From a virus: 64,000 nucleotides of DNA. Where the stretch lies: IMG/VR virus record IMGVR_UViG_3300033182_000991, positions 32,001 to 96,000 of that record. The stretch is one strand, 5' to 3'. Shown piece by piece: positions 1 through 64,000 of the stretch. The translations under genes and the position numbers were made by a program. The notes under the pieces are model-generated. The model was not told the origin of the DNA and did not search any database. It was given only the letters and a program-made list of their open reading frames with translations. The first letter of the stretch is position 1; the number at the start of each line of letters is the position of its first letter.

Positions 1-1
1 A

Positions 2-898
2 TCAGAACCAGGTCCAAAAGGTCTTAAGGGACCTAAGGGTTATAAAGGTAGTCCTGGTACAGATGCTAAGGGACGTAAAGGTGGTCCCGGTGCCAAAGGT
101 ACGAAAGGTCTTAAAGGTTATAAGGGTGATGTAAATACTCAAGCGGGTTCAACGGGTTCAACAGGTCTATATCCAGGTCCGAAGGGACCTAAAGGTTATG
201 CGGGTAAGATTGGACCATCGGGTACAGGTCCTAAGGGTCCGAGAGGTAACCAAGGGGGTGCGGGCTCAAAAGGTTTGAAAGGTTATAAGGGTAATAAGGG
301 ACCTAAAGGGTTCAAAGGTCCTGCATCTTCATGTTATTCGGTAACAATGTTCGGTCCGGCTGGTGACGCAGGTGAAGCTTGTATACCTGAGGAATGGAAT
401 GGTTATTCTGACTGTTCAACTCCGGCTGATGGTTGTAAGGTTTATCAGGTAAGTACCTGTACTTCATGTACATCTTTAACGGGTTTATTCTTAAGTGACG
501 GTGCAGATGTATTTGAAGTAGGACCTAACAGTGACCCTTGTGAATTAGTTTTTGTTCAAGGTTGTGGTCGTTCGGATGTTAGATTGAAGAATAACATTGA
601 GACTCTAACAAATATCACAGAGAGAATTCTTGAGATTGATGTGAAAGAATATGATTGGAATGAGAATTTACCTAACTATCAAGACTTAAAAGATAAAGAT
701 AAGTTACACTCTATCGGTATTATTGCTCAGGAATTGTTACCAATCTTCCCTGAGTTAGTGTATAGAAGAAGTGATGGGTACTACAGTATCTACTACTATA
801 AGTTGAATGCCATATTAATTGAGGCTGTTAAAGAACAGCAAAGAGAGATTGAGTCTATTGACCAAGACATTAAACTATTATCACAAAAATTGAGTTAA
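2..898 (+). CDS. Collagen-like fibre protein (5' truncated) with Cys-rich segment and C-terminal intramolecular chaperone (peptidase S74) domain
   Basis: Frame is open from position 2 with Gly-X-Y codons (SEPGPKGLKGPKGYKG...). It continues into the ORF at 275, then a Cys-rich stretch, then SDVRLKNNI...IGIIAQEL...PELV...LIEAVKE, typical of S74/ICA. Confidence 0.85.
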   Translation, partial: SEPGPKGLKGPKGYKGSPGTDAKGRKGGPGAKGTKGLKGYKGDVNTQAGSTGSTGLYPGPKGPKGYAGKIGPSGTGPKGPRGNQGGAGSKGLKGYKGNKGPKGFKGPASSCYSVTMFGPAGDAGEACIPEEWNGYSDCSTPADGCKVYQVSTCTSCTSLTGLFLSDGADVFEVGPNSDPCELVFVQGCGRSDVRLKNNIETLTNITERILEIDVKEYDWNENLPNYQDLKDKDKLHSIGIIAQELLPIFPELVYRRSDGYYSIYYYKLNAILIEAVKEQQREIESIDQDIKLLSQKLS

Positions 899-2844
899 TG
901 GCGCAGAATGTAATCATATATCCATCGGGTAGTACCAAGAATCCATACCCACACATTGAGTTTTCAGGTGTGAATGGATACTACTATTGGGAAATTAATG
1001 AGGATGGGGTGTTATACTCTTACCAACCTAACATTCCAACGAGTGGTCTGACTATGTATTTTGATGCTGCGGCATATGACTCATATTCAGGTGGTACGTT
1101 ATGGTGGGATTTGACGGGTGGTCGTTATCTAATTGGTGAAGGTGATGGTGTTCAATACGATGGTGTGATGACTGGTGCTACAAAATATAGAAACGTCAAT
1201 CAGTTGATACATACTGAAGCCTCTGCGATTAATGTTAATACAGTTAATGAGTGGTGGTTCTCAGATATTGCTAATGGGTTGGAAGATATTAACTTTAATA
1301 ATGATTATTATGACCAGCTGATTGCGGGAAATTATGATACTATATTTGTAAGACTTTATAAGTCTACTGAACCCGATACTTACTACCAAGTTTATAGTGG
1401 GAGTGGTGCGTCTTTAGTTGCTGGTGATGACCTTAAACTTAATATGGTTCGTATAGATGGTGTTAATAGTTGGGACGGTTCAGACATTTATAATACTCAA
1501 AGAGCAGGGTATCCTGGTTTGAATAACAAAGATTTAGATGGTGTGGTCACTGTTGAATTTATCCCATCAAGGAATGGTAGTGGACTAAGTGCTTCTACAA
1601 CAAATGCCAGTTTGGTTAATGCTCCTTACCACAATCCTATTAATGGTGGTGTATTCAGGTTTGATGCTACCAATGAATACGCAAGAGCCTTAGACCCAAA
1701 CATTCGTGGGGGAAGTATTTCTCGTACTATGATTGGATTCTTCAGTGCGGGTACATCTGAGAATGGATGTATTTTTGGTATTGGTGACCAACCTGAAAAT
1801 AACGGTGGTGCTAACTCATCATGGGAGTTATGGAATTATAATCAATCGTCAGGTGCGGGATTAAGAATCCATACTCAAAGTTTTAATTTTGGTACCAGTC
1901 CTGAATATAGATTGACTGACAATTTAGATAAGTGGTTGATGGCGGTTCTTAGTTATGATACTGATGCTAACGTTGCGTCACTAAAGATTTATGATGATGG
2001 TGTGGTAACCTCAGGTACGAGTAGTAATTCATCTATTGATACTATTACAAATAACTTCTCAGTTAATAAATCTGCATATGGTAGTGAAGGTGGTGGTATG
2101 ACAGGTAATTTTGCGTTAGCCTTATACTATGAAAGAGAAATTTTAGATAGTGAGATAGAACAAATTTATAGAGTATTCTCCCCAAGGTTTGGTGTGACTC
2201 CAGCTATTGTTAAGCCAGGACTTGAAATGTGGTTGGATGCCAAAAATACTAACAGTTATACTGGTGGTACTATATGGCATGACTTAACTGAAAACGGTAA
2301 TGATGGAACTATCAATGGTCCGACCCATACTGACTACTACTTAGACTTTGACGGTACTGACGATTACGTTTCTTTACCAGCACAGACTATGTACCGTTCA
2401 GGTGGTACGATATGTATGTTATTTAACAAAGATGCCGAGAACGGAGGATTGTTATGGGGTGCAAACTATGATAGACATTTATCAACACTATCAAATAATT
2501 TCTATGGTGAAACTGCATCAAACTGTAATAGTTTTAATTCACCAACTTACAGTGCAGGGACAGGTAATTGGGTTCAGTATACATTAGTTTTCACGGGGAA
2601 TAGTGCTTATCACTATATTGATGGTGTTTCCATTGGTGAGACTCCAAATTATGGTTCAATAAACTGTGGAAGTGCCACTACTCAATTAGAGGCTGACTTC
2701 CCATTTAGTAGAATTGGTAATTCAACACAATACGTTGGAAACTTTGATGGTAAGATTTCGGTGGTATTGAAATACGATAGACCATTAACTCAAACTGAAA
2801 TCACTAAAAACTACGATGCATTAAAGCAAAGATACAGTGATTAA
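898..2844 (+). CDS. Virion/tail-associated protein with LamG/concanavalin A-like domains
   Basis: Two copies of the L.M..DA....SY.GG..W.DL motif; FDGTDDYV; C-terminal YDRPLTQTEI..NY motif; lies between fibre genes. Confidence 0.7.
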   Translation: MAQNVIIYPSGSTKNPYPHIEFSGVNGYYYWEINEDGVLYSYQPNIPTSGLTMYFDAAAYDSYSGGTLWWDLTGGRYLIGEGDGVQYDGVMTGATKYRNVNQLIHTEASAINVNTVNEWWFSDIANGLEDINFNNDYYDQLIAGNYDTIFVRLYKSTEPDTYYQVYSGSGASLVAGDDLKLNMVRIDGVNSWDGSDIYNTQRAGYPGLNNKDLDGVVTVEFIPSRNGSGLSASTTNASLVNAPYHNPINGGVFRFDATNEYARALDPNIRGGSISRTMIGFFSAGTSENGCIFGIGDQPENNGGANSSWELWNYNQSSGAGLRIHTQSFNFGTSPEYRLTDNLDKWLMAVLSYDTDANVASLKIYDDGVVTSGTSSNSSIDTITNNFSVNKSAYGSEGGGMTGNFALALYYEREILDSEIEQIYRVFSPRFGVTPAIVKPGLEMWLDAKNTNSYTGGTIWHDLTENGNDGTINGPTHTDYYLDFDGTDDYVSLPAQTMYRSGGTICMLFNKDAENGGLLWGANYDRHLSTLSNNFYGETASNCNSFNSPTYSAGTGNWVQYTLVFTGNSAYHYIDGVSIGETPNYGSINCGSATTQLEADFPFSRIGNSTQYVGNFDGKISVVLKYDRPLTQTEITKNYDALKQRYSD

Positions 2845-2868
2845 ACTATTTATTAAAAGACTTGAATT

Positions 2869-3117
2869 ATGACAAATTATACTTACTTGATAATCAAAAC
2901 GAACGAGGTTGATAAGGTTGATTTCAGCCAAGTCAGAGAGACATCATCTGAAACTTTGAGACATAGTTTGGATGATACAAAGACATTTATTAAGTGGGAT
3001 AATGAAACGCCAACTTTTGTGAATAATTTTGAATGGACGGACGGTCCTTATAATCATACACAAATAATTAATATTTTATCTACGGATGAATGGGTTGATA
3101 CTAATGGGCCGAGTTAA
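2869..3117 (+). CDS. Small conserved phage protein in the fibre cluster (possible chaperone)
   Basis: 82-aa ORF; stop overlaps the next start (taatg). Confidence 0.55.
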   Translation: MTNYTYLIIKTNEVDKVDFSQVRETSSETLRHSLDDTKTFIKWDNETPTFVNNFEWTDGPYNHTQIINILSTDEWVDTNGPS

Positions 3118-6100
3118 TGAAAGCAAGAATATTTCAAATATCTGATTCCGCAAATCCCCTAAAGATTTATGTAATCTCTAAGTTCAATGAAGGATTGGAT
3201 GTGAATTCCAATGCGGTTATTGATGCAAAAGGGCAATGGGTAGGTCCAATCACCAACCTTAAAGGTCTTAAGGGTGAGAAGGGTGATTTGGGTAACAAAG
3301 GTATTAAAGGAACTCAAGGTACCACTGGTGGAGGTGGTGACAAAGGTCTTAAAGGTAATAAGGGTCTTAAGTTCGGTAAGGGTCACAAAGGTTTAATTGG
3401 TGATAAGGGTATCAAAGGTCGTAAAGGTCTTGTTGCCGATAAAGGTCCAACAGGTACAACAGGTACAGGAACAAAAGGTACTCAGGGTCCTGTAGGTGAT
3501 TCAGTTCAAGGTTCTACAGGTCCTACGGGTTCAGCATTTATTGGTCCAACAGGTGGAGGAGGAGACCAAGGTCCACAAGGTGGTCAGGGTTCTACGGGTC
3601 CGACGGGTGCTGCTGGTGATAAAGGACCTAAAGGTGTTAAGGGAGCCAAAGGTAGTAAAGGTATTAAAGGACCAACTGCTGGTAAGGGTTTGAAAGGTGA
3701 TACAGGTTCAACAGGTGCTGGTGGTGATAAGGGATATAAAGGAGCTGCAGGTACAGGTCCTAAGGGTCAGAAAGGTCCTCAGGGTAATTCGCCAATTGGT
3801 GCTAAAGGTCCACAGGGAAGTTCTCCTCGTGGTAACTTTGGTGGTCAAGGAAATCAAGGTGGACAAGGTGGTGTTGGTGACAACAATCCAGGTCCAAAAG
3901 GACCAATAGGTTCAACTAATCAGGGTCCTATTGGTGACCAAGGACCTACATTCCAAGGGTCTACAGGTCTTCAAGGTTCAGGTGGTCCTGGTGGTGACAA
4001 AGGACCTCAGGGTAATGATGGTCCAAAAGGACCTAAAGGATATAAAGGTGGTGTTGGTGCCAAAGGTATTAAAGGTACTAAGGGTTCTACTGGTCCTAAG
4101 GGTCTTAAAGGTAGAAAAGGTAATATTGGTACATCACCAATCGGTCCTCAAGGTCCACAGGGTTCTTCACCATTAGGACCAAGAGGAGGTCAAGGTGCAC
4201 AAGGAGCTGCCAATCCAGGACCTCAAGGTCCAACGGGTTCTTCCTTCCAAGGTTCAGGTGGTGACCAAGGACCGACAGGTCCACAAGGAAACGATGGACC
4301 TAAGGGTATTAAAGGTACCAAAGGTACGAAGGGTCTCAAAGGACGTAAGGGTGTAAAAGGTTACATCGGTGGTTCACCACAAGGTCCTATCGGTCCTCAA
4401 GGAGCATCTCCACAAGGAGGTCAGGGTAATCAGGGACCTCAGGGTGATGCGAATCCAGGCCCAACAGGACCAACAGGTTCTTCATTTACAGGGGACGGTG
4501 GTGACCAAGGTCCAACTGGACCGACAGGGAACGATGGACCGAAGGGTCCAAAAGGTTACAAGGGAACCAAAGGATTAAAAGGACGTAAGGGTGTGAAGGG
4601 TTACATTGGTGCATCACCTCAAGGACCTATTGGTCCACAAGGTGCATCTCCACGTGGTCCACAAGGTGCAAGAGGTGGTACAGGAGCATCCAACCCAGGT
4701 CCTCAGGGTCCGACAGGTCCGTCATTTACAGGTAGTGGTGGTGACCAAGGTCCGGTAGGTCCACAAGGAAACGATGGTCCAAAAGGACCTAAGGGTATCA
4801 AAGGTGGTGCCGGAGCCAAAGGTTATAAAGGTCACAAAGGTTACAGAGGGACATCACCTCAAGGACCTCGTGGTGCAACAGGTGCGTCTCCCCAAGGTGC
4901 ACAGGGTGCAAGAGGTAATACAGGTTCTGCTAATCCTGGTCCAACAGGTCCAGGTGGTTCGGCTAACCCAGGTGCTCAGGGACCTGGTGGTGATAAAGGT
5001 CCGATAGGTAATGATGGGGCTAAGGGTTACAAAGGTACTAAAGGAGCCAAAGGTCATAAGGGATATAAAGGACCTAAAGGTTATGTTGGTAGTTCACCAC
5101 AAGGACCTATTGGTCCACAAGGTGCATCACCACAGGGTCCACAAGGTGGTCAAGGTCCTCAAGGGGCTAATAATCCAGGTCCAAAGGGACCTACAGGACC
5201 GGCGTATCAAGGTCCAATAGGGCCTGGTGGTTCAGGTGGTCCAACAGGTTATGACGGTCCAAAAGGACCTAAGGGTATAAAAGGACCAACTGGTCCTCAG
5301 GGTGATAAAGGTTTCAAAGGAAACATTGGTAATTCACCAAGAGGTCCATTCGGACCAACAGGTGCATCTCCACGAGGACCACAAGGTAACAGAGGTGGAA
5401 CAGGTGCTGGTAATCCTGGTCCTCAGGGTCCAGGTGGTTCTGCATTCCAAGGTAGTGGAGGTGCTCAAGGACCGACAGGACCACAAGGTAACGATGGACC
5501 AAAAGGTCCTAAAGGTTATAAAGGTGGTACTGGTGCCAAAGGATATAAAGGTCATAAGGGATATAGAGGTACTTCACCAACAGGTCCGAGAGGTGCACAA
5601 GGTGTATCCCCACGTGGTAATACAGGTGCACGTGGTGTTACAGGAGCTAATAATCCAGGACCAAAAGGTCCTGTTGGACCAGCATTCCAAGGAGATAAGG
5701 GTTACACTGCTCCTGATGGTGCAAAAGGTTACAAAGGACTCAAGGGTAGAAAAGGCCATAAAGGATATATTGGAGGTTCTCCATTAGGTCCACGTGGTTC
5801 GGCAGGTGCATCACCGAGAGGACCACAAGGTGCGGCTAATCCAGGACCAACAGGTCCAGGAGGTTCGGCCTTCCAAGGTGATAAGGGACCTACAGGTAAT
5901 GCAGGTGCTAAAGGTTACAAAGGACTCAAGGGTAGAAAAGGTCATAAAGGATATATTGGTACATCACCGAGAGGTCCACAAGGTAATCAAGGGGCATCTC
6001 CGAGAGGTAACCAAGGGTCAGCCAATCCAGGTCCGAAGGGACCTAAAGGGTATAGTAATCCTGGTTCAACAGGGCCTACAGGTTATGATGGTCCAAAGGG

Positions 6101-6905
6101 TCCTAAGGGTATTAAAGGGTCTAAGGGACACAAGGGATATATAGGTAATTCTCCTCAAGGTCCGAGAGGTGCCACAGGTGCTTCTCCACGAGGAGGTGGA
6201 GGTGATACAGGACCTGGTGGTTCTAATAATCCAGGACCAAAAGGTTATAAAGGTGCTGCGGGTTATGGTCCTATCGGATTACAAGGTAATAGAGGGGCGA
6301 CAGGTCCACAAGGTTCACCTGGATTAGAACCAGGTGAAGACGGTTCAACAGGTTCAACAGGTTTCCAAGGTCCAGCGAGTAACGCTAAGGGTCCTAAGGG
6401 TCCCAAAGGACCTAAAGGTTACATTGGTAATGCCCCTAAAGGTCCAAGAGGTCCTGCGGGTTCAACGGGTTCATCGGCGGTTGGTGCAAAGGGTCCTATT
6501 GGTTCAACGGGTGCTCAAGGTAACCAAGGTGGTAGAGGACCTCAAGGTGCTAAGGGTTATAGAGGTCCTCAGGGTCCATCATCGGATGAGAGATTAAAGA
6601 CAAACATCAAAGGATTGAAAGGTAACCTTTCTAAGTTGTTGTTATTGAAAGGTCTTTACTTTGATTGGAATGATGATGAGTTTACTACAAATTATCTGAA
6701 TGGTATTAAGGGTACCTCTATTGGTTTCGTTGCGCAGGAGGTTGAAGAAGTATTGCCTGATGTGGTTGAAAGAGACCCTCAAGGTGTGATGGGTGTGGAG
6801 TATGATATTATGTCAGTAATTGCCTTAGGTGCTCTCCAAGAACAACACACGAGAATACTTATGTTAAAGGATAGAATAAACAATTTGAAAGAGTTGGTTG
6901 ACTAA
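3117..6905 (+). CDS. Long collagen-like fibre protein with C-terminal S74 chaperone
   Basis: About 1100 aa of interrupted Gly-X-Y, followed by SDERLKTNI...GFVAQEVEEVLPDVV. Confidence 0.9.
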   Translation: MKARIFQISDSANPLKIYVISKFNEGLDVNSNAVIDAKGQWVGPITNLKGLKGEKGDLGNKGIKGTQGTTGGGGDKGLKGNKGLKFGKGHKGLIGDKGIKGRKGLVADKGPTGTTGTGTKGTQGPVGDSVQGSTGPTGSAFIGPTGGGGDQGPQGGQGSTGPTGAAGDKGPKGVKGAKGSKGIKGPTAGKGLKGDTGSTGAGGDKGYKGAAGTGPKGQKGPQGNSPIGAKGPQGSSPRGNFGGQGNQGGQGGVGDNNPGPKGPIGSTNQGPIGDQGPTFQGSTGLQGSGGPGGDKGPQGNDGPKGPKGYKGGVGAKGIKGTKGSTGPKGLKGRKGNIGTSPIGPQGPQGSSPLGPRGGQGAQGAANPGPQGPTGSSFQGSGGDQGPTGPQGNDGPKGIKGTKGTKGLKGRKGVKGYIGGSPQGPIGPQGASPQGGQGNQGPQGDANPGPTGPTGSSFTGDGGDQGPTGPTGNDGPKGPKGYKGTKGLKGRKGVKGYIGASPQGPIGPQGASPRGPQGARGGTGASNPGPQGPTGPSFTGSGGDQGPVGPQGNDGPKGPKGIKGGAGAKGYKGHKGYRGTSPQGPRGATGASPQGAQGARGNTGSANPGPTGPGGSANPGAQGPGGDKGPIGNDGAKGYKGTKGAKGHKGYKGPKGYVGSSPQGPIGPQGASPQGPQGGQGPQGANNPGPKGPTGPAYQGPIGPGGSGGPTGYDGPKGPKGIKGPTGPQGDKGFKGNIGNSPRGPFGPTGASPRGPQGNRGGTGAGNPGPQGPGGSAFQGSGGAQGPTGPQGNDGPKGPKGYKGGTGAKGYKGHKGYRGTSPTGPRGAQGVSPRGNTGARGVTGANNPGPKGPVGPAFQGDKGYTAPDGAKGYKGLKGRKGHKGYIGGSPLGPRGSAGASPRGPQGAANPGPTGPGGSAFQGDKGPTGNAGAKGYKGLKGRKGHKGYIGTSPRGPQGNQGASPRGNQGSANPGPKGPKGYSNPGSTGPTGYDGPKGPKGIKGSKGHKGYIGNSPQGPRGATGASPRGGGGDTGPGGSNNPGPKGYKGAAGYGPIGLQGNRGATGPQGSPGLEPGEDGSTGSTGFQGPASNAKGPKGPKGPKGYIGNAPKGPRGPAGSTGSSAVGAKGPIGSTGAQGNQGGRGPQGAKGYRGPQGPSSDERLKTNIKGLKGNLSKLLLLKGLYFDWNDDEFTTNYLNGIKGTSIGFVAQEVEEVLPDVVERDPQGVMGVEYDIMSVIALGALQEQHTRILMLKDRINNLKELVD
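4281..5720 (+). repeat. 240-nt (80-aa) coding super-repeat in collagen gene 2
   Basis: The GND/GYD-G codon block recurs at 4281, 4521, 4761, 5001, 5241 and 5481. Confidence 0.9.
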
Positions 6906-9900
6906 TGGCAAAGAACATTAAAATAACACCGAAAAGTGGTATCATTGAATTCTCAGGTGCTACGAGTTCATCAATTGATTTGGGACACAATGAGAGTTCT
7001 GATGAGTTGAAGTTCTCAGGGTCATCATTAGACCCTGTTAGGTTAACGGTTAAAGGTGGTTATACATTCAACTCTGACTCTAAGGTATTGGTTGAAAATA
7101 GTGGTGAGGTTCTATCTAAAGGTCAAAAGAGAATTGATAAAGGTGGTGTATGGCAAGGACCGAGAGCTCAGGATAAGGGTATTAAAGGTTTCAAAGGTAC
7201 TAAAGGACCAAATGCTGTTACTGCTGAAACGGGTGATAAGGGTTACCGTGGTACTCAGGGTACTATTGGTGCCAATCAAGCCGTAGGTACAAGAGGTAAT
7301 CAAGGACCACAAGGAGGTATTGGTTCTCAAGGACAAAAAGGTATTAAAGGACCTGCGGGTGGTGTAGGTTCAACAGCCGACCCATCACCAGCGGGTGATA
7401 AAGGACCTACAGCACCAAAGGGACCTAAAGGTTATAAGGGTACAAAAGGTGCTAAAGGTGGTGCTGGTGACAAAGGTCAGAAAGGTAATATCGGTAATAA
7501 GGGTATTAAAGGTATTGTCGGTACATCTCCGAAAGGTTTTATTGGTCCACAAGGTTCTTCCCCACAAGGTGAGAAAGGACCTCAGGGAGACTCTCCTAAG
7601 GGTATTAAAGGTGTTAAAGGTACTAAGGGTGACCGTGGTGGTTCTGGTACTGGTGGTGATAATAACCCAGGTGCTCAAGGACCTGTCGGTGATTCAGTAC
7701 AAGGTTCAACAGGACCAACTGGTATCTCTGTTCAGGGACCTGCGGGTTCACAGGGTCCAACAGGGCCAGGTGGTGATAAGGGACCTATTGCTCCTGATGG
7801 TGCAAAAGGTTTCAAGGGTATCAAAGGAACTACAGGTGACAAAGGTATAAAAGGTATCAAAGGGGTTAAAGGTGACAAGGGTTACAAAGGACCTAAAGGT
7901 ATTAAAGGACACAAAGGTTTTATTGGTTTATCACCTCAAGGACCAAGAGGTGCCACAGGTGCATCACCTATCGGACCGCAAGGACCACAAGGAGCCTCAC
8001 CAATTGGACCACAGGGTGGTCAGGGTGGACAAGGTAATGCAACACCAGGTCCTGAAGGTGATTTAGGTTCAGCGTTCCAAGGTAGTGGAGGTGCACAAGG
8101 ACCGACAGGACCACAAGGTAATGACGGTCCAAAAGGACCGAAAGGTTATAAAGGGTCTGAAGGATTGAAAGGTCGTAAAGGTATTAAAGGTAATATCGGT
8201 AACTCACCTATTGGTCCACAAGGACCTCAAGGGGCATCCCCTCAAGGTGCTCAGGGTGCAAGAGGTAATACAGGTGCTGCTAATCCAGGTCCTCAGGGAC
8301 CAGGTGGCTCTGCTAATCCTGGTGCTCAAGGACCTGGTGGTGACAAAGGACCGACAGGTAACGATGGAGCAAAAGGTTACAAAGGTACTAAGGGAGCCAA
8401 AGGACACAAAGGTTATAAAGGTAACAAAGGTTTGAGAGGTAATTCTCCTGTGGGTCCACGTGGTGGTACAGGTGCATCACCTCAAGGTGCTCAAGGTAAC
8501 AGAGGTGGTACAGGTGCCCCTAATCCAGGTCCAAAAGGACCTATCGGTGATACAAATCAGGGTTCTACAGGTCCTCAGGGTTCTGGTGGTCCAACGGGTT
8601 ATGATGGACCAAAAGGACCTAAGGGTATCAAAGGTCCTAAAGGGTTGAAAGGACGTAAAGGGGTTAAAGGTTACATCGGAACATCTCCACAAGGACCTAT
8701 TGGTCCACAGGGTGCGTCACCAAGAGGACCACAAGGTGCGAGGGGTGGTCAAGGAGCTGCTAATCCTGGTCCAACGGGACCTACAGGTTCTTCATTTACA
8801 GGTAGTGGAGGTGACCAAGGGCCGGTCGGACCACAAGGTAATGACGGACCAAAGGGACCTAAGGGTTACAAAGGTGCTTTGGGTGCTAAAGGTCTTAAAG
8901 GTAGAAAAGGTAATATCGGTAATTCGCCAAGAGGTCCACAGGGACCACAAGGAGCATCACCACGTGGTAACACAGGTGCTCGTGGTGTGACGGGAGCCAA
9001 CAATCCAGGTCCTCAGGGTCCAGGAGGGTCTTCATTCCAAGGTAGTGGTGGTGCTCAAGGACCTACAGGTCCAGGTGCTGGTGACGGTGCAAAAGGTTAT
9101 AAAGGTATAAAGGGTTCTCTTGGTGCTAAAGGTTATAAAGGTCATAAGGGATATAGAGGAGCTTCTCCTCAGGGTCCTATTGGTCCACAAGGTTCATCAC
9201 CTAAAGGTTATAGAGGTCCACAAGGTGTTCAAGGAGCAACTAATCCAGGTCCTAAAGGTCCTGTGGGTTCAACGAATCAAGGCTCAACGGGTCCACAAGG
9301 TTCAGGTGGACCGACAGGATATGACGGTCCAAAAGGACCTAAGGGTATAAAAGGACCTAAAGGGTTGAAAGGACACAAAGGTTATAAGGGTAACATAGGT
9401 AACTCACCACAAGGACCTATCGGTCCACAAGGGGCGTCACCAAGAGGTAACCAAGGTGCGAGGGGTGGTCAAGGAGCTGCTAATCCTGGTCCTACAGGTC
9501 CTACAGGTTCTGCATTCCAAGGTTCAACAGGACCTCAAGGTCCTACTGGGCCAACTGCGGGCGATGGTGCAAAAGGTTACAAAGGTCTTAAAGGTATAAA
9601 AGGGCATAAAGGTTATACTGGTTCTTCACCACGAGGACCGCAAGGTGCTCAAGGGGCTTCCCCAAGAGGTAATACAGGTGCTGCCAATCCGGGTCCAAAA
9701 GGTCCTAAAGGATATAGTAATCCTGGTGATAAAGGACCTACAGGTAATGATGGTGCAAAAGGTTACAAAGGACTTAAGGGTAGAAAAGGACATAAAGGTT
9801 ACATCGGTAATTCTCCAAGAGGTCCTCAAGGGTCTCAAGGAGCGTCTCCAAGGGGACCGCAGGGTGCTGCCAACCAAGGTGGCACAGGTCCTACAGGTTC

Positions 9901-10840
9901 TGCATTCCAAGGGTCAACAGGTCCTCAAGGTAACGACGGAACAAAAGGTCATAAGGGATATGTAAATACTAAAGGTCATAAGGGTTATAGAGGGGGTTCA
10001 CCACAAGGACCTATCGGTCCACAAGGTGCATCCCCGAGAGGGGGACAAGGTTCTGCTAATCCAGGTCCTACAGGACCAGGTGGTTCGGCATTCCAAGGAG
10101 ATAAAGGTCCACAAGGTCCAAAAGGTCCGACAGCACCTGATGGACCACGAGGTCCAACTGGAGCTACTGGTTCACCAGGACCTGAAGGGCCAATAGGTTC
10201 AACAGGACCACAAGGTTCTGTTGGTTCTCCAGGTGCTAATGGAGTAAAAGGACCAAAAGGTCCTAAAGGTGCACAGGGTTCTGCCGGTACAGGTGGTTCC
10301 ATAGGTTCTAAAGGTCCACGTGGTCCACAGGGTGCTGCCAATCCTGGTGGTACGGGTGACAAAGGTCCAAAGGGTCCTAAGGGTTACACTGCAACTGCTG
10401 CACCTGGTCCAAAAGGTCCTAAAGGATATATTGGTAATACTGGTGGTACGGGACCAGTAGGTGGTAGAGGTCCGATTGGTTCAACAGGTTCGTCAGGTTC
10501 TTCAGATAGAAGATTGAAGAAAAACTTCCGTGAAATCAAAGATGCATTGGATAAAGTATTGAAGATGCGTGGTGTTCACTTTACATGGGTTGAAGAGAAT
10601 ACTGTTGATGGTTCATATGTACCCACAGGTCAACAAGACATTGGTGTAATTGCACAGGAAATTAAGGAACAATTCCCTGAATTGGTAAGAGAAGAGGATA
10701 GTGGTATCTTAACTGTACAATACGCATTGATGGTTTCAATTTTGACTGAGGCTATTCAACAACAAAACTCAATTTTAGATAAGAAAGAGATTGAGTTAGA
10801 ACGTTTAGAAGTACTTGCGAAATCTAAAGGATTGTTATAA
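6905..10840 (+). CDS. Long collagen-like fibre protein with C-terminal S74 chaperone
   Basis: About 1100 aa of interrupted Gly-X-Y, followed by SDRRLKKNF...GVIAQEIKEQFPELV. Confidence 0.9.
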   Translation: MAKNIKITPKSGIIEFSGATSSSIDLGHNESSDELKFSGSSLDPVRLTVKGGYTFNSDSKVLVENSGEVLSKGQKRIDKGGVWQGPRAQDKGIKGFKGTKGPNAVTAETGDKGYRGTQGTIGANQAVGTRGNQGPQGGIGSQGQKGIKGPAGGVGSTADPSPAGDKGPTAPKGPKGYKGTKGAKGGAGDKGQKGNIGNKGIKGIVGTSPKGFIGPQGSSPQGEKGPQGDSPKGIKGVKGTKGDRGGSGTGGDNNPGAQGPVGDSVQGSTGPTGISVQGPAGSQGPTGPGGDKGPIAPDGAKGFKGIKGTTGDKGIKGIKGVKGDKGYKGPKGIKGHKGFIGLSPQGPRGATGASPIGPQGPQGASPIGPQGGQGGQGNATPGPEGDLGSAFQGSGGAQGPTGPQGNDGPKGPKGYKGSEGLKGRKGIKGNIGNSPIGPQGPQGASPQGAQGARGNTGAANPGPQGPGGSANPGAQGPGGDKGPTGNDGAKGYKGTKGAKGHKGYKGNKGLRGNSPVGPRGGTGASPQGAQGNRGGTGAPNPGPKGPIGDTNQGSTGPQGSGGPTGYDGPKGPKGIKGPKGLKGRKGVKGYIGTSPQGPIGPQGASPRGPQGARGGQGAANPGPTGPTGSSFTGSGGDQGPVGPQGNDGPKGPKGYKGALGAKGLKGRKGNIGNSPRGPQGPQGASPRGNTGARGVTGANNPGPQGPGGSSFQGSGGAQGPTGPGAGDGAKGYKGIKGSLGAKGYKGHKGYRGASPQGPIGPQGSSPKGYRGPQGVQGATNPGPKGPVGSTNQGSTGPQGSGGPTGYDGPKGPKGIKGPKGLKGHKGYKGNIGNSPQGPIGPQGASPRGNQGARGGQGAANPGPTGPTGSAFQGSTGPQGPTGPTAGDGAKGYKGLKGIKGHKGYTGSSPRGPQGAQGASPRGNTGAANPGPKGPKGYSNPGDKGPTGNDGAKGYKGLKGRKGHKGYIGNSPRGPQGSQGASPRGPQGAANQGGTGPTGSAFQGSTGPQGNDGTKGHKGYVNTKGHKGYRGGSPQGPIGPQGASPRGGQGSANPGPTGPGGSAFQGDKGPQGPKGPTAPDGPRGPTGATGSPGPEGPIGSTGPQGSVGSPGANGVKGPKGPKGAQGSAGTGGSIGSKGPRGPQGAANPGGTGDKGPKGPKGYTATAAPGPKGPKGYIGNTGGTGPVGGRGPIGSTGSSGSSDRRLKKNFREIKDALDKVLKMRGVHFTWVEENTVDGSYVPTGQQDIGVIAQEIKEQFPELVREEDSGILTVQYALMVSILTEAIQQQNSILDKKEIELERLEVLAKSKGLL
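8111..9600 (+). repeat. 240-nt (80-aa) coding super-repeat in collagen gene 3
   Basis: The equivalent block recurs at 8111, 8351, 8591, 8831, 9071, 9311 and 9551. Confidence 0.9.
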
Positions 10841-10894
10841 AAATCTATTTTGTTTTTGGGTAATATGATTAACTTTTCTTAAAAAGAACGAGTT

Positions 10895-11944
10895 ATGTTT
10901 TACAATTACAAACCTTCCAAAGAAAGATATATTGTTTATAGAACCAACGACGGTGGTATTGGTGATAGATTGATAGGTGCAATGAATGCCTTCCTGATGG
11001 CGTTCGTTAACGATTATCATTTTAGAATCCAAGACAATACTAAAACACCAATGGTTGAAGTGTTCACAAGCAATCATAACTGGTGGAAAAGAGATTGGTT
11101 TGAGACTCCCATGAAACGAGGTAGGTTAAATCTACTATCTTCTTATGATGACTTAGTACAGTATATTACAGAAGGTACCATTGAAGATTACTACCCAAAC
11201 GCGGAGTGTTTGTATTTTTACTCCAACCAAAACTTAGTACCATACTTTTTCAAAAATCCTGAATATAAATTGAAACTTGATAAGATTGGGATTACTCAAG
11301 AGAATGTATACTCTGAAATGTTCAATTACCTGTTCACCTTGGAGGACGAATATAAAAAGAACTACAACTACCTTAAGAGTAAGTTGTTCTTAGATGTTAA
11401 GTATGTAATTGGTGTACATCTTAGAACCAATTGGAATTGGGGTGATGTACCACAAATAAGTAGAAACACCGTTCAAAAGTTTATCACAGCAATCAATCAG
11501 AATTACTTACCCAATGCAAGAGTATTGGTATCATCAGATTCACAGATGGGTTATGACATGTTGAAGGAAGGTATCAAAGGTATGGATGTTGTAAGAATTT
11601 CAGGTGATGCCGTTCACATTTCAAAAGATGATAATACTAAGTTAAATGACTTATTGAAAACGGTATTTGAAATCTATCTTTTGTCTGAATCTGATTTGTT
11701 GATTGGTTCTTATTGGTCAAACTTTACACGATTGTCAGTGATGAAAAGTCCAAAGAAATCAGTGATGGTAGAAATGGAAGTGGAACCGTATGATACTGCA
11801 AATGAATCCACAAAGTATTGGGTGGAGCAAATGGGTCATTCGTTAAGTGATGTGTATACAGACATTAAAAAAGCTTTTAGATTCCCACTAACAATAAAGG
11901 GTCACACAAAGTGCGACCCCGAAGTATTGTTTACTATTAAGTAA
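10895..11944 (+). CDS. Fucosyltransferase-like glycosyltransferase (GT-B; NodZ/O-FucT/GT37-like)
   Basis: GGIGDRL N-terminal motif, IGVHLRT, VSSDS, LLSESDLLIGSYWSNF. Confidence 0.65.
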   Translation: MFYNYKPSKERYIVYRTNDGGIGDRLIGAMNAFLMAFVNDYHFRIQDNTKTPMVEVFTSNHNWWKRDWFETPMKRGRLNLLSSYDDLVQYITEGTIEDYYPNAECLYFYSNQNLVPYFFKNPEYKLKLDKIGITQENVYSEMFNYLFTLEDEYKKNYNYLKSKLFLDVKYVIGVHLRTNWNWGDVPQISRNTVQKFITAINQNYLPNARVLVSSDSQMGYDMLKEGIKGMDVVRISGDAVHISKDDNTKLNDLLKTVFEIYLLSESDLLIGSYWSNFTRLSVMKSPKKSVMVEMEVEPYDTANESTKYWVEQMGHSLSDVYTDIKKAFRFPLTIKGHTKCDPEVLFTIK

Positions 11945-13592
11945 TTAAATCAAAAAGATAGTTTGAATTGTATTGGGGGTTAATCTTTTCCTCCAACATA
12001 ATTCTATTCATCGGGTAGTAATTCCAATCGTGTGATTTTGATAATTCTTCATCAAAAAGATTTAACTCAGAAGAGATAAGTCCTTCCACATAACTCACAT
12101 CTTCATTGTAGTAATGAGAATCTAATCTTCTCATCAACTCCAAAGATTGTTCAGGTGTACCAAAGAATTCTAATTTCCATCCTCTAAATGTTTTTAAGAA
12201 GTGGTCCACCCAGTGGCTACGGTCTCTGAAATACTGAGCACCAAACTCTTTCAATCTATTAAAGGTACACATCTGAGTTCCTGAGATTTCGTAGTTATTA
12301 TTCTCAAGGTCAAAATTCCAAACGAAGTGTCTCATACGTAGAGTTAAGAATTCATATTCAATATAATCATAATGGAATATATTAGATTCAATAAGACGTG
12401 AGTCCATCACTTCGTCAGTGTTTGAAATGAATATGTAATCAGTATCTTTCACATTGAGGTATTCCAACAATGGTGTAATACTATTTCTATGGTGTGATTG
12501 ACGATGGTAATATGGGTCATCATCCAATATTTCTTCAGGTTCATCAACCACGGTGTATATAATCTTATCGTCGTAGTCTTTGAATCTCCATAACTCATTC
12601 TTAAGTGTAGGTTCTTGAGGTTCACCATCGTAGGTGTATGAGGTTTCAAGGATAATGAAGTAATCCATCTCTTCATTTAACTCCTTTAATCTCATCTCTA
12701 ATACATCCAATTCACCATTGTATATGATACAGTCATATCTTTTGGGATAGTCCTCCACATCAAAGAACATAAGTTGTTCAGGGTTGGGTGGAAGATAGTC
12801 ACCCTCTACTTTGATTAACCTTTCAGTGGTACCTTTAGGTGTTTCAGGTGGTAAACCTTCTTTGATAAGGTGAGCAATATTCCTCTTAGAAGAGAAGAAG
12901 TTAGATGCGGTTTCACTGTGAGCGAAAGAGAACATCTTATCTTGAATAAACTTAGGACTACCAAACCATGATAGGTGCCAACCACAGTAGGTACGAACAA
13001 ACTCATCACTATCATCATCCCAACGAATATTCCTTAGGTGTTGGATGATATCGTTATCCTCGTCCAACTGTTTCTTTGTAATGATACTGGTACCACCCCA
13101 AATGTAATTCTTCTCCCAATTGGTATTCCATATAAACCATCTCTGTTCACAGATGACTGGTTTGATGTCCACCAATGGTTCAATCTTATACATCAAATCT
13201 AAGTCAGGTAGTTCATCAACATCAGAAACGAAGATGATGTCTTCAGGTGAAAGATTAAGTTTGTCAATACCTCTGCTGATTGCTCTACGTTGGTGGTGTT
13301 CCCTTACCCAGTTCATATTCTGAATCTCAGGGATTGCCACCAGCTCATTGATTTGTTCTTGAGTGAGGTTCTCAGGGAAGTCAGTGACGATGATGTGAGT
13401 AATCTTATCCAAATACTTTTGGTACCTCTTCTTATGTATGGTGAAGTATAATGGTTTCTCTGCACCAGTATGTGTTTTATTAGACTCTACTAATATGAAG
13501 TGGTCCACTTTGTCGTATAGTGTTTCTAATCTATACTCCAACACATCAAATTCATTGTAAAAGATAAACGAATCTACTAATTTTCTACTCAT
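11937..13592 (-). CDS. GT17-like (beta-1,4-GlcNAc transferase family) glycosyltransferase with two tandem domains
   Basis: DSFIFYNEFDVLEYRL...FILVESNKTHTG...SDVDE...GWHLSWFG, repeated as DCIIYNGELDVLEMRL...SNTDE...GWKLEFFG. Confidence 0.8.
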   Translation of the reverse strand: MSRKLVDSFIFYNEFDVLEYRLETLYDKVDHFILVESNKTHTGAEKPLYFTIHKKRYQKYLDKITHIIVTDFPENLTQEQINELVAIPEIQNMNWVREHHQRRAISRGIDKLNLSPEDIIFVSDVDELPDLDLMYKIEPLVDIKPVICEQRWFIWNTNWEKNYIWGGTSIITKKQLDEDNDIIQHLRNIRWDDDSDEFVRTYCGWHLSWFGSPKFIQDKMFSFAHSETASNFFSSKRNIAHLIKEGLPPETPKGTTERLIKVEGDYLPPNPEQLMFFDVEDYPKRYDCIIYNGELDVLEMRLKELNEEMDYFIILETSYTYDGEPQEPTLKNELWRFKDYDDKIIYTVVDEPEEILDDDPYYHRQSHHRNSITPLLEYLNVKDTDYIFISNTDEVMDSRLIESNIFHYDYIEYEFLTLRMRHFVWNFDLENNNYEISGTQMCTFNRLKEFGAQYFRDRSHWVDHFLKTFRGWKLEFFGTPEQSLELMRRLDSHYYNEDVSYVEGLISSELNLFDEELSKSHDWNYYPMNRIMLEEKINPQYNSNYLFDLIT

Positions 13593-15388
13593 TTGATTAA
13601 CATTTTATTATTGATAACAACGGCGTCTATATCTGAATTATTGAAAAGTTCTATGGCTTCCTCAGGGGTTTCCACAATCGGTTGTCCATTCACATTAAGC
13701 GAAGTGTTCAATACGATTGGGACTCCTGTGTGTGTACCCAACTTCTCAATCAAACTATAGAGTTTGTCATTTATTTCTTTGGTTAGTGTTTGTACTCTCG
13801 CTGTACCATCAACATGGGTTACTGCGGGTATTTCCCACGGCTTCTTAACAGGACAAGTGTATAACATATAAGGTGAATCTACATCTATGTCAAACCATTC
13901 ACTCACTCTTTCTTTTAATACGATAGGTGCAAACGGTCTAAACCATTCTCTATGTTTCACCCTCGCGTTTAATATCTCTTTCATCTTCGGGTCCGTTGGG
14001 TTAGCTAAGAACGAACGGTGACCTAAGGCACGTGGACCGAACTCACTCCTCCCTTGAAACCAAGCGACTATCTTAGAATCGGCTAACATCTGAGCGATGA
14101 CATCTTCATCGTAGTCAATACCCGCCTCAATGTCTTCATAGTCATTACCTGTAAAACATACATCACTAATCTCAAACCTCTGACGTGGAATGTCCTCCAA
14201 ATTGTATGAACAGTAAAGTGCTGCACCGACAGATAATCCATCATCACCAGTGGCTGGATATAAGTGAAGGTCATCAAACCTCATAGTGTTCAATAACTTA
14301 TAGTTGGAGGTACAGTTCAACATAGTCCCACCAACAATACATAAGTTACCTTCGTTCATCCCATCAGTCAATGTGTAGAGTTGGTCAACATATTTTTGTA
14401 TGGTCTTCTCTAACACAAACTGAATAGATGCAGAATGATTGAACCTCTCTTCCAAAGTCATCTCCTCGTGTTTGTCTAATATTTTGGTTGGGTAAAGGAA
14501 ACTATCCATCCTTTCAATGGCTTCATTACGTTCCTCTTCAATCCAAATTCTGAGTTCTCTCCAAGGTCTTTCGGTTATGTAAGATGATGCCCAACAATTA
14601 AAGGTTACATTATCAGTATGATTGGTCATCATATGTTGTGGTTCAGAAAGTAGTTCCCAATTGTTCTTAATCTTTTCTGATACCTTTCCATATGATGAGG
14701 CTCCCATAGTCGTACCTGCTTTGAATATACCAGGTCCGAAGTCTAACATCTCAGTCATTACGGTATATAGATTTCCAATAGTTGTGTTGGGTGAACCTAT
14801 ATAAGTAATCTGATTACCATCACCTAAAAAATAGGCTGAAGACCTTTCCCCACTGATACCTGAGGCATCCAAAGAAAGGATTGCAGACCTCTCTAAGTTG
14901 TTAGTATAATATACAGACGCTGCGTGTGCTGTATGGTGGTTAATAATATTACCACCTTTAAGGACCTTACCACCTAAAAGAACATTACAACTGATGAAGT
15001 TACGTTGGTTGTAGTCCGCTAAAGGAACATAGAAATGATTGTGTTCAAATATCTCATAACCATATTCAGGATGAAGATTATTACCGTCATTGACAATACT
15101 TCTGAAGGTTGGGTGTAAAGTACCAAAAGGATATTCGTAAAGGTCTTCCTCTCTGAAGAACAATCTCACAAATGTATCGGTGTAATCTATATTACCAATG
15201 GCGACGTAATCAATATCATCAATGGTCAACCCATGAGGTTTCAAAATATAGTCAATGACTTCCCAACTAAGATATTTATCTTTCTTTATACGTGATATTC
15301 TCTCTGTGGAAACAGAAGATATTAACTGACCGTCAATCACCAAACATGCGGATGAATCGTGACCACTTGTAAGACCGAGTATTTTCAT
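13589..15388 (-). CDS. O-carbamoyltransferase (NodU/CmcH/TobZ family)
   Basis: ILGL..GHDSSACL, HHTAHAAS, GDDGLSVGAA, QGRSEFGPRALGHRS, KHREWFRPFAP, HVDGTARVQT, LNTSLN. Confidence 0.93.
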   Translation of the reverse strand: MKILGLTSGHDSSACLVIDGQLISSVSTERISRIKKDKYLSWEVIDYILKPHGLTIDDIDYVAIGNIDYTDTFVRLFFREEDLYEYPFGTLHPTFRSIVNDGNNLHPEYGYEIFEHNHFYVPLADYNQRNFISCNVLLGGKVLKGGNIINHHTAHAASVYYTNNLERSAILSLDASGISGERSSAYFLGDGNQITYIGSPNTTIGNLYTVMTEMLDFGPGIFKAGTTMGASSYGKVSEKIKNNWELLSEPQHMMTNHTDNVTFNCWASSYITERPWRELRIWIEEERNEAIERMDSFLYPTKILDKHEEMTLEERFNHSASIQFVLEKTIQKYVDQLYTLTDGMNEGNLCIVGGTMLNCTSNYKLLNTMRFDDLHLYPATGDDGLSVGAALYCSYNLEDIPRQRFEISDVCFTGNDYEDIEAGIDYDEDVIAQMLADSKIVAWFQGRSEFGPRALGHRSFLANPTDPKMKEILNARVKHREWFRPFAPIVLKERVSEWFDIDVDSPYMLYTCPVKKPWEIPAVTHVDGTARVQTLTKEINDKLYSLIEKLGTHTGVPIVLNTSLNVNGQPIVETPEEAIELFNNSDIDAVVINNKMLIK

Positions 15389-15452
15389 TAAAAATCTACT
15401 TTATTTTTAAGTAATGATAAGTTATACTTTATGAAAATTAAACAACTTATTT

Positions 15453-16061
15453 ATGTATTATTCAGACCCATTTATTGACGACCACAAAAGTGAAGAGGTT
15501 CACTATTACACATACTATTCATTTGAAAACGTATTCAACGATGAAGATATTGAATACATAAAACAATGGGGTGCACACTTCCCTTCTTCGGACGGTGAAG
15601 TAGGTGGTGAAGACACACTCGGTATCAATGAAGATATTCGTATTAGTAAGGTAAGTTGGATTCAACTTGAAGAAGGTACTCAATGGATTTTTGATAGACT
15701 GGCTCAGTGTGCTATTACTGCGAACAAAGAGATGGGTTGGGACTTTGACCTTTCAGGATTCGGTGATGAGATTCAATACACAGAATACTTTGGTGAGAAC
15801 AATGGTCACTACTCTTGGCACGGTGATATCGGTCCAAACGTACCACATAGAAAGTTGTCTATTGTTGTTCAACTTACAGACCCTGAAGAATATGAAGGTG
15901 GTGAGTTAGAATTAAGTGCTGGTAGTTTCTTAGTTGATGCACCTAACAAAAAAGGTTCAGTCATCGTATTCCCATCATTTGTTCTACACAGAGTATTACC
16001 ACTTACCTCAGGTGAGAGAAGGTCATTGGTAAGTTGGATTTCTGGTCCAAGATTCAAGTAA
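15453..16061 (+). CDS. 2OG-Fe(II) oxygenase (PKHD/prolyl-hydroxylase-like)
   Basis: QYTEY...YSWHGD, RKLS, YEGGEL, FPSFVLHRV.P...G.RRSLVSW. Confidence 0.88.
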   Translation: MYYSDPFIDDHKSEEVHYYTYYSFENVFNDEDIEYIKQWGAHFPSSDGEVGGEDTLGINEDIRISKVSWIQLEEGTQWIFDRLAQCAITANKEMGWDFDLSGFGDEIQYTEYFGENNGHYSWHGDIGPNVPHRKLSIVVQLTDPEEYEGGELELSAGSFLVDAPNKKGSVIVFPSFVLHRVLPLTSGERRSLVSWISGPRFK

Positions 16062-16062
16062 C

Positions 16063-16494
16063 ATGTTGGTAAGGTATACAGGAGGAAGTTACACTGACTT
16101 ATTCAAAGAACATGAGAAATTTATTCTATTAGTGTTCATTGATTTACAGTTGGTATTTAATCCTGGATGGAACCTATCATTATCTCCATCCTTTGGTACC
16201 ACACCAGAGCAATCTAATCACAATGTAGAGATAATGAAAAACTTCCCTGACGTGGTGTACGTTGAAACCATGCACAGTGAGGCTTACGATATGATTAATA
16301 ACTTTGGTTTTGATTATGACAATGAAATAATGGACTTACACAACGGTCATTACAAACCAATGATTGTAGGTGTAAAGAAAGGGAGAGTAGTTAGTCACTC
16401 CATCGGAAGATGTTATTGTGTTGAAACATATGTGGATATCATCCACAGTCTATATCCTGAATTATTTGAACCAACCAGTGTAAGTGAGTCTTAA
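16063..16494 (+). CDS. Hypothetical protein
   Basis: 143-aa ORF directly following the oxygenase. Confidence 0.5.
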   Translation: MLVRYTGGSYTDLFKEHEKFILLVFIDLQLVFNPGWNLSLSPSFGTTPEQSNHNVEIMKNFPDVVYVETMHSEAYDMINNFGFDYDNEIMDLHNGHYKPMIVGVKKGRVVSHSIGRCYCVETYVDIIHSLYPELFEPTSVSES

Positions 16495-17184
16495 CTGTTC
16501 CACACCTGGATTTACGTGAGATACGTAATGCCACTTCCCAACACCTTTAGGTAAATCAAACAATGTCAAAGTGTTGAACTGAGGTACTTCTACTCTTTCA
16601 ACATCCATAGTATCGTGATTCATAAAGTGTAGATTACCACCGTATTGAGGTAACCAATCTTTGGTGAGTTGGTATACAAATCCTGTTGTTCCATTTGGTG
16701 AGTCTACGTGAGGGGAAAGGAAATCGCCAGGTAGATATACGGCAGCAAATACTTCATCAGTTGTAGTGACTGTTGAGTCAATCACTTCATTGATAAATGA
16801 AATAGACTCCTCACCCAACAACCATTGCCTGAGTTCACATTCAAAACAACTACAGGTAGATTGATGGTCGTCAACGGTTCTGTGGAAACAATAGGAGAAG
16901 TCTCCATTACCAAATGCTTTTGTTGCAATTGAATAGTTTTTTCTAATCTCGTCTTCATGTTCAGGTGAGAATATAACTGAGTCGAACCCATCACCTCCGT
17001 TTGATTTTGGATGAGTAGAAACTCTCCACCAATCCCTTGGCATTTCTTCGGTTAAGTAATGGTGTATACGTTCGGCGTATTCATCCTTTAAGAAGTCTTC
17101 AATGACTACTACTCTTTTAGTGATGTACTCCTCTCTGATTGACTGAATATCTAAATCAGGGTTGATGATATCTTTCAAGGTCAT
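16462..17184 (-). CDS. 2OG-Fe(II) oxygenase, Tpa1/OGFOD1-like prolyl hydroxylase family
   Basis: YLPGDFLSPHVD, FVYQLTKDWLPQYGGNL, PQFNTLTLF, HYVSHV, RLTYTGWF. Confidence 0.78.
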   Translation of the reverse strand: MTLKDIINPDLDIQSIREEYITKRVVVIEDFLKDEYAERIHHYLTEEMPRDWWRVSTHPKSNGGDGFDSVIFSPEHEDEIRKNYSIATKAFGNGDFSYCFHRTVDDHQSTCSCFECELRQWLLGEESISFINEVIDSTVTTTDEVFAAVYLPGDFLSPHVDSPNGTTGFVYQLTKDWLPQYGGNLHFMNHDTMDVERVEVPQFNTLTLFDLPKGVGKWHYVSHVNPGVEQLRLTYTGWFK

Positions 17185-17186
17185 AA

Positions 17187-17765
17187 TTAATATTCTGTGT
17201 TGAAGAAAAATACTTGAAATAGTCTTCCATCATTTATATCTCTACCGAAGTAATCTAATGAGATATGGAAATTGTCGGCTCTATACATAACCATTCGATT
17301 AAATAGATTTCCAAACTTATCTACCTGTTCCCATTTGGTAATGTCTTTTGCCGTTTCCATTGGTGAGTTAGGGTCGAACTCATCGTCCTTATGTTCCTCA
17401 TAATTCCAACTCATCAGTCCTGTGTGTTTGTGACGATAAATTCCTGTTCCTGCGGTTACAGGTGCGTCGGGTGTTAGATATAGTACTGCTGCCCAATCAG
17501 TATAAGAGTCTGAGTGAATCCATGAACGGTCTTGGGCGGTCGTATACTGGAATGAACCTGTATATTCACCACCCCAAAAGGTTACCTCACCTGCGATGGG
17601 TCTTAAAATATCTGCTAAACCTTCTTTAATATCTTCATTAAGGTGTGGTTTGGTTCTGAAACCTGGAAAGTTGCCAGTCACGTCAAACTCTTGCTGAAGA
17701 GCAAAGTCTCGTACCTCGTAAGGGTTGCTGTAAAAATCATCAATGATTAATGAATTGACTCTCAT
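17187..17765 (-). CDS. 2OG-Fe(II) oxygenase-like protein (DUF6445-like)
   Basis: IIDDFYSNP..VR, FPG.R, WIHSD, WAAVLYLTP, NRMVMY...FH, RLFQVFF. Confidence 0.7.
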   Translation of the reverse strand: MRVNSLIIDDFYSNPYEVRDFALQQEFDVTGNFPGFRTKPHLNEDIKEGLADILRPIAGEVTFWGGEYTGSFQYTTAQDRSWIHSDSYTDWAAVLYLTPDAPVTAGTGIYRHKHTGLMSWNYEEHKDDEFDPNSPMETAKDITKWEQVDKFGNLFNRMVMYRADNFHISLDYFGRDINDGRLFQVFFFNTEY

Positions 17766-17816
17766 AGTATCTTTTTTGTTAAAGATAAATCAAAAGGATA
17801 TAAAGAAAATATGATT

Positions 17817-18791
17817 TTATAGATAATCTTTGAAGTTGTCATTGATGAATTCTCTTACTCTTCCATCATCTGCCCATTCAGGCCAACTAACACGAATGGA
17901 TTCACCTTCTTCAACTAAGAAATATTCTAATAGACTTTCAAGACTTCCGTAATATTCAAAGTCATTATCACTTTGGTAACCACCCCAATTTAAAACTTTT
18001 TTAACTACTCTTGGTAGTAATTTTGTTACATCAACTTGTGTATAGGTATCATCAACTTCAATTGGTTGATTGGTGCCGGCTTTGTAAGTCTTTCTTTTAT
18101 AAGGGACTTCACGCATGAAGAAGTGTTCCTCAAATAAATTTCTTAGTCCATTCATCACATCGTCATACAACTCATCATAGTAAGCTGATTCCTCAGCATT
18201 TATATGAATAGTTTCTAATTCTTGTAAAACTTCAGGAGCATTTTCTTTGATAAATGATGATAGTTCATCGTCATCCATATTATCAATAAGGTCAAAGGTT
18301 GCAATGTCTTTAACATCATTCACTTCCACTTCTTTACCTTCAACTTCTTGGTAAACGGATTGCTTCAAATAATTAACATTATCGGGAGTAAGCTCTCCAA
18401 TGAAATAGGTAAGGTCATAAATCTGTGAATCTATATCTAAGAAAGGTGTATCATCTTGTAGAATTAACTTAGCTAAACCTTGTGAGTTGTCTCTATCATC
18501 TCTGAAGAATTTTGACAAATCCTCACGGTCAATCCTCATCCAATATTTATTACCATCCATAGTAACATCGTCAAGGTAACCAAGGAGAAATTCAACAACA
18601 AACTTAGGGTCATCCTCGTAGTGAGCGTTCATCACCTCAGTTAAATAACCTTCTTCAATGAGGTGGTCTAACATTTCACCTAACAGATTTTTGGATTTTA
18701 AGAATTTAATAAAAGCATCGGAATCTCCATTGAAATATTTACCGATGAAATCCCCGAGGTCGTTATCTTCTAAGAATTGGATTAAGTCCAT
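17817..18791 (-). CDS. Hypothetical acidic protein
   Basis: 324-aa ORF preceded by GTATTTAT motif. Confidence 0.6.
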   Translation of the reverse strand: MDLIQFLEDNDLGDFIGKYFNGDSDAFIKFLKSKNLLGEMLDHLIEEGYLTEVMNAHYEDDPKFVVEFLLGYLDDVTMDGNKYWMRIDREDLSKFFRDDRDNSQGLAKLILQDDTPFLDIDSQIYDLTYFIGELTPDNVNYLKQSVYQEVEGKEVEVNDVKDIATFDLIDNMDDDELSSFIKENAPEVLQELETIHINAEESAYYDELYDDVMNGLRNLFEEHFFMREVPYKRKTYKAGTNQPIEVDDTYTQVDVTKLLPRVVKKVLNWGGYQSDNDFEYYGSLESLLEYFLVEEGESIRVSWPEWADDGRVREFINDNFKDYL

Positions 18792-18868
18792 TGTTATTGT
18801 TTTATTATAAATACAAAAAAAGGGAGAAATAATTCCTCCCTTTTATTCTGTTTAATTTTTTCTTTCTA

Positions 18869-18994
18869 TTACTTCTTTTCGTAATACTTTTCAACAGTCT
18901 TTTTAATGGCGTTTTGAACCTGAGTCTGTGTTGAGGCAGCTTGAGTTTGAGTTTGTTTTGCTGCTTGTGCTTTTTGTTTACATCCGCATCCCAT
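18869..18994 (-). CDS. Small protein MGCGCK... (41 aa, not in ORF track)
   Basis: Read by hand: MGCGCKQKAQAAKQTQTQAASTQTQVQNAIKKTVEKYYEKK*; upstream ATATTTAT motif; downstream hairpin at ~18815-18844. Confidence 0.6.
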   Translation of the reverse strand: MGCGCKQKAQAAKQTQTQAASTQTQVQNAIKKTVEKYYEKK

Positions 18995-19063
18995 AGTTTT
19001 ATTTTTTTAAGGTGAAAAAGTTTATTTACTAATAAATATATTTGGTTTTAATTATCTGTAAAG

Positions 19064-19699
19064 ATGAACGCAAGTAAAAAATGTAATTTAATATACTGGG
19101 GGACTGCGGGATGTGGTTCTCGTAGTATCGGTAGTTTCATTCAAAGAGTTGGATGTGACGATTTTAAGAACACCGTGTACGACCAACTCATTGCAGTGGA
19201 ATGTTCCCATACTCATAACGTAGGAATACCTGAAGGTTATGAAGATTGTGATATCGTTGCCGTGGTTAGAAACCCATATTCATTATTTGTGAGTAGGTGG
19301 TTTGACGAGTCCAATGACTTTGAATACGAAGAAGTAAGAAATGGATTCAAAGATTTTGTGTATAATAATCCGTTGTGGGATTACTTTGGACAAGGTGATT
19401 TCTTTTTCCTACATCAATGGAAAGAGATTGGTAGGTTTCCCAACCATATTATAAGGATGGAACATATGGAAGAAGACTTAAATAAGGTCAAAGTCCTTAG
19501 AGATATGGAAAAGTTTGATGAAAGTATCGAAACATATGTCACGCAAAATATATTCAAGAACGGTTCTAAGAACGACAGTTACATCGGTGAACATCAGGAT
19601 TATAAGATTTATTGGACAGAAGATATTGCAGACTTCTTTTATGAGAAGATGGAGGAATATTTCACCACCTTCAATTATGATAGAGATTCTTGGAAGTAA
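19064..19699 (+). CDS. Sulfotransferase-family-like protein
   Basis: N-terminal AGCGSRSI (PSB-loop-like), VVRNPYSLFVS, IRMEHMEEDL, FNY near C-terminus. Confidence 0.6.
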   Translation: MNASKKCNLIYWGTAGCGSRSIGSFIQRVGCDDFKNTVYDQLIAVECSHTHNVGIPEGYEDCDIVAVVRNPYSLFVSRWFDESNDFEYEEVRNGFKDFVYNNPLWDYFGQGDFFFLHQWKEIGRFPNHIIRMEHMEEDLNKVKVLRDMEKFDESIETYVTQNIFKNGSKNDSYIGEHQDYKIYWTEDIADFFYEKMEEYFTTFNYDRDSWK

Positions 19700-19724
19700 G
19701 AGTATTTATAGTAAACGATAATGT

Positions 19725-21320
19725 ATGAGTCTTAGTCAGATATTACTTGAGGGGAGAAAAGATGATTTCTTAAATAAGTTTAGGGATAAGTTTACTGGTG
19801 AAGAGTTGAAAGATATCTTCATGTTGTCTCGTGATTTGGCATCCAACCATAAGTTCTTAATGTTCTTAGGTAAGGTGTTGGAAACAGGTAAGGTAGATAT
19901 CAATAAGACCAGAGACCTTATTCAGAACTTCGTGAAATACCAAAAGGTATTACCAACGAAAGACATTTACTTATTTGATAGTCTTCAATCTATTCAAGAT
20001 GAGATTGACCAACACGAAAACAAAGTCAGAAGGCAGGTTAAGGAGTTGGAAGGTGCCGACCAAGTATATGAAGACGACAGGTTCGTTATTGTAACACCAA
20101 AGAATCACAAAACAAGTTGTTATTATGGTGCTGGTACCAAATGGTGTACTGCGTCTATGGATGGTTCTTCACACTTTGACCGTTACAATCAAGACGGTAA
20201 GTTGTTCTACATCATTGATAAGAAAGCCAAATCTCAGGACCGTTTTTACAAAGTTGCATTACTAAACAAATATGATGGTAACCAAACATTCTATGATGCT
20301 CCTGATAAAGCCTTCAATGAAGGTTGGATTTTAGGTTCAGAACAATGGAACAAAATGAATGGTGCTATTCAAGACTACATTCAAAGTAAATTCAAAAGAG
20401 AGATTGATATTTTCAAAGATAAGGAAGCGGCACGTCTTGAGATGGAAAGAATCCGTAGAGAACAACAGGCTGAGAGAACAAGACAAAAACTACAAACTCA
20501 AAGAGAACGTAAAGAAAATGACGAATGGAATCTCAATAACAATCCTGATGAAATGGGTATTCATGCTAATGCCGTATTCAACATACTTGATGATTTGGGT
20601 GTTGAAGTGGGTGAAGGTGAAAGTGTTTATAACTTAGTACCAGCGGACCACGGTCATATGGGTCTAACAACTTTTGAATGGTTGGGTGAAGACGAGCAAG
20701 GAAGAGAGATTGCGGTAGGTGATTGGGACCAAGTGTGGGAAGCGGCAAAAGATTACTACCAAAACGTTTGGGATGAAATGGGTATTGAAGGTTGGAATAG
20801 AGACTTCATTGAATCACACTTAGATACTGATAAGGTTGAGGATTACTTTGAAGAGATATATGAGTCAATGATTGATGACGACCCACAGTCTTATTTTGAC
20901 GAAGATGAATTACCTTTATCTGAAGAACAACAACAAAAGGTTGAGAAACTTAGAGAAGAGATTGAAGAGTTGAATGATATTGTCAATTACTCTGAAGATG
21001 AAGATGAGATTGGTTTTGCCGAAGAAAGAATCCAAGAGATTGAATCAGAGATAGAAGACGAAGAAAACAATCCTGAAGGTGAACCTACAGTAGGTCAGAT
21101 AGAGGACAAAGTTCAAGATATGTTGTATGATGTAAAACAGAACCCTCTTGACTACTTGAATGACTATGGATTTGACATTGGTGGTTTTGTTGATGTTGAC
21201 GAGCTCATTGAAGATTCCCTTAATTACGACGGTGTTGGACCTGCATTATCATCTTATGATGGTGAGGTATATGAATCACTTATAAATGGTGAGTGGTATC
21301 ACGTAGTTATTGTTGAATAA
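19725..21320 (+). CDS. Conserved large-phage hypothetical protein (SCYYGAGTKWC motif, coiled coil, acidic C-terminus)
   Basis: 531-aa ORF; upstream GTATTTAT. Confidence 0.65.
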   Translation: MSLSQILLEGRKDDFLNKFRDKFTGEELKDIFMLSRDLASNHKFLMFLGKVLETGKVDINKTRDLIQNFVKYQKVLPTKDIYLFDSLQSIQDEIDQHENKVRRQVKELEGADQVYEDDRFVIVTPKNHKTSCYYGAGTKWCTASMDGSSHFDRYNQDGKLFYIIDKKAKSQDRFYKVALLNKYDGNQTFYDAPDKAFNEGWILGSEQWNKMNGAIQDYIQSKFKREIDIFKDKEAARLEMERIRREQQAERTRQKLQTQRERKENDEWNLNNNPDEMGIHANAVFNILDDLGVEVGEGESVYNLVPADHGHMGLTTFEWLGEDEQGREIAVGDWDQVWEAAKDYYQNVWDEMGIEGWNRDFIESHLDTDKVEDYFEEIYESMIDDDPQSYFDEDELPLSEEQQQKVEKLREEIEELNDIVNYSEDEDEIGFAEERIQEIESEIEDEENNPEGEPTVGQIEDKVQDMLYDVKQNPLDYLNDYGFDIGGFVDVDELIEDSLNYDGVGPALSSYDGEVYESLINGEWYHVVIVE

Positions 21321-21356
21321 TTCTTCCAATAACTTATATTACTAAAAACTTTACGG

Positions 21357-22100
21357 ATGCAATTAGACTGGATTATTCAAGACCCAATAGATTTCGAGCA
21401 CAAACAATATTTGATTCTCGATTATATAAAGAAGACTGGTGAGAAGTTGGAGAGATTTGAACTCTACCCTGCTTTTCAGGAATTGTCTTTGTTATATAGT
21501 AGTGCTCAGAGAGTTTTGGACCACGGTCAATTCATTACGTTTAAGAGAGAACCTGAGGAAATAGATGATGAAATATTATTTATTGATTTGATATATAATA
21601 CCATTAGATTCAAAGATTCTGAGGAGGGTAACGAAATATTAAAGATTGCGGAATTTGCCACTAAGTCATTCAAGGAATTGTTTATGGTTGCAAAATCTTT
21701 ATGGTCGATTATAAATGACAGTGTTAGTTTAGAAATCACAAACGACTTAAATAGAGCTAAGGGTGGTTGGGGTTACTTTTATTTTGACTATAATGGTGAG
21801 TTATATGTATATGAATATCATATAAAACTTTTGAATCCAAAGGCCCGTGAAAATAAATGTTATATCACAAACATCTATAGAGGTAAAGAGAAAGATATTG
21901 ATGAAATTATCACAGAAAAGGGGTATTTTGGTATTAATGGTGAAAAACCGAATGAACATTTTGGTTTGGAATTTCCGATTTTTAAGATTACATTTGACCA
22001 AACCTTTCCATTGGAAGGGTGTTTACTTTCTTTGAGTAAGAGGAAAGTAATGAATTACATATTTCAATCGATTAAAATAAAAGACCTTAAAATAAATTAA
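21357..22100 (+). CDS. Hypothetical protein
   Basis: 247-aa ORF in a + strand run. Confidence 0.6.
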   Translation: MQLDWIIQDPIDFEHKQYLILDYIKKTGEKLERFELYPAFQELSLLYSSAQRVLDHGQFITFKREPEEIDDEILFIDLIYNTIRFKDSEEGNEILKIAEFATKSFKELFMVAKSLWSIINDSVSLEITNDLNRAKGGWGYFYFDYNGELYVYEYHIKLLNPKARENKCYITNIYRGKEKDIDEIITEKGYFGINGEKPNEHFGLEFPIFKITFDQTFPLEGCLLSLSKRKVMNYIFQSIKIKDLKIN

Positions 22101-22101
22101 G

Positions 22102-22221
22102 ATGGATATTACAACAAAAATTGACACAGAGTACCTTTACCAATTAGTAAAAGAGACACCAAACGATTTAGAGTTAGGTGGAAAAATCAGAGCCTACATT
22201 TATGAAGTCGAAGAAGCCTGA
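22102..22221 (+). CDS. Small hypothetical protein (39 aa, not in ORF track)
   Basis: MDITTKIDTEYLYQLVKETPNDLELGGKIRAYIYEVEEA*; fills the gap between neighbours. Confidence 0.5.
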   Translation: MDITTKIDTEYLYQLVKETPNDLELGGKIRAYIYEVEEA

Positions 22222-22609
22222 TAATGTTGTATGGGACGATAAACTTCAAAAGTATAACGCTTCTTTATTACCTTACTCCACTAATGTTAGTGGGCCAGTC
22301 ATCAAGTTAGATGATGTAGGTGCATTCAAAGAAAGGGGTGTTAACAGAGTTCAAAAGACCTTCAGTGCGAAATATAAAGAATTGGTTGATGAATACAATC
22401 ACCTCATCAGTGAAGTAGAACTGAATGAGATGATTTATAATTCAAATTATTCTTTTGAACCTGTTATTGGTGAAATTTATCATTTGTATATTAGAAATAA
22501 TGGAAAATATTTCTTATCTTTGATATCTCCACGAGAGTGGAATATGGAATACATAACATCAGTAAGACTTAATTCAGAACATAAATGGGTTTCAACAAAA
22601 GATTTCTAA
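22202..22609 (+). CDS. DUF2452-like protein
   Basis: LPY.T...P, FEPVIGEIYHLY, FLSLISP.EW motifs. Confidence 0.65.
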   Translation: MKSKKPDNVVWDDKLQKYNASLLPYSTNVSGPVIKLDDVGAFKERGVNRVQKTFSAKYKELVDEYNHLISEVELNEMIYNSNYSFEPVIGEIYHLYIRNNGKYFLSLISPREWNMEYITSVRLNSEHKWVSTKDF

Positions 22610-22770
22610 ACAAAGAGGTAATCCTTAGGACCGAAGAAAAATTCTTGGACGATTTATTCAGTGCAGATGCTTTCATCATGGACGAATGGTCAGAAAAGTT
22701 TATGAAGCTTCACGAAGATGGATTAGATAAACTTCAAATTATTGGAATGTTAGATGATGGAGAAAATTAA
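22585..22770 (+). CDS. Hypothetical protein
   Basis: 61-aa ORF overlapping both neighbours. Confidence 0.5.
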   Translation: MGFNKRFLNKEVILRTEEKFLDDLFSADAFIMDEWSEKFMKLHEDGLDKLQIIGMLDDGEN

Positions 22771-23740
22771 TTTTTCCGACTCTTCATTATACCACCCAAA
22801 AGGTATATTGAGGAAACCTATCAACATTGAAATCACTGACGATGTAATCTCAGTGGTTTTAGCTGGTGGTTTGGGTAACATGATGTTCCAAATATCCACC
22901 ATCTTATCTTACGCCAAAGATAATAATCTACGACCTCTTATTGGTTATTGGACCACACACCAATCAGAAAGTTCCCGATGGTCAAAGAGGTTGAATCGTT
23001 ATGCGAGGAATCATCACTTTGAACCGTGGGGTGGACACATCTTACAAGACAGACCAGTTTCGTTGGGTGAGGTATACCCAAAGTTACCGTGGTTTAACGA
23101 TAGACCAAACGCATTTGAGTGGTGGTTCAATCAAGACTTTGCGTATGAATTAGATACTGGTAAGTCTGGGTTGTTTGTGGATATTGGTAAGGATTTGACT
23201 CCACCATTTTTAGTTCAGGGTTACTTCTTCAACTACAGATTTTGGCACCACAACAGAGACTATATCTTGGATATGTTTACATTGGATGAGGAACTAAGGG
23301 ATTGGATGTACTACCACTATGGTAACCTTTTCCAAGAAAAGACAATCTCAGTACACTTACGATTAGGTAATGATACAGACTTTATGCCTGTTGAGAAGGT
23401 TCCAATGAAATGGGTGATAGATAAAATTGAGTCATTAGTTGAAGGTAAAGATGACAATGTATTAATTTTTTCAGATAATTTACCTGCTGCAAAAAAAATG
23501 TTGTATCTTAACTGTGATGTTCGTCGTTCACAATTACATTTCATTGAGGATGACCCTTACATTTGTATGGAGTTGATGTCACGATGTGAAAAACACATAT
23601 TATCCAATTCAACCTTATCTTTTTGGGGTGCATATATGGATAGAAATGAAAACAATCCCGAGACTTATATACACGAGTCTTTCTTCAAGGAACACCCAAT
23701 TGAGATGATTCCTTATGACAACTGGAAAATAGAAGAATAA
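22754..23740 (+). CDS. Alpha-1,2-fucosyltransferase (GT11)
   Basis: GGLGNMMFQ, VQGYF, SVHLRLGND, IFSDN, MSRCEKHILSNSTLSFWGAY. Confidence 0.85.
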   Translation: MMEKINFSDSSLYHPKGILRKPINIEITDDVISVVLAGGLGNMMFQISTILSYAKDNNLRPLIGYWTTHQSESSRWSKRLNRYARNHHFEPWGGHILQDRPVSLGEVYPKLPWFNDRPNAFEWWFNQDFAYELDTGKSGLFVDIGKDLTPPFLVQGYFFNYRFWHHNRDYILDMFTLDEELRDWMYYHYGNLFQEKTISVHLRLGNDTDFMPVEKVPMKWVIDKIESLVEGKDDNVLIFSDNLPAAKKMLYLNCDVRRSQLHFIEDDPYICMELMSRCEKHILSNSTLSFWGAYMDRNENNPETYIHESFFKEHPIEMIPYDNWKIEE

Positions 23741-23757
23741 TTATAAATAAAAGAACC

Positions 23758-23952
23758 ATGAGAAAACCAAAATCCGATTTTGAACTTTTAGCTCCAAAGA
23801 TGAGACAACCGATTCACATTACTTATCTCGCTAAATACATCCTTAAAAAGACTATTGAAGAAACGCAAGAAGTGATTAACAGAGGTGTTGATATGGGAAT
23901 ATTTGAGGAAGTAAAATTTAATGGTTACTTCAAACTAAAAAACCAAGATTAA
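23758..23952 (+). CDS. Hypothetical protein
   Basis: 64-aa ORF in an operon. Confidence 0.5.
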   Translation: MRKPKSDFELLAPKMRQPIHITYLAKYILKKTIEETQEVINRGVDMGIFEEVKFNGYFKLKNQD

Positions 23953-23953
23953 G

Positions 23954-24175
23954 ATGAGTAAAGAGTTGGTTAACCATCCCGACCATTACGGTGGGGAAGA
24001 GAATCCGTATGAGGTGGTGAAGATTGCTGAGGCGACAGGGATTGATAAAGATGCCTACCTATTCAATGTACTGAAATATATTGTCAGAAGTGGAAAGAAA
24101 GATGACAATCCACCTTTACAAGATTTGAAAAAAGCGTTATGGTATTTGGAACGCAGAATTAAAACAATGGAATAA
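23954..24175 (+). CDS. DUF3310 (SaV-like) phage protein
   Basis: VNHPDHY, NVLKYIVR.GKK, DLKKALWYLER. Confidence 0.85.
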   Translation: MSKELVNHPDHYGGEENPYEVVKIAEATGIDKDAYLFNVLKYIVRSGKKDDNPPLQDLKKALWYLERRIKTME

Positions 24176-24351
24176 TGGCGATATTGATTAACTATCTATT
24201 CATCGGAGTATTGGTGGCATTTCTTTTGGAGATGTTGGTCGGTAAAGTTGCTGGTGAAAGATTCACATTCGGTGAAAGACTATTTGTAATCACACTATGG
24301 CCGATTTCCCTTATGGTGTTCCTAACAGGATTTTTTAACGAAGGAGAATGA
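24175..24351 (+). CDS. Small membrane protein (58 aa, not in ORF track)
   Basis: MAILINYLFIGVLVAFLLEMLVG...LFVITLWPISLMVFLTGFF; overlaps both neighbours. Confidence 0.55.
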   Translation: MAILINYLFIGVLVAFLLEMLVGKVAGERFTFGERLFVITLWPISLMVFLTGFFNEGE

Positions 24352-25232
24352 AAGAAATAAAAGAATTAATAGGAGACATTCACTGTTCGGATACAGTGAA
24401 GTTTATGAATGAAATGCCTGAGAAGTCGATTGACTTGATTGTCACATCACCACCTTATGGGGTTGGGATTGACTATGACTGTTGGGACGATGATAAATAC
24501 TTTTCTGAGTATATGGAGTTTACTCGTGAATGGTTAAGTGCTGCGTACCGCGTGTTGAAAGACGATGGTCGTATTGCGGTAAACATTCCATATGAGATTA
24601 ACCGTCAGAAGAAAGGTGGTCGTATCTATTTCTCTGCGGAGATTTGGATGGTAATGAAACATCTGGGTTTCGGGTTCTTTGGTCTTGTGGATTTGGAAGA
24701 GAGTTCACCACACAGAAGTAAGACAACTGCTTGGGGTAGTTGGATGAGTCCATCCGCACCATACATCTACAATCCGAAAGAGTGTGTCATCTTAGCGTAT
24801 AAGAATCTTCCAAAGAAAAAAACAAAGGGAACACCTCAATGGGAAGGTGAATACCAAATGGTTCCAAACGAGAAGATTGAGGGTGAGTTCAGAAAGAAGT
24901 TGGTTTATGATGAGAAAGATAAGAAAGACTTTATGTCTTTGGTCTTCGGTCAGTGGAACTACTTTGCGGATACTCAACAGAAGACTAAGGCGACCTTCTC
25001 TTTGGACATTCCATACAGAGCGATTAAGATTATGTCTTACAAAGAAGATTTAGTATTTGACCCATTCAACGGTTCAGGAACAACATGTTTAGCTGCTGAG
25101 ATGTTGGGACGACCATGGTTGGGATGTGATATATCAAAGGACTATTGTGACGTTGCCAAAGAAAGACTCCAAGAGTATAAACTGGAACAGCAGCAGTTAG
25201 AAATTGTATTAGATGAGCATTCAAAACATTAA
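24348..25232 (+). CDS. DNA amino-methyltransferase, beta class (N4-cytosine/N6-adenine)
   Basis: IDLIVTSPPY catalytic motif lies before the DPFNGSGTT SAM-binding motif. Confidence 0.9.
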   Translation: MKEIKELIGDIHCSDTVKFMNEMPEKSIDLIVTSPPYGVGIDYDCWDDDKYFSEYMEFTREWLSAAYRVLKDDGRIAVNIPYEINRQKKGGRIYFSAEIWMVMKHLGFGFFGLVDLEESSPHRSKTTAWGSWMSPSAPYIYNPKECVILAYKNLPKKKTKGTPQWEGEYQMVPNEKIEGEFRKKLVYDEKDKKDFMSLVFGQWNYFADTQQKTKATFSLDIPYRAIKIMSYKEDLVFDPFNGSGTTCLAAEMLGRPWLGCDISKDYCDVAKERLQEYKLEQQQLEIVLDEHSKH

Positions 25233-25383
25233 AGTGATTGATGGTGATACTTTGATAATCACCACAACAGACAACGAGGTAAGGTGGTACGATAAGAACA
25301 AACTCAGTGGACCACAGAGAGCGTGGTTTGATAACATCTTAGCTTGTAGTGTATCATTAGTAGACGAAACCCCTTCAAGATAA
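25213..25383 (+). CDS. Small hypothetical protein (56 aa, not in ORF track)
   Basis: MSIQNIKVIDGDTLIITTTD...; ends at a terminator. Confidence 0.45.
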   Translation: MSIQNIKVIDGDTLIITTTDNEVRWYDKNKLSGPQRAWFDNILACSVSLVDETPSR

Positions 25384-25393
25384 GGGGTTTTTT
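25367..25393 (+). terminator. Intrinsic terminator
   Basis: aaacccctt-caagat-aaggggttt followed by a T run. Confidence 0.7.
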
Positions 25394-25427
25394 CTTGTTA
25401 AGGATATTTATAGTAAAGATTTTGTTG

Positions 25428-26042
25428 ATGAGAAGATATAGAATGACTGAGTCAGAAAAGAAAAGGATATTAACTTTACATGAGACTGCCACAAAAAATG
25501 TATATTTGAGTGAACAGAGTAGTGAAGTTGACTTTGGGTATGGACATGAAGGTAAACCTGCTGGTCAAGAAGTGTTTGACCACATTAGGAGTTTTGAAAA
25601 GTTTGTTCCTTATGTTTATGATGACGCGGTTTTCCCATCAAAGCCTTATGACCCTAACTCAGGTAGTCCCAAGGGAACACTAACTATTGGTTATGGTACT
25701 ACTAACCCTGACATTATCCAAAAATATCTTAATAAAATGACTCAGGAAGAGGCAATGAGGCTTTCAGCTGAGGATATAAAAGACGCTGCGAAGACCGTTA
25801 AGGACTGGCAAAGTAAAGACCCTGAAAATCGAAAACTAACCAAGGGTATGTATATTGCTCTGATTGATATGGCGTATAATAGAGGTCGTACTAACTTCAT
25901 GCAGAGTGGGGTATTAAAACAAATCACAAAAGGAAATTATAAACAAGCCGCACAGGAAATATTAAATGGTAAAGGTATTTGGGGTCACCCAGAGAGATTG
26001 AAAAAAGACTATGAGATGTTCTGTAGAGACGGAGGTTGTTAA
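25428..26042 (+). CDS. Phage lysozyme (GH24-like muramidase) with N-terminal leader
   Basis: E..F....YDD, GTLTIGYG, ALIDMAYNRG, AAQEIL. Confidence 0.78.
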   Translation: MRRYRMTESEKKRILTLHETATKNVYLSEQSSEVDFGYGHEGKPAGQEVFDHIRSFEKFVPYVYDDAVFPSKPYDPNSGSPKGTLTIGYGTTNPDIIQKYLNKMTQEEAMRLSAEDIKDAAKTVKDWQSKDPENRKLTKGMYIALIDMAYNRGRTNFMQSGVLKQITKGNYKQAAQEILNGKGIWGHPERLKKDYEMFCRDGGC

Positions 26043-26053
26043 ATTATAGACAG

Positions 26054-27469
26054 ATGAAAACATTATTAAAAGAAACGGGTTTACGTAACATTGGTGAGTT
26101 AGCCAAAAGATATCCAAAGGCAAAGATTTACTTCCACCAAGATTTGGATGGGGTAACAACAGCTTTGGCGATGAAGAATTATTTGGAAGACAATGGTATC
26201 AAAGTGGTTGATGCTGAGATTATCCAATACGGTGATAAAGAGTTTGCGGTTAAGAAACAAGATGCCACGGGTGATACGATGCCAGTCTTAGTTGACTTTG
26301 CTCACGGTAAACCAATGTTCGTTATCCACACTGACCACCACGATAGTCAAAGTGGTGTTGAAGGTGATACCGCCACATCATTTAGACCTTCACGTTCAAA
26401 TGTTGCAACAATCTCAGATGTGATGTCACCAAAGGACATCTTTCCTGCTGACGATATTACTTTAATTTCAACTGTGGATTCTGCAGACTTTGCTAAGTAT
26501 GGATTGAAACCAAAAGATATTATGAACTTCATCTTTAGATTAGATAAAGATAAGTCGCTACAAAAGAATAAAATGGCTTTAGGTTTGGCCGCAAACAAAT
26601 TGATGTTGGCGTATAAGAACAAACCTGGTTTTATGGAGGAGTTGGTGATGACATCAAAACCATCATTGTTGAACATCTTCCAAAACATTAGAAGAATTGC
26701 TGACAGAGAAAACTATGCGTCTCCATTGATGATGGCTGCGAATCAAGAAGACTACATTGAGCAGAGAAATCAAGACCCGAACCTTAATTATAAAGATGGT
26801 ATCATTTACCAATACGGTGGAGGTAAGATGTTCAAACCAGGTTCATACGACAGATACACACCATTTGAATTACATCCTGACGCTGACTTCTTAATTACGG
26901 TTTGGCCGATGGGATTGGTTCAGGCATCATGTAACCCATTCAAAAAAGAAAGAGAGTTAAAAGGTGTGAACTTAGGTGAGATTGCTCAAGAAGTGTTGAG
27001 TAAGTGGGAACCTAAATTAAGAGAGAAGATTATTCCTTTATCAACCATCAAATGGATTTCTGAGAGTAGTAAACAATTTGGTGAGGATTCTGTAGGTTTC
27101 ACAAACGCAGATTTGGAAGCGTTCTACGGTAAGAAGATTAGAGGAATGGAAGGTGGTGACCAGTATATGGAAAACCTAAAACAAATTATGGATAAGAACT
27201 TCTCTGAGTTAAGTGAAGATGAAATGAAAGTGTTGGACAACTTGGGTGTTCCTGCTTGGGAGATGATTCAAGCAAACTCAGGTGGTCACAAATGTATTAC
27301 AAATATTTCAGCTCTTAACTACTTTGGTAGAAGTAACAGACCTCCTCAAGGTGGATACAAATATAACAGAGGTGGTGGAGATGCACCATACGTTAAGTTC
27401 GCTAAGATGATAGGACAGGAGTTCTATAGAATATTAAGGGAAAAGATTGACGGAAGTAAATCAGAATAA
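26054..27469 (+). CDS. DHH-family phosphoesterase-like protein
   Basis: HQDLDG, VLVDF, TDHHD, VDSAD, SGGH motifs. Confidence 0.72.
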   Translation: MKTLLKETGLRNIGELAKRYPKAKIYFHQDLDGVTTALAMKNYLEDNGIKVVDAEIIQYGDKEFAVKKQDATGDTMPVLVDFAHGKPMFVIHTDHHDSQSGVEGDTATSFRPSRSNVATISDVMSPKDIFPADDITLISTVDSADFAKYGLKPKDIMNFIFRLDKDKSLQKNKMALGLAANKLMLAYKNKPGFMEELVMTSKPSLLNIFQNIRRIADRENYASPLMMAANQEDYIEQRNQDPNLNYKDGIIYQYGGGKMFKPGSYDRYTPFELHPDADFLITVWPMGLVQASCNPFKKERELKGVNLGEIAQEVLSKWEPKLREKIIPLSTIKWISESSKQFGEDSVGFTNADLEAFYGKKIRGMEGGDQYMENLKQIMDKNFSELSEDEMKVLDNLGVPAWEMIQANSGGHKCITNISALNYFGRSNRPPQGGYKYNRGGGDAPYVKFAKMIGQEFYRILREKIDGSKSE

Positions 27470-27817
27470 TGAGAAGGAGACTTTGTCTCCTTTTTTTATG
27501 CCGAGTTGTTTTGTCATACCTGCTGGTAGTTCCAATACTTTATCACCATAACCAGTATAAGATTCACATTCCAACTCATCTTTACAGATAGGACAATTTT
27601 CGTGGATGGTATCTACTTCGTCGTTATTGATAAAAATAATATCCAAAGGAACAATACAATCAAACATCCAAAACGATTGTTCACCTTTGGTTGGCATCAA
27701 GAAATACATACCTTGAAACTCATCATTAAAACGCTGTCCTTGCATTCCTTTGGTGATGGCTTCTTTGGTAACACAAAGTTTAACTTTGATATCTGTATTT
27801 CCTATTGAAACTTTCAT
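27461..27817 (-). CDS. DUF192 family protein
   Basis: GMQG..GMYF..SFWM..C.VPLDIIFI..VLELPAG...GIKKGD. Confidence 0.85.
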   Translation of the reverse strand: MKVSIGNTDIKVKLCVTKEAITKGMQGQRFNDEFQGMYFLMPTKGEQSFWMFDCIVPLDIIFINNDEVDTIHENCPICKDELECESYTGYGDKVLELPAGMTKQLGIKKGDKVSFSLF

Positions 27818-27846
27818 ATACTTATAAATATCTAAACAATCATAAT

Positions 27847-28254
27847 ATGAATAAATACGGAGGAGTAATTGTAAGGTGTAACAATAAGGTATTGTTATGT
27901 AAAAGAAATGCTGAAGGCTCATTACCTGGTCATTGGTCGTGTCCGGCTGGTAGTGTTGAAGAAGGTGAAGAACCATTGAAAGGTGCGATGAGAGAGTTTT
28001 TTGAAGAAACTAACATCAAACTATTGAAAACGCCACAGTTTTGTGGTATAATTAAGAGAACCAATAGAGACGGTAGTGAGATTAAAGGTGAAATGTATTG
28101 TTACCTTTATGATTGTGAAGAAGAAGTATATCCTGATTTAGATAAAGCTAAGGACGGTGATGAACATACAGAATGTGGTTACTTCGGAAAAGACGAGTTA
28201 CCTTCTCCAATGACGGAACAATTTAATAAATTACTAAATATAATCTTAAAATGA
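27847..28254 (+). CDS. NUDIX hydrolase
   Basis: Nudix box GSVEEGEEPLKGAMREFFEETNI. Confidence 0.9.
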   Translation: MNKYGGVIVRCNNKVLLCKRNAEGSLPGHWSCPAGSVEEGEEPLKGAMREFFEETNIKLLKTPQFCGIIKRTNRDGSEIKGEMYCYLYDCEEEVYPDLDKAKDGDEHTECGYFGKDELPSPMTEQFNKLLNIILK

Positions 28255-28466
28255 GTTTAATGTATCAAGCCCTCGTAGCAAAATACGAAGCAGACCTTTT
28301 AGAAGCAAAGGCAACCTTAGAAGTTTACCTAAACAATTCAGTTGGTATTGGTGAACACCCTCAACACTTGGAAGAAATGGACAAGATGGTCGGGAGAATG
28401 GAATCTGCAAGTGGAAAATTAAAAGCGCTTAAATCTAATTTCAATGAAAAGGGTATGGCAATCTAA
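28251..28466 (+). CDS. Conserved phage hypothetical protein
   Basis: VGIGEHP motif within a helical 71-aa ORF. Confidence 0.6.
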   Translation: MSLMYQALVAKYEADLLEAKATLEVYLNNSVGIGEHPQHLEEMDKMVGRMESASGKLKALKSNFNEKGMAI

Positions 28467-28554
28467 CGAGCCACTAAGGAAACATTCAGGGTATTTCAAA
28501 CTATCTTATAACCCAATGGGTTACATCATAAAGGAAATGACCAAAAAAATTAAG

Positions 28555-28582
28555 AAAACTGCTTGACCGAGCAGTTTTTTTT
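28555..28582 (+). terminator. Intrinsic terminator
   Basis: aaaactgct-tgaccg-agcagtttt followed by a T run. Confidence 0.7.
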
Positions 28583-28665
28583 ATTATCTTCATATAACTT
28601 TTGACAGATAAGGGAATATTTATACTTTACCCTACTGATTTAATCAGAAAAATTTGTTAAAATAA

Positions 28666-28697
28666 TTTGACACTTCCAAAAATATGTTTTAGATTTG
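28666..28697 (+). promoter_or_regulatory. Bacteroidota sigma-A promoter driving the large ncRNA
   Basis: TTTG (28666-69), N20, TAGATTTG (28690-97). Confidence 0.8.
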
Positions 28698-28701
28698 TCA
28701 A

Positions 28702-29530
28702 AGTTCTTTGAAATATTGGTCATGTTTATGGACCGACTTTTGTATTATCTCTTCGGAGATTATCCTTTCCAAAGGAGTTGGACATAGACAGACACGGCGG
28801 TTTAGCGTCGTTAGATAACCCCTGTGAGGGGACTAAAGGGATTGAAGCGGGATTAGTACACCGTGGATATTCGCAGTCGTGAGGCTGACAACTAAACAAA
28901 GTGGCTACGGCTGATTCCCCGAGGGCAACTGCTGGGGGGAAGAGGTTACTCTGAGTCCGTGGAATATCAGAGTTGAGATGGTGACATCAACAGGAAAAGC
29001 TACAGGTGACGGTTCGACACACTCTGCAAGGTGTCGTAGGGCTGGGTACCAGTCTGATGGGTTTCCGAGACGTTAAAGTCTACGAAGTCCTGACTGACCG
29101 TAAGTTTGCAGACTTACAGAGAGGTGTGAAGCATTCTGTTCTCCAAAGGAACGGACCTTCTCCCGAAGCACATCTTTCCTTCTTCCACAATGCTAATTTA
29201 ATTAATCAATTAAATACGAGCAAGAGTCTTCGGGCGTTGACAACGAAAGGTGTCTAAAACTCCGAGTGTAAACTAACGGAGTCATTGATAGACCGCAAGT
29301 CTTTCAATGTCAATTACAAAAGACCTGTTGGGACGGCCATCCCTTCATGAACTCGCAAGGTTCAACAGAGTTAAGTAGTAGTTGAGTAGTTGTTAACGAA
29401 TACGAGTGGTTAACGTAAGTAACCGACACTGACTTGATACGATAGGCAACTATTGTGGACAATGTGAGCAACCGACTATTAGGGTACACTCACGAAAGAC
29501 AGGTCACATAAACGTGTAGTCTCAGCGTTC
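28702..29530 (+). ncRNA. Large structured non-coding RNA (~830 nt), GOLLD/ROOL-like
   Basis: No credible ORF; GC higher than flanks; more than 10 hairpins, many with GNRA/UUCG loops; bounded by promoter and terminator. Family assignment not verified. Confidence 0.75.
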
Positions 29531-29552
29531 TATACCTCATATACCTTCCTTG

Positions 29553-29583
29553 ACCTCGGTGCTAACCCACCGAGGTTTTTTTT
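29553..29583 (+). terminator. Intrinsic terminator of the large ncRNA
   Basis: acctcggtg-ctaacc-caccgaggt followed by T7. Confidence 0.85.
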
Positions 29584-29632
29584 ATGCTCTTAGTTGTTTG
29601 ATAAGAAAATATTTCTTATCTTTGTATAACAA

Positions 29633-29920
29633 ATGAAGACAACTATGGTATTAGAAAGAAACATCAAAATCATCCACCCACAATTCGGAGAACTATTGAA
29701 CGACTTCTACAATGACGAGGTTCAGTTTAAGTTGTTCCTTCAGATGGTTCACTCTTGTGTGGAGTTGAAGCAGGACCTATCGTTCTTCAACGGTCGTGAT
29801 TTCTACGTTCATGTTCCTTACGAACTTCTTCGTCAATCCATCATCTTGGGTAATACTAAACCTCAGGAGGAATTGACTTTGGGTCAGTATGCTGTCCGTA
29901 AATCTAAGATGGAGGAGTAA
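29633..29920 (+). CDS. Hypothetical protein
   Basis: 95-aa ORF downstream of TATCTTTG (29617-24). Confidence 0.6.
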   Translation: MKTTMVLERNIKIIHPQFGELLNDFYNDEVQFKLFLQMVHSCVELKQDLSFFNGRDFYVHVPYELLRQSIILGNTKPQEELTLGQYAVRKSKMEE

Positions 29921-29923
29921 GTT

Positions 29924-30085
29924 ATGGAGAAGTCGGTCATTGAACAAGCTATAGATATCTTTGAGGTCCACTCAAATGTATACCGTGATAAAAAAAATGA
30001 ATCACCTGAAATGGAGTTTTATTATAGAGGCAAAGCGGAAGCTTACGAACAGGCTATTCAGGTTCTAAAATCGTTATCTTCATAA
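29924..30085 (+). CDS. Small hypothetical protein (53 aa, not in ORF track)
   Basis: MEKSVIEQAIDIFEVH...YYRGKAEAYEQAIQVLKSLSS*. Confidence 0.5.
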   Translation: MEKSVIEQAIDIFEVHSNVYRDKKNESPEMEFYYRGKAEAYEQAIQVLKSLSS

Positions 30086-30088
30086 GTT

Positions 30089-30283
30089 ATGTATAAGGTC
30101 GGTGGTAGTGTTGTGATTCCTGAGACAAAGGAAATCAAGGAAATTAAAGAGATTGAGAGGTTCGAAGATGACGTTGTTATTTACACTACCGATGGAATGG
30201 CTTATGGTATTAGGGAATGTAGAACAGTGGATGACGCATTCAATGAAGAAATAGAAAAACTATTAGGTAAATGGAAAGTCTAA
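30089..30283 (+). CDS. Hypothetical protein
   Basis: 64-aa ORF. Confidence 0.5.
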   Translation: MYKVGGSVVIPETKEIKEIKEIERFEDDVVIYTTDGMAYGIRECRTVDDAFNEEIEKLLGKWKV

Positions 30284-30289
30284 AATTAC

Positions 30290-30416
30290 AATGGTAAACT
30301 TGATTTAATAGTTGAATAGGTTTATCATTTATTTCCCGAAAGGGTGGTGGAGTAGCCGACCTCACGTATAGCCGTGTCGGCCCCAAAGGTGGAGAGTTTT
30401 TTTCTCCACCTTTTTT
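30290..30416 (+). ncRNA. Candidate small structured RNA ending in a terminator
   Basis: Three stems (30290-30329, CCC-GAAA-GGG, GCCGAC/GTCGGC), then an aaaggtggaga/tctccaccttt hairpin and T run. Confidence 0.45.
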
Positions 30417-30437
30417 ATTTCCATGATATTTATGAGT

Positions 30438-31049
30438 ATGAATTTTATAAAAATACTTTCTGACGTTATTAGTGAACAGCCAAGACCGAGACAAGGTGCG
30501 TCACCAATCGGTGGGGGTGTTACGTCAAGTGGTGGTGCCGGTGTAAACGCAGGTGCAAACGCTGCCCAATCAAATAGTTCATCAAGTGGTTGGTCAAGAG
30601 TTTCTTCACATAGTTGGAAAAGTGGTAGTAAAATAGATTCACCATTGAAAAATCCTGGCAAATGTAAAAACTACGGTCAGTACAGAGGTTCAGGGCGTGG
30701 GTATCATAATGCTTGTGATATTTCAGTAAATGTTGGAACTGCAGTATTTGCACCTCATGATGGTACTTTCACTGAAGTGGATAACAGTGTATGTGGTAAT
30801 GGTATTATTATCAAAGGTCAAGATGAAAATGGTAAGGAATTACATTCAGGATTCTGTCACCTTAGAGGTCGTGAAGTGCCTTCTGACGGTAAGGTAAAAA
30901 AAGGTGACCTAATTGGGTTTACTGGTGGTGGTTATGTACATGGTTCACAAACAGAAAAAGAGCCAGGTGCGGGTAGAAGTTCAGGACCTCACTTACATTG
31001 GACTTTCAAAGTAGGGGGACAACCAACAAATCCGTATACCTATAATTAA
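30438..31049 (+). CDS. M23 family peptidase (peptidoglycan endopeptidase)
   Basis: HNACD (HxxxD), GTAVFAPHDG, FCHL, VKKGDLIG.TG, SSGPHLHW. Confidence 0.88.
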   Translation: MNFIKILSDVISEQPRPRQGASPIGGGVTSSGGAGVNAGANAAQSNSSSSGWSRVSSHSWKSGSKIDSPLKNPGKCKNYGQYRGSGRGYHNACDISVNVGTAVFAPHDGTFTEVDNSVCGNGIIIKGQDENGKELHSGFCHLRGREVPSDGKVKKGDLIGFTGGGYVHGSQTEKEPGAGRSSGPHLHWTFKVGGQPTNPYTYN

Positions 31050-31092
31050 TTTTATTGGAAACATAATATATTTATAAATAAAGATAAAAAGT

Positions 31093-31392
31093 ATGGCAAA
31101 CATTATTCTAACAGAAGCACAATTGGAGAGGTTGAAGGCTTCCTTGACTGAAGGAAAATATGATGGGTCGTACATGGCGAAACAACAACTCTTTACCATC
31201 GCCACCTTAGCATATAAGATGTGGGAGATGATGGAAGATGGTGAACAATTGGAAGATTGGATGGAGAGTAAGTTGGCTCAAGCAGAACAAGGCGTAGTTG
31301 CCGTAGTGAAAGCGTACATGTATGATGAGGTCGAGGAAGAATTAACAGGTATGAGTAAATTAGACTATTCCGATTTAGTCATCGGAAAATAG
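31093..31392 (+). CDS. Conserved phage hypothetical protein
   Basis: MAKQQL...LEDWMESKLAQA; N-terminal IILTEAQL leader. Confidence 0.6.
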   Translation: MANIILTEAQLERLKASLTEGKYDGSYMAKQQLFTIATLAYKMWEMMEDGEQLEDWMESKLAQAEQGVVAVVKAYMYDEVEEELTGMSKLDYSDLVIGK

Positions 31393-31484
31393 GTGAAAAA
31401 ATAATTGATTATTAAGACCCCTTTGTTATAATAGACGAAGGGGTTTTTTAATGCCCGATTAACAATAACAATAACAAAAATATT

Positions 31485-31694
31485 ATGCAAAACTATCTAA
31501 AGTTTAACACAAAAAAACACAAATTGTCTGTCATCTATGAAGATGGTACAGTCGGAGTTTCTGACCTTGAGAATGTGACAACAATCAGAGAAGGTGAAGG
31601 TTTCTATGAGGTTCTTCAAAGACAAGAGAATGGTAAGAACGCACCAATCTACAGATTTCCAATCCATAACACAGTGATTAGATATTTCCACTAA
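31485..31694 (+). CDS. Hypothetical protein
   Basis: 69-aa ORF coupled to thyA. Confidence 0.55.
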   Translation: MQNYLKFNTKKHKLSVIYEDGTVGVSDLENVTTIREGEGFYEVLQRQENGKNAPIYRFPIHNTVIRYFH

Positions 31695-32638
31695 TGAACC
31701 AATTAGATATTGACTATCAGGATTTATTAAAAGACATCATGACTAATGGTGTTGAGAAGCGTGACCGAACAGGTACTGGTACGGTTTCGGTCTTTGGTCG
31801 TCAGATAAGACACGATATGAGTAAAGGGTTTCCATTGTTGACTACTAAGAAGATGGCGATTAAGACCATGATGACGGAATTAAAGTGGTTCCTCAAAGGA
31901 GATACCAACATCAAGTATTTGGTGGAGAACGGGTGTAACATTTGGAATGGTGATGCATATAAGAGATATAAGGAAGATAAGGGAACCTTGGCTATGGGTC
32001 CTGAATCCTTCATCCAAAGGATTAAAAGTAGTGACAGGTTTGCTGAGAAGTGGGGAGACTTAGGTCCTATTTACGGACATCAATGGAGACAATGGACTGT
32101 GGAAGAAGACACTTCATATGGTGGTAAATACGTTTGGATTGACCAAATCCAACATCTTATTCGACAGTTAAAAGAGAATCCAGATTCTCGCAGGTTAATG
32201 GTTTCAGCGTGGAATGTAGGTGAATTACATGAAATGGTTCTACCACCTTGTCACTATGGATTCCAAGTGTATACAAGAAAGACTACACGAGAAGAAAAGA
32301 TTACTAATCCAGGTAAGTATCGTGCTATCTCCCTAATGTGGAATCAGAGAAGTGTTGATACATTCTTAGGGTTACCATTTAATATTGCTTCATACGCAAC
32401 ATTACTTCTTTTATTATGTGAAGAAGTGGGTATGGTTCCTGGTGAGTTGGTTGGTAACTTAGGTGATACTCACTTATATAGTAATCACATTGAACAAGCG
32501 AACATACAATGTGGAAGACAATCGTATAACCTACCAATGATTAAGTTGAGTAATGTGGATATTCTAAATGGTGAGTTTGATTATGAAATCATTGGGTACG
32601 AAAGTCATCCATCCATCAAAGCACCGTTAAGTAATTAA
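31694..32638 (+). CDS. thyA: Thymidylate synthase
   Basis: DRTGTGT, FPLLTTKK, LGPIYGHQWR, PDSRRLMVSAWN, LPPCH, QRSVDTFLGLPFNIASY, GDTHLYSNH. Confidence 0.97.
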   Translation: MNQLDIDYQDLLKDIMTNGVEKRDRTGTGTVSVFGRQIRHDMSKGFPLLTTKKMAIKTMMTELKWFLKGDTNIKYLVENGCNIWNGDAYKRYKEDKGTLAMGPESFIQRIKSSDRFAEKWGDLGPIYGHQWRQWTVEEDTSYGGKYVWIDQIQHLIRQLKENPDSRRLMVSAWNVGELHEMVLPPCHYGFQVYTRKTTREEKITNPGKYRAISLMWNQRSVDTFLGLPFNIASYATLLLLLCEEVGMVPGELVGNLGDTHLYSNHIEQANIQCGRQSYNLPMIKLSNVDILNGEFDYEIIGYESHPSIKAPLSN

Positions 32639-32639
32639 A

Positions 32640-32879
32640 ATGGAGATAACTATCAATTCACACGAGTTCAATCCTGAAATCAGGGAGATGTACCACAATA
32701 AGATGTTTGAATCCATCTCTATTGATTACATGTATAATGCGGCGATGGGTTGGAGTGAAGGTGTTGAGTATGTGATTATAGACTTTGACAAATACTTCAG
32801 GTTGGACAATAGGTTCAATACCTATGAGTTGGAAACACATCCTTTTAAGATAGTTATTAATATAAAGGTAAATAGATGA
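32640..32879 (+). CDS. Hypothetical protein
   Basis: 79-aa ORF in an operon. Confidence 0.5.
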   Translation: MEITINSHEFNPEIREMYHNKMFESISIDYMYNAAMGWSEGVEYVIIDFDKYFRLDNRFNTYELETHPFKIVINIKVNR

Positions 32880-33256
32880 GGGATATAAAAGGAGGTTTGG
32901 TGGATTACATTCGTGAGATGTATGAAATACAATACTCTCCTTTTCCCAATCGTCGTTTGGTCATCAAACACTGCAACGAGAATTTTAAGGATAAGGACAT
33001 CACCGTTGTTCCTATTACTGTGGGTAAGGAGGTTAATGTAGATTTCCTTTGGGGAAAGTCTAAGAAGGTCACCGCGATAGATTTATACCGTAAAGACTTC
33101 AATGATATGCCAGGTAATGTGATGAAGATGTTCCGTCACAAAAGGAGTTTGGATTTCTACGATTTTTTGATTAATACTGATGAACCGATTAGTATTCCTT
33201 TAACTATGGTTCCTGAGGAGTTTCCCTTACTTTTTATTATTGAGGAAGGTGAATAA
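32876..33256 (+). CDS. Hypothetical protein
   Basis: 126-aa ORF with ATGA overlap. Confidence 0.5.
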   Translation: MRDIKGGLVDYIREMYEIQYSPFPNRRLVIKHCNENFKDKDITVVPITVGKEVNVDFLWGKSKKVTAIDLYRKDFNDMPGNVMKMFRHKRSLDFYDFLINTDEPISIPLTMVPEEFPLLFIIEEGE

Positions 33257-34111
33257 GTTTTCTATAGTTTCAAAGTCAGATGACCCTGTTTCTTTATAGT
33301 GACCATAGCTTACTATGGGGTGACTTATTCCGTTAACAAGTATTTCCAATTGTGAATAGTAATCTTCATAGAGTCCTTCGTCCCATGAAACATGTTGACC
33401 TAAACAATTATAGAATTCAGGAATAATGGTTCCTGAATCAATTTGTTCTTGTATTGCAAAGGATGTTGAAGATAGTATGGAATTGATGACTTCTTTTTCA
33501 CTGTCCCAATATTGTCCACCATCTTCACCGCCATGGTTTACAAATTCTTTTATATCTTCAAGTGTTACTTTTACTGATTGACCATCTTTGTTGGTTAAAA
33601 GAATATAATCAGGGACAACATAGATATAAAAAATAAGATAAGCATCATTGGATTCTATGTCACTACTCATTATGGTATTGTTTACCAAAGTTACAGTATA
33701 GTCACCCATAGCTTCACTTACATTTATAAATGCGGTTCTGAGTTTAGTTGGATTATTTTCTATGTATTCTATTGTTGAGTTAAAACAATCCAATACAGGT
33801 TGACTCACTTTTACATTGTATGAATTACCTGTTAAGGTGTCTCCGTTATATTCTATTATGATATCAACATCAGAATAAACTTCCATAGTGATTGGTAAGT
33901 ATCTTGAAGCATCTTTGAAGGACCTCCAAACCTTTTCGTTGATTAAATTTCTGCTTATAATAGGTACAACATTGTCGGGGTCAACAAGATTTGCGATGAT
34001 ACCCGTATCATCAGTTCGGTATTCTATTTTATAGTCTCCCTGTGATGAAAAAATGGCATTTAATAACTTAACGACAAGTTCTTTCCCTTTATTTAATTCT
34101 TCTGCAGTCAT
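33227..34111 (-). CDS. Hypothetical protein
   Basis: 294-aa ORF; GTATTTATA upstream. Confidence 0.6.
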   Translation of the reverse strand: MTAEELNKGKELVVKLLNAIFSSQGDYKIEYRTDDTGIIANLVDPDNVVPIISRNLINEKVWRSFKDASRYLPITMEVYSDVDIIIEYNGDTLTGNSYNVKVSQPVLDCFNSTIEYIENNPTKLRTAFINVSEAMGDYTVTLVNNTIMSSDIESNDAYLIFYIYVVPDYILLTNKDGQSVKVTLEDIKEFVNHGGEDGGQYWDSEKEVINSILSSTSFAIQEQIDSGTIIPEFYNCLGQHVSWDEGLYEDYYSQLEILVNGISHPIVSYGHYKETGSSDFETIENLFTFLNNKK

Positions 34112-34138
34112 ATAATTGAAGTATTAACTATAAATACT

Positions 34139-34441
34139 ATGAGTTCAATAAATAAGATAATCCCAAAGGTCTTTTCTACCCTTACTTATGAGTTTGGTAA
34201 GGAGAAGATTATCTATGATATTATCTTTGAAAGTGTGATGGGTTGGGACTTTGAGGGTTCTCCGAGATTGAGCACGGTGGTGAAGTTTGAAAGACAAACA
34301 CCAAAGACAAAGGTGACGGTGGCTAATCGGGTTCTTAATGAACACCTGTGGAAAGAGATGAACGATAAGTGTCATTATCTCGGTGTAAATCATATTCATG
34401 TAAGTCTAAGTAAAGATATCAGCAAGACTGAATGTATATAA
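34139..34441 (+). CDS. Hypothetical protein
   Basis: 100-aa ORF. Confidence 0.45.
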   Translation: MSSINKIIPKVFSTLTYEFGKEKIIYDIIFESVMGWDFEGSPRLSTVVKFERQTPKTKVTVANRVLNEHLWKEMNDKCHYLGVNHIHVSLSKDISKTECI

Positions 34442-34465
34442 TAAAACTATGAAGTATTTATTGGT

Positions 34466-35236
34466 ATGGATATAGTTGACAAATACTTTGAGATTGCTGG
34501 TGATGTTATTGATGATAAGATTATCAAGTATATGGGACTTAACAGAGACCAAGAACAAGAGGTTCAGAAAAGGTTATCTGATAAGTTGGGTAGAGAAGGT
34601 ATTGACCAAGTCATGCAAGAAAAAGGTAAAGGTGTTATTGAATTCTCTTGTGGTGGTTATGACCTGAGGTTTGTTGTTACCTACTATGACATTGAAGTGG
34701 ACCATCTCGGGTTCTATTATCTTGAGGAGATTGATGTTGCCATCGACCCTAAATCCACGGTTGAATTATTTGATAATAATGTAACTTATAAGTTGGGTGA
34801 CTTATATAATTATTCAGATATTGATGAGTTGAATGCCAATTACAATAGTGAAGAAGAGCCAATTACTGAAGATAATATTAACGAGATTGGTTATGAAGTT
34901 AGAAACTGTATCCAAGATTGGTATTATAGGGATGTGTATAACTTTACTGGTGCTGAATTTGGAGATGTTTACCCATCCAATGCATCTGTGGACCAATTAG
35001 TTGAACAATATGGATTGAACGAACAACTAAAAGGGTATGATACCAAACCTTTCGCCTTACATGCCGACATCTTTGAAAAGTTATGGGATGGTTTTATGAA
35101 TAACAATTTGTTAGTAACCTATCTATCGTTAAGAATGAAGATGCCAAAAAGACAGGAGTATGTAGATTACTTCTATGAGTTCATCATGGATAATGGGGAA
35201 CATATCAAAAGAAAAGAAGAGAAAAGGAATCAATAA
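34466..35236 (+). CDS. Hypothetical protein
   Basis: 256-aa ORF; GTATTTAT upstream. Confidence 0.6.
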   Translation: MDIVDKYFEIAGDVIDDKIIKYMGLNRDQEQEVQKRLSDKLGREGIDQVMQEKGKGVIEFSCGGYDLRFVVTYYDIEVDHLGFYYLEEIDVAIDPKSTVELFDNNVTYKLGDLYNYSDIDELNANYNSEEEPITEDNINEIGYEVRNCIQDWYYRDVYNFTGAEFGDVYPSNASVDQLVEQYGLNEQLKGYDTKPFALHADIFEKLWDGFMNNNLLVTYLSLRMKMPKRQEYVDYFYEFIMDNGEHIKRKEEKRNQ

Positions 35237-36534
35237 TTAATCCACCAGTCAATTTCGTTGTAATCTCTAAGCATTGTCAAGTGTTTGTATTTCCCAACAA
35301 TATTCCAAACCGTATTTTCAAATACTCCAATATGTTCATTAGGAATATCGTGACCACCAGCCTCAATAGTTATTCCTGGGTAATCGTCTTCACGATAATA
35401 AACATTAATCCAAGTATCATTTGCTTGTGCGGTGGTAAATACGTCACTCTTAATTAACTCTTCGTGTAGTTCTTTTGTTGCGTCGTGAGCTTCGTCATCA
35501 AGGAAGTCGTGATTAAAATAGGATATACCGATGTATACTTGACGTTGTATTCCTAAATACTTTTCAACCGTCTCTATCACTTCTTCTAAATTATATATTA
35601 CTTCAGAGTATTTTTCGTCGTAATTTTCGTGACTGTCGAGAATTCTACTTACATCAACATCTATATCCAGGCTGATATAATCTTTCTCACGATGTGGCAT
35701 TCTGTAAATTTTATAAGATACATCTAATCCATTAAAGAACAGTGCTTCGAGTAACTTTTTGACTGACGAGAATATTACATATTCATTTTCATCGTCTACA
35801 CTACCTGGTGTTGGTTCCACTTTCTCCCAATCTTCATTGATACCGTCTTCCAAAGACATGGACCAAACCTCATCAGATTTTGATTCTTCGTAGTTTTGCT
35901 CAAAATCTAACTGTAGTTGTTCTAAATCCATATCAATGATACATTGACCTTGTGAACCTTCATTGATTTCCCATCCGCCGAAGTTGATACTTAACATTCT
36001 GTAGAACATATCTTCAGCAGGTTCATAGATTTTGGTAGGACCATCAAAGTCAGAGTTACCATTCTCTTCAATATAACCTGAGTCACCACCACCATAGAAT
36101 TGGAATGTGATATTACCTCTACAGATTTCTTCTTTTTTACAATAGTGGTCAATGATTTCTTTTACTTCTGGCTCTTGTTCTGTATCTACGGTAACCGTAA
36201 CCGTATCTTCAGTGTACAATTCTGAATATTGTTCGTAAACTGAGATGGTTTTTGTATCAGGATAAAGTCTTACTTCAAAACCGTAAGGGTCATCACTGTT
36301 TACCATGTCAAACTCATTTTGGTGGTTATCAATTAATACCTCCAACTCTTGTGTGATATCTAATGGAAGACGGACTGTTCCTAATCTATAATTTGATGAT
36401 ATACATCCCCACTGACTATTTTGGTCATGAAAGTTCATGGTGTAGTAGTCACCTTCCTTTTCGGCGTATCGACAACCATTCAGTTTCAGGTAATCAAAGA
36501 TTAAGGATAATTTCTTTTTTAAGTCTGCGTCCAT
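35230..36534 (-). CDS. Multi-domain hypothetical protein containing a DUF6878-like segment
   Basis: FYGGGDSGYIE...GGWEINEGSQG motif. Confidence 0.55.
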   Translation of the reverse strand: MDADLKKKLSLIFDYLKLNGCRYAEKEGDYYTMNFHDQNSQWGCISSNYRLGTVRLPLDITQELEVLIDNHQNEFDMVNSDDPYGFEVRLYPDTKTISVYEQYSELYTEDTVTVTVDTEQEPEVKEIIDHYCKKEEICRGNITFQFYGGGDSGYIEENGNSDFDGPTKIYEPAEDMFYRMLSINFGGWEINEGSQGQCIIDMDLEQLQLDFEQNYEESKSDEVWSMSLEDGINEDWEKVEPTPGSVDDENEYVIFSSVKKLLEALFFNGLDVSYKIYRMPHREKDYISLDIDVDVSRILDSHENYDEKYSEVIYNLEEVIETVEKYLGIQRQVYIGISYFNHDFLDDEAHDATKELHEELIKSDVFTTAQANDTWINVYYREDDYPGITIEAGGHDIPNEHIGVFENTVWNIVGKYKHLTMLRDYNEIDWWINY

Positions 36535-36546
36535 AGACTATAAATA

Positions 36547-36900
36547 TTAGTCTTCTATGTTTAATTTCATAGTTTTCATCATCCAAATGGGTTTTTTCTC
36601 TGATAGAATACCTTCAATCCATTCTTTTGCGGTTGGGACGTGGTTGTTGCAATCTTCTCTAACGTGTTGTTCTCCGATGTAACGAGTATAAACGGTTTTC
36701 CCGTCACTATTTTCAAAAGACATGCCAAATACTTCCTCACACTCAAAGATACCCTCAGAGTGGTGTCTAAACATTCTGTGATAGATGTGTGCATACCAAC
36801 CTTTTGTTTCGTCAAACCATTGGTGTATGTGGATGTAATCATCGGGAGTTCCACCGAACTTCTGTGCTGATGATATTGAGTGTTGCCAAGGATGTGCCAT
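36547..36900 (-). CDS. DUF6915-like protein
   Basis: MAHPWQHS.SSA.KFGG..DY..IH.WFDETK..HR.FRHHSEGIF..EQHVREDC. Confidence 0.7.
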   Translation of the reverse strand: MAHPWQHSISSAQKFGGTPDDYIHIHQWFDETKGWYAHIYHRMFRHHSEGIFECEEVFGMSFENSDGKTVYTRYIGEQHVREDCNNHVPTAKEWIEGILSEKKPIWMMKTMKLNIED

Positions 36901-37071
36901 AAGTTTTATTTTAATAGTAGAAAGTTTGTTGTAAATGTGTATATTTGTTGTATTAACTAAACTACTTATAAATATGGATGACCAATTTGAAGACTTCGTA
37001 GACTTTTACGATAAGAATGTCTATTCTGAGCCTACGTTCTCTGAAGATTAAAGACAAAAAACAAAAAACAT

Positions 37072-37890
37072 ATGAGAAGATTATTACTCTTAGTGGTATG
37101 TGCATTTTTTACACACACCACTTTTGCTCAAAGTGAGAGGGACCAAAAGATTCAAAAGGTAGAAGAGAAACGTTCTAATACCAACGTTAATACCAACTCT
37201 AATACCAACAACTATAACCAAGGATATCAAAATGGGTATAACCGTGGTTACAATGATGGTTCATGGAATAATAGATATAGGACCACCTACTATTATAATC
37301 CATATGATGTGGGTTACTATCCTTATTGGAATACCAATCGTAGATGGGACAATCGTGATTATGTAATGACCACAGATAATGAGTTGGTCCGTAGTAATAC
37401 TTCAAAGCCGATGAGAGTATCTTTCGGTGTTTTGATGGAAAGAGATATGTTCCAAAGTCAGTTGTCTCCTTATTTCATTACGGGTGGTGAATCGTTTATG
37501 ATTGTTCAATACCATATGACCTTACCACTTATGTATCCATATTATGATAATATCACAACATGGGAAGTTCAGGATTGGGGTGATGAGTCTCGTGGTAATG
37601 TAGAAGTCAAAGGAGATTTCTCTGTTGGTGCGGGTAGGACCATAGATAGATTCTCACCATTTGTTACTGTGGGGATTACATCAAGGAAAAGATATGATGC
37701 CTATCACGATGAGTTATGGGTGTTGTCTTCGCCCAATCAAAATGGCATATACTTGATTAATGAGCAAAAAAGCGTTAATATGAGCATTCGTGGTGGGTTT
37801 TTATACCACTGGGAATATTTGGAAATAATTACACAAGCCCGTTACGATGGAAGATTAGGTATCGGTATGGGTTTGGGATTAAAACTATAA
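37072..37890 (+). CDS. Secreted/outer-membrane protein (signal peptide, N/Y-rich linker, beta-rich C-terminus)
   Basis: MRRLLLLVV...TFAQ signal peptide; alternating C-terminal strand GIGMGLGLKL. Confidence 0.55.
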   Translation: MRRLLLLVVCAFFTHTTFAQSERDQKIQKVEEKRSNTNVNTNSNTNNYNQGYQNGYNRGYNDGSWNNRYRTTYYYNPYDVGYYPYWNTNRRWDNRDYVMTTDNELVRSNTSKPMRVSFGVLMERDMFQSQLSPYFITGGESFMIVQYHMTLPLMYPYYDNITTWEVQDWGDESRGNVEVKGDFSVGAGRTIDRFSPFVTVGITSRKRYDAYHDELWVLSSPNQNGIYLINEQKSVNMSIRGGFLYHWEYLEIITQARYDGRLGIGMGLGLKL

Positions 37891-37894
37891 CAAC

Positions 37895-39949
37895 ATGAAA
37901 CAGTTTTTAACTTTATTCTTATTCCTCATTTCATTTGGGATGATGGGTTCACACCTTTCGGGTGGTGATATTCAATACCGTTATATCGGTGATTCTACGG
38001 GTGTTGCTCGTCAATATGAGGTCTTACTCCGAGTATACCGAGATAACTCAGGAATTCCAATGGGAAACACTCAGACGGTGTATATTAACTCGTCTTGTTA
38101 TAGTCAGCAGAGTTTGACAGTAACTTTATTACCGGGTTCAGGTGGGATTGCTCCGACATTGTTTGATTGTGTGGTACCATCTTCATCCACAAAGACCTTA
38201 GAGATTTATGCATACAAAGGTATTGTTACTCTGCCAGGTAACTGTAATGATTTTACGTTTTGGTGGCAACAATGTTGTAGACCTGGTGGTATTGATAACA
38301 TCAATGGGTCCAATGGGTTGGGTACTGACGGATTTTATTTTGACGCCTTACTTAACAATACCAAAGGTCAGAACTCTTCACCAATCTTTGTTTCAGAGCC
38401 TGTAAGAGCCTTCTGTGTTAATAATCCATTCAATTGGAAACAAACAGTAATTGAGGAGAATGGTGACTCCATTGTATTCTCAATGATTAATTGTAGAGAG
38501 GGTAACTATCCTGGTACTGATATTAACTTTGATGCGGGATGGTCTGCAAGTCAACCTATAACCTCATCATATTTTAATTTAGACCCTGCAACGGGTCTTA
38601 TCAACTTCTTACCAACGATGCAAGAGATTGATGTTGCTTCAGTATTGGTAAAGGAATACAGATATGATTCATTATACAATGTGTGGTATCAAGTTGGTTC
38701 GGCTTCAAGAGATATGATGATTCAGATTGAAGCGACTTGTTCTCCTGCGGTGATGGATGGTGTTGGTTTGGACTTTAACGCGCCAGGTCACTATATAGAT
38801 ACTATCACAGGATTACCGACAGTGGACTACGATTGTGGTGATACTGCGGTGACCATCTATTTGGATATTATGTTGGATTGTTTCTCCATCTCACCTGACG
38901 GTACTGACTTTAGAATGACATCACCAACAGGACAACCGTGGGCAATCAAAAACATTATTGGTAACTGTAATGTGAATGGTGAGACAGACTCACTTACGAT
39001 TGTATTGAACAGACCATTAGCGGTGAACGGAAAGTATTACCTGTATTCCAAAGTGGGTAACGATGGTAATACCATTCTAAACAAATGTGGTATTGCGATG
39101 GATGAGTTTGATACTCTTGTGGTTAATGTAGACGATTGTGTAAACTTAGTAATGGAATTAGAAAACGTTACAGTCATCAACGACAATCATCCACAGGTTC
39201 AATGGAGTGTAGACACCACAACATTCTTCAAAGACCAATTTGAAAGATATGTGATTTTACGTGAAGATTTGGGTTGGCAGTCAGTGGGTAACGTATTCAA
39301 TCCTGATAAGTTATTCTATGATGATTACTCAGCTACATTTGTAGACAACCAAAGTTACAATTACAAAGTGTATATGGTTTATAACTCATTCAATATGGAT
39401 ACCACAAGAGATGTTCACTCTATACTGTTACAAACGGATGGTAGTTGTGATACATTGTGTTTCAATTGGAACAGTTACAATGGTTGGAGTAATCCTGAGT
39501 ATGATATTATGTTGAAAGTAGATACAGGATGGATGAAGATATTACCATCACCAATCACTGACACTACATATTGTGGATATTTTGACACATTACAGGTGGG
39601 TAATAACATATTCAAAGTGGTAACGACGAATGGAGTTGATACTTCTGAGAGTAATTACGCAACCTGCTTCCAACCTGAACCACCAATTATTGTGGTACCA
39701 AATGTGATGACTCCGAATGGTGATGGAATGAATGATATTTTTGACATTAGGTATATTGACTTATATGATGTCAAAAAGTTGACAATCTACAACAGATGGG
39801 GTACAATTGTCTATCAGAGTGAGGATTACCAAAACGATTGGGATGGTGGAAATGTATCTGACGGTGTTTACTTCTACGTATTGGAATTGTGGAAGGGAAC
39901 CGATAACACAAACTATTATGGAAACCTAACGGTTATTGACAATGATTAA
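37895..39949 (+). CDS. Secreted protein with T9SS type-B (gliding-motility-associated, CHU_C) C-terminal domain
   Basis: Signal peptide, SHLSGGDIQY, QCCR; C-terminal PNVMTPNGDGMND..IYNRWG..WDG..DGVYFY. Confidence 0.85.
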   Translation: MKQFLTLFLFLISFGMMGSHLSGGDIQYRYIGDSTGVARQYEVLLRVYRDNSGIPMGNTQTVYINSSCYSQQSLTVTLLPGSGGIAPTLFDCVVPSSSTKTLEIYAYKGIVTLPGNCNDFTFWWQQCCRPGGIDNINGSNGLGTDGFYFDALLNNTKGQNSSPIFVSEPVRAFCVNNPFNWKQTVIEENGDSIVFSMINCREGNYPGTDINFDAGWSASQPITSSYFNLDPATGLINFLPTMQEIDVASVLVKEYRYDSLYNVWYQVGSASRDMMIQIEATCSPAVMDGVGLDFNAPGHYIDTITGLPTVDYDCGDTAVTIYLDIMLDCFSISPDGTDFRMTSPTGQPWAIKNIIGNCNVNGETDSLTIVLNRPLAVNGKYYLYSKVGNDGNTILNKCGIAMDEFDTLVVNVDDCVNLVMELENVTVINDNHPQVQWSVDTTTFFKDQFERYVILREDLGWQSVGNVFNPDKLFYDDYSATFVDNQSYNYKVYMVYNSFNMDTTRDVHSILLQTDGSCDTLCFNWNSYNGWSNPEYDIMLKVDTGWMKILPSPITDTTYCGYFDTLQVGNNIFKVVTTNGVDTSESNYATCFQPEPPIIVVPNVMTPNGDGMNDIFDIRYIDLYDVKKLTIYNRWGTIVYQSEDYQNDWDGGNVSDGVYFYVLELWKGTDNTNYYGNLTVIDND

Positions 39950-40355
39950 AAGATTTATAAATAAGATTCAGTCTTTCATTAAGAGATATTGGTGGTTAGC
40001 GGCAATATGGTATGGGATGAAGTTCACACTTCTAATCCTTACCATTTTGTTTTTGACTTCATGTGAGAACACTTACAAGGCGAATAAAAACTATCTCTAT
40101 ACCTTCTCCTGCGTGATTGAGAAGGACGATTATGGTAGAAAGGTCTATGGGGCTCACCATTTCCTTTTGGACGAGCAAATCAAAGATATGTCGTCTTTTG
40201 AAGAATGTTATGTAAATTATTTGGAGTGGTCAGGATTGGATAAGGACGGAATGTATAAGAAATCCTACTACGCTGACAGAAAGAATGTTGACATCTATTT
40301 GGTGGATGAAGTGTGGGGAAGTGTAACTGTTGAATCTGCAGACCTTTGTAATTAA
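39942..40355 (+). CDS. Hypothetical membrane protein or lipoprotein
   Basis: Hydrophobic stretch ending LFLTSC. Confidence 0.5.
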   Translation: MIKRFINKIQSFIKRYWWLAAIWYGMKFTLLILTILFLTSCENTYKANKNYLYTFSCVIEKDDYGRKVYGAHHFLLDEQIKDMSSFEECYVNYLEWSGLDKDGMYKKSYYADRKNVDIYLVDEVWGSVTVESADLCN

Positions 40356-40356
40356 G

Positions 40357-40815
40357 ATGAAAAAATACTTAAAAAGGATAAAAGATATTTTAACGTATTA
40401 CGATTATCAACCCATGCTTTTCTTTTTGGCGTTGTACGATGTAATATGGAATATCCAAAGTTATCTTCAAGAAACTTCAGGTTCAGAACTTTACTTCGGA
40501 ATATTTTATTTTGATAAAAGTAACTTTTATGAATGGCAGTATTTTGTTTATACTATATTGTCTTTTCTGATTATAATTTTCCTTCATAATGAAAAAATAC
40601 TCACAAGACTTGTGATACCTAAGGTTATAATATGTTCACATATTTTACTTAGTGAGATTGTTTATTATATCCAAATATTTACAGGTGAGGCTGAATTGAC
40701 ATTTATTGAGTATTTCTCAATGATAATTTTTGCAACCTTTTATTGGCCAATGGTTTGGATTTGGATTTTATTCCAATTACTAAAAAAGAGATTATACTTA
40801 AACACCAATAAATGA
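40357..40815 (+). CDS. Multi-pass membrane protein
   Basis: Several hydrophobic segments. Confidence 0.5.
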   Translation: MKKYLKRIKDILTYYDYQPMLFFLALYDVIWNIQSYLQETSGSELYFGIFYFDKSNFYEWQYFVYTILSFLIIIFLHNEKILTRLVIPKVIICSHILLSEIVYYIQIFTGEAELTFIEYFSMIIFATFYWPMVWIWILFQLLKKRLYLNTNK

Positions 40816-41078
40816 TGGATTGGACTACAATTATAACGACATTACTTACCTGTATATTCGGAGCGGGAGCATGGAAGTTTTATACCTATGTGGTTAAGAC
40901 TAAAGCCAAACAAAGAACTGAAACGATGGACCAACACAATGTCTACAGAGATGACTTACGTGAAAGAGTAAAACAACTTGAAGCTGATAAAGACGAATGT
41001 ATCAATTCACTTATGGAGGTGAAACAGGAGTTATCAGCACTCAAAGTTAAAGTAGAATTCTTAGAGAAGGGAAAGTAA
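40812..41078 (+). CDS. Small TM plus coiled-coil protein (holin-like)
   Basis: N-terminal TM (IITTLLTCIFGAGAW) followed by a heptad-rich region. Confidence 0.45.
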   Translation: MMDWTTIITTLLTCIFGAGAWKFYTYVVKTKAKQRTETMDQHNVYRDDLRERVKQLEADKDECINSLMEVKQELSALKVKVEFLEKGK

Positions 41079-41111
41079 AAAAAGGGGTTGGGGATTAAGT
41101 GCCAGCCACCA

Positions 41112-41516
41112 TCAGCGAGAAATGTAATCTTCCCATCCCTTTATCGTTTTTTCAGGGGACTTGCTCGTTTCAACTTTTGCAAAATCAAAATCATAAGTTT
41201 CTTCAAACCAATCAGATATGATGTCCATGGCTTTGTGTTTCCTGATACCGACATGTTTGCTCAACATATCCACAAGGTCCTCACTAATAGATAATACATT
41301 TCTCGGACCATCATTATCATCATAATCAAAACTTCCTTCATATTCAAAAAGGATAAAAAGTGGTTCATTACCTGCAGTAATAAACGCATTTAACAAACTA
41401 CCTTTAGAGAATTGGTTTCTAATGGTCTTCACACGACCACCTCTCATCTTTTCATCAAGATAGTTAGCCACCACACGGTCCAACTGTTCACGGGTAATTA
41501 GGTATTGTTTTTTCAT
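41112..41516 (-). CDS. Hypothetical protein
   Basis: 134 aa; YLITREQL leader. Confidence 0.6.
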   Translation of the reverse strand: MKKQYLITREQLDRVVANYLDEKMRGGRVKTIRNQFSKGSLLNAFITAGNEPLFILFEYEGSFDYDDNDGPRNVLSISEDLVDMLSKHVGIRKHKAMDIISDWFEETYDFDFAKVETSKSPEKTIKGWEDYISR

Positions 41517-42049
41517 CTTTCCTTAAATATGATTTGCCAATCGGGGTTTAGGTTCATGTTGTTAGATAAATAGTCCATGACCATATCTTTCAGTTCACCG
41601 TTCAATAAATCTACATCGGCGTCGGTTTCAACCACAATGGTATTATTATCTTTACTAACCACTCTATACTTTTTACTACGAACTCCGAGACTATCTCTAT
41701 ATTTTTCAGGGGTATAGTCACTCTTTAAGAATTTCTTCATCAACTCACTAAGTTCGGTCCATTCATCATCAACAACGAATATACTTACCATCTTTTGGCT
41801 CGGTCCAAGATATTTCAATACATCTTTAACTTCTCTTTCAATCTGACTATCCAATCCTCTGAATGGGCTACCGATATTATCGTCCATCTCATAATAGACT
41901 TCGGGGTGTACAATAACGCCAACACCAATCATGGCCCAACCGTCAGACAAAGTTCTAATATCCACCATATAGTCGTCAATCAATTCAGGATAGCTCGGAG
42001 ATATTAACTTCTCCAATAACCCTTTCACCATATCTTCAGTAATCTTCAT
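41513..42049 (-). CDS. Hypothetical protein (KY[LIV]G paralogue family)
   Basis: N-terminal half similar to the 42051-42314 product. Confidence 0.6.
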   Translation of the reverse strand: MKITEDMVKGLLEKLISPSYPELIDDYMVDIRTLSDGWAMIGVGVIVHPEVYYEMDDNIGSPFRGLDSQIEREVKDVLKYLGPSQKMVSIFVVDDEWTELSELMKKFLKSDYTPEKYRDSLGVRSKKYRVVSKDNNTIVVETDADVDLLNGELKDMVMDYLSNNMNLNPDWQIIFKER

Positions 42050-42050
42050 A

Positions 42051-42314
42051 TTAGTAATCTATTACATTATAGAACTCCACCATTACAAAAGATGGGGACA
42101 AGTATTTCATTACGTTTCTAACTCTACGTTCAATAGAATATTCCAATGATTTATCCCACGTCATAGAATGGGGCATCAATACATCAACACCGATACCTGT
42201 TTTACCTTCATCGTTCTGGCGCAAGATAACATCATACCCGACAATATCTTTTTCAAACTCAGGGGTAACCAAAGTATTCAATAATTGTTTCACTATGTCC
42301 TCAGTGATGTTCAT
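42051..42314 (-). CDS. Hypothetical protein (KY[LIV]G paralogue family)
   Basis: MNITEDIVK.LL..L..P...IGV.V...IER.V..V.KYL. Confidence 0.6.
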   Translation of the reverse strand: MNITEDIVKQLLNTLVTPEFEKDIVGYDVILRQNDEGKTGIGVDVLMPHSMTWDKSLEYSIERRVRNVMKYLSPSFVMVEFYNVIDY

Positions 42315-42320
42315 AATCTA

Positions 42321-42635
42321 TTAGGCTTTAATGTTATTCCAATCTGTCATCTTTTCCACAGAGTCGTCCATATAAACTTTAATATCCACTTTGTTTATAC
42401 CAACATATTTCATAATACTTTTGATTCTTTCTTCCATATCTCTAAGGTTATACCAACCACCATAACCTGAGGGTCCGCCATCCCAATATGATTTAGTATT
42501 AATCAACACATGAATAATTACGTCATAAATGCGGTAAGGGTCTTCCACCACCCTATAGTCTTTAAGAAGACCTTCAGTGGGGTCAACATATAAGCTGTCC
42601 ATAACTTTTCTAACAATCTGCGCTTTATTATCCAT
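42321..42635 (-). CDS. Hypothetical protein (KY[LIV]G paralogue family)
   Basis: EERIKSIMKYVG. Confidence 0.6.
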   Translation of the reverse strand: MDNKAQIVRKVMDSLYVDPTEGLLKDYRVVEDPYRIYDVIIHVLINTKSYWDGGPSGYGGWYNLRDMEERIKSIMKYVGINKVDIKVYMDDSVEKMTDWNNIKA

Positions 42636-42756
42636 ACCAATAAATACTCAGGAATCCAAGTTTCGGAACCACTGACGAATAACTAAAAATACGTGAATTA
42701 AAGCATATCCTATAAGGGTAATCTTCATCATGATAAAAAGACCACGGAGGATGTTA

Positions 42757-43242
42757 TCAAACACCCACATAATACATCTCGGGGAGGACAGAATAAATGC
42801 CGTAAACAACCATTAAGAAACCGACAATCTCCACCCACCATAACTTATTCTTAATTCCCTCAGTACCCATAATGATAATAGTGGAACCAAGCTGAATGGC
42901 AAAAGGTAAAGGATGGTTATAAGAAAGGTAAAAATACAACAGGGGAGTAACAATACCCACAGCAGCGCCAGCAAAGTGTATCAAACGAGTATACGATTCT
43001 TTCATCTTAAACTGAGTGGCAGCACCCACAAAACATAATCCCACACCTGAGATAAACAAAGGAAGGGTTCCATACAACAACATAGGTATTCCAATTCCCC
43101 ACGTGAAGAACGTAAACAAACTCTTCCAACCCAATGGTAATGAATACCAACTATCACTAATGGACGGTAACACACCATACTTACTAACAATCCCAATCAC
43201 ATAAGATAAGAACACAAATATCTGAAACAATAATAACTCCAT
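42757..43242 (-). CDS. Multi-pass membrane protein
   Basis: PSISDSWY, FVGAA..FK, IHF.GA, WWVEI; 5-6 TM segments. Confidence 0.65.
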   Translation of the reverse strand: MELLLFQIFVFLSYVIGIVSKYGVLPSISDSWYSLPLGWKSLFTFFTWGIGIPMLLYGTLPLFISGVGLCFVGAATQFKMKESYTRLIHFAGAAVGIVTPLLYFYLSYNHPLPFAIQLGSTIIIMGTEGIKNKLWWVEIVGFLMVVYGIYSVLPEMYYVGV

Positions 43243-43301
43243 AACAACGGTTTTCTTTATAACATACACAATCCATAAAATAGATAAAGATATTTATTAA
43301 T

Positions 43302-43829
43302 ATGGGGTGGAAACATATAGTATTTTTATTAATCTTCTTATTATCAACAAAGATTAATGGACAATCAATAGTCGGGGTGGAAACATCAATATCCATAGAC
43401 AAATATATATTGTTCCCATACAACTCACTAACCCTATACTACAAGAACGGATTAAATATAGAAGCGGGGTTTGTAGACTACCCAACATCAACAAACGTAT
43501 TCTTCCAAGAAACCATAAGACAACAATCCACAAACTTACAATGGATTATCCCAACAATAGAAGATTACGGGGACTACACAAGAAACACAAGAGGAACAGT
43601 ACCATATTACTTTATAGGATATAGAATAGAACAAGATATATTCGCCATCAATATACAGAACGGGTGGTGTCACGATAACTACTATACACTCAAACTAAAA
43701 CCATACATAAGAATATACGAATACAGAGAAGATAATAATACAGTTCAATTCCATATCAACTCACAAGTATTCATATCAGAGAAATCCACATATACATTCA
43801 TAGGTTATAATGTGTTGTTTAGGATATAG
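43302..43829 (+). CDS. Secreted hypothetical protein
   Basis: Signal-peptide-like N-terminus; very A/C-rich codons. Confidence 0.5.
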   Translation: MGWKHIVFLLIFLLSTKINGQSIVGVETSISIDKYILFPYNSLTLYYKNGLNIEAGFVDYPTSTNVFFQETIRQQSTNLQWIIPTIEDYGDYTRNTRGTVPYYFIGYRIEQDIFAINIQNGWCHDNYYTLKLKPYIRIYEYREDNNTVQFHINSQVFISEKSTYTFIGYNVLFRI

Positions 43830-44604
43830 GGGTAAAGTAATTCCCATCCCCCTCACCCCTAACGGGTACGTTCATTCCCCTACGGGTCATTCACTCTCGG
43901 TGTCTGAAAATAACTTTACCCCAAATCCCCCACAGAAGGTCATCTAAAGACTAATTCCCTAAAACTAATAGGGGATATCCACACAATAGTTTATCATTAC
44001 CCTAAAGGGATATATTACAATACTATATACACAATATCCTATAAGAGAAATATACCCATAGTATAAAAACAATAACCCATAAGGGTTATAATTAACAATA
44101 CTTTCTCCCACTTTCTCCCACTTATGAAAGTCTATCTAAAAGACCTTATCTTTAAGGTCAAATTAAATAATTCCCCCTGACGGGGACGTTGAGGGTAATT
44201 AATTAAAACCTACAAGACTTCGTCCCGGCCGCTTCACTATGTAAACATACATTATTTACTGGAAATTATATATACCTTTTTTTACACTAATTTAATAAAC
44301 ACAAAATCAAAAAACCTTCGATTCCACCGATGAAATCACAGAAAAAGTGGTGTTTAGGGGTTCAGAACCATAAGTGGGACATAGTGGGAAAACCCCTCAA
44401 GGGATTATCCCCCATGCAGCTCCCCTCTGACATTTTGACAAATCCAAATAAATGACCCCAAAGTTATCAACAATTAAGATTTATTTTTCCCCCTGACAGT
44501 ATGACAGAGAGGGATTTGTGGCATGGACATATACAAAAACCCTATGGACCATAACCCTATATTAACACTATACAAAATATAATGGGGGGTTATACTTATG
44601 GGAT

Positions 44605-44922
44605 ATGGATATGATGAACTACATAAAGGAGAACTTTACCCCAACGGTGACGGAGGATAAGGACGGGATGAAGGTGATACTCACCAACGAGAGTGAGGTG
44701 GTACCCGATTGTGTCATATGGTTTGAGCCAGCCAAGAGGGGATGGAGCAAGAAACCCATTAGTAATAATCAGTATATCATTGTTGATGCGTACCTACTAC
44801 CCCTGTTCGAATTCTTCACCAAGTATATCGGGGTGAGTGAAGATGACTACCAAGACCTACGTATGAATGTCATCCACTACTCCATGGACATTATGGACAA
44901 ACATCTCAATGGGGAAAAATAA
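44605..44922 (+). CDS. Hypothetical protein
   Basis: 105-aa ORF inside the origin-like region. Confidence 0.5.
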   Translation: MDMMNYIKENFTPTVTEDKDGMKVILTNESEVVPDCVIWFEPAKRGWSKKPISNNQYIIVDAYLLPLFEFFTKYIGVSEDDYQDLRMNVIHYSMDIMDKHLNGEK

Positions 44923-44933
44923 ATAAGGTTTTA

Positions 44934-44965
44934 TTTGGCAGTGTCAACTATATTCCATATCTTTG
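44934..44965 (+). promoter_or_regulatory. Bacteroidota sigma-A promoter
   Basis: TTTG, N20, TATCTTTG. Confidence 0.7.
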
Positions 44966-45013
44966 TTCTGATGCTTTGGCCCCAAGGGGGAAGGTCACTC
45001 TAAAGCACCAACA

Positions 45014-45045
45014 CAAAGATACAACATATTTCCCACATGACCAAA
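45014..45045 (-). promoter_or_regulatory. Bacteroidota sigma-A promoter (convergent with 44934-44965)
   Basis: Minus strand TTTG (45045-42), N20, TATCTTTG (45021-14). Confidence 0.7.
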
Positions 45046-45567
45046 TATCAAGTCACATTGTCATGGTCCCCTAAGCCCACCATATAACCACTCCCCCCAT
45101 ATTAGTCATAAGGGGGTCTCCCCATCAAAATTCCCTATATACCCCCCATATGGGGTCCCCCCCTCCTCTATGGGTCTCCCGTATCCCCCCTCCCCTACCC
45201 CCTTTTAGGGTTGTTTTGGGGGGTTAATCCCCTAAATAAAACTTATGGGAAAATGGTAGAGAAAATGTTTATAAAAATTTTTGGGAAAATTTCGTTATAA
45301 ACAGGACCCCCTATTTGGAAAATGGGTGAAATAGTGGAAAAGAATTTTCTGGAAAATTTTGGAAAAATGGACCTTTTACTTTGTAGGAGGTTTTTTTATT
45401 TTATGTATATGGAAAATGAAATGAATATTATTAGATTCAAGGATAAGGGATTTATCTTGGTCTATCCAGATAGGGAAGAGGTTTGGAACAGAGGAATTGA
45501 TAAGGGTATTGAAGTGGGAAGTTCTTACATTCGATATAAGAGTCAGATATACAAACAGGCTGTATAG

Positions 45568-45900
45568 ATGGAATACAATCTCAATTGGGTTAAGGGGATT
45601 ATGATGGATACTCATCCCAAGTTTGGGGATATGGGTTTTTATCTTGAGAGACCTATGGAGATTGTTGAGGTATTGGGTGATGAGGATATGACTATTGTCC
45701 ATCCGAAGAGGATGGGTATTAATATATTGGGGAGACCTGATGTTAATGTTGAAGATATACAGGGGTTCTGTGATACGATGAAGTATATGGGATTGAAACC
45801 TTACTATTGGGATTATGATAAATGGGGTATGTTATTTTTTGAGTTTGAGTTGAATGTTGGGGATAATGTATATTATGAAAATGAGAAGATATGGGAATAG
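45568..45900 (+). CDS. Hypothetical protein
   Basis: 110-aa ORF with G/T-rich codons; TMKYMG. Confidence 0.55.
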   Translation: MEYNLNWVKGIMMDTHPKFGDMGFYLERPMEIVEVLGDEDMTIVHPKRMGINILGRPDVNVEDIQGFCDTMKYMGLKPYYWDYDKWGMLFFEFELNVGDNVYYENEKIWE

Positions 45901-46023
45901 GATGGATTATTTTATTTATGGTATTATTGGTTGGGGGAGCTTGGTTGTTGTCTAAGGATGTATGATTGAATGGGGGTGAGACGATAGTCTTGTAAGTTTC
46001 CTTCAACGAATATATTTATTGTT

Positions 46024-46368
46024 ATGAATATCAACGAATCCCATAGAGCTGAAATCCGTAAGATGTATATGGCCGAACAATTGTTTCAGGGTATAAAGAA
46101 CGGATTGATTTACTACCAAACATCCAAAGGTAAGGAAGTGAAGTATAAGGTGACCAACCCGATGTTTTCTGACATCAAGGTTTTGGACTTTGATTTGGAA
46201 TCGGGAGATTGGGAAGTGGAGTTAAAGAAATACTTCATGAGTATGACAAAGGAGGGAACATTTAACTTTGATGTTCTTGCTGATGTCATTGAGAATATGA
46301 ACAATGGTGTTAAGAAGTTCGACATCCCTGTTCAGGGAAATATACGATTAAACTTTGAGAGGATATGA
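46024..46368 (+). CDS. Hypothetical protein
   Basis: 114 aa; MNINES...AEQ leader; ATATTTAT upstream. Confidence 0.6.
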   Translation: MNINESHRAEIRKMYMAEQLFQGIKNGLIYYQTSKGKEVKYKVTNPMFSDIKVLDFDLESGDWEVELKKYFMSMTKEGTFNFDVLADVIENMNNGVKKFDIPVQGNIRLNFERI

Positions 46369-46976
46369 TTCGTTGGGAGGACTACGAGAATAAGGACCAA
46401 CTCTATAAGTTATGGGACGCCACGGGTGTGGGTTATAAGTCTACTCGCTATTTGGGGGATAAGTTTGAAACCTTTCATGACTACCTGTTGTTTGTTGCCG
46501 ATTATTATAATATAGAAAACGTTTCTGTCTTGGGGTTGATTTCGCATATAATTCAGGAGATGAACGACTATCTGTCTAACCCTGAGAACATCCCTTGTGG
46601 TGGGGATGCCGAAATCCGTTTGACGAATATTGATATTGACATTAGAGACGATATATATAAAACATCATACATGTCTAATTTGTATGACGGTATGGGTGGA
46701 AAGCCATGGGGTATGTTTGATTTTGTGTTACATGACCCACAGGGGTTTGAATGTGAACCCATCCCTGGTTATGACGAGGAAAGTATGATGGAAGATTTCC
46801 TATATAAAAAATATAAAGATACTGAAGTTCCTTCAGAGGGTCTTAAAGATACTGACGAGTATAAGAAGTTCTGTTTCGAGGAGAGTTGCTTTCATTATGT
46901 CATTAGAGACGTACTGAGTAAAATCCGTAAGAAGTATGGGATTTCATTAAACGTCTCAGGAGGGGAAAGAGAATAA
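46365..46976 (+). CDS. Hypothetical protein
   Basis: 203-aa ORF, coupled to neighbours. Confidence 0.55.
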   Translation: MIRWEDYENKDQLYKLWDATGVGYKSTRYLGDKFETFHDYLLFVADYYNIENVSVLGLISHIIQEMNDYLSNPENIPCGGDAEIRLTNIDIDIRDDIYKTSYMSNLYDGMGGKPWGMFDFVLHDPQGFECEPIPGYDEESMMEDFLYKKYKDTEVPSEGLKDTDEYKKFCFEESCFHYVIRDVLSKIRKKYGISLNVSGGERE

Positions 46977-48079
46977 TGACCATTAGTGACGCCATAACAG
47001 ATTACTTTTATAAGAATTGGAAGAACCTTTCTAAACAGATTGGTTTTCATGCTAATCTTGTGGCTGACCACTCCGAGTGGGTTGGTCTGATAAAAGACAT
47101 GAAGTTAAGGGTCACCCCTACAGAAGATGATATTGTCATTAACGGTTTTCAGTATGTCGGGCCAGGTGACCTTGACTTGGATGTCTATTTAGATGTAGAC
47201 CATATCTTGGAGTTTCCTATTGACCACTTTATGTTTGCCCGTGAATCTCTAATCCCTTGGTTGAATAGGGGGATACTAAAATATTTCGGTATAAACTTGA
47301 ATACCGACTTTGCCGATATTAACGTGAACTTTTACGACAAGATGGGGGATGTGGACTCTTACGAGATTCCTGCCGATTATGGAAGAACAAAGCCGAGTTT
47401 CTTTTACGACCATCCGAGTAGGTATTGGGTGAAGACCGACAAAAAACAAAATATTAAAGAACAGAGGAAACAGAAGAAAGACGTTCTTATTTTGAACTTC
47501 CCTAAAAAGGGTGTGGAGATGAACATCATGAAAACCCTTGGAAACATTTTTGTTTCGGGGGTGTTTGGGTCCATTAATCAGTCATTAGATTGGGTGACTA
47601 AAAATGAGGACGAATTCACGAAACCCCTGAAGACCTTAGTTATTGGTGCTCACGGGAATAAGTGTAGTCGTTCTATCATGTCCACAGCAGAAAAGAATGT
47701 GGAAACAAATGAAACCATATTATTGAAACAATTGCAGAGTAAAGGGTTTATCGGTCCGAATACTGTGGTGTTCTTTACTGCGTGTTATGGTGCTGATGAT
47801 TTGAGCAAGTTGATAAATTCTTCGATGGCGTTGGGTGGTCATAGGATTCATGGTGCTGAAGGTGTGTATAATTATGTGACGGGAAATGCCGATGCATTTT
47901 ACTCTTGTAGTTTTACTCCTGAAGACAAAGAGAAAATGTGGAATGGTGAAGCCTACAAAAAATGGTGTATGTTGAAATACAACAAATATATTATTAACGA
48001 CAATAAGTTGTATAATGAATATTTCCTTGAAAGAGGATATTGTCGTAGAGAAAGCGGCGCACCATATTCATTCTTCTAA
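46976..48079 (+). CDS. Two-domain hypothetical protein; C-terminal half has a His-Gly...Cys arrangement (caspase/CHAT/DUF4347-like fold possible)
   Basis: LVIGAHG...VVFFTACYG. Confidence 0.45.
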   Translation: MTISDAITDYFYKNWKNLSKQIGFHANLVADHSEWVGLIKDMKLRVTPTEDDIVINGFQYVGPGDLDLDVYLDVDHILEFPIDHFMFARESLIPWLNRGILKYFGINLNTDFADINVNFYDKMGDVDSYEIPADYGRTKPSFFYDHPSRYWVKTDKKQNIKEQRKQKKDVLILNFPKKGVEMNIMKTLGNIFVSGVFGSINQSLDWVTKNEDEFTKPLKTLVIGAHGNKCSRSIMSTAEKNVETNETILLKQLQSKGFIGPNTVVFFTACYGADDLSKLINSSMALGGHRIHGAEGVYNYVTGNADAFYSCSFTPEDKEKMWNGEAYKKWCMLKYNKYIINDNKLYNEYFLERGYCRRESGAPYSFF

Positions 48080-48358
48080 ATTTTTTGGGAACGACACCCT
48101 CCCCTGAAAGGGCAGGTGTAGTGACCCTTGAGAAAATAGAGGGTCTAATAAAATAGGGTGTCTTAAATCCCATGAAAAAATCTTTCGCGCAACCCGTCCG
48201 ACCTTCGGTCGTTCGTTTTTCTTCTCGCAAACCGTCCGTCGGTCCTTCGGACCTCCTTTAATAAAATCTCTCTGACGCCGGAATCTATTTTAAGAAGGTC
48301 TTTTAATGTGTCTCTAAAAATCCCCCCGACCCCCCTATTTATTTAAAAATAATATATT

Positions 48359-49237
48359 ATGAAAAAACTTTTATCTATCTTAAAACGTGTCTTTAGAAAG
48401 ACATCCGATGTGGACCCAACCATTAATGATTATGTGGTATCGGCACTTAATGTGGTCTTACAATCTGATGCAATTCAGAATTGGACTTTTGAAACTTCAT
48501 CTGGTTGCGATACATCTGTATTAAATGATATGATTTTCTGTGGATTGGAAGCGAAAGATAAATACACATGGAGTGTGGTTGATGATGCGTGTGTCGATGC
48601 ATGTAACATAGCTTATGACGCATGTCATGGTGGGTGTTCTGCGGTTGATTGGACTTGTGGTAATTGTTGCACAAAGGAATGTAAAAAAGGTAGAGATGCG
48701 TGTAAAGATGCTTGTGGTTATTTGGACTACTCTGCTGGGTATGATTATAAAATTGAAAACATAAAAGGTGTTGGGGGTATTAAGGTAACAAGTATTGATG
48801 AAATGACCGTTTCACCTGATAACCCTAATGTGTTTAGTGTTACTATGAGTTTGAATGTCCCACAAACTACGGTTCATTGTTATTATAAAATTTGGGCAGA
48901 CCTTGCGGGTAGTTATGAAGGACATATGGATGTCATCGCAAAAAATTCAACAGGAACGGCAACGGGAACATTAACTTTAGAATGTGGTGTTGATAATCCA
49001 GGTTATTACTTGGTGGTTGACTCTGTAGATGTTACAATCCCTGAAAATGTGTTTGATTCTAATACCCTTACTCAGATTGCAAACGCTTTAGGTATGAGTG
49101 TATCATTCCTAACTGATGGTGTTGTTGATTTGAACAAAATGTTATTAGACTATGCGGATGGAGAATTGTCGACAGAATTGGAAAAAGTTTTAAATGACGT
49201 ATTGAAAGATAGTTGTTTAATGAGTGTCCAATGTTAA
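48359..49237 (+). CDS. Hypothetical protein with Cys-rich insert
   Basis: C-x3-C periodic stretch (ACVDACNIAYDACHGGC...CCTKECKKGRDACKDAC). Confidence 0.6.
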   Translation: MKKLLSILKRVFRKTSDVDPTINDYVVSALNVVLQSDAIQNWTFETSSGCDTSVLNDMIFCGLEAKDKYTWSVVDDACVDACNIAYDACHGGCSAVDWTCGNCCTKECKKGRDACKDACGYLDYSAGYDYKIENIKGVGGIKVTSIDEMTVSPDNPNVFSVTMSLNVPQTTVHCYYKIWADLAGSYEGHMDVIAKNSTGTATGTLTLECGVDNPGYYLVVDSVDVTIPENVFDSNTLTQIANALGMSVSFLTDGVVDLNKMLLDYADGELSTELEKVLNDVLKDSCLMSVQC

Positions 49238-49320
49238 TATCGTAAATTAAATAATTAATCCTCACAAAATAAGTGGGATTTTTTATTTTACAAAGTATTT
49301 ATATATAAATTAATCTTATT

Positions 49321-49692
49321 ATGAAACACTTATTAAATAACATTTCTGAAGAAGAGAAAAACAGAATCCGCGAACAACACGAAGGCGGAATGAACTTATC
49401 CATTGATAACTTCAAAACTTTGGTGGAAACTAAATTAGGTGACGCAAAACCATATCTTACTGAAGTATCACAAGAAGATGAATTGGATGAACAATTAAGA
49501 TTAAAGTACTTGACCATCCCTGAGATTGAATCTTTGGCGAAAGAAATAGTAGGTAAATTGGATGATAACTTAAAGAAACAGTTGCGTCGTTTGGATATGA
49601 GAAACGATAGACAAAGAATGATGTTAGTGAATGATATATTAGAACTTGTAGGTATTAACACTGACAAAATGGGTGGTGGACCACTTGGATAA
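49321..49692 (+). CDS. Hypothetical protein
   Basis: ISEEEKNRIREQH leader; flanked by terminators. Confidence 0.6.
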   Translation: MKHLLNNISEEEKNRIREQHEGGMNLSIDNFKTLVETKLGDAKPYLTEVSQEDELDEQLRLKYLTIPEIESLAKEIVGKLDDNLKKQLRRLDMRNDRQRMMLVNDILELVGINTDKMGGGPLG

Positions 49693-49767
49693 TTAATTAT
49701 TCTTAAAATAAAATACAAAAACCCTCACATTTCTGTGGGGGTTTTCTTTTTCTTGTTGGTTTGGTTC

Positions 49768-50181
49768 TTACGACATGATATAGTCAAATGACTCATTGAT
49801 TTCTGACATAAGAGTTTCGTAGTTGTAAGTATCACTGAACAAACACGTAGCAATGGTTAGTCGGTAACGTTCAATAAATCTAACTTTCATCTTGTCGTCC
49901 AATTGACTGAACTCTTCAATCCACCAACGTCCAAACTCTGAAAGGTATTCGTCAACATCGTCGTACCATTCCTTTTGGTCTTCTGGCATGTTCTCATACT
50001 CCTCAATGATATTTGAGTAAGTTGGAATGTTTTCCTTACCCCAATCACTCATCAACGCTTCAATGGTGTTTACCATATCTTCGTGAAGGTAAGCGAAGTC
50101 CAACATCTCCATAAGGTTGCGGTCCAATTTGTTTACTGTTCCATCCAAATCGTTCTCGTCGTAGTAAAATCTCTGTGGCAT
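49768..50181 (-). CDS. Hypothetical acidic protein
   Basis: Downstream of minus-strand TATATTTG (50216-50209). Confidence 0.6.
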   Translation of the reverse strand: MPQRFYYDENDLDGTVNKLDRNLMEMLDFAYLHEDMVNTIEALMSDWGKENIPTYSNIIEEYENMPEDQKEWYDDVDEYLSEFGRWWIEEFSQLDDKMKVRFIERYRLTIATCLFSDTYNYETLMSEINESFDYIMS

Positions 50182-50286
50182 GATTTTTATTTTTTTAAGT
50201 TTATACGACAAATATAAAAGATAAATTTGATGTTGACAACACCTATCTTTTATTTTTTTTGTGTATTTATAATAAAATCATTTATT

Positions 50287-50559
50287 ATGAAGAAAGTCAA
50301 ATTGACCGAGAAACAATTGGAAGAGTTGGTTCTTAAAGTATTGGAAGAACAAGGCGCTATTGGTGGTGCTTCATCGGGAATGAATAGAAGTGAAATCAAT
50401 AACTTACCTAAATGTTCTAAGAAAGACGCCAAAGAACTAATTAATGGTGTTGTGAAACAACCTGTGATGTCTAAGTTTCAATATGCTGCCATTGCCACAG
50501 GTACAGGAACTGAGTTGTATTTGGAAGTTAAAAACAAACCATTCTGCAAATTAAGATAA
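50287..50559 (+). CDS. Hypothetical protein
   Basis: MKKVKLTEKQL...LEEQ leader. Confidence 0.6.
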   Translation: MKKVKLTEKQLEELVLKVLEEQGAIGGASSGMNRSEINNLPKCSKKDAKELINGVVKQPVMSKFQYAAIATGTGTELYLEVKNKPFCKLR

Positions 50560-50560
50560 T

Positions 50561-51100
50561 ATGGTTAGTGAGAAGGCTATAGAAGACTTACTCAATACAT
50601 TGGGTAAACAATTGGCAATGGTCTACTACGGTCTTGACCTTAACTTCACCGTTGTGGAGGTTTCCGAAAAATACGGGTTTCCCAGAATCGTCGTCAAGAC
50701 TGACAAACAAATTCCAATGACATTTGAAGTTAAAACAGAACCAGGTATGAACGCCGGTAGGTTCGCTCGTATTGGTGATTTGATGGGAAATCTTAGTCAT
50801 ATCATGAAATATATTGGTCTTAAAGGTGCAGACATAGTAATCCCTGAAGAACAAACACCTGAAAGATACCAAACCGTTGTAACTCCCGATGACTTTATCA
50901 AACACCCACAAGATTATGTGGAGTTGGAAAGTGTGGGTCATGTCTTAGAAAAAGATACGGGTTATGTTTATCCCTTATATCAGAACGGTAGGATAGACGT
51001 TAACAATTCGATACACCTTTCAGAGATTTTTGAAGAAGGGGGTTGGTGGGATTCATTATCGCCTGAGGATATTCACACATTAGAGAATATTTATAAGTAA
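50561..51100 (+). CDS. Hypothetical protein
   Basis: 179 aa; IMKYIG. Confidence 0.6.
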   Translation: MVSEKAIEDLLNTLGKQLAMVYYGLDLNFTVVEVSEKYGFPRIVVKTDKQIPMTFEVKTEPGMNAGRFARIGDLMGNLSHIMKYIGLKGADIVIPEEQTPERYQTVVTPDDFIKHPQDYVELESVGHVLEKDTGYVYPLYQNGRIDVNNSIHLSEIFEEGGWWDSLSPEDIHTLENIYK

Positions 51101-51120
51101 CTAAACAAAAATTATTCATT

Positions 51121-51354
51121 ATGGCATTCAAAGACATTTTTAAGGACAACAATGACTACAACGAAAAAAACATCGTTGGTTTCATGTCATTCGCAGTTAT
51201 GAGTTTAACTGCCATCGCAGATGTGGTAACAGGTATCTGCGGTAAAGAATTGGTTATTGATGATACCATCTTTAACTCGTTTGTGATTATCACATTAGGT
51301 GCTTTCGGTATTGCGGAAGCGGGTAAAATCTTCGGTGGTAAGAAAGATGAGTAA
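51121..51354 (+). CDS. Small two-TM membrane protein (holin-like)
   Basis: Two hydrophobic helices and a basic C-terminus. Confidence 0.5.
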   Translation: MAFKDIFKDNNDYNEKNIVGFMSFAVMSLTAIADVVTGICGKELVIDDTIFNSFVIITLGAFGIAEAGKIFGGKKDE

Positions 51355-51459
51355 GAATTAGAAGGAAACAATAAATTACCCTCACATTTTTGTGGGGGTT
51401 TTTTATTTATGTTATTTACAGAAATGGTTAGTCAATTATTTTTAAGTAAAATGACTACA

Positions 51460-52077
51460 ATGGATAAAAACTATAATGACATTAAGGACACTATCGCTAA
51501 GTTTGATAGGGTAATTGTTACAGGTCCTCACGGAGCGGGAAATAAAATTACTGCAAAAATTATTGAACACGATTTTGGATTGAAGTACATCCGTTTTGAG
51601 AATCCGTGGTCACACCATAACTATTGGGACCATGAGTTGGGACTCAAAAGAGAGTTGGAAAAAATCAGAGAGGAAAATGAAAAGTATGTTTTGTTCTCAC
51701 CATCGGTTTCAGGTCACCTGTTAAGAATGATGGAATATCTTGACGACACATTAATCGTCTTTACCTACAAAGACCCTGAAGAAGTTCATAAGTATACTTT
51801 AAGAAATGACTACCTAAAAAATCAAACTCACACTTATGAGTCTTTGGTATATACTGATGTTATTGTAAATGAGTTTCCTGAGTATGCGGATTTATTGAGT
51901 GAGAGTATTGACGATATGACGTGGATGTTTTGGGAACAAGTACAAAAGGAACGTGTACCACATGCGGTAGATTCCCACCACTCCAGTTTGGAATCCCATC
52001 CATTATTCATTCCAAAAGAAGAAAGGTCACACTTCAAAGCATGGCAAACCGCTCATGACCAGAAAGGACATAATTAA
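51460..52077 (+). CDS. P-loop-like (sulfotransferase/kinase fold) protein
   Basis: VIVTGPHGAGNK; YKDPEEV. Confidence 0.45.
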   Translation: MDKNYNDIKDTIAKFDRVIVTGPHGAGNKITAKIIEHDFGLKYIRFENPWSHHNYWDHELGLKRELEKIREENEKYVLFSPSVSGHLLRMMEYLDDTLIVFTYKDPEEVHKYTLRNDYLKNQTHTYESLVYTDVIVNEFPEYADLLSESIDDMTWMFWEQVQKERVPHAVDSHHSSLESHPLFIPKEERSHFKAWQTAHDQKGHN

Positions 52078-52098
52078 TATATTTATAAATAAAAAATT

Positions 52099-52437
52099 AT
52101 GACACCACAAGATTACGAACAATTATTCTCAGGGTTTACATTTGGTAGTCCAAACTTATCAGATACTTTAACATTTACTCAGGTAAGTGGTCGTACTCAT
52201 ATTGATGTTATTGATATTAATGTTTCAGCATCCACTGTATATATGTCTGACTATATGGGTTACCCAAATGATATTTGTAATCCTATTTCAGATGTATTAG
52301 AAGCGAGTGAGTTTGCGGGACAAGATGGGGATAGGGTGTTTAATTTATTTTTTATGGATGGTACAGACAAAAAACATTTGGAAAGTTTTTGGTTTGACTC
52401 CGATGGTCTTTTAATATTCTCCCCTGTTATTCCTTAA
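52099..52437 (+). CDS. Hypothetical protein
   Basis: 112 aa; ATATTTAT upstream. Confidence 0.55.
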   Translation: MTPQDYEQLFSGFTFGSPNLSDTLTFTQVSGRTHIDVIDINVSASTVYMSDYMGYPNDICNPISDVLEASEFAGQDGDRVFNLFFMDGTDKKHLESFWFDSDGLLIFSPVIP

Positions 52438-52452
52438 CTTAGGTAGATATTT

Positions 52453-52917
52453 ATGGATATGAAACCATCGTATAAAGATTTAATGACCATTTATTATAAT
52501 TCACAGGTAACACCACAATTGGATTGGGTGGACGGAATTGTTGTGGACAAATTTGACATTGTACAAAAAGAAAGAGAAAATGCAATTCTGGATACCAAGA
52601 AAGGTCAATTCATAAATAAGATGGTTCCTGTTGTTGACGCTAAGATTCGTATCTTATCTAATGTTGATGTTCCTGACACTATGACATCTATGCAATTTTT
52701 TGAAAAATTAGGAATGTCCCCTACTGATTTTTCTAACATGATGTATGACAGTAAAATTGAAAATTATATTGGTTTACCTAAAGGGGTGATGTATGATGAT
52801 TTGTCTGATTTTGATATGCAGATTCTTACTAAAGATGAGGTAAAATCTGAATTGGACGAAAGAATCATTAATATATTTAAGACTGACAAGCCTATTACTA
52901 CTCTGGGTATGTTCTAA
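52453..52917 (+). CDS. Hypothetical protein
   Basis: 154-aa ORF. Confidence 0.55.
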   Translation: MDMKPSYKDLMTIYYNSQVTPQLDWVDGIVVDKFDIVQKERENAILDTKKGQFINKMVPVVDAKIRILSNVDVPDTMTSMQFFEKLGMSPTDFSNMMYDSKIENYIGLPKGVMYDDLSDFDMQILTKDEVKSELDERIINIFKTDKPITTLGMF

Positions 52918-53133
52918 CCCTCTAACCTCACCAGGTGAGGTACGTTGGACTTTTTCCACTTCGTGGGGTACCTACCCCACTCGTGTCTTAAAAATGTCTT
53001 AAAATCAAAATTTTCCTATATAATAATATTATATAATAATTCTATTATTTTCTTATATTTTACTTATTCTACTATTACTATATTATATATTATATTATAA
53101 GAATAATAATTATCACAAACATCACGAAAAGAC

Positions 53134-53724
53134 ATGCGATTAGAAGATTTTATTTTGGTGAAGGATAATGTGTTTACAAAAGAGTTCTGTCAGGAGTTGG
53201 TGGACTTTTTTGAAAATAACCCACAATACAGACATAAAGGTGAGATGGCTGGTGGTTTGAATACAGAGGTAAAAGACACCACAGACCTTAACCTTTTTAA
53301 TTATCCCGAACTTATGGAGATGTATGGAGATTTCGTTCTCTCTAAATTTAATGAAGTGGTTAGTGAATACGCCGAATCGTTACCATTTCAGAATAAATTT
53401 GACGCACCTTCTGTATTATTTTACGAAAACAGTGAATACACCACTTGTCAGATTCAAAAATACGATAAAGGGGTGGGTCATTATAACGCATTTCACTTTG
53501 AAACTGATAATGCAACTAATTGTTGTCGTGTTTTTGTTTTTATACTCTATTTGAACGACGTTGAAGAGGGTGGTGAGACCGAAGTTTTGTACTCAAGAAC
53601 GAAAACTAAACCTAAAACAGGACGTGTTATTTGTCACCCCGCAACTTTCCCATTTGTACACAATGGACACACCCCAATTTCGGACGATAAGTACATTTTA
53701 ACGACCTGGTTGAACTATGTGTGA
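53134..53724 (+). CDS. 2OG-Fe(II) oxygenase (prolyl 4-hydroxylase-like)
   Basis: QIQKY...FHFE, LYLNDVEEGGET, PKTGR, F.H.G..P....KYILTTW. Confidence 0.85.
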   Translation: MRLEDFILVKDNVFTKEFCQELVDFFENNPQYRHKGEMAGGLNTEVKDTTDLNLFNYPELMEMYGDFVLSKFNEVVSEYAESLPFQNKFDAPSVLFYENSEYTTCQIQKYDKGVGHYNAFHFETDNATNCCRVFVFILYLNDVEEGGETEVLYSRTKTKPKTGRVICHPATFPFVHNGHTPISDDKYILTTWLNYV

Positions 53725-53819
53725 TATTTATAATAGTAAAATATTGTTTTAAAATGGGTGTTTTTGATGAAAATATCCATTTTTTCGTTTAATACGAATA
53801 AATGACTAAATAATACGTC

Positions 53820-54032
53820 ATGGAAGATGATAAAAGACAGAAAATCAAATCTCTTGATACTCAAATCAAGCAATTAAATAAAGAAAAAGAGTTAATTCAG
53901 GACTCTTGTACACATAAAACCACTAAGGTAAAGTTCGAAAACGGCACAAATACTATGAAACTCTATTGTGCTGAGTGTGATAAGGAGGTTGGATACCCCA
54001 CAAAGGAGCAAATTGATGAATTTTTAGGATAA
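53820..54032 (+). CDS. Small zinc-ribbon-like protein
   Basis: Coiled coil, then CTH...CAEC. Confidence 0.55.
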   Translation: MEDDKRQKIKSLDTQIKQLNKEKELIQDSCTHKTTKVKFENGTNTMKLYCAECDKEVGYPTKEQIDEFLG

Positions 54033-54155
54033 ATTTTCAGAAATTCCCTCTTTTTTTAGAAAACAGTTCAGATGAACGTTACCGACCATATAATCTTCGG
54101 GTATTCTCTCGGTGTTTTCTCCACAAATCGGACAAATATTGATATTGTATTCCAT
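54024..54155 (-). CDS. Small Zn-finger-like protein (43 aa, not in ORF track)
   Basis: MEYNINICPICGEN...HLNC. Confidence 0.45.
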   Translation of the reverse strand: MEYNINICPICGENTERIPEDYMVGNVHLNCFLKKEGISENLS

Positions 54156-54206
54156 TTTTAAGACTTTTCCTTAAATTTAGGTAATATTTATAATAAAAAC
54201 AACACT

Positions 54207-54290
54207 ATGAACTGCGATAATTGTACTTGTGACGAAAGTTGTTTAACGGAAGGTTGTCACTGCACGAATTGCACGTGTATATTTGATTAA
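54207..54290 (+). CDS. Cys-rich metallothionein-like microprotein (27 aa, not in ORF track)
   Basis: MNCDNCTCDESCLTEGCHCTNCTCIFD*; ATATTTATA upstream. Confidence 0.55.
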   Translation: MNCDNCTCDESCLTEGCHCTNCTCIFD

Positions 54291-54366
54291 ACGACCCCTT
54301 TTTAGGGGATTTAGGACCGTTATCAGTGATGGTAACGATAAAGGGAGAGGTTCGCTACCTTCTCCC

Positions 54367-55158
54367 TTACTTTTTATTAAGAATTTCTTGTAATAACCTC
54401 AAATTTTGTACTGTAGAGGTCTTTTTTGACTCGTCAAACCTTCTATATCCCTTAACTACCATTCTTGGGTTAGCAGTATCTATGGCTTGTTGGATATATT
54501 TCTTTCTTTTACTTAAAATACCCATTAATAAGTCTAACATTTCAATATCCCACTCAGATTCTACATAATTCATGAAATCTTCAGAGGTAAATGGGGCTTC
54601 AAAGGTATCTAAGTCTACTTTTTGTTCTTCTTGTTCATTTACAGACTCATTAAAAGGGACTTCTTTGAAATTATCAACTTGTTGTTCGGTATCTTTGGCA
54701 TCGTAAATCTCTGAGTCTACCAAACTACCGTCACTTACAGATAATTCATATTCGTCAAACAAATTTTGTATGAACACCTCTGAATATCCTTCCATTTCAC
54801 CAGTATAATAGTCGGCTTTCCATGCCCAATACTTTTCAACACCATCCCACTCAAATTTTTTCTTTTGAGGAATCATATATTCTTCAGAGTTGAAGTTTCC
54901 ACTATCCAATAGAGACGCATTGTCCTTCATAAAGGTAAAAACGTAATCGTCAACCTCATTTTCGGTGACATTTTTTATTCCCACTAATTTTAAGTTGGAA
55001 TAAACCTCATCTAAAAAACGATTCCGAGGACTCAGGTTATCAAAACTAACTTTGTCATTATAGTTTGATAAGGTAAATTGAATGACTTTCAGAAGTGCCT
55101 CTGTATTAACAGGTGCAGTTCTCGGCATTTTGTCTTCGTTCATACTATTTTTACTCAT
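54367..55158 (-). CDS. Hypothetical protein
   Basis: 263-aa ORF. Confidence 0.6.
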   Translation of the reverse strand: MSKNSMNEDKMPRTAPVNTEALLKVIQFTLSNYNDKVSFDNLSPRNRFLDEVYSNLKLVGIKNVTENEVDDYVFTFMKDNASLLDSGNFNSEEYMIPQKKKFEWDGVEKYWAWKADYYTGEMEGYSEVFIQNLFDEYELSVSDGSLVDSEIYDAKDTEQQVDNFKEVPFNESVNEQEEQKVDLDTFEAPFTSEDFMNYVESEWDIEMLDLLMGILSKRKKYIQQAIDTANPRMVVKGYRRFDESKKTSTVQNLRLLQEILNKK

Positions 55159-55219
55159 TGTAATAAATGGATTTACTTATAAATATCCGTATATTTATAT
55201 TAGTATAGACAATTTTTTC

Positions 55220-56041
55220 ATGGACGAAATAATTCAGATATTGAAAAGTTGGATTGATATTAATCTGACAGAACTAAAGACAGGTAAATTACCCCACGTC
55301 AGTTTTATTATTGACCGTATTATCACCCACCCAACCAGTAGAGGACTCATAAAACATCTAAGTGGTTATGAGGTGGTTAAAATCGGTTATATCCTGTTCC
55401 ACATGTATGAAGGAAAGACCTTGGAAGAGGCTAAAGAAATTGTTGAGAATATCCATACGGTTCATGTGGTTGAAATCAATGATATCGGTGATGAAATGGA
55501 AGAGTGTGAAACCTGTTATGCAGATGGAACTATTGAATGTAGCACTTGTGATGGTGATACTACAATTGACTGTTATGTATGTAATGGTGACCCTGATAGT
55601 ATTGAAGGAGGGTGTGACTACTGTGATGGGACAGGAAAAATAGATTGTGATGAATGTTACGGTGATGGTAACTTGGAATGTTATGACTGTGGTGGTGATG
55701 GTGAAGTAATGTCAGGTTATGAGTATGTAGAATTTGATGAAGATATATGGTTATTCACGAACGATGAGTTATATAAAACATATCAAGCCAAGATGGATGG
55801 AAAAATCCAAAACATAGATTTCTACGAAGAAAGTGATGAACACGCTGGTGACCTATGGTTATACAAAAATACAAAAGACGGTATGAGATTGGAGGACTTC
55901 AACTCCGTAAATATGATAGAAGAACCTCAGAGGGGTGAAAGTATTGTTGTTGATTTAGATGAGGATATCCCATCAGGATTGAAGAATATGATGAGTATAA
56001 AAAAATTCGGTAACTCAGGGAGAGACTACCGAATTATTTAA
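55220..56041 (+). CDS. Protein with DnaJ-type CxxCxGxG zinc-finger repeats
   Basis: CETCYADG, CSTCDGD, CYVCNG, CDYCDGTG, CDECYGDG, CYDCGGDG; no J domain seen. Confidence 0.7.
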   Translation: MDEIIQILKSWIDINLTELKTGKLPHVSFIIDRIITHPTSRGLIKHLSGYEVVKIGYILFHMYEGKTLEEAKEIVENIHTVHVVEINDIGDEMEECETCYADGTIECSTCDGDTTIDCYVCNGDPDSIEGGCDYCDGTGKIDCDECYGDGNLECYDCGGDGEVMSGYEYVEFDEDIWLFTNDELYKTYQAKMDGKIQNIDFYEESDEHAGDLWLYKNTKDGMRLEDFNSVNMIEEPQRGESIVVDLDEDIPSGLKNMMSIKKFGNSGRDYRII

Positions 56042-56059
56042 TAACGTTAAGTACGTTTC

Positions 56060-56536
56060 TTAGAACATATGTTTGTTTAAGAATCTATCTACTTTAAGAA
56101 CACCATCGTGACCTGTACTGAAAACTGCAGATACATTAGTCAATCCCATTACCTTAATAACCGTTTGGTCAACTAAGTTAACTTCAAAAATTGACTCTCC
56201 CACTTCTTTTCTGTAAAGACCTTTGGCGAATTCATTAAACCCTCTACCAACCAACATATCAATTAATTCTGTATGCACAGTGAAATCAACCGGTAGAACT
56301 GGGTCCATCGGTTTCAAGTCACTCGGTTGAGGTGTTGGAGAAGGGTTACTTACTTTTTTTTTTAAGTCGTCATTAAGACCACTTTCCAAATCTGCAAGTT
56401 TGTCATCCATTTTGTCCTTCCACGTCTCATCCTGAGGTTTCGTGTTGTAATCATACTTATAAGGGTTTTCACCTTCGTACTTCTTTGCTCTTGGTTTGAA
56501 CAAATTTTTGAAAAAATCTACTAATTTTTTGAACAT
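56060..56536 (-). CDS. Hypothetical protein
   Basis: 158 aa; amphipathic N-terminus. Confidence 0.55.
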   Translation of the reverse strand: MFKKLVDFFKNLFKPRAKKYEGENPYKYDYNTKPQDETWKDKMDDKLADLESGLNDDLKKKVSNPSPTPQPSDLKPMDPVLPVDFTVHTELIDMLVGRGFNEFAKGLYRKEVGESIFEVNLVDQTVIKVMGLTNVSAVFSTGHDGVLKVDRFLNKHMF

Positions 56537-56566
56537 GATGTTTAAGTTTTAGTTATAAATAGTGTT

Positions 56567-56899
56567 TTAATTATTAATAGTCAAGGTATCTGTAGAATTA
56601 TTAAAAGTAATTTCACCTGTGGTGTTTGTGCCGTAAGTAATGTGTCCTGTACCATGTGAGCTGATATGGAAAGGTGGTTGATATGTACCTGTATCGTCCC
56701 CGAAGTAGGTCCAATGTGGTAGTAGTGGGTTTGTGATTGTTTCGGTAGGTCTATCACTTAGATAGTCATCGGCCATGTCTACTTTCCATTCTTCTACTCC
56801 ATCAATATTGATTAATGAAAGGACGTGTTGTAGGTCCTCTATAGTGAATGGTTCGTGAAATAAAATTTTGTTGTTTTCAGTATCAATCGTGAACTTCAT
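56567..56899 (-). CDS. Hypothetical protein
   Basis: 110-aa ORF. Confidence 0.5.
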   Translation of the reverse strand: MKFTIDTENNKILFHEPFTIEDLQHVLSLINIDGVEEWKVDMADDYLSDRPTETITNPLLPHWTYFGDDTGTYQPPFHISSHGTGHITYGTNTTGEITFNNSTDTLTINN

Positions 56900-57119
56900 C
56901 TTTAACTTCTCTTTTTACAGTTGTACACTTTCCTTCGTTGATTATGTTATAAAGGAAATATAAAAGAGATGTCATTAATAGTAAAGAAACTATCTCAGCA
57001 ATCCAGTATTGAATGTTGTGTCCACATTCTATGATAATTCCACCTTTAACTGTATTGGTAATAGATAATGCAAATACATAAAGAAAGGCGTAAATAAGTT
57101 TTCTGTATTTTTTGAACAT
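56883..57119 (-). CDS. Small membrane protein
   Basis: Two TM segments. Confidence 0.5.
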   Translation of the reverse strand: MFKKYRKLIYAFLYVFALSITNTVKGGIIIECGHNIQYWIAEIVSLLLMTSLLYFLYNIINEGKCTTVKREVKDEVHD

Positions 57120-57120
57120 A

Positions 57121-57744
57121 TTATAGATAGATGTCTAAGGTGTCGGAATCTTTAGAAACTTCATCCTTAAAGTCTTGAGTGAAGTCTCCGTCTTTTTTTA
57201 GATACTCAGAAGGGATTTCTGAGAAAACCCATTCCAAAGATAAAACGGCTACCAAGTTTTTATCTCTATCAAAAATAGGTACTGAAGCGTGTGACTTAAT
57301 ACCTTGAGAAAGTGATAAAGACCTTAGACCTAAATCTTCCATTTTATTCACGTCAGAATAGAACATCGTCATTTCAATTACATTCTTTATGAAAGAATTA
57401 AAATGAGAAACCAGATGGTTTTGGTTTTTTTCGGCTTTTCTTTCTAAACCATCTGAGTTTCTTTCATACGTGATTGAAACTTTCTGCATCGGTGCATTGG
57501 TATAGAAACTTCCCCCATTGTGGAACTGCCATATATAGACTCTGTCTGCGTTATATCTTCTTCTTATCTCACGAATAGATAAGTGAATAATTTCGTCGTT
57601 TTTAATCTGTTGCATTAAGGACTCTCTTGACTTACTTTTTTGTTTTTTGTCAGACATCCTTCTAAAAAAACCAGCCCCTACAAGTGCAACAATAATAGAG
57701 GTTAGTGATGTTATTAATAGTTCAGCTATTTTTACCCAATTCAT
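57121..57744 (-). CDS. N-terminal TM plus GAF-like domain protein (T4 holin T-like architecture)
   Basis: Single TM; ADRVYIWQFHNG; GIKSHASVPI...VAVLSL. Confidence 0.55.
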   Translation of the reverse strand: MNWVKIAELLITSLTSIIVALVGAGFFRRMSDKKQKSKSRESLMQQIKNDEIIHLSIREIRRRYNADRVYIWQFHNGGSFYTNAPMQKVSITYERNSDGLERKAEKNQNHLVSHFNSFIKNVIEMTMFYSDVNKMEDLGLRSLSLSQGIKSHASVPIFDRDKNLVAVLSLEWVFSEIPSEYLKKDGDFTQDFKDEVSKDSDTLDIYL

Positions 57745-57865
57745 GAAATACAATTTATACTAAATAAATATACCAAGAGGTAACATTTATCATTTTTTGA
57801 GTCTAAAATCAAACAAAAAACCCCACCGAATGGTAAGGTTTTAAGAAAGGAATATGTGTTACATA

Positions 57866-58537
57866 TTACTTTTTGGTGGTAATGATTTCATCGATAATAC
57901 CATACTCCAATGCGTCTTTTGAAGACAACCACAAATCACGAGAAGCGTCTTGCTTTACTTGCTCAGGGTCTTTATCACAAAACTCACCCAACAAACCGAA
58001 TAGAATGTCATTCAACTTCTTCCATTCGTTCATTGTGATTTCTGCATCTTGGATGTTACCCATGGCACCACCTGATGATTGGTGTAACATAGTACGAGAG
58101 AAACGAAGTGATGAACGCATCCCTTTGGTTCCTGCACCCAACAGGACTGAACCCATTGATGCTGCCATACCTGTATTAACCGTGGCGATATCAGATTTGA
58201 TGTAATGCATCACATCCACCATTGAAAGTCCTGATTTTACTGACCCACCTGGCGAGTCAATGTGCATCGTAATCGGCATGTTGTCCACAGAGTCCAAATA
58301 CATAAGTTGTGCTTGGACCATTGTTGACATATGGTCGTTTACAGGACCTGCAACCCACAACAATCGGTCTCTCATCAAACGAGAGAAGATATCAATTTGA
58401 GTTGCTCTCATTTCACGTTCCTCTAAGATGTAAGGGGTTAGTGAAGATTCAATTTGTAGACCGGCGTAGTCCATTTGTGAAGAGGACATATTGAAGTCAC
58501 TCATTGCATACTTGCGAAAATCTTTTCCGAAATCCAT
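57866..58537 (-). CDS. clpP: ATP-dependent Clp protease proteolytic subunit
   Basis: DIFSRLMRDR, AQLMYL, IDSPGGSV, GMAASMGSVLL, MLHQ, RDLWLS...YGIID. Confidence 0.95.
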   Translation of the reverse strand: MDFGKDFRKYAMSDFNMSSSQMDYAGLQIESSLTPYILEEREMRATQIDIFSRLMRDRLLWVAGPVNDHMSTMVQAQLMYLDSVDNMPITMHIDSPGGSVKSGLSMVDVMHYIKSDIATVNTGMAASMGSVLLGAGTKGMRSSLRFSRTMLHQSSGGAMGNIQDAEITMNEWKKLNDILFGLLGEFCDKDPEQVKQDASRDLWLSSKDALEYGIIDEIITTKK

Positions 58538-58558
58538 ATTTTCTGTTTTAATTTGATA

Positions 58559-58591
58559 CAAATATAAGATATAATTTTTACTTCGTCCAAA
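58559..58591 (-). promoter_or_regulatory. Bacteroidota sigma-A promoter for clpP
   Basis: Minus strand TTTG, N21, TATATTTG. Confidence 0.65.
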
Positions 58592-58610
58592 CTTTTATTA
58601 AACTTTATTC

Positions 58611-59219
58611 ATGATAACACCAAATATTGATACAATACAAGTCGGAGACTTTTTAATCTACACCTCAGAGATTGACTATGTTAAGAACTTAGACCGAGAT
58701 GAACTCATGGATGAGTTTTGGTCTGATGAGTTTTTAGGGGTGAATAGGTTAGATGATGGTACCTATGAAAATCAGGGACCTGGTGTACACGTCACTCTTG
58801 ATGATGAAAACTTTCCACACTTTTTTCAGGATACCTACAACTGGGGACTGACATTGGCTCGTTCATTGAGAACTTTGGAAGGTAAGAGTCTTAATCTATT
58901 GAATAAGTCGGCTTGGATTATTGCTGCCAGTGAGGAACACACTCCATATTGGCATTCACACCGCAGAAATATTGAGGACCCACGAACTCAAGAGAATACA
59001 GACACCACATATACGGTGACGGTATATTTTAATGAACCGAGTTGTGGTTCACCTTATTCTGATTTGTTATTTGCACATAAAGACGATTATGTATCTGTCC
59101 CAATTAAACATGGAACCGCATTTTTATTTGACGGTAGATTATTTCATAGACCACAGTTGGTGCCATCAGAATTCGGGTGGAGGTACTGTGCGGTGTGTGA
59201 CTTTTTATTTGAAGAATGA
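58611..59219 (+). CDS. Putative 2OG-Fe(II) oxygenase
   Basis: WHSH, TVYF, LFDGRLFHRP...RY. Confidence 0.55.
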   Translation: MITPNIDTIQVGDFLIYTSEIDYVKNLDRDELMDEFWSDEFLGVNRLDDGTYENQGPGVHVTLDDENFPHFFQDTYNWGLTLARSLRTLEGKSLNLLNKSAWIIAASEEHTPYWHSHRRNIEDPRTQENTDTTYTVTVYFNEPSCGSPYSDLLFAHKDDYVSVPIKHGTAFLFDGRLFHRPQLVPSEFGWRYCAVCDFLFEE

Positions 59220-59515
59220 TAGAGATTAATTTACAGACATTAGACCAACTCTCACGAGACAACGAAAAGGTATTCGTTTTCTTTTATACTCATTGGCACG
59301 ACCAATCAAAAATGATGATGCCGAATCTTAAAAGGTTACAGTCACTCACAGACGTGCCGATTACAATCTGTAATGCCGATTACAATTTAGATTTAGCTGA
59401 TGACTTTGGGGTGAGAGGGTTACCAACATTTGGATTGGTGGAAGATGGTGTTATATCCAAAACCGATAGTATGGTAAAGACTGTGGACTTTCTATTAGAT
59501 TTTATTGAAAATTAA
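59216..59515 (+). CDS. Thioredoxin-fold protein lacking CXXC
   Basis: VFVFFYTHWHDQSKMM.P...FGVRGLPT. Confidence 0.65.
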   Translation: MIEINLQTLDQLSRDNEKVFVFFYTHWHDQSKMMMPNLKRLQSLTDVPITICNADYNLDLADDFGVRGLPTFGLVEDGVISKTDSMVKTVDFLLDFIEN

Positions 59516-59541
59516 AAAAGGGACTTAACGTCCCTTTCTTT

Positions 59542-59922
59542 TTATCCTTCGTGATTTTCAATCCCTGAGTTCTTAAATATAAGAACCAATCCAATTACAA
59601 ATAATACTAAAAGGAGTAATATCTTGAATGGACTGTCCTCATTCATCGCTTGTTGAACCAATTGAAGTGTGATTAATCCACCTGTATACATTTTTGCATC
59701 CTTTGGAAACAAAGCGGTCATACGTTTATAGATGGTTGATAGTTGTAGCCACATTAGTGGTGCAAACAACGCGACAAACACCATAACTAAACCTGTATTA
59801 CCCATACCGAATGAATATCCGATACCATAACCAACACCAAAACCTAAAATTGCCAATACGATGTTTCGTAGGAAATAGTTAAGACCGTTGATTGTTCCTG
59901 AGAATTCAAAATACTTTTTCAT
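59542..59922 (-). CDS. DUF805-like membrane protein
   Basis: FEFSGTIN..NYF, IYKR; 4 TM segments. Confidence 0.6.
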   Translation of the reverse strand: MKKYFEFSGTINGLNYFLRNIVLAILGFGVGYGIGYSFGMGNTGLVMVFVALFAPLMWLQLSTIYKRMTALFPKDAKMYTGGLITLQLVQQAMNEDSPFKILLLLVLFVIGLVLIFKNSGIENHEG

Positions 59923-59933
59923 ACTTTTCTTTT

Positions 59934-60197
59934 TTAATCTTCATTAATATAAATTATTTTTCCGTCTTCATCGTGTTTGTGTGCTCTTTTGATTGTTGGT
60001 GCTAAGAGAGGGTGTTCACTTAATGAACTATGAAGTGCGTGAACACAATAAGGACAGTCATCTGCATAGATTTTCTCAATCTTTTCTTTAATGATTTCGG
60101 TGTCTTTTTGAATTTCTAATGTTGAATTTAGAATCCATCCTGCGACACCCAACAGGAGTGCCCCAGCGGCACCTGTGATAATCTTTGAAGTTTCCAT
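59934..60197 (-). CDS. Small membrane-anchored protein
   Basis: N-terminal TM; CPYC..H motif. Confidence 0.5.
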   Translation of the reverse strand: METSKIITGAAGALLLGVAGWILNSTLEIQKDTEIIKEKIEKIYADDCPYCVHALHSSLSEHPLLAPTIKRAHKHDEDGKIIYINED

Positions 60198-60222
60198 GTT
60201 TTTCTTTTTTTAATTTTTATGA

Positions 60223-61146
60223 TTATAACTTATAGATTTTTTCAGAAGTTCCGTTACTATATCTAATTACATATAATCCACTATTATTTAGTGATTTTAT
60301 ATCTTTTCCCATATAACGACCCATCCAATCGTAGATTTCATACTCCATACTTTCGGTGGTGAGTTCTTCAATACCCAATGTAGATAAAAGAACAATAAAA
60401 GTCCATTGGATTCTTTGACTACCGATGAGTTGACCATTTCTATAGTCATCAATTTGGAATCCATTACCCACTCTACCTAAGTTTGAAGATAAAAAGGTGA
60501 TACTGTCATTCCCCACATACATGTTGGACGGACTTTGACCTACTTGAGGGACGAACACCCCATTTGCGTAACCACTATATAATTGTGTTTGATATAGGTT
60601 TACTGAATCACCGTAGTCGGGGTTGTTTAAGAAACAATTAAAATTTCCCCACATGGGTTTCATCACATTCACCGTATCTTTTTGCATATTAATCAACAAA
60701 GGGTTAAATGCAAATGGTGTTGAGTTGTTTGGGATGTGCCAATAGTCTGCCGAGAGGACAAACTCAGAGGAGAATGAATTGGATGAGTTATTCAAAGAGC
60801 CCCAACAACAGTTCTTATAGATAAATCTGTATTTGTTGGAATCTAAATCAAGGTAATCACTTGCATAGTTAGTGATGTAATGACCTTGAAATGGGATTGG
60901 TGATGTTCCTTGTGTCAATGTGACATACCCATCTAAGGTATACCAACCCACAGAGTTCATCACCCATTTTTCTACAGATACTGATTGTGGTAGAGATACT
61001 CCCTGACCATCGCTAATAAGATACATACCCACACTTGTGGAATCTTGAGAGGTCTGTGCCACGACAATCATACCCCCCATAAGGTGTGATGCTTTTGTCA
61101 CAAATGTTGTCAAAATTAGTGACAGGATGAGTAATAGTTTTTTCAT
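60223..61146 (-). CDS. Secreted protein with T9SS type-A-like C-terminal tail
   Basis: Signal peptide, ASHLMGG, NCCW; C-terminal LGIEE...IYDWMGR...GLYVIRYSNG..EK. Confidence 0.65.
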   Translation of the reverse strand: MKKLLLILSLILTTFVTKASHLMGGMIVVAQTSQDSTSVGMYLISDGQGVSLPQSVSVEKWVMNSVGWYTLDGYVTLTQGTSPIPFQGHYITNYASDYLDLDSNKYRFIYKNCCWGSLNNSSNSFSSEFVLSADYWHIPNNSTPFAFNPLLINMQKDTVNVMKPMWGNFNCFLNNPDYGDSVNLYQTQLYSGYANGVFVPQVGQSPSNMYVGNDSITFLSSNLGRVGNGFQIDDYRNGQLIGSQRIQWTFIVLLSTLGIEELTTESMEYEIYDWMGRYMGKDIKSLNNSGLYVIRYSNGTSEKIYKL

Positions 61147-61646
61147 CGTTGTTCTATTTTTACTAATCTATTAATATCAAAACTTGCGTCTTCCGCAGTT
61201 TTTGATAGTTTGTTATACAGTTCATCACTGATTTGTGGTGTTCTTGAAAGAATCCATAAGTAATCACGTGAAGGACTCCCGACCAAAACGTATTGGTAAT
61301 CTTCATCTAATTCAATGATGTAATAATCCCCATAAAAGGGTTTGAAGAAGGTGACTTTTAACTTACCTGGTTCGATTACCTTAGCTTCACCGATTGCCTT
61401 TTCATTCTTACCACTTTTGGTGTTATAACCTTGATTAAGAACTCTTACTTTCCCATTCTCCTTGATGGTGTAGTTTGCGGTAACATAAATTAAGTTCTTC
61501 TCGAAGTTATTTGGGATTCTTGCAATCTCATACCATGTTCCTTGGTATCTTTCTAAATCAACACTATCTACGGTGTTTAATGGTAGTTTGTCATCACATC
61601 CTGATAACCCCACTAACACCAACAGATATAATAATACTTTTTTCAT
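61143..61646 (-). CDS. blc: Bacterial lipocalin (Blc-like lipoprotein)
   Basis: Lipobox LSGC; DLERYQGTWYEIAR; LKVTFF.PFYGDY; YLWILSRTP. Confidence 0.9.
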   Translation of the reverse strand: MKKVLLYLLVLVGLSGCDDKLPLNTVDSVDLERYQGTWYEIARIPNNFEKNLIYVTANYTIKENGKVRVLNQGYNTKSGKNEKAIGEAKVIEPGKLKVTFFKPFYGDYYIIELDEDYQYVLVGSPSRDYLWILSRTPQISDELYNKLSKTAEDASFDINRLVKIEQR

Positions 61647-61658
61647 TATCACGGTTTT

Positions 61659-62147
61659 TTAAGAATATAGTAAACTTTTCTCAAACCATAAAGGGATGTC
61701 TCTATTTTTCCATTTAGAAAATCCCGCTTTCTCTCCGATATAATAGTTTCTATACGATTCCACCACAGAGTCAACCTTATACTCCTCAGGCATTGCCTTA
61801 GCGGGTTCTGTAAATCCCTTATCTATGATATTTGGTTTGTTCTCAATACACCACTCAATTACATCCTGAGACTTATGTCTCTTACCGTAACGATAGGTAT
61901 ATTCTTTGGAAAGTTCCAAACCTAATTCACACAACCATAGGTAGTTGGTTAGACTCTCACGAGCCCAAATGGAACAGGGATGGTTCTTATGTGAAAGACG
62001 GTAGGGGACTTGGTCGTTAGCTTGGTCGGTCATGTGATGGACACCACATAACAACTGAGCGGTCTCCAATATCATCTTAACCACATGTTTGTCGTTGTGA
62101 TACTGAGCACACTTTTCAACGTCCCAATCCAATACAAAAATATTCAT
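61659..62147 (-). CDS. Pyrimidine-dimer DNA glycosylase (DenV-like) family protein
   Basis: MNIFVLD..DKHVVKMILETAQLL..HKNHPCSIW..EYTYRYGKRH..AMP. Confidence 0.75.
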   Translation of the reverse strand: MNIFVLDWDVEKCAQYHNDKHVVKMILETAQLLCGVHHMTDQANDQVPYRLSHKNHPCSIWARESLTNYLWLCELGLELSKEYTYRYGKRHKSQDVIEWCIENKPNIIDKGFTEPAKAMPEEYKVDSVVESYRNYYIGEKAGFSKWKNRDIPLWFEKSLLYS

Positions 62148-62151
62148 AAGA

Positions 62152-62183
62152 CAAAGGTAAAAAAAAAGGTTTGGAAAACCAAA
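62152..62183 (-). promoter_or_regulatory. Bacteroidota sigma-A promoter
   Basis: Minus strand TTTG, N20, TACCTTTG, just upstream of the 62147 start. Confidence 0.65.
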
Positions 62184-62192
62184 CCTCTTAAA

Positions 62193-62792
62193 TTAATAAT
62201 CTTTTGTGAACTCACTCGGTGGATTGTCCCACAGATTGATGGCGATTGCTCGTCTTCTACCTTTAGTTATTTTACTCACACCGTGTAATTTACCCGCATC
62301 AAAAATAACCAATCTGTTGAACTTAGGTTTGATGATTTCAGGTTCATAGTCAGGCCAATAGATGTAACCTTCTTCAGTGGTTTGTTCAGGGCCAAACTTG
62401 TCCCAATAGTACAACATACCACCTTCCATTTCATCAATCTCACGACAAGGGTAGAATATGGTACCAATCTTTGGAGTAATGAATCTCTTTTCATTGTTCC
62501 AAATCTCCTCATCTTTATCAAAGTGTAACTTAAGAGCCCACTCCCTACCTAAGACTTCGTTGATGTCGGTTTCATTATAATCACCAACCCAATGTTCAAA
62601 TCCACCCACTTGGATTCCTGGATGTGGTGAATTCTCACCCCATATCTTTTCAATGAGTTGGTGACGAAGGGTTGTGATGGGTTCATTCCACCAACCACCA
62701 TACCAATTGTAACCAATCTCCCAAAAATCTTCACTGTTTTCTATTTCTTTAAGGAAATCTAAATCCTCAATGAAGTTATCAATTATAATCAT
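62193..62792 (-). CDS. 2OG-Fe(II) oxygenase
   Basis: LHFD, EGGML, PKFNRLVIFD..HGV...G.RRAIAINLW. Confidence 0.8.
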   Translation of the reverse strand: MIIIDNFIEDLDFLKEIENSEDFWEIGYNWYGGWWNEPITTLRHQLIEKIWGENSPHPGIQVGGFEHWVGDYNETDINEVLGREWALKLHFDKDEEIWNNEKRFITPKIGTIFYPCREIDEMEGGMLYYWDKFGPEQTTEEGYIYWPDYEPEIIKPKFNRLVIFDAGKLHGVSKITKGRRRAIAINLWDNPPSEFTKDY

Positions 62793-62849
62793 TTGAAATT
62801 CTTTATAAAATAATTATAACACAATATGTTTATGGGTAAACACCATTTG

Positions 62850-62923
62850 TGGGCCCTGTAGGGTTCGAACCTACGACCTAATGATTATGAGTCATTTGCT
62901 CTAACCGACTGAGCTAAGAGCCC
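62850..62923 (-). tRNA. tRNA with CAT anticodon, probably tRNA-Ile2 (lysidine type) rather than Met; CCA not encoded
   Basis: GGGCTCT/AGGGCCC acceptor stem, D arm TAGCTCAGTCGGTTAGAGC, AATGA-CTCATAA-TCATT anticodon arm, GTAGG-TTCGAAC-CCTAC T arm; promoter TTTG-N19-TATATTTG upstream (62962-62932). Confidence 0.92.
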
Positions 62924-62984
62924 CAACGGAACAAATATACTATAATATCTATGACGGTCAAACTAAAAATTTATATTTATTAGT

Positions 62985-63803
62985 ATGAGGGGGTTTTTAA
63001 CTACATTGTTTTTTTTAATATCATTTGTTTGTTTTGGACAAAATAATGAGAATGCTCAAAAAGTATCTGAGTTGACAAATATTACTTATGTTGATTTGGA
63101 TAATGACATTATTAGTAGTTCAAATATATCATTAGGTTATTTAGGTGATATCTCCATATTCAGTTATACCCTTGTTTATGAGTGGGGAGGTGAAAAACAT
63201 AATAATAGTATTTTCTTTTCTCATACTCCCACATTTGAATACCGTAAATTGGGGTATAACTATAGTAAAACTAAAGAGTTTGAAAGTGGGGTTATTAGAA
63301 CTAATAATTATAGTTTAACCATTTCTGAATCAGGGTACGGTGATGCTATAACGATTGCACCATTCTTTAATCAGATGTATGAGTTTAATAATAATAGAGT
63401 TGGTTATACTTTGTTTGTTAATGATTACAGTTGGAACGGTTTTGATTTTATGGGTGAATATTATCCTGCTGCCGCCGAAACAAAATTTAGTGTCATGATT
63501 ATTGGTATGAAAAGATTTGAAAAAGGTAAATGGATTATAAAACCTGAATTATTTCTATTATCAGGTATAAGAACTCATTATATTACCTTAGAAGATATTG
63601 ATAATCCATTAGATATATGGTATTGGGATTATTTTAATATAAACGCATATTATGGGACTTCCTTAGAATATATGTTCACAGACAAATTTGGGTTGGGTAC
63701 CAAATTCAGAAGTAATTTATCATATAGTTCTTTTGATAGTAGTGAAGGTTTTAGTAAGAGTATTCCTGTGATATTAACACTTGGTTGTAATTATGATTTT
63801 TAG
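62985..63803 (+). CDS. Outer-membrane beta-barrel-like protein
   Basis: Signal peptide; aromatic-rich strands; C-terminal LGCNYDF with terminal Phe. Confidence 0.55.
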   Translation: MRGFLTTLFFLISFVCFGQNNENAQKVSELTNITYVDLDNDIISSSNISLGYLGDISIFSYTLVYEWGGEKHNNSIFFSHTPTFEYRKLGYNYSKTKEFESGVIRTNNYSLTISESGYGDAITIAPFFNQMYEFNNNRVGYTLFVNDYSWNGFDFMGEYYPAAAETKFSVMIIGMKRFEKGKWIIKPELFLLSGIRTHYITLEDIDNPLDIWYWDYFNINAYYGTSLEYMFTDKFGLGTKFRSNLSYSSFDSSEGFSKSIPVILTLGCNYDF

Positions 63804-64000
63804 ATTTTTTTTATTGTCATTATTGTTCACCTCTTGTGTCATTACAACACCTATACAAGAGGAAGAAAATGTAGAATCAAAAGTTGAAACTGAAAAAGAA
63901 CAAATGGTAAATGCTCCTAAAGTAAAGGCAACAGAACAAGCTCGTAGGGCTCAAGAAGAAAGAGAAGAGTCAAAAACGAGTGACGATACTAAAGGGGACG
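63793..64000 (+). CDS. Putative lipoprotein (3' truncated)
   Basis: MIFRFFLLSLLFTSC lipobox; frame open to the window end. Confidence 0.45.
   Translation, partial: MIFRFFLLSLLFTSCVITTPIQEEENVESKVETEKEQMVNAPKVKATEQARRAQEEREESKTSDDTKGD

Follow-up and report, generated by a model that had tools for sequence, protein, structure and literature searches.

The closest described systems to the locus reported here are those of mimivirus and of animals. Mimivirus, which infects amoebae, encodes collagen-like proteins, L71 among them, together with its own LH-domain and PLOD-type glycosyltransferase enzymes. According to PMC9546862, L230 is a lysyl hydroxylase and hydroxylysine glucosyltransferase, R699 is a galactosyl-hydroxylysine glucosyltransferase, both acting on collagen, and L593 is a prolyl hydroxylase (Luther et al. 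2011 is cited there). In animals, PLOD1-3/LH3 and COLGALT1/2 (PDB 6fxk, 8zgc) convert Lys to hydroxylysine, to which galactose and then glucose are added, and the chemistries implied for the phage are alike. We found in the literature no published description of lysyl-hydroxylase/glycosyltransferase collagen systems in phages.

The window analyzed here is a 64,000-nucleotide stretch (positions 32,001 to 96,000 of IMG/VR record IMGVR_UViG_3300033182_000991) from an uncultured marine phage with a genome of about 300 kb and a bacterial host. Every gene listed by the first-pass annotation was found where it had been placed. The expected conservation of collagens with oxygenases and glycosyltransferases was also observed, with the entire block syntenic in a 42-kb relative (G001) and in a complete 297-kb genome (G012). 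A near-identical genome of 304 kb (WLWG01000005.1) shares 94.5-96% nucleotide identity with the contig, at the expected offset. The features, in window coordinates, are:

2..898, plus strand: 3' end of colA, with the last collagen runs, a Cys-rich non-collagen domain of ~85 aa and the S74 chaperone; predicted cleavage Ser at window position 572
898..2844, plus strand: LamG protein, 648 aa, with a C-terminal Laminin_G_3/ConA-like lectin domain, within the fibre operon
2869..3117, plus strand: small ORF, 82 aa, kept beside the LamG protein in relatives and in L033/L035
3117..6905, plus strand: colB, 1262-aa collagen-like fibre protein; S74 at 6582-6767
6905..10840, plus strand: colC, 1311-aa collagen-like fibre protein; S74 at 10502-10690
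10895..11944, plus strand: fucosyltransferase-like GT-B protein, 349 aa
11937..13592, minus strand: double GT17 glycosyltransferase, 551 aa, two GT17 stretches
13589..15388, minus strand: NodU/CmcH-type O-carbamoyltransferase, 599 aa, both domains
15453..16061, plus strand: PF13640 (PKHD/PiuC-type) 2OG-Fe(II) oxygenase, 202 aa; E 1e-14; H123/D125/H179/R189
16063..16494, plus strand: ORF between the oxygenases, 143 aa, conserved in several lineages
16462..17184, minus strand: Tpa1/OGFOD1-like single-domain 2OG oxygenase, 240 aa; PF13661 E 8e-12; H159/D161/H219/R232
17187..17765, minus strand: DUF6445 protein, 192 aa, predicted 2OG-oxygenase fold; H84/D86/H167/R181
17817..18791, minus strand: conserved protein, 324 aa, 74-78% identical in most relatives and 39% in one; the family search gave no family
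19064..19699, plus strand: weakly sulfotransferase-like protein, 211 aa, with GCGSR and RNPYS motifs
19725..22609, plus strand: three conserved genes (531 aa, 247 aa and a DUF2452 protein), syntenic in relatives
22754..23740, plus strand: GT11 (alpha-1,2-fucosyltransferase family), 328 aa
53134..53724, plus strand: further PF13640 2OG oxygenase, 196 aa, outside the present finding

Another PF13640 oxygenase lies at contig 107449-108006, and the source contig carries at least five 2OG oxygenases.

The window edge cuts colA, the complete gene of which (contig 28735-32898) encodes 1387 aa. All three proteins match Pfam Collagen (E 4e-9 to 3e-50) and Peptidase_S74 (E 3e-13, 2e-12 and 6e-16) above cut-off. 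Their S74 domains open with S-D-x-R-L-K at Ser1280 (colA), Ser1156 (colB) and Ser1200 (colC), the predicted cleavage residues, and the Ser-Lys dyad is intact in each, so the earlier call of three collagens ending in S74 stands. Each protein holds 225-249 Gly-X-Y triplets, most commonly GPK, GPQ, GYK and GPT. Counting residues confirmed that Pro sits mostly in X (57-59 against 1-3 in Y), while Lys is confined almost entirely to Y (92-94 against 0-1 in X), as in animal procollagen. The three paralogs would be produced as precursors, with the S74 chaperones bringing the chains together as trimers where the Gly-X-Y region ends C-terminally; by analogy with their family, they would then cleave themselves off at the conserved Ser. 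The comparison with a C-propeptide, already made in the first-pass annotation, fits the position of S74, which borders the triple-helix region on its C-terminal side. In both systems a C-terminal trimerizing domain would be removed after folding, but the animal C-propeptide is cut by BMP1-type proteases. S74 domains of phage tail spikes and fibres such as endosialidase K1F and the T5 L-shaped fibre share the C-terminal site, the above-cut-off Pfam match and the S-D-x-R-x-K dyad. Those follow a beta-helix or triple beta-helix stalk, whereas the S74 domains of colB and colC directly follow a long collagen triple helix, the collagen stretches of colB reaching Ser1156 itself. The LamG protein, homologues of which occur near collagens in L033 and L035, probably serves as a fibre tip or as an adhesin partner.

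An LH3/PLOD3-type collagen glycosyltransferase (GT_PLOD; L010:997-3075) is encoded 8.7 kb upstream of colA. It matches Pfam GT_PLOD (E 9.5e-64), the GT and AC domains of human LH3 (E 8.6e-51) and mimivirus R699 (E 5e-33); the DSYD, CWP and H-x-NGP motifs are invariant and the metal ligands are kept, as in the animal enzymes. Stand-alone LH-domain genes are present in G012 (E 1.6e-29 to the LH3 LH domain) and WLWG01000005.1 (E 6e-28), with E values of about 1e-24 to the LH domain of L230 (4e-25 to L230 for G012). Synteny with these relatives places the gene ~8 kb beyond the 5' end of the source contig. GT25 galactosyltransferase is a gene of its own in the complete relative, while many other phages carry it as part of a fusion; in some, a single protein encoded beside Y-Lys collagens combines GT25, GT_PLOD and LH. 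The source contig itself has neither an LH gene nor a GT25 gene, and it is synteny with relatives that argues for them in this phage. Compared with mimivirus, the phage enzymes are separate genes, with LH standing alone, and the glycosyltransferase retains an LH3-like accessory domain and carries an inserted methyltransferase-like domain. Its substrates would be S74-terminated fibre precursors, and the neighbourhood also encodes three more oxygenase families and several enzymes of sugar decoration. Compared with animals, there is no ER, no lysyl oxidase was seen, and the LH, GT and GT25 modules are not linked to one another in this phage, while other phages fuse them in different orders.

Before folding, about 93 Lys per chain, all in Y, would be hydroxylated by the stand-alone LH-domain enzyme; GT25 would probably add the first sugar and the LH3/R699-type enzyme would further glycosylate the hydroxylysine. 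Hydroxylysine would thus be the main attachment site. Like the glycosylated BclA of the Bacillus exosporium, the fibres would be collagen-like surface filaments with GPT triplets, possibly with O-glycans. In BclA, other enzymes make the glycans, which consist of rhamnose/anthrose attached to Thr.

The linkage of each enzyme family to collagens was measured by baiting IMG/VR and scoring collagen genes within 10 kb, with baits clustered at 80% identity. A collagen gene was present in 34 of 47 GT_PLOD loci (18/25 clusters, 72%), and nearly all of the linked collagens were rich in Y-Lys (0.15-0.85). One could argue that the collagens are wholly unmodified, and that a different Lys-containing protein or a small acceptor is the substrate of the LH3-like glycosyltransferase and the LH relatives, with Lys in Y stabilizing the triple helix by charge pairs. 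In unmodified bacterial collagens, Lys in Y is an advantage; such collagens are stabilized by both Lys-in-Y and Pro-in-X, which counts against a modification system. Besides, most prokaryotic collagens are unmodified (review, PMC8968730), and unrelated genes fill the 8.7 kb between GT_PLOD and colA. Yet GT_PLOD and LH domains adjoin specifically Y-Lys-rich collagens on many unrelated phage contigs. Among the related jumbo phages, the complete genome G014 lacks GT_PLOD and its S74 collagens lack Lys in Y, being Lys-free altogether and Pro-poor. Since the mimivirus homologues also act on collagen, we regard the unmodified state as very improbable. The phage encodes three giant Lys-rich collagen-like fibres and relatives of animal and giant-virus collagen-modifying enzymes, so, judging from sequence, it very probably hydroxylates and glycosylates its own fibres. 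The earlier reading of the locus as a modification system is thus supported in part, mostly from outside window positions 2-23,740, to which it was confined; the roles it gave GT17 and the carbamoyltransferase found no support.

Three 2OG oxygenases lie beside the collagens. The first-pass annotation proposed that one of them targets Y-Lys. None of the three is a close LH homologue, and because a true LH-domain gene lies off the contig in relatives, the lysyl hydroxylase is probably none of them. Other phages with Y-Lys collagens likewise encode a homologue of PF13640 and, next to it, a distinct LH-domain protein. As anticipated, 16462-17184 is of Tpa1/OGFOD1 type by fold: Tpa1 and OGFOD1 are the nearest structures to its AF2 model (pLDDT 94.7; Foldseek E 6e-10 to 1e-8). 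The DUF6445 model (pLDDT 90.7) also has a 2OG-oxygenase fold with an invariant HxD...H...R. The Tpa1-like enzyme shares PF13661 and this site with Tpa1/OGFOD1/Ofd1, the ribosomal-protein prolyl 3-hydroxylases, and differs in being a single domain without the second, C-terminal DSBH-like one. Its family also has X-Pro-rich collagen genes, not translation genes, as genomic partners. Collagens linked to the family have X-Pro of at least 0.2 in every case, and those found 2-655 nt from distant homologues have no Lys and an X-Pro of 0.38-0.69. The enzyme probably acts on X-position Pro and is a candidate X-Pro hydroxylase.

Taking the carbamoyltransferase (2/40 clusters) as control, with 80%-identity clusters that are not phylogenetically independent, collagen linkage was significant for PF13640 (38/66 clusters, 58%, p 2e-8), DUF6445 (15/41, 37%, p 7e-4) and the Tpa1-like family (12/36, 33%, p 2e-3), a 7- to 12-fold enrichment. 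Since all three families are linked, the trio most likely adds further hydroxylations to the fibres. Collagens near PF13640 vary widely (Y-Pro, Y-Lys or X-Pro types), and no single target residue fits this family, with which DUF6445 is often paired.

Alternatively, the trio could modify translation proteins of host or phage, either factors or ribosomal proteins, which is what Tpa1/OGFOD1 and bacterial PPHD hydroxylate; nucleic acids and small molecules would be further candidate substrates. Marine phages have many 2OG oxygenases without an explained role, and this reading would fit them, as it would the number of such enzymes on this contig, the non-collagen roles of PiuC/PKHD enzymes and the mid-distance Tpa1-like homologues (31-44% identity, giant-virus bins included), which have no collagen nearby. 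In the closest outgroup phages, the PF13640/DUF6445/carbamoyltransferase/GT17 cluster is far from any collagen (~110-150 kb in G014) and the G014 collagens contain no Lys and little Pro, so these oxygenases may have other or additional substrates. On the other side stand the enrichment itself, at least 16 loci in which 48-110 nt separate the PF13640 gene from a collagen gene of the same direction, and a well-supported PF13640 clade paired with Y-Pro collagens. Moreover, none of 59 non-collagen S74 fibre loci carries a member of the three families. Hence, we consider it unlikely that the trio acts only away from collagen.

Finally, the remaining enzymes may extend or cap the glycans. The GT17 (E 1e-41), carbamoyltransferase (E 5e-69 and 1e-39) and GT11 (36 bits against a cut-off of 23.9) calls proved sound. 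For the fucosyltransferase-like and sulfotransferase-like proteins the genes are there, but the resemblance is weak. The former matches XG_FTase at E 0.007, below cut-off, with language-model look-alikes among NodZ/FUT8/O-FucT and a VHLR motif; the latter matches Sulfotransfer_1 at E 0.018, also below cut-off, and seven of its eight PDB profile matches are sulfotransferases, at E of just 0.2-0.6. The two families that could be baited were not collagen-linked: collagens lay within 10 kb in 3/80 carbamoyltransferase loci (5% of clusters) and 6/80 GT17 loci (6/54 clusters, 11%, p 0.46 against control), no excess over background. A fibre-decorating role for these five proteins is therefore conjectural, and only part of the enzymes named by the first-pass annotation belong to collagen modification.

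It is a real possibility, if short of an even chance, that only the lysine pathway serves the collagens and that these five are unrelated cargo, placed beside the fibres by shared descent. They would then build or alter a polysaccharide, such as LPS or a surface glycan of the host, which is the proposal made for cyanophage 'Nol' clusters, or they would glycosylate other virion proteins. The bait counts agree with this, as does G012, in which the carbamoyltransferase is ~230 kb away from the block and GT11 is missing from its corresponding position. The nearest phage carbamoyltransferases are pelagiphage and cyanophage 'Nol-like' genes, and most GT17 relatives come from giant-virus bins or from large phages that have no collagens. 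Against it, the fucosyltransferase-like gene has the orientation of colC and starts 55 nt after it, and GT17 stays beside collagens and oxygenases in G001, G012, L329, L331 and L337. GT17 and the carbamoyltransferase also co-occur with the collagen-linked DUF6445 (16/80 and 12/80), and sulfotransferase-like homologues adjoin GT25-GT_PLOD-LH fusions in L137 and L142.

By weighing these readings, we favour, as the likely though not assured account, that the locus would be the fibre module of a ~300-kb marine phage, with S74 collagen fibres, a lysine pathway of LH, GT25 and GT_PLOD, and a collagen-directed oxygenase trio.

The three collagen-like fibre genes of this phage, colA, colB and colC, each end in a Peptidase_S74 domain that scores above the Pfam cut-off and carries a Ser-Lys dyad, and the enzymes that the first-pass annotation had listed downstream are real and as described. 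Contig coordinates are those of the whole IMG/VR record.

Collagen-like fibre genes
colA: contig 28735-32898, last 298 codons inside the window; collagen and S74
colB: window 3117-6905; collagen and S74
colC: window 6905-10840; collagen and S74

Each chain begins with a non-collagen N-terminus. The collagen part after it totals 225-249 Gly-X-Y triplets, broken into runs no longer than 22, and matches Pfam PF01391 (Collagen) with E-values down to 3e-50. Common to the three is a super-repeat of ~80 residues, consisting of 14 triplets, a break, 4 triplets and a second break. Lysine placement is 92-94 in Y and 0-1 in X, while that of proline is 57-59 in X and 1-3 in Y. At the C-terminus, PF13884 (Peptidase_S74) gives 50.4, 47.5 and 59 bits for colA, colB and colC (cut-off 22), and the dyad at the start of the domain reads SDVRLK (Ser1280), SDERLK (Ser1156) and SDRRLK (Ser1200), respectively. 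S-D-x-R-x-K is the dyad spacing of endosialidase S74 domains. The collagen of colB and colC reaches the predicted cleavage serine directly; colA alone has a Cys-rich non-collagen domain (8 Cys, ~85 residues, ~1195-1279) between collagen and predicted cleavage site, which may be a distal tip kept on the mature fibre.

The genes for colA, a LamG-domain protein, an 82-codon ORF, colB, colC and the fucosyltransferase-like protein lie on one strand, and neighbours overlap or are separated by no more than 55 nt. Shuffled sequences contained promoter-like and terminator-like sites at least as often as the real one. The Bacteroidota-type promoter motif TTTG-N(18-22)-TAnnTTTG matched 12 times in the window, where 2.7 matches were expected; few of them fall within 1-24,000, and they do not delimit the transcription units of the cluster. 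One match is found at window 28666-28697.

Regarding lysine modification, the most informative gene on the contig lies before the window.

Predicted collagen glycosyltransferase
Contig 17996-20074 (L010:997-3075, L010 being a part of this contig): GT_PLOD protein, 692 aa, 12-14 kb before the window start and 8.7 kb upstream of colA

This protein is homologous to the glycosyltransferase (GT) and accessory domains of human LH3/PLOD3 (PDB LH3, E 8.6e-51), aligning to LH3 chain residues 186-491, and it also matches mimivirus R699 (E 4.7e-33) and Pfam GT_PLOD, PF25342 (E 9.5e-64). Residues D95-S-Y-D98, C127-W128-P129 and H439 do not vary among 27 homologues and align with the LH3 motifs DSYD, CWP and HgNGP; in LH3 structures, DxxD and the His bind Mn and the Trp of CWP is part of the acceptor site. 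Whereas PLOD1-3 have a fused C-terminal lysyl hydroxylase (LH) domain, the phage protein lacks one and stops at the accessory domain. Between its GT halves is an insert of ~210 aa with sub-threshold methyltransferase matches. On this evidence it is a predicted LH3/R699-type collagen glycosyltransferase. Some relatives, of 920-937 aa, have an extra C-terminal domain of the COLGALT family (GT25). Between the GT_PLOD gene and the fibres we also noted a protein of 842 aa that has the Plug domain of TonB-dependent receptors (contig 22160-24688), a glutamine-synthetase-like protein (25817-26944), a thioredoxin (27266-27583) and a full DnaJ (13292-14248).

The viral contig, taken from IMG/VR, is 112,919 nt long, with a CheckV completeness of 38%, and the window spans its bases 32001-96000. 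No cultured phage is close: the enzyme block had no megablast match among 50,697 phage records, and PHROG families matched few genes and almost none of the large neighbouring ones. The entire contig is collinear with G012 (IMGVR_UViG_3300048121_001678), a complete genome of 297 kb, and G001, a contig of 42 kb, is closely related. We conclude that this is a jumbo phage of ~300 kb, from marine-type samples. A further record, WLWG01000005.1 (303,974 nt, of which 20.7 kb was analysed), encodes 98%-identical oxygenase and GT_PLOD proteins, and its locus shares 94.5-96% nucleotide identity with contig 1170-3200. Synteny of the block with G001 and G012 is expected by shared descent and says little of function.

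HMMs built for the LH domain detected no such gene on the 113-kb contig. G012 encodes a stand-alone LH-domain protein of 219 aa at 78,776-79,432 (L548:8777-9433), with a paralogue adjoining, that matches the LH domains of LH3 (E 1.6e-29) and mimivirus L230 (E 4e-25). Collinearity between the contig and G012 ends at about 70.6 kb of G012, so the LH genes fall just past the 5' end of the contig. WLWG01000005.1 has the same gene (E 6e-28 against LH3) ~9 kb upstream of its match to contig 1170-3200. Judging from synteny with these relatives, the lysyl hydroxylase of this phage is most probably encoded ~8 kb off the contig start. In both relatives the stand-alone LH-domain paralogues form a tandem pair (L580:9272-10660 in WLWG01000005.1) at a distance from the fibre genes, with neighbours of replication/repair type (primase-like, metallophosphatase, SbcC-like). 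A GT25 gene on its own occurs in G012 at 236.6 kb, and no GT25 gene was found on our contig.

In many other contigs, GT25, GT_PLOD and an LH-like domain are joined in one protein of 580-660 aa that adjoins a Y-Lys-rich collagen.

GT25-GT_PLOD-LH fusion proteins in IMG/VR loci
L140:9290-11248
L130:9299-11275
L137:9269-11155
L147:4160-6016
L131
L132

The L140 fusion matches the COLGALT1 catalytic domain (E 5e-23), the LH3 GT (7e-45) and the L230 LH domain (2e-9). Three additional ORFs of 580-760 aa (L052:11828-13645, L054:7852-9588 and L032:7662-9908), which follow a collagen gene and a gene for a PF13640 oxygenase, have an LH-like domain without a GT_PLOD match, and probably are LH fused with a different glycosyltransferase type.

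To relate each enzyme family to collagen, we baited IMG/VR with an alignment of each and examined 10 kb on either side of every match. An ORF counted as a collagen gene when its Gly-X-Y runs of 8 or more triplets added up to 20 triplets or more, and baits were dereplicated at 80% identity. The bait sets were similar in locus length and GC content.

Bait clusters with a collagen gene (Fisher p versus the carbamoyltransferase control; p-values are indicative only, because clusters are not independent lineages)
GT_PLOD: 18/25, 72%, p 1e-8
PF13640 oxygenase: 38/66, 58%, p 2e-8
DUF6445: 15/41, 37%, p 7e-4
Tpa1-like oxygenase: 12/36, 33%, p 2e-3
GT17: 6/54, 11%, p 0.46
Carbamoyltransferase (control): 2/40, 5%

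The proposed co-occurrence of the cluster's enzymes with collagen held for the three oxygenase families, and GT_PLOD was linked to collagen as well; it did not hold for GT17 and the carbamoyltransferase, whose roles in fibre decoration are not supported by it. In the reverse direction, 80 loci baited with S74 included 21 with collagens, most of them Pro- and Lys-poor, and just two of these 21 had at least one of the enzymes. The 59 S74 loci lacking collagen carried none, and hence the oxygenases are not generic cargo beside fibres.

Some arrangements in relatives speak against a link with collagen. In G012 the carbamoyltransferase is elsewhere in the genome, and the block has no GT11. The closest outgroup lineage has the PF13640/DUF6445 pair with carbamoyltransferase and GT17, and no collagen on contigs of 24-111 kb; in G014, a complete related genome, the collagens are roughly 110-150 kb away from the PF13640/DUF6445 cluster.

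At least five 2OG oxygenases of this kind are encoded on the contig, three of them in a trio beside the collagens.

2OG oxygenases
Window 15453-16061: PF13640 family
Window 16462-17184: Tpa1/OGFOD1-like, PF13661
Window 17187-17765: DUF6445
Window 53134-53724, plus strand: further member of Pfam family PF13640
Contig 107449-108006 (L011:12450-13004, also part of this contig), minus strand: further member of Pfam family PF13640

The Tpa1-like protein scores 46 bits against PF13661 (cut-off 27) and has an invariant HxD...H...R motif (H159/D161/H219/R232). Its model (pLDDT 94.7) has 3kt1 and 4nhy as top Foldseek matches, with Tpa1/OGFOD1 as the closest folds. Tpa1 and OGFOD1 have two domains, the C-terminal one a second DSBH-like domain, while the phage enzyme is a single domain of 240 aa; Ofd1_CTDD matched it below the cut-off (E 0.0096). 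DUF6445 also shows a 2OG-oxygenase fold with invariant HxD...H...R.

One could argue that a member of the trio is the lysyl hydroxylase, and the first-pass annotation had suggested that an oxygenase other than the Tpa1-like enzyme could target Y-Lys. That suggestion is not supported: none is a close LH homologue, and LH is a separate gene in the relatives. PDB searches with 15453-16061 and 16462-17184 returned PiuC/PKHD and PolD/PasI, not LH. A profile of phage LH-like domains resembled the PF13640 family at superfamily level only (98.4%, E 1e-14) and did not match the other two oxygenases. Moreover, Y-Lys-rich collagen loci hold both PF13640 and a separate LH-domain protein, so the PF13640 family is a further partner of collagen rather than the LH. 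The Tpa1-like enzyme was weighed for the same role because this enzyme, GT_PLOD and Y-Lys are all missing from the complete G014; it was dropped in view of the true LH in relatives and of its distant homologues, which pair with Lys-free, X-Pro-rich collagens.

The composition of the linked collagens differs between families. Those linked to GT_PLOD are Y-Lys-rich, at 0.15-0.85 in nearly all loci. This phage, G012 and two other related jumbo phages (G015 and G016) combine GT_PLOD with collagens of Y-Lys 0.38-0.49; G014, without GT_PLOD, has three S74 collagens with Gln/Thr in Y and no Lys. For Tpa1-like homologues, every nearby collagen has X-Pro of at least 0.2, and the distant ones lie 2-655 nt from collagens with X-Pro 0.38-0.69 and near-zero Lys and Y-Pro. 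The proposal that 16462-17184 targets X-Pro fits both this composition and the Tpa1/OGFOD1 fold, a fit rather than a proof, and the enzyme is the best candidate for X-Pro hydroxylation.

In at least 16 loci a PF13640 gene and a collagen gene point the same way and are separated by 48-110 nt. No single target residue fits the whole family, the Y-Pro clade alone being clean. For this well-supported clade (25 rows) the partner collagens are mainly of the Y-Pro type, and the remaining members of the family are found with Y-Lys or X-Pro collagens in a mixed way. Members such as those in L042, L050, L051, L055, L079 and L084 are 48-90 nt from collagens with Pro in Y only (Y-Pro 0.12-0.39, Asn abundant in X). 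From this pairing, the PF13640 members of the clade are P4H-like and are candidate phage prolyl 4-hydroxylases. DUF6445 and a PF13640 gene occur together in 40 of 80 loci, and DUF6445 accompanies several collagen types, many Gln-rich in Y. Very long (G-T/S-S)n ORFs in L035, L080, L183, L203, L385 and L387, several near DUF6445 or PF13640 genes, also score as collagen-like and may be a separate kind of Gly-Thr-Ser fibre.

Of the remaining enzymes, GT17 (143 bits), Carbam_trans_C and Carbam_trans_N (232 and 137 bits) and GT11 (36.3 vs 23.9) match Pfam above the gathering score. The gene at 10895-11944 has a Pfam fucosyltransferase match below the cut-off (15.4 vs 23.4 bits), Atlas look-alikes at 0.94-0.97 among the NodZ/FUT8/O-FucT families, and an HxR motif that is kept in this phage and lost in G012. 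The product of 19064-19699 reaches 14.9 bits against Sulfotransfer_1 (cut-off 22) with weak PDB profile matches (E 0.2-0.6), and its GCGSR and RNPYS motifs are similar to the PAPS-binding 5'-PSB and 3'-PB. This weak evidence suggests fucosyltransferase-like and sulfotransferase-like identities. A 324-aa protein had no match in ESM Atlas or PDB. Any role in fibre decoration is conjectural for GT17, the carbamoyltransferase, GT11 and the fucosyltransferase-like and sulfotransferase-like proteins.

The core of the earlier proposal holds at the level of sequence: the phage would mature its collagen fibres by hydroxylating lysines and adding sugars, and S74 would trimerise the chains and then remove itself. 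Support for the lysine pathway is strongest outside the interval first proposed, because the GT_PLOD gene and the relatives' LH gene sit there. The oxygenase trio probably acts on the fibres as well. A far more elaborate picture, which we consider unlikely, would have the phage coated with fibres nearer chemically to animal extracellular matrix than anything known from bacteria, with three collagen chains bearing methylated Glc-Gal-hydroxylysine, X-Pro hydroxylated by the Tpa1-like enzyme, PKHD-type and DUF6445 hydroxylations, fucose/GlcNAc extension, and carbamoyl and sulfate caps. If it were true, the 'cryptic' 2OG-oxygenase/P4H auxiliary genes of marine viromes would largely serve fibre maturation and not metabolism.

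Mimivirus collagen is hydroxylated and glycosylated by L230, R699 and L593 (PMC9546862), and prokaryotic collagens were described in a 2022 review as mostly unmodified, and phage collagens as short (PMC8968730). In the searchable literature, hydroxylysine-linked collagen glycosylation is described for animals and mimivirus only, and we found there no account of PLOD-type systems in phages. Here the predicted pathway is seen in bacteriophages, with its domains in separate genes or fused, and it goes with Lys-in-Y collagen fibres across many uncultured marine phages. The use that viruses make of their abundant P4H/2OG oxygenase genes 'remains cryptic' (PMC9301287); these genes gain a testable role, and DUF6445 and the Tpa1-like family a likely substrate class. 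The enzymes would function in a bacterial cytoplasm and could yield hydroxylated, glycosylated recombinant collagens in E. coli. For large marine phages, modified fibres could alter host recognition, stability and stickiness.

Follow-up and report, generated by a model that had tools for sequence, protein, structure and literature searches.

A stand-alone, full-length GOLLD RNA gene with a boxA-like word in a large phage of a probable Bacteroidota host

GOLLD RNAs are usually described near or within tRNA arrays, and the family (RF02032) reportedly goes back to Weinberg et al. in 2009. The GOLLD RNA known as env-38 forms a protein-free, 380 Å cage of 14 subunits with D7 symmetry (PDB 9MEE; Kretsch et al. 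2025, PMC12286853). In this cage the 5' domains form the caps, the 3' domains form the rings and the variable linker points inward; the assembly is held by A-minor contacts and kissing loops, among them the symmetric kissing loop L21a, which joins the two half-shells (PMC12286853). In S. agalactiae the GOLLD 5' domain is reduced and the cage has 12 subunits (PDB 9L0R; PMC12990946); the family is known to vary in this domain (PMC12286853). ROOL, another large RNA, forms an octameric RNA cage (PMC12286853).

Here we describe a GOLLD locus in a 64,000-nt stretch of viral DNA (the window), which comprises bases 32001-96000 of an IMG/VR virus record of 112,919 bp, rated 38% complete by CheckV. The unit at 28666-29583 (+) is a real, complete GOLLD RNA gene, an added member of a described family and not a new class; the GOLLD label itself is ordinary, and any Rfam scan would assign it. 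Taken as a whole, we read the locus with considerable confidence as a stand-alone, full-length GOLLD gene whose RNA would assemble into a cage and begin with a putative boxA, in a large phage that probably infects Bacteroidota. Its tRNA-free stand-alone layout, compact 5' domain and boxA-like start are modest variations, mainly for GOLLD specialists.

The transcription unit and its two domains

The unit is free of ORFs and consists of a promoter, ~880 nt of densely structured predicted RNA and a strong intrinsic terminator. Its left edge is set by the terminator of the upstream gene block, and the next gene lies at 29633-29920. The features, in window coordinates, are as follows.

28552..28581, + strand: intrinsic terminator closing the upstream NUDIX / phrog_1811 block (13-bp stem, then a T run)
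28666..28697, + strand: Bacteroidota-type promoter (-33 element TTTG at 28666-28669, 20 nt, -7 element TAGATTTG at 28690-28697)
28703..28718, + strand: boxA-like word GTTCTTTGAAATATTG, at the very start of the predicted transcript, 5 nt after the -7 box
28719..28792, + strand: leader of ~75 nt with small hairpins (GGUC/GACC at 28718-28734; UUCG-capped at 28747-28760)
28793..29118, + strand: GOLLD 5' domain, 326 nt, assigned by covariation and homology
29119..29528, + strand: GOLLD 3' domain, matching RF02032 over the full model
29335..29338, + strand: self-complementary GGCC in the hairpin loop GGGA-CGGCCA-UCCC, placed like L21a of env-38
29552..29583, + strand: the RNA unit's own intrinsic terminator (10-bp stem GACCUCGGUG/CACCGAGGUU to 29577, then U8)

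A preliminary description of this DNA, made from its letters alone, had offered two proposals, a GOLLD-like RNA or a class not seen before, and had held that a strong GOLLD hit in a cmscan search would confirm the RNA and remove its novelty. The Rfam cmscan search, once run, returned RF02032 at 29119-29528 on the + strand with 292.3 bits and an E value of 1.5e-82, across the complete model (1-416 of 416) and against a gathering score of 150. The confirmation and the loss of novelty both follow, and of the two proposals the first stands, while the second falls to this match and to the homology of the 5' core presented below. A permissive Rfam scan of the region gave no second credible RNA family, ROOL being without a match even at E <= 1.

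Because the RF02032 model represents the conserved 3' domain only, relatives were gathered for testing the 5' half. Two motif scans of IMG/VR yielded 210 loci, and nhmmer detected the 3' domain in 135 of them; among the first 119 pattern hits, some 57 proved fortuitous and lacked GOLLD. Seventy-one of the 135 loci (44 unique) align with the window across essentially all 887 nt and are referred to here as the clade. The consensus structure of a 38-sequence alignment comprises 202 pairs, and compensatory changes occur in 98 of these. A pairing proposed by RNAalifold between leader columns 105-109 and the terminator U-tract was rejected as spurious. Searched with blastn (word size 11), 50,697 GenBank phage records contained no match for the RNA, and the family was thus not found in cultured phages at detectable identity (65-70% or more); a BLAST search of 301 Flavobacteriaceae genomes, run without a positive control and therefore weak, gave none either.

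The 5' domain taken alone (28791-29118) has 94 pairs, with 98.5% of alignment cells paired and 43 pairs showing compensatory change; none of 500 shuffles was as good, and slid controls gave 4-12 such pairs. Applied by iterated nhmmer to 87 unique regions upstream of GOLLD 3' domains, an HMM of the 5' domain recovers 86, of which 68 were recovered in the first round (including 21 of the 39 loci outside the clade). The matches span the first ~206 positions and lie at a consistent distance from the 3' domain. This recovery identifies 28793 to ~28997 as a common GOLLD 5' core and ~28998-29118 as specific to the clade.

These results bear on whether the RNA could be a new large ornate class that merely resembles GOLLD. 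Such a class would be in keeping with the restriction of the Rfam model to the 3' half, with a 5' domain shorter than that of env-38, with the absence of a nearby tRNA and with the finding that short env-38-like 5' motifs (<=6 mismatches) occur in none of the fetched loci. However, the match of the 3' domain spans the full model with a score almost double the gathering threshold, and homologues of the 5' core precede nearly all the unique GOLLD 3' domains; on these two grounds the idea was ruled out, and we consider it scarcely credible. The known variation of the 5' domain within the family also counts against it. A search for the clade motifs in the published GOLLD alignment, available as a partial, gapped copy that makes the comparison uninformative, gave no match.

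Within the GOLLD 3' domain, the first hairpin (29119-29180) is followed by a variable AU-rich linker (J13/15, ~29181-29232) and a multi-helix core that extends to 29528. In the first hairpin, the loop AAA (29145-29147) shows no variation in the 38-sequence alignment. The linker varies in length and carries small insertions among relatives, and no tRNA was detected within it. In the GGCC-bearing hairpin, 31 of 37 unique clade sequences have GGCC at the loop centre; AGCU and GGCU each occur once and AGCA or CGCA four times, and the AGCU and GGCU variants preserve self-complementarity. By position rather than by structural alignment, this loop would correspond to L21a of env-38. Nine of the ten hairpins named in the preliminary description match helices of the alignment or of the Rfam consensus, and the tenth, GACA..GAAA..TGTC, is not a hairpin of the family model. 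At 29240-29255, the 5' half pairs over a long range, within the helix CGUUGACAAC/GUUGUUAACG, and GAAAGGUGUCUAA is conserved and single-stranded.

The exact host-type promoter that had been claimed (TTTG-N20-TAGATTTG) is present in the bases, which can also be read as TTGACA-17-TAGATT (score 10/12). The window has 12 matches to TTTG-N18-22-TAnnTTTG where 2.7 would be expected (none of 100 shuffles gave as many), and a promoter of this pattern lies upstream in 31 of the 44 unique clade members. Judged from these elements, transcription should start at about A28701-A28702, directly ahead of GTTCTTTGAAATATTG. The strong terminator was likewise correctly described, with a 10-bp stem at 29552-29577 and eight T to 29583; its stem covaries (columns 986-1012 of the 38-sequence alignment), and a run of at least six T follows the 3' domain in 38 of the 44 unique members. 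The assignment to the + strand holds as well: the minimum free energy is -271.5 kcal/mol on this strand (z = -3.29, 0 of 20 shuffles as good), compared with z = -0.71 on the - strand.

ORFs of 83, 59 and 57 aa, the longest three, do exist in the region and could in principle encode one or more small proteins. They are open and in phase in only 1, 11 and 2 of the 38 aligned homologues, respectively, with stops or frameshifts breaking them in most, whereas the base pairs are kept through compensatory changes. This lack of conservation rules out a coding function, to which we give practically no weight, and agrees with the earlier statement that the region has no credible ORF.

The RNA might instead belong to the downstream 95-aa gene (29633-29920, +) as its long, structured 5' leader, resembling a riboswitch or an attenuator, rather than being independent. 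A homologue of this ORF does lie just 3' of GOLLD in 54 of the 71 clade loci and in 15 of the 64 other GOLLD loci. However, a strong, covarying intrinsic terminator with eight U stands between the RNA and the ORF, 13 of the 64 other loci have a same-strand tRNA within 200 nt downstream instead (tRNA-Met in 12), and phage relatedness is the simpler explanation of common neighbours. A leader function is accordingly very improbable. The unit is best described as a stand-alone GOLLD gene, as first proposed, with its own promoter and terminator, no adjacent tRNA and no interrupted gene.

Phage neighbourhood and separation from tRNA genes

The record carries phage-like genes for collagen/S74 fibre proteins, an endolysin-like protein, an M23 peptidase and the thymidylate synthase ThyA; a DNA methyltransferase and a NUDIX hydrolase are also encoded near GOLLD. 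Two adjacent giant proteins of 1262 and 1311 aa (3117-10840, +), with collagen triple-helix repeats and a C-terminal Peptidase_S74 chaperone domain, are probably tail fibres. A CHU_C type IX secretion domain, together with the promoter type, points to a probable Bacteroidota host. Two huge, unannotated "uncultured phage" genomes in GenBank (634,780 and 642,428 bp) encode proteins with 40-44% identity to the DHH-like neighbour (26036-27469). The contig is a fragment of a large phage, a distant relative of the published 630-640-kb GOLLD-carrying phages. In the unannotated 630-640-kb genomes LR745206.1 (L213; 420875-421280, 287 bits) and LR756502.1 (L214; 434685-435091, 275 bits), a GOLLD RNA is present. 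These two copies are divergent, were detected only with the covariance model and are flanked by tRNA or tRNA-like genes.

The block upstream of GOLLD (26036-28466) encodes a DHH-like phosphoesterase (a weak Pfam hit below the cut-off), a DUF192 protein, a NUDIX hydrolase and phrog_1811, and most clade loci keep it in synteny with GOLLD. Nucleotides and RNA ends are frequent substrates of DHH and NUDIX enzymes. The DUF192 protein (27461-27976, -) overlaps with its 5' end the annotated start of the NUDIX hydrolase (27805-28254). On the downstream side, the 95-aa ORF has no Pfam or PHROG match, and its adjacency to GOLLD may reflect phage relatedness rather than a functional link. Ahead of this ORF lies a palindromic, promoter-like sequence, GATAAGAAAATATTTCTTATCTTTG (29600-24). 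The word TTCTTATCTTTG occurs also at 22511-22522, with five hits at <=1 mismatch against 0.9 expected, and the palindromic element, as AAGAAA..TTTCTTATCTTTG, also forms the GOLLD promoter in some relatives (L018, L119, L011 and L058). Elements of the GATAAGAAAATATTTCTTATCTTTG type may represent a phage-specific class of promoter or operator.

The absence of an adjacent tRNA, claimed at the outset, is borne out: the only tRNA gene in the window is a tRNA-Met at 62849-62923 (-), which is the nearest, 33 kb from GOLLD. This lone gene has a TTTG-N-TAnnTTTG promoter of its own (62932-62962, -). The record as a whole has 20 tRNA genes, the remaining 19 forming one island on the - strand at record positions 105330-112882, outside the window and ~44 kb from GOLLD. 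All 71 clade loci, each 4-15 kb long, lack a tRNA, while 31 of the 64 other GOLLD loci have at least one; where some of the latter have the closely following same-strand tRNA noted above, the clade has the intrinsic terminator in its place. Since neither the clade loci nor the other GOLLD loci are independent samples, these counts describe a trait of the clade and are not statistics. A large tRNA-uncoupled clade, with 44 unique full-length members, nevertheless argues that tRNA linkage is not required for GOLLD's role.

A boxA-like word at the predicted 5' end

In rRNA operons, boxA works together with the Nus antitermination complex (NusB/NusE/NusA/NusG/SuhB), and its classical positions are the 16S leader and the 16S-23S spacer. 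Untranslated units of other kinds can also be preceded by boxA (Baniulyte et al. 2017, PMC5725501). In the window, GTTCTTTGAAATATTG fits the boxA consensus GYTCTTTAANA, which is gamma-proteobacterial, at 10 of 11 positions (PMC5725501). We found no publication linking GOLLD with boxA.

With at most one mismatch allowed, 71 of 86 unique GOLLD loci, from both groups, have the 11-nt word 40-130 nt ahead of the 5' core. Its density there is 8.3 per kb; in the remainder of the loci it is 0.04 per kb on the sense strand and 0.02 on the antisense strand, an enrichment of ~200-fold. The leader that follows it differs in sequence between subclades, while the boxA-like word and the 5' core on either side are fixed. 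In one subclade (L197, L157, L184, L202 and L144), the word reads GTTCTTACAC and is preceded by a small covarying hairpin, GATGAGAAATCATC / GGTGAGAAATCACC, an arrangement that resembles the boxB-boxA order of rRNA leaders.

In rRNA operons of Flavobacteriaceae, the 16S leader (-113 to -216) and the 16S-23S spacer each carry a closely similar word, GTTCATTGACATATTG. Across 14 Flavobacteriaceae 16S loci it gives 27 sense and no antisense hits, with leader and spacer both occupied in 13. The GOLLD word and GTTCATTGACATATTG agree at 14 of 16 positions and differ at two. The exact GOLLD 16-mer occurs in only 6 of 401 Bacteroidota genomes, and just one of the six sites is in an rRNA (16S-23S) spacer; an exact copy of the host rrn boxA is thus unsupported, and a near match is supported.

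Within the 113-kb record, GTTC[AT]TTGA[AC]A has three exact occurrences, all on the sense strand of non-coding RNA units: one heads GOLLD and two lie within the tRNA island, one of these directly after a TAnnTTTG box. The island words, in record coordinates, are listed below.

108659, sense: boxA-like word GTTCTTTGACA
106111, sense: boxA-like word GTTCTTTGAAA
110123, sense: boxA-like word GTTATTTGAAATATTGG, with one mismatch

On this evidence GTTCTTTGAAATATTG is probably a Nus-factor loading site that shields the long untranslated RNA from Rho, an assignment read from sequence and made with some reserve. In such a case the word would act at the RNA level as a boxA, recruiting host NusB/NusE, and the Nus-loaded RNA polymerase would resist Rho across the long untranslated RNA, as in rRNA operons. 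A possible, on balance doubtful, alternative is that the GTTCTTTGAAA word works at the DNA level, within the promoter or as the target of a DNA-binding protein from phage or host, or else is an RNA processing site. Its start only 5 nt after the -7 box in the window would suit a DNA element, as would the location of the exact 16-mer mostly outside rRNA operons in Bacteroidota genomes. However, promoter and word are 5 nt apart here and ~29 nt apart in the L057 group, a variation that tells against a promoter element, while word and RNA core are separated by 59-107 nt in every locus except one. The strand specificity of the word, its close fit to the consensus and the near-identical word in both the leader and the spacer of host-family rRNA operons likewise speak for a Nus-binding boxA.

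Extending the boxA assignment, we narrowly favour a model in which Bacteroidota phages, those of the tRNA-free clade among them, produce their GOLLD RNAs in the manner of rRNA, as stable-RNA units: a host-type boxA at the 5' end would recruit the Nus complex for antitermination and as a chaperone, the ~0.9-kb RNA would escape Rho and fold co-transcriptionally into a cage, and the tRNA island would use the same word. The conserved rRNA-type boxA-like start offers a testable account of how long untranslated phage RNAs are produced in hosts with Rho.

Proposed cage assembly and comparison with known systems

By analogy with env-38 and the S. agalactiae GOLLD, the two domains would fold separately and the RNA would self-assemble, without protein, into a dihedral hollow cage. 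A-minor contacts could be made through the AAA at 29145-29147 and symmetric kissing loops through the GGCC at 29335-29338, and the short AU-rich linker would face the cage interior. The AAA and GGCC loops lend support to the same kind of cage, without proving it; for the L20-J13/15 kissing loop, no counterpart was placed on this sequence. With a 5' domain ~90 nt shorter than that of env-38, the number of subunits is not predictable, and this naturally shortened cap domain could be used to test how the domain sets the subunit number of the cage. As to function, our best guess, held with low confidence, is that the cage acts on the translation apparatus during infection, in tRNA or ribosome handling.

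Like env-38 and other GOLLD RNAs, the RNA described here is phage-encoded and has a complete 3' domain, a two-domain layout with a variable linker, a 5' core common to other loci, and AAA and self-complementary loops placed where solved GOLLD cages make intermolecular contacts. Compared by eye, its start and that of env-38 have the same order of a hairpin, an A-rich joiner, a GNRA hairpin and a GAGGG(U/C)AAC motif; equivalence to the env-38 helices P1-P12, likewise judged by eye, is tentative. Unlike env-38, it has a 5' domain of 326 nt rather than ~420 nt. Unlike known GOLLD RNAs, it has no tRNA beside it or in the linker, has its own intrinsic terminator and a probable Bacteroidota host, and carries an extra leader of ~90 nt that starts with the boxA-like word.

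ROOL shares with it the character of a large, ornate phage or prophage RNA, and the RNA-only cage seen for ROOL is the form proposed here, whereas the two are unrelated in sequence and fold. In comparison with the rrn boxA, this copy of the word has no boxB hairpin before it (some relatives have one) and sits in a phage stable-RNA gene, not in an rRNA operon. Like the rrn boxA, it stands just after the promoter of a long untranslated RNA, and the same word recurs in the phage tRNA island.
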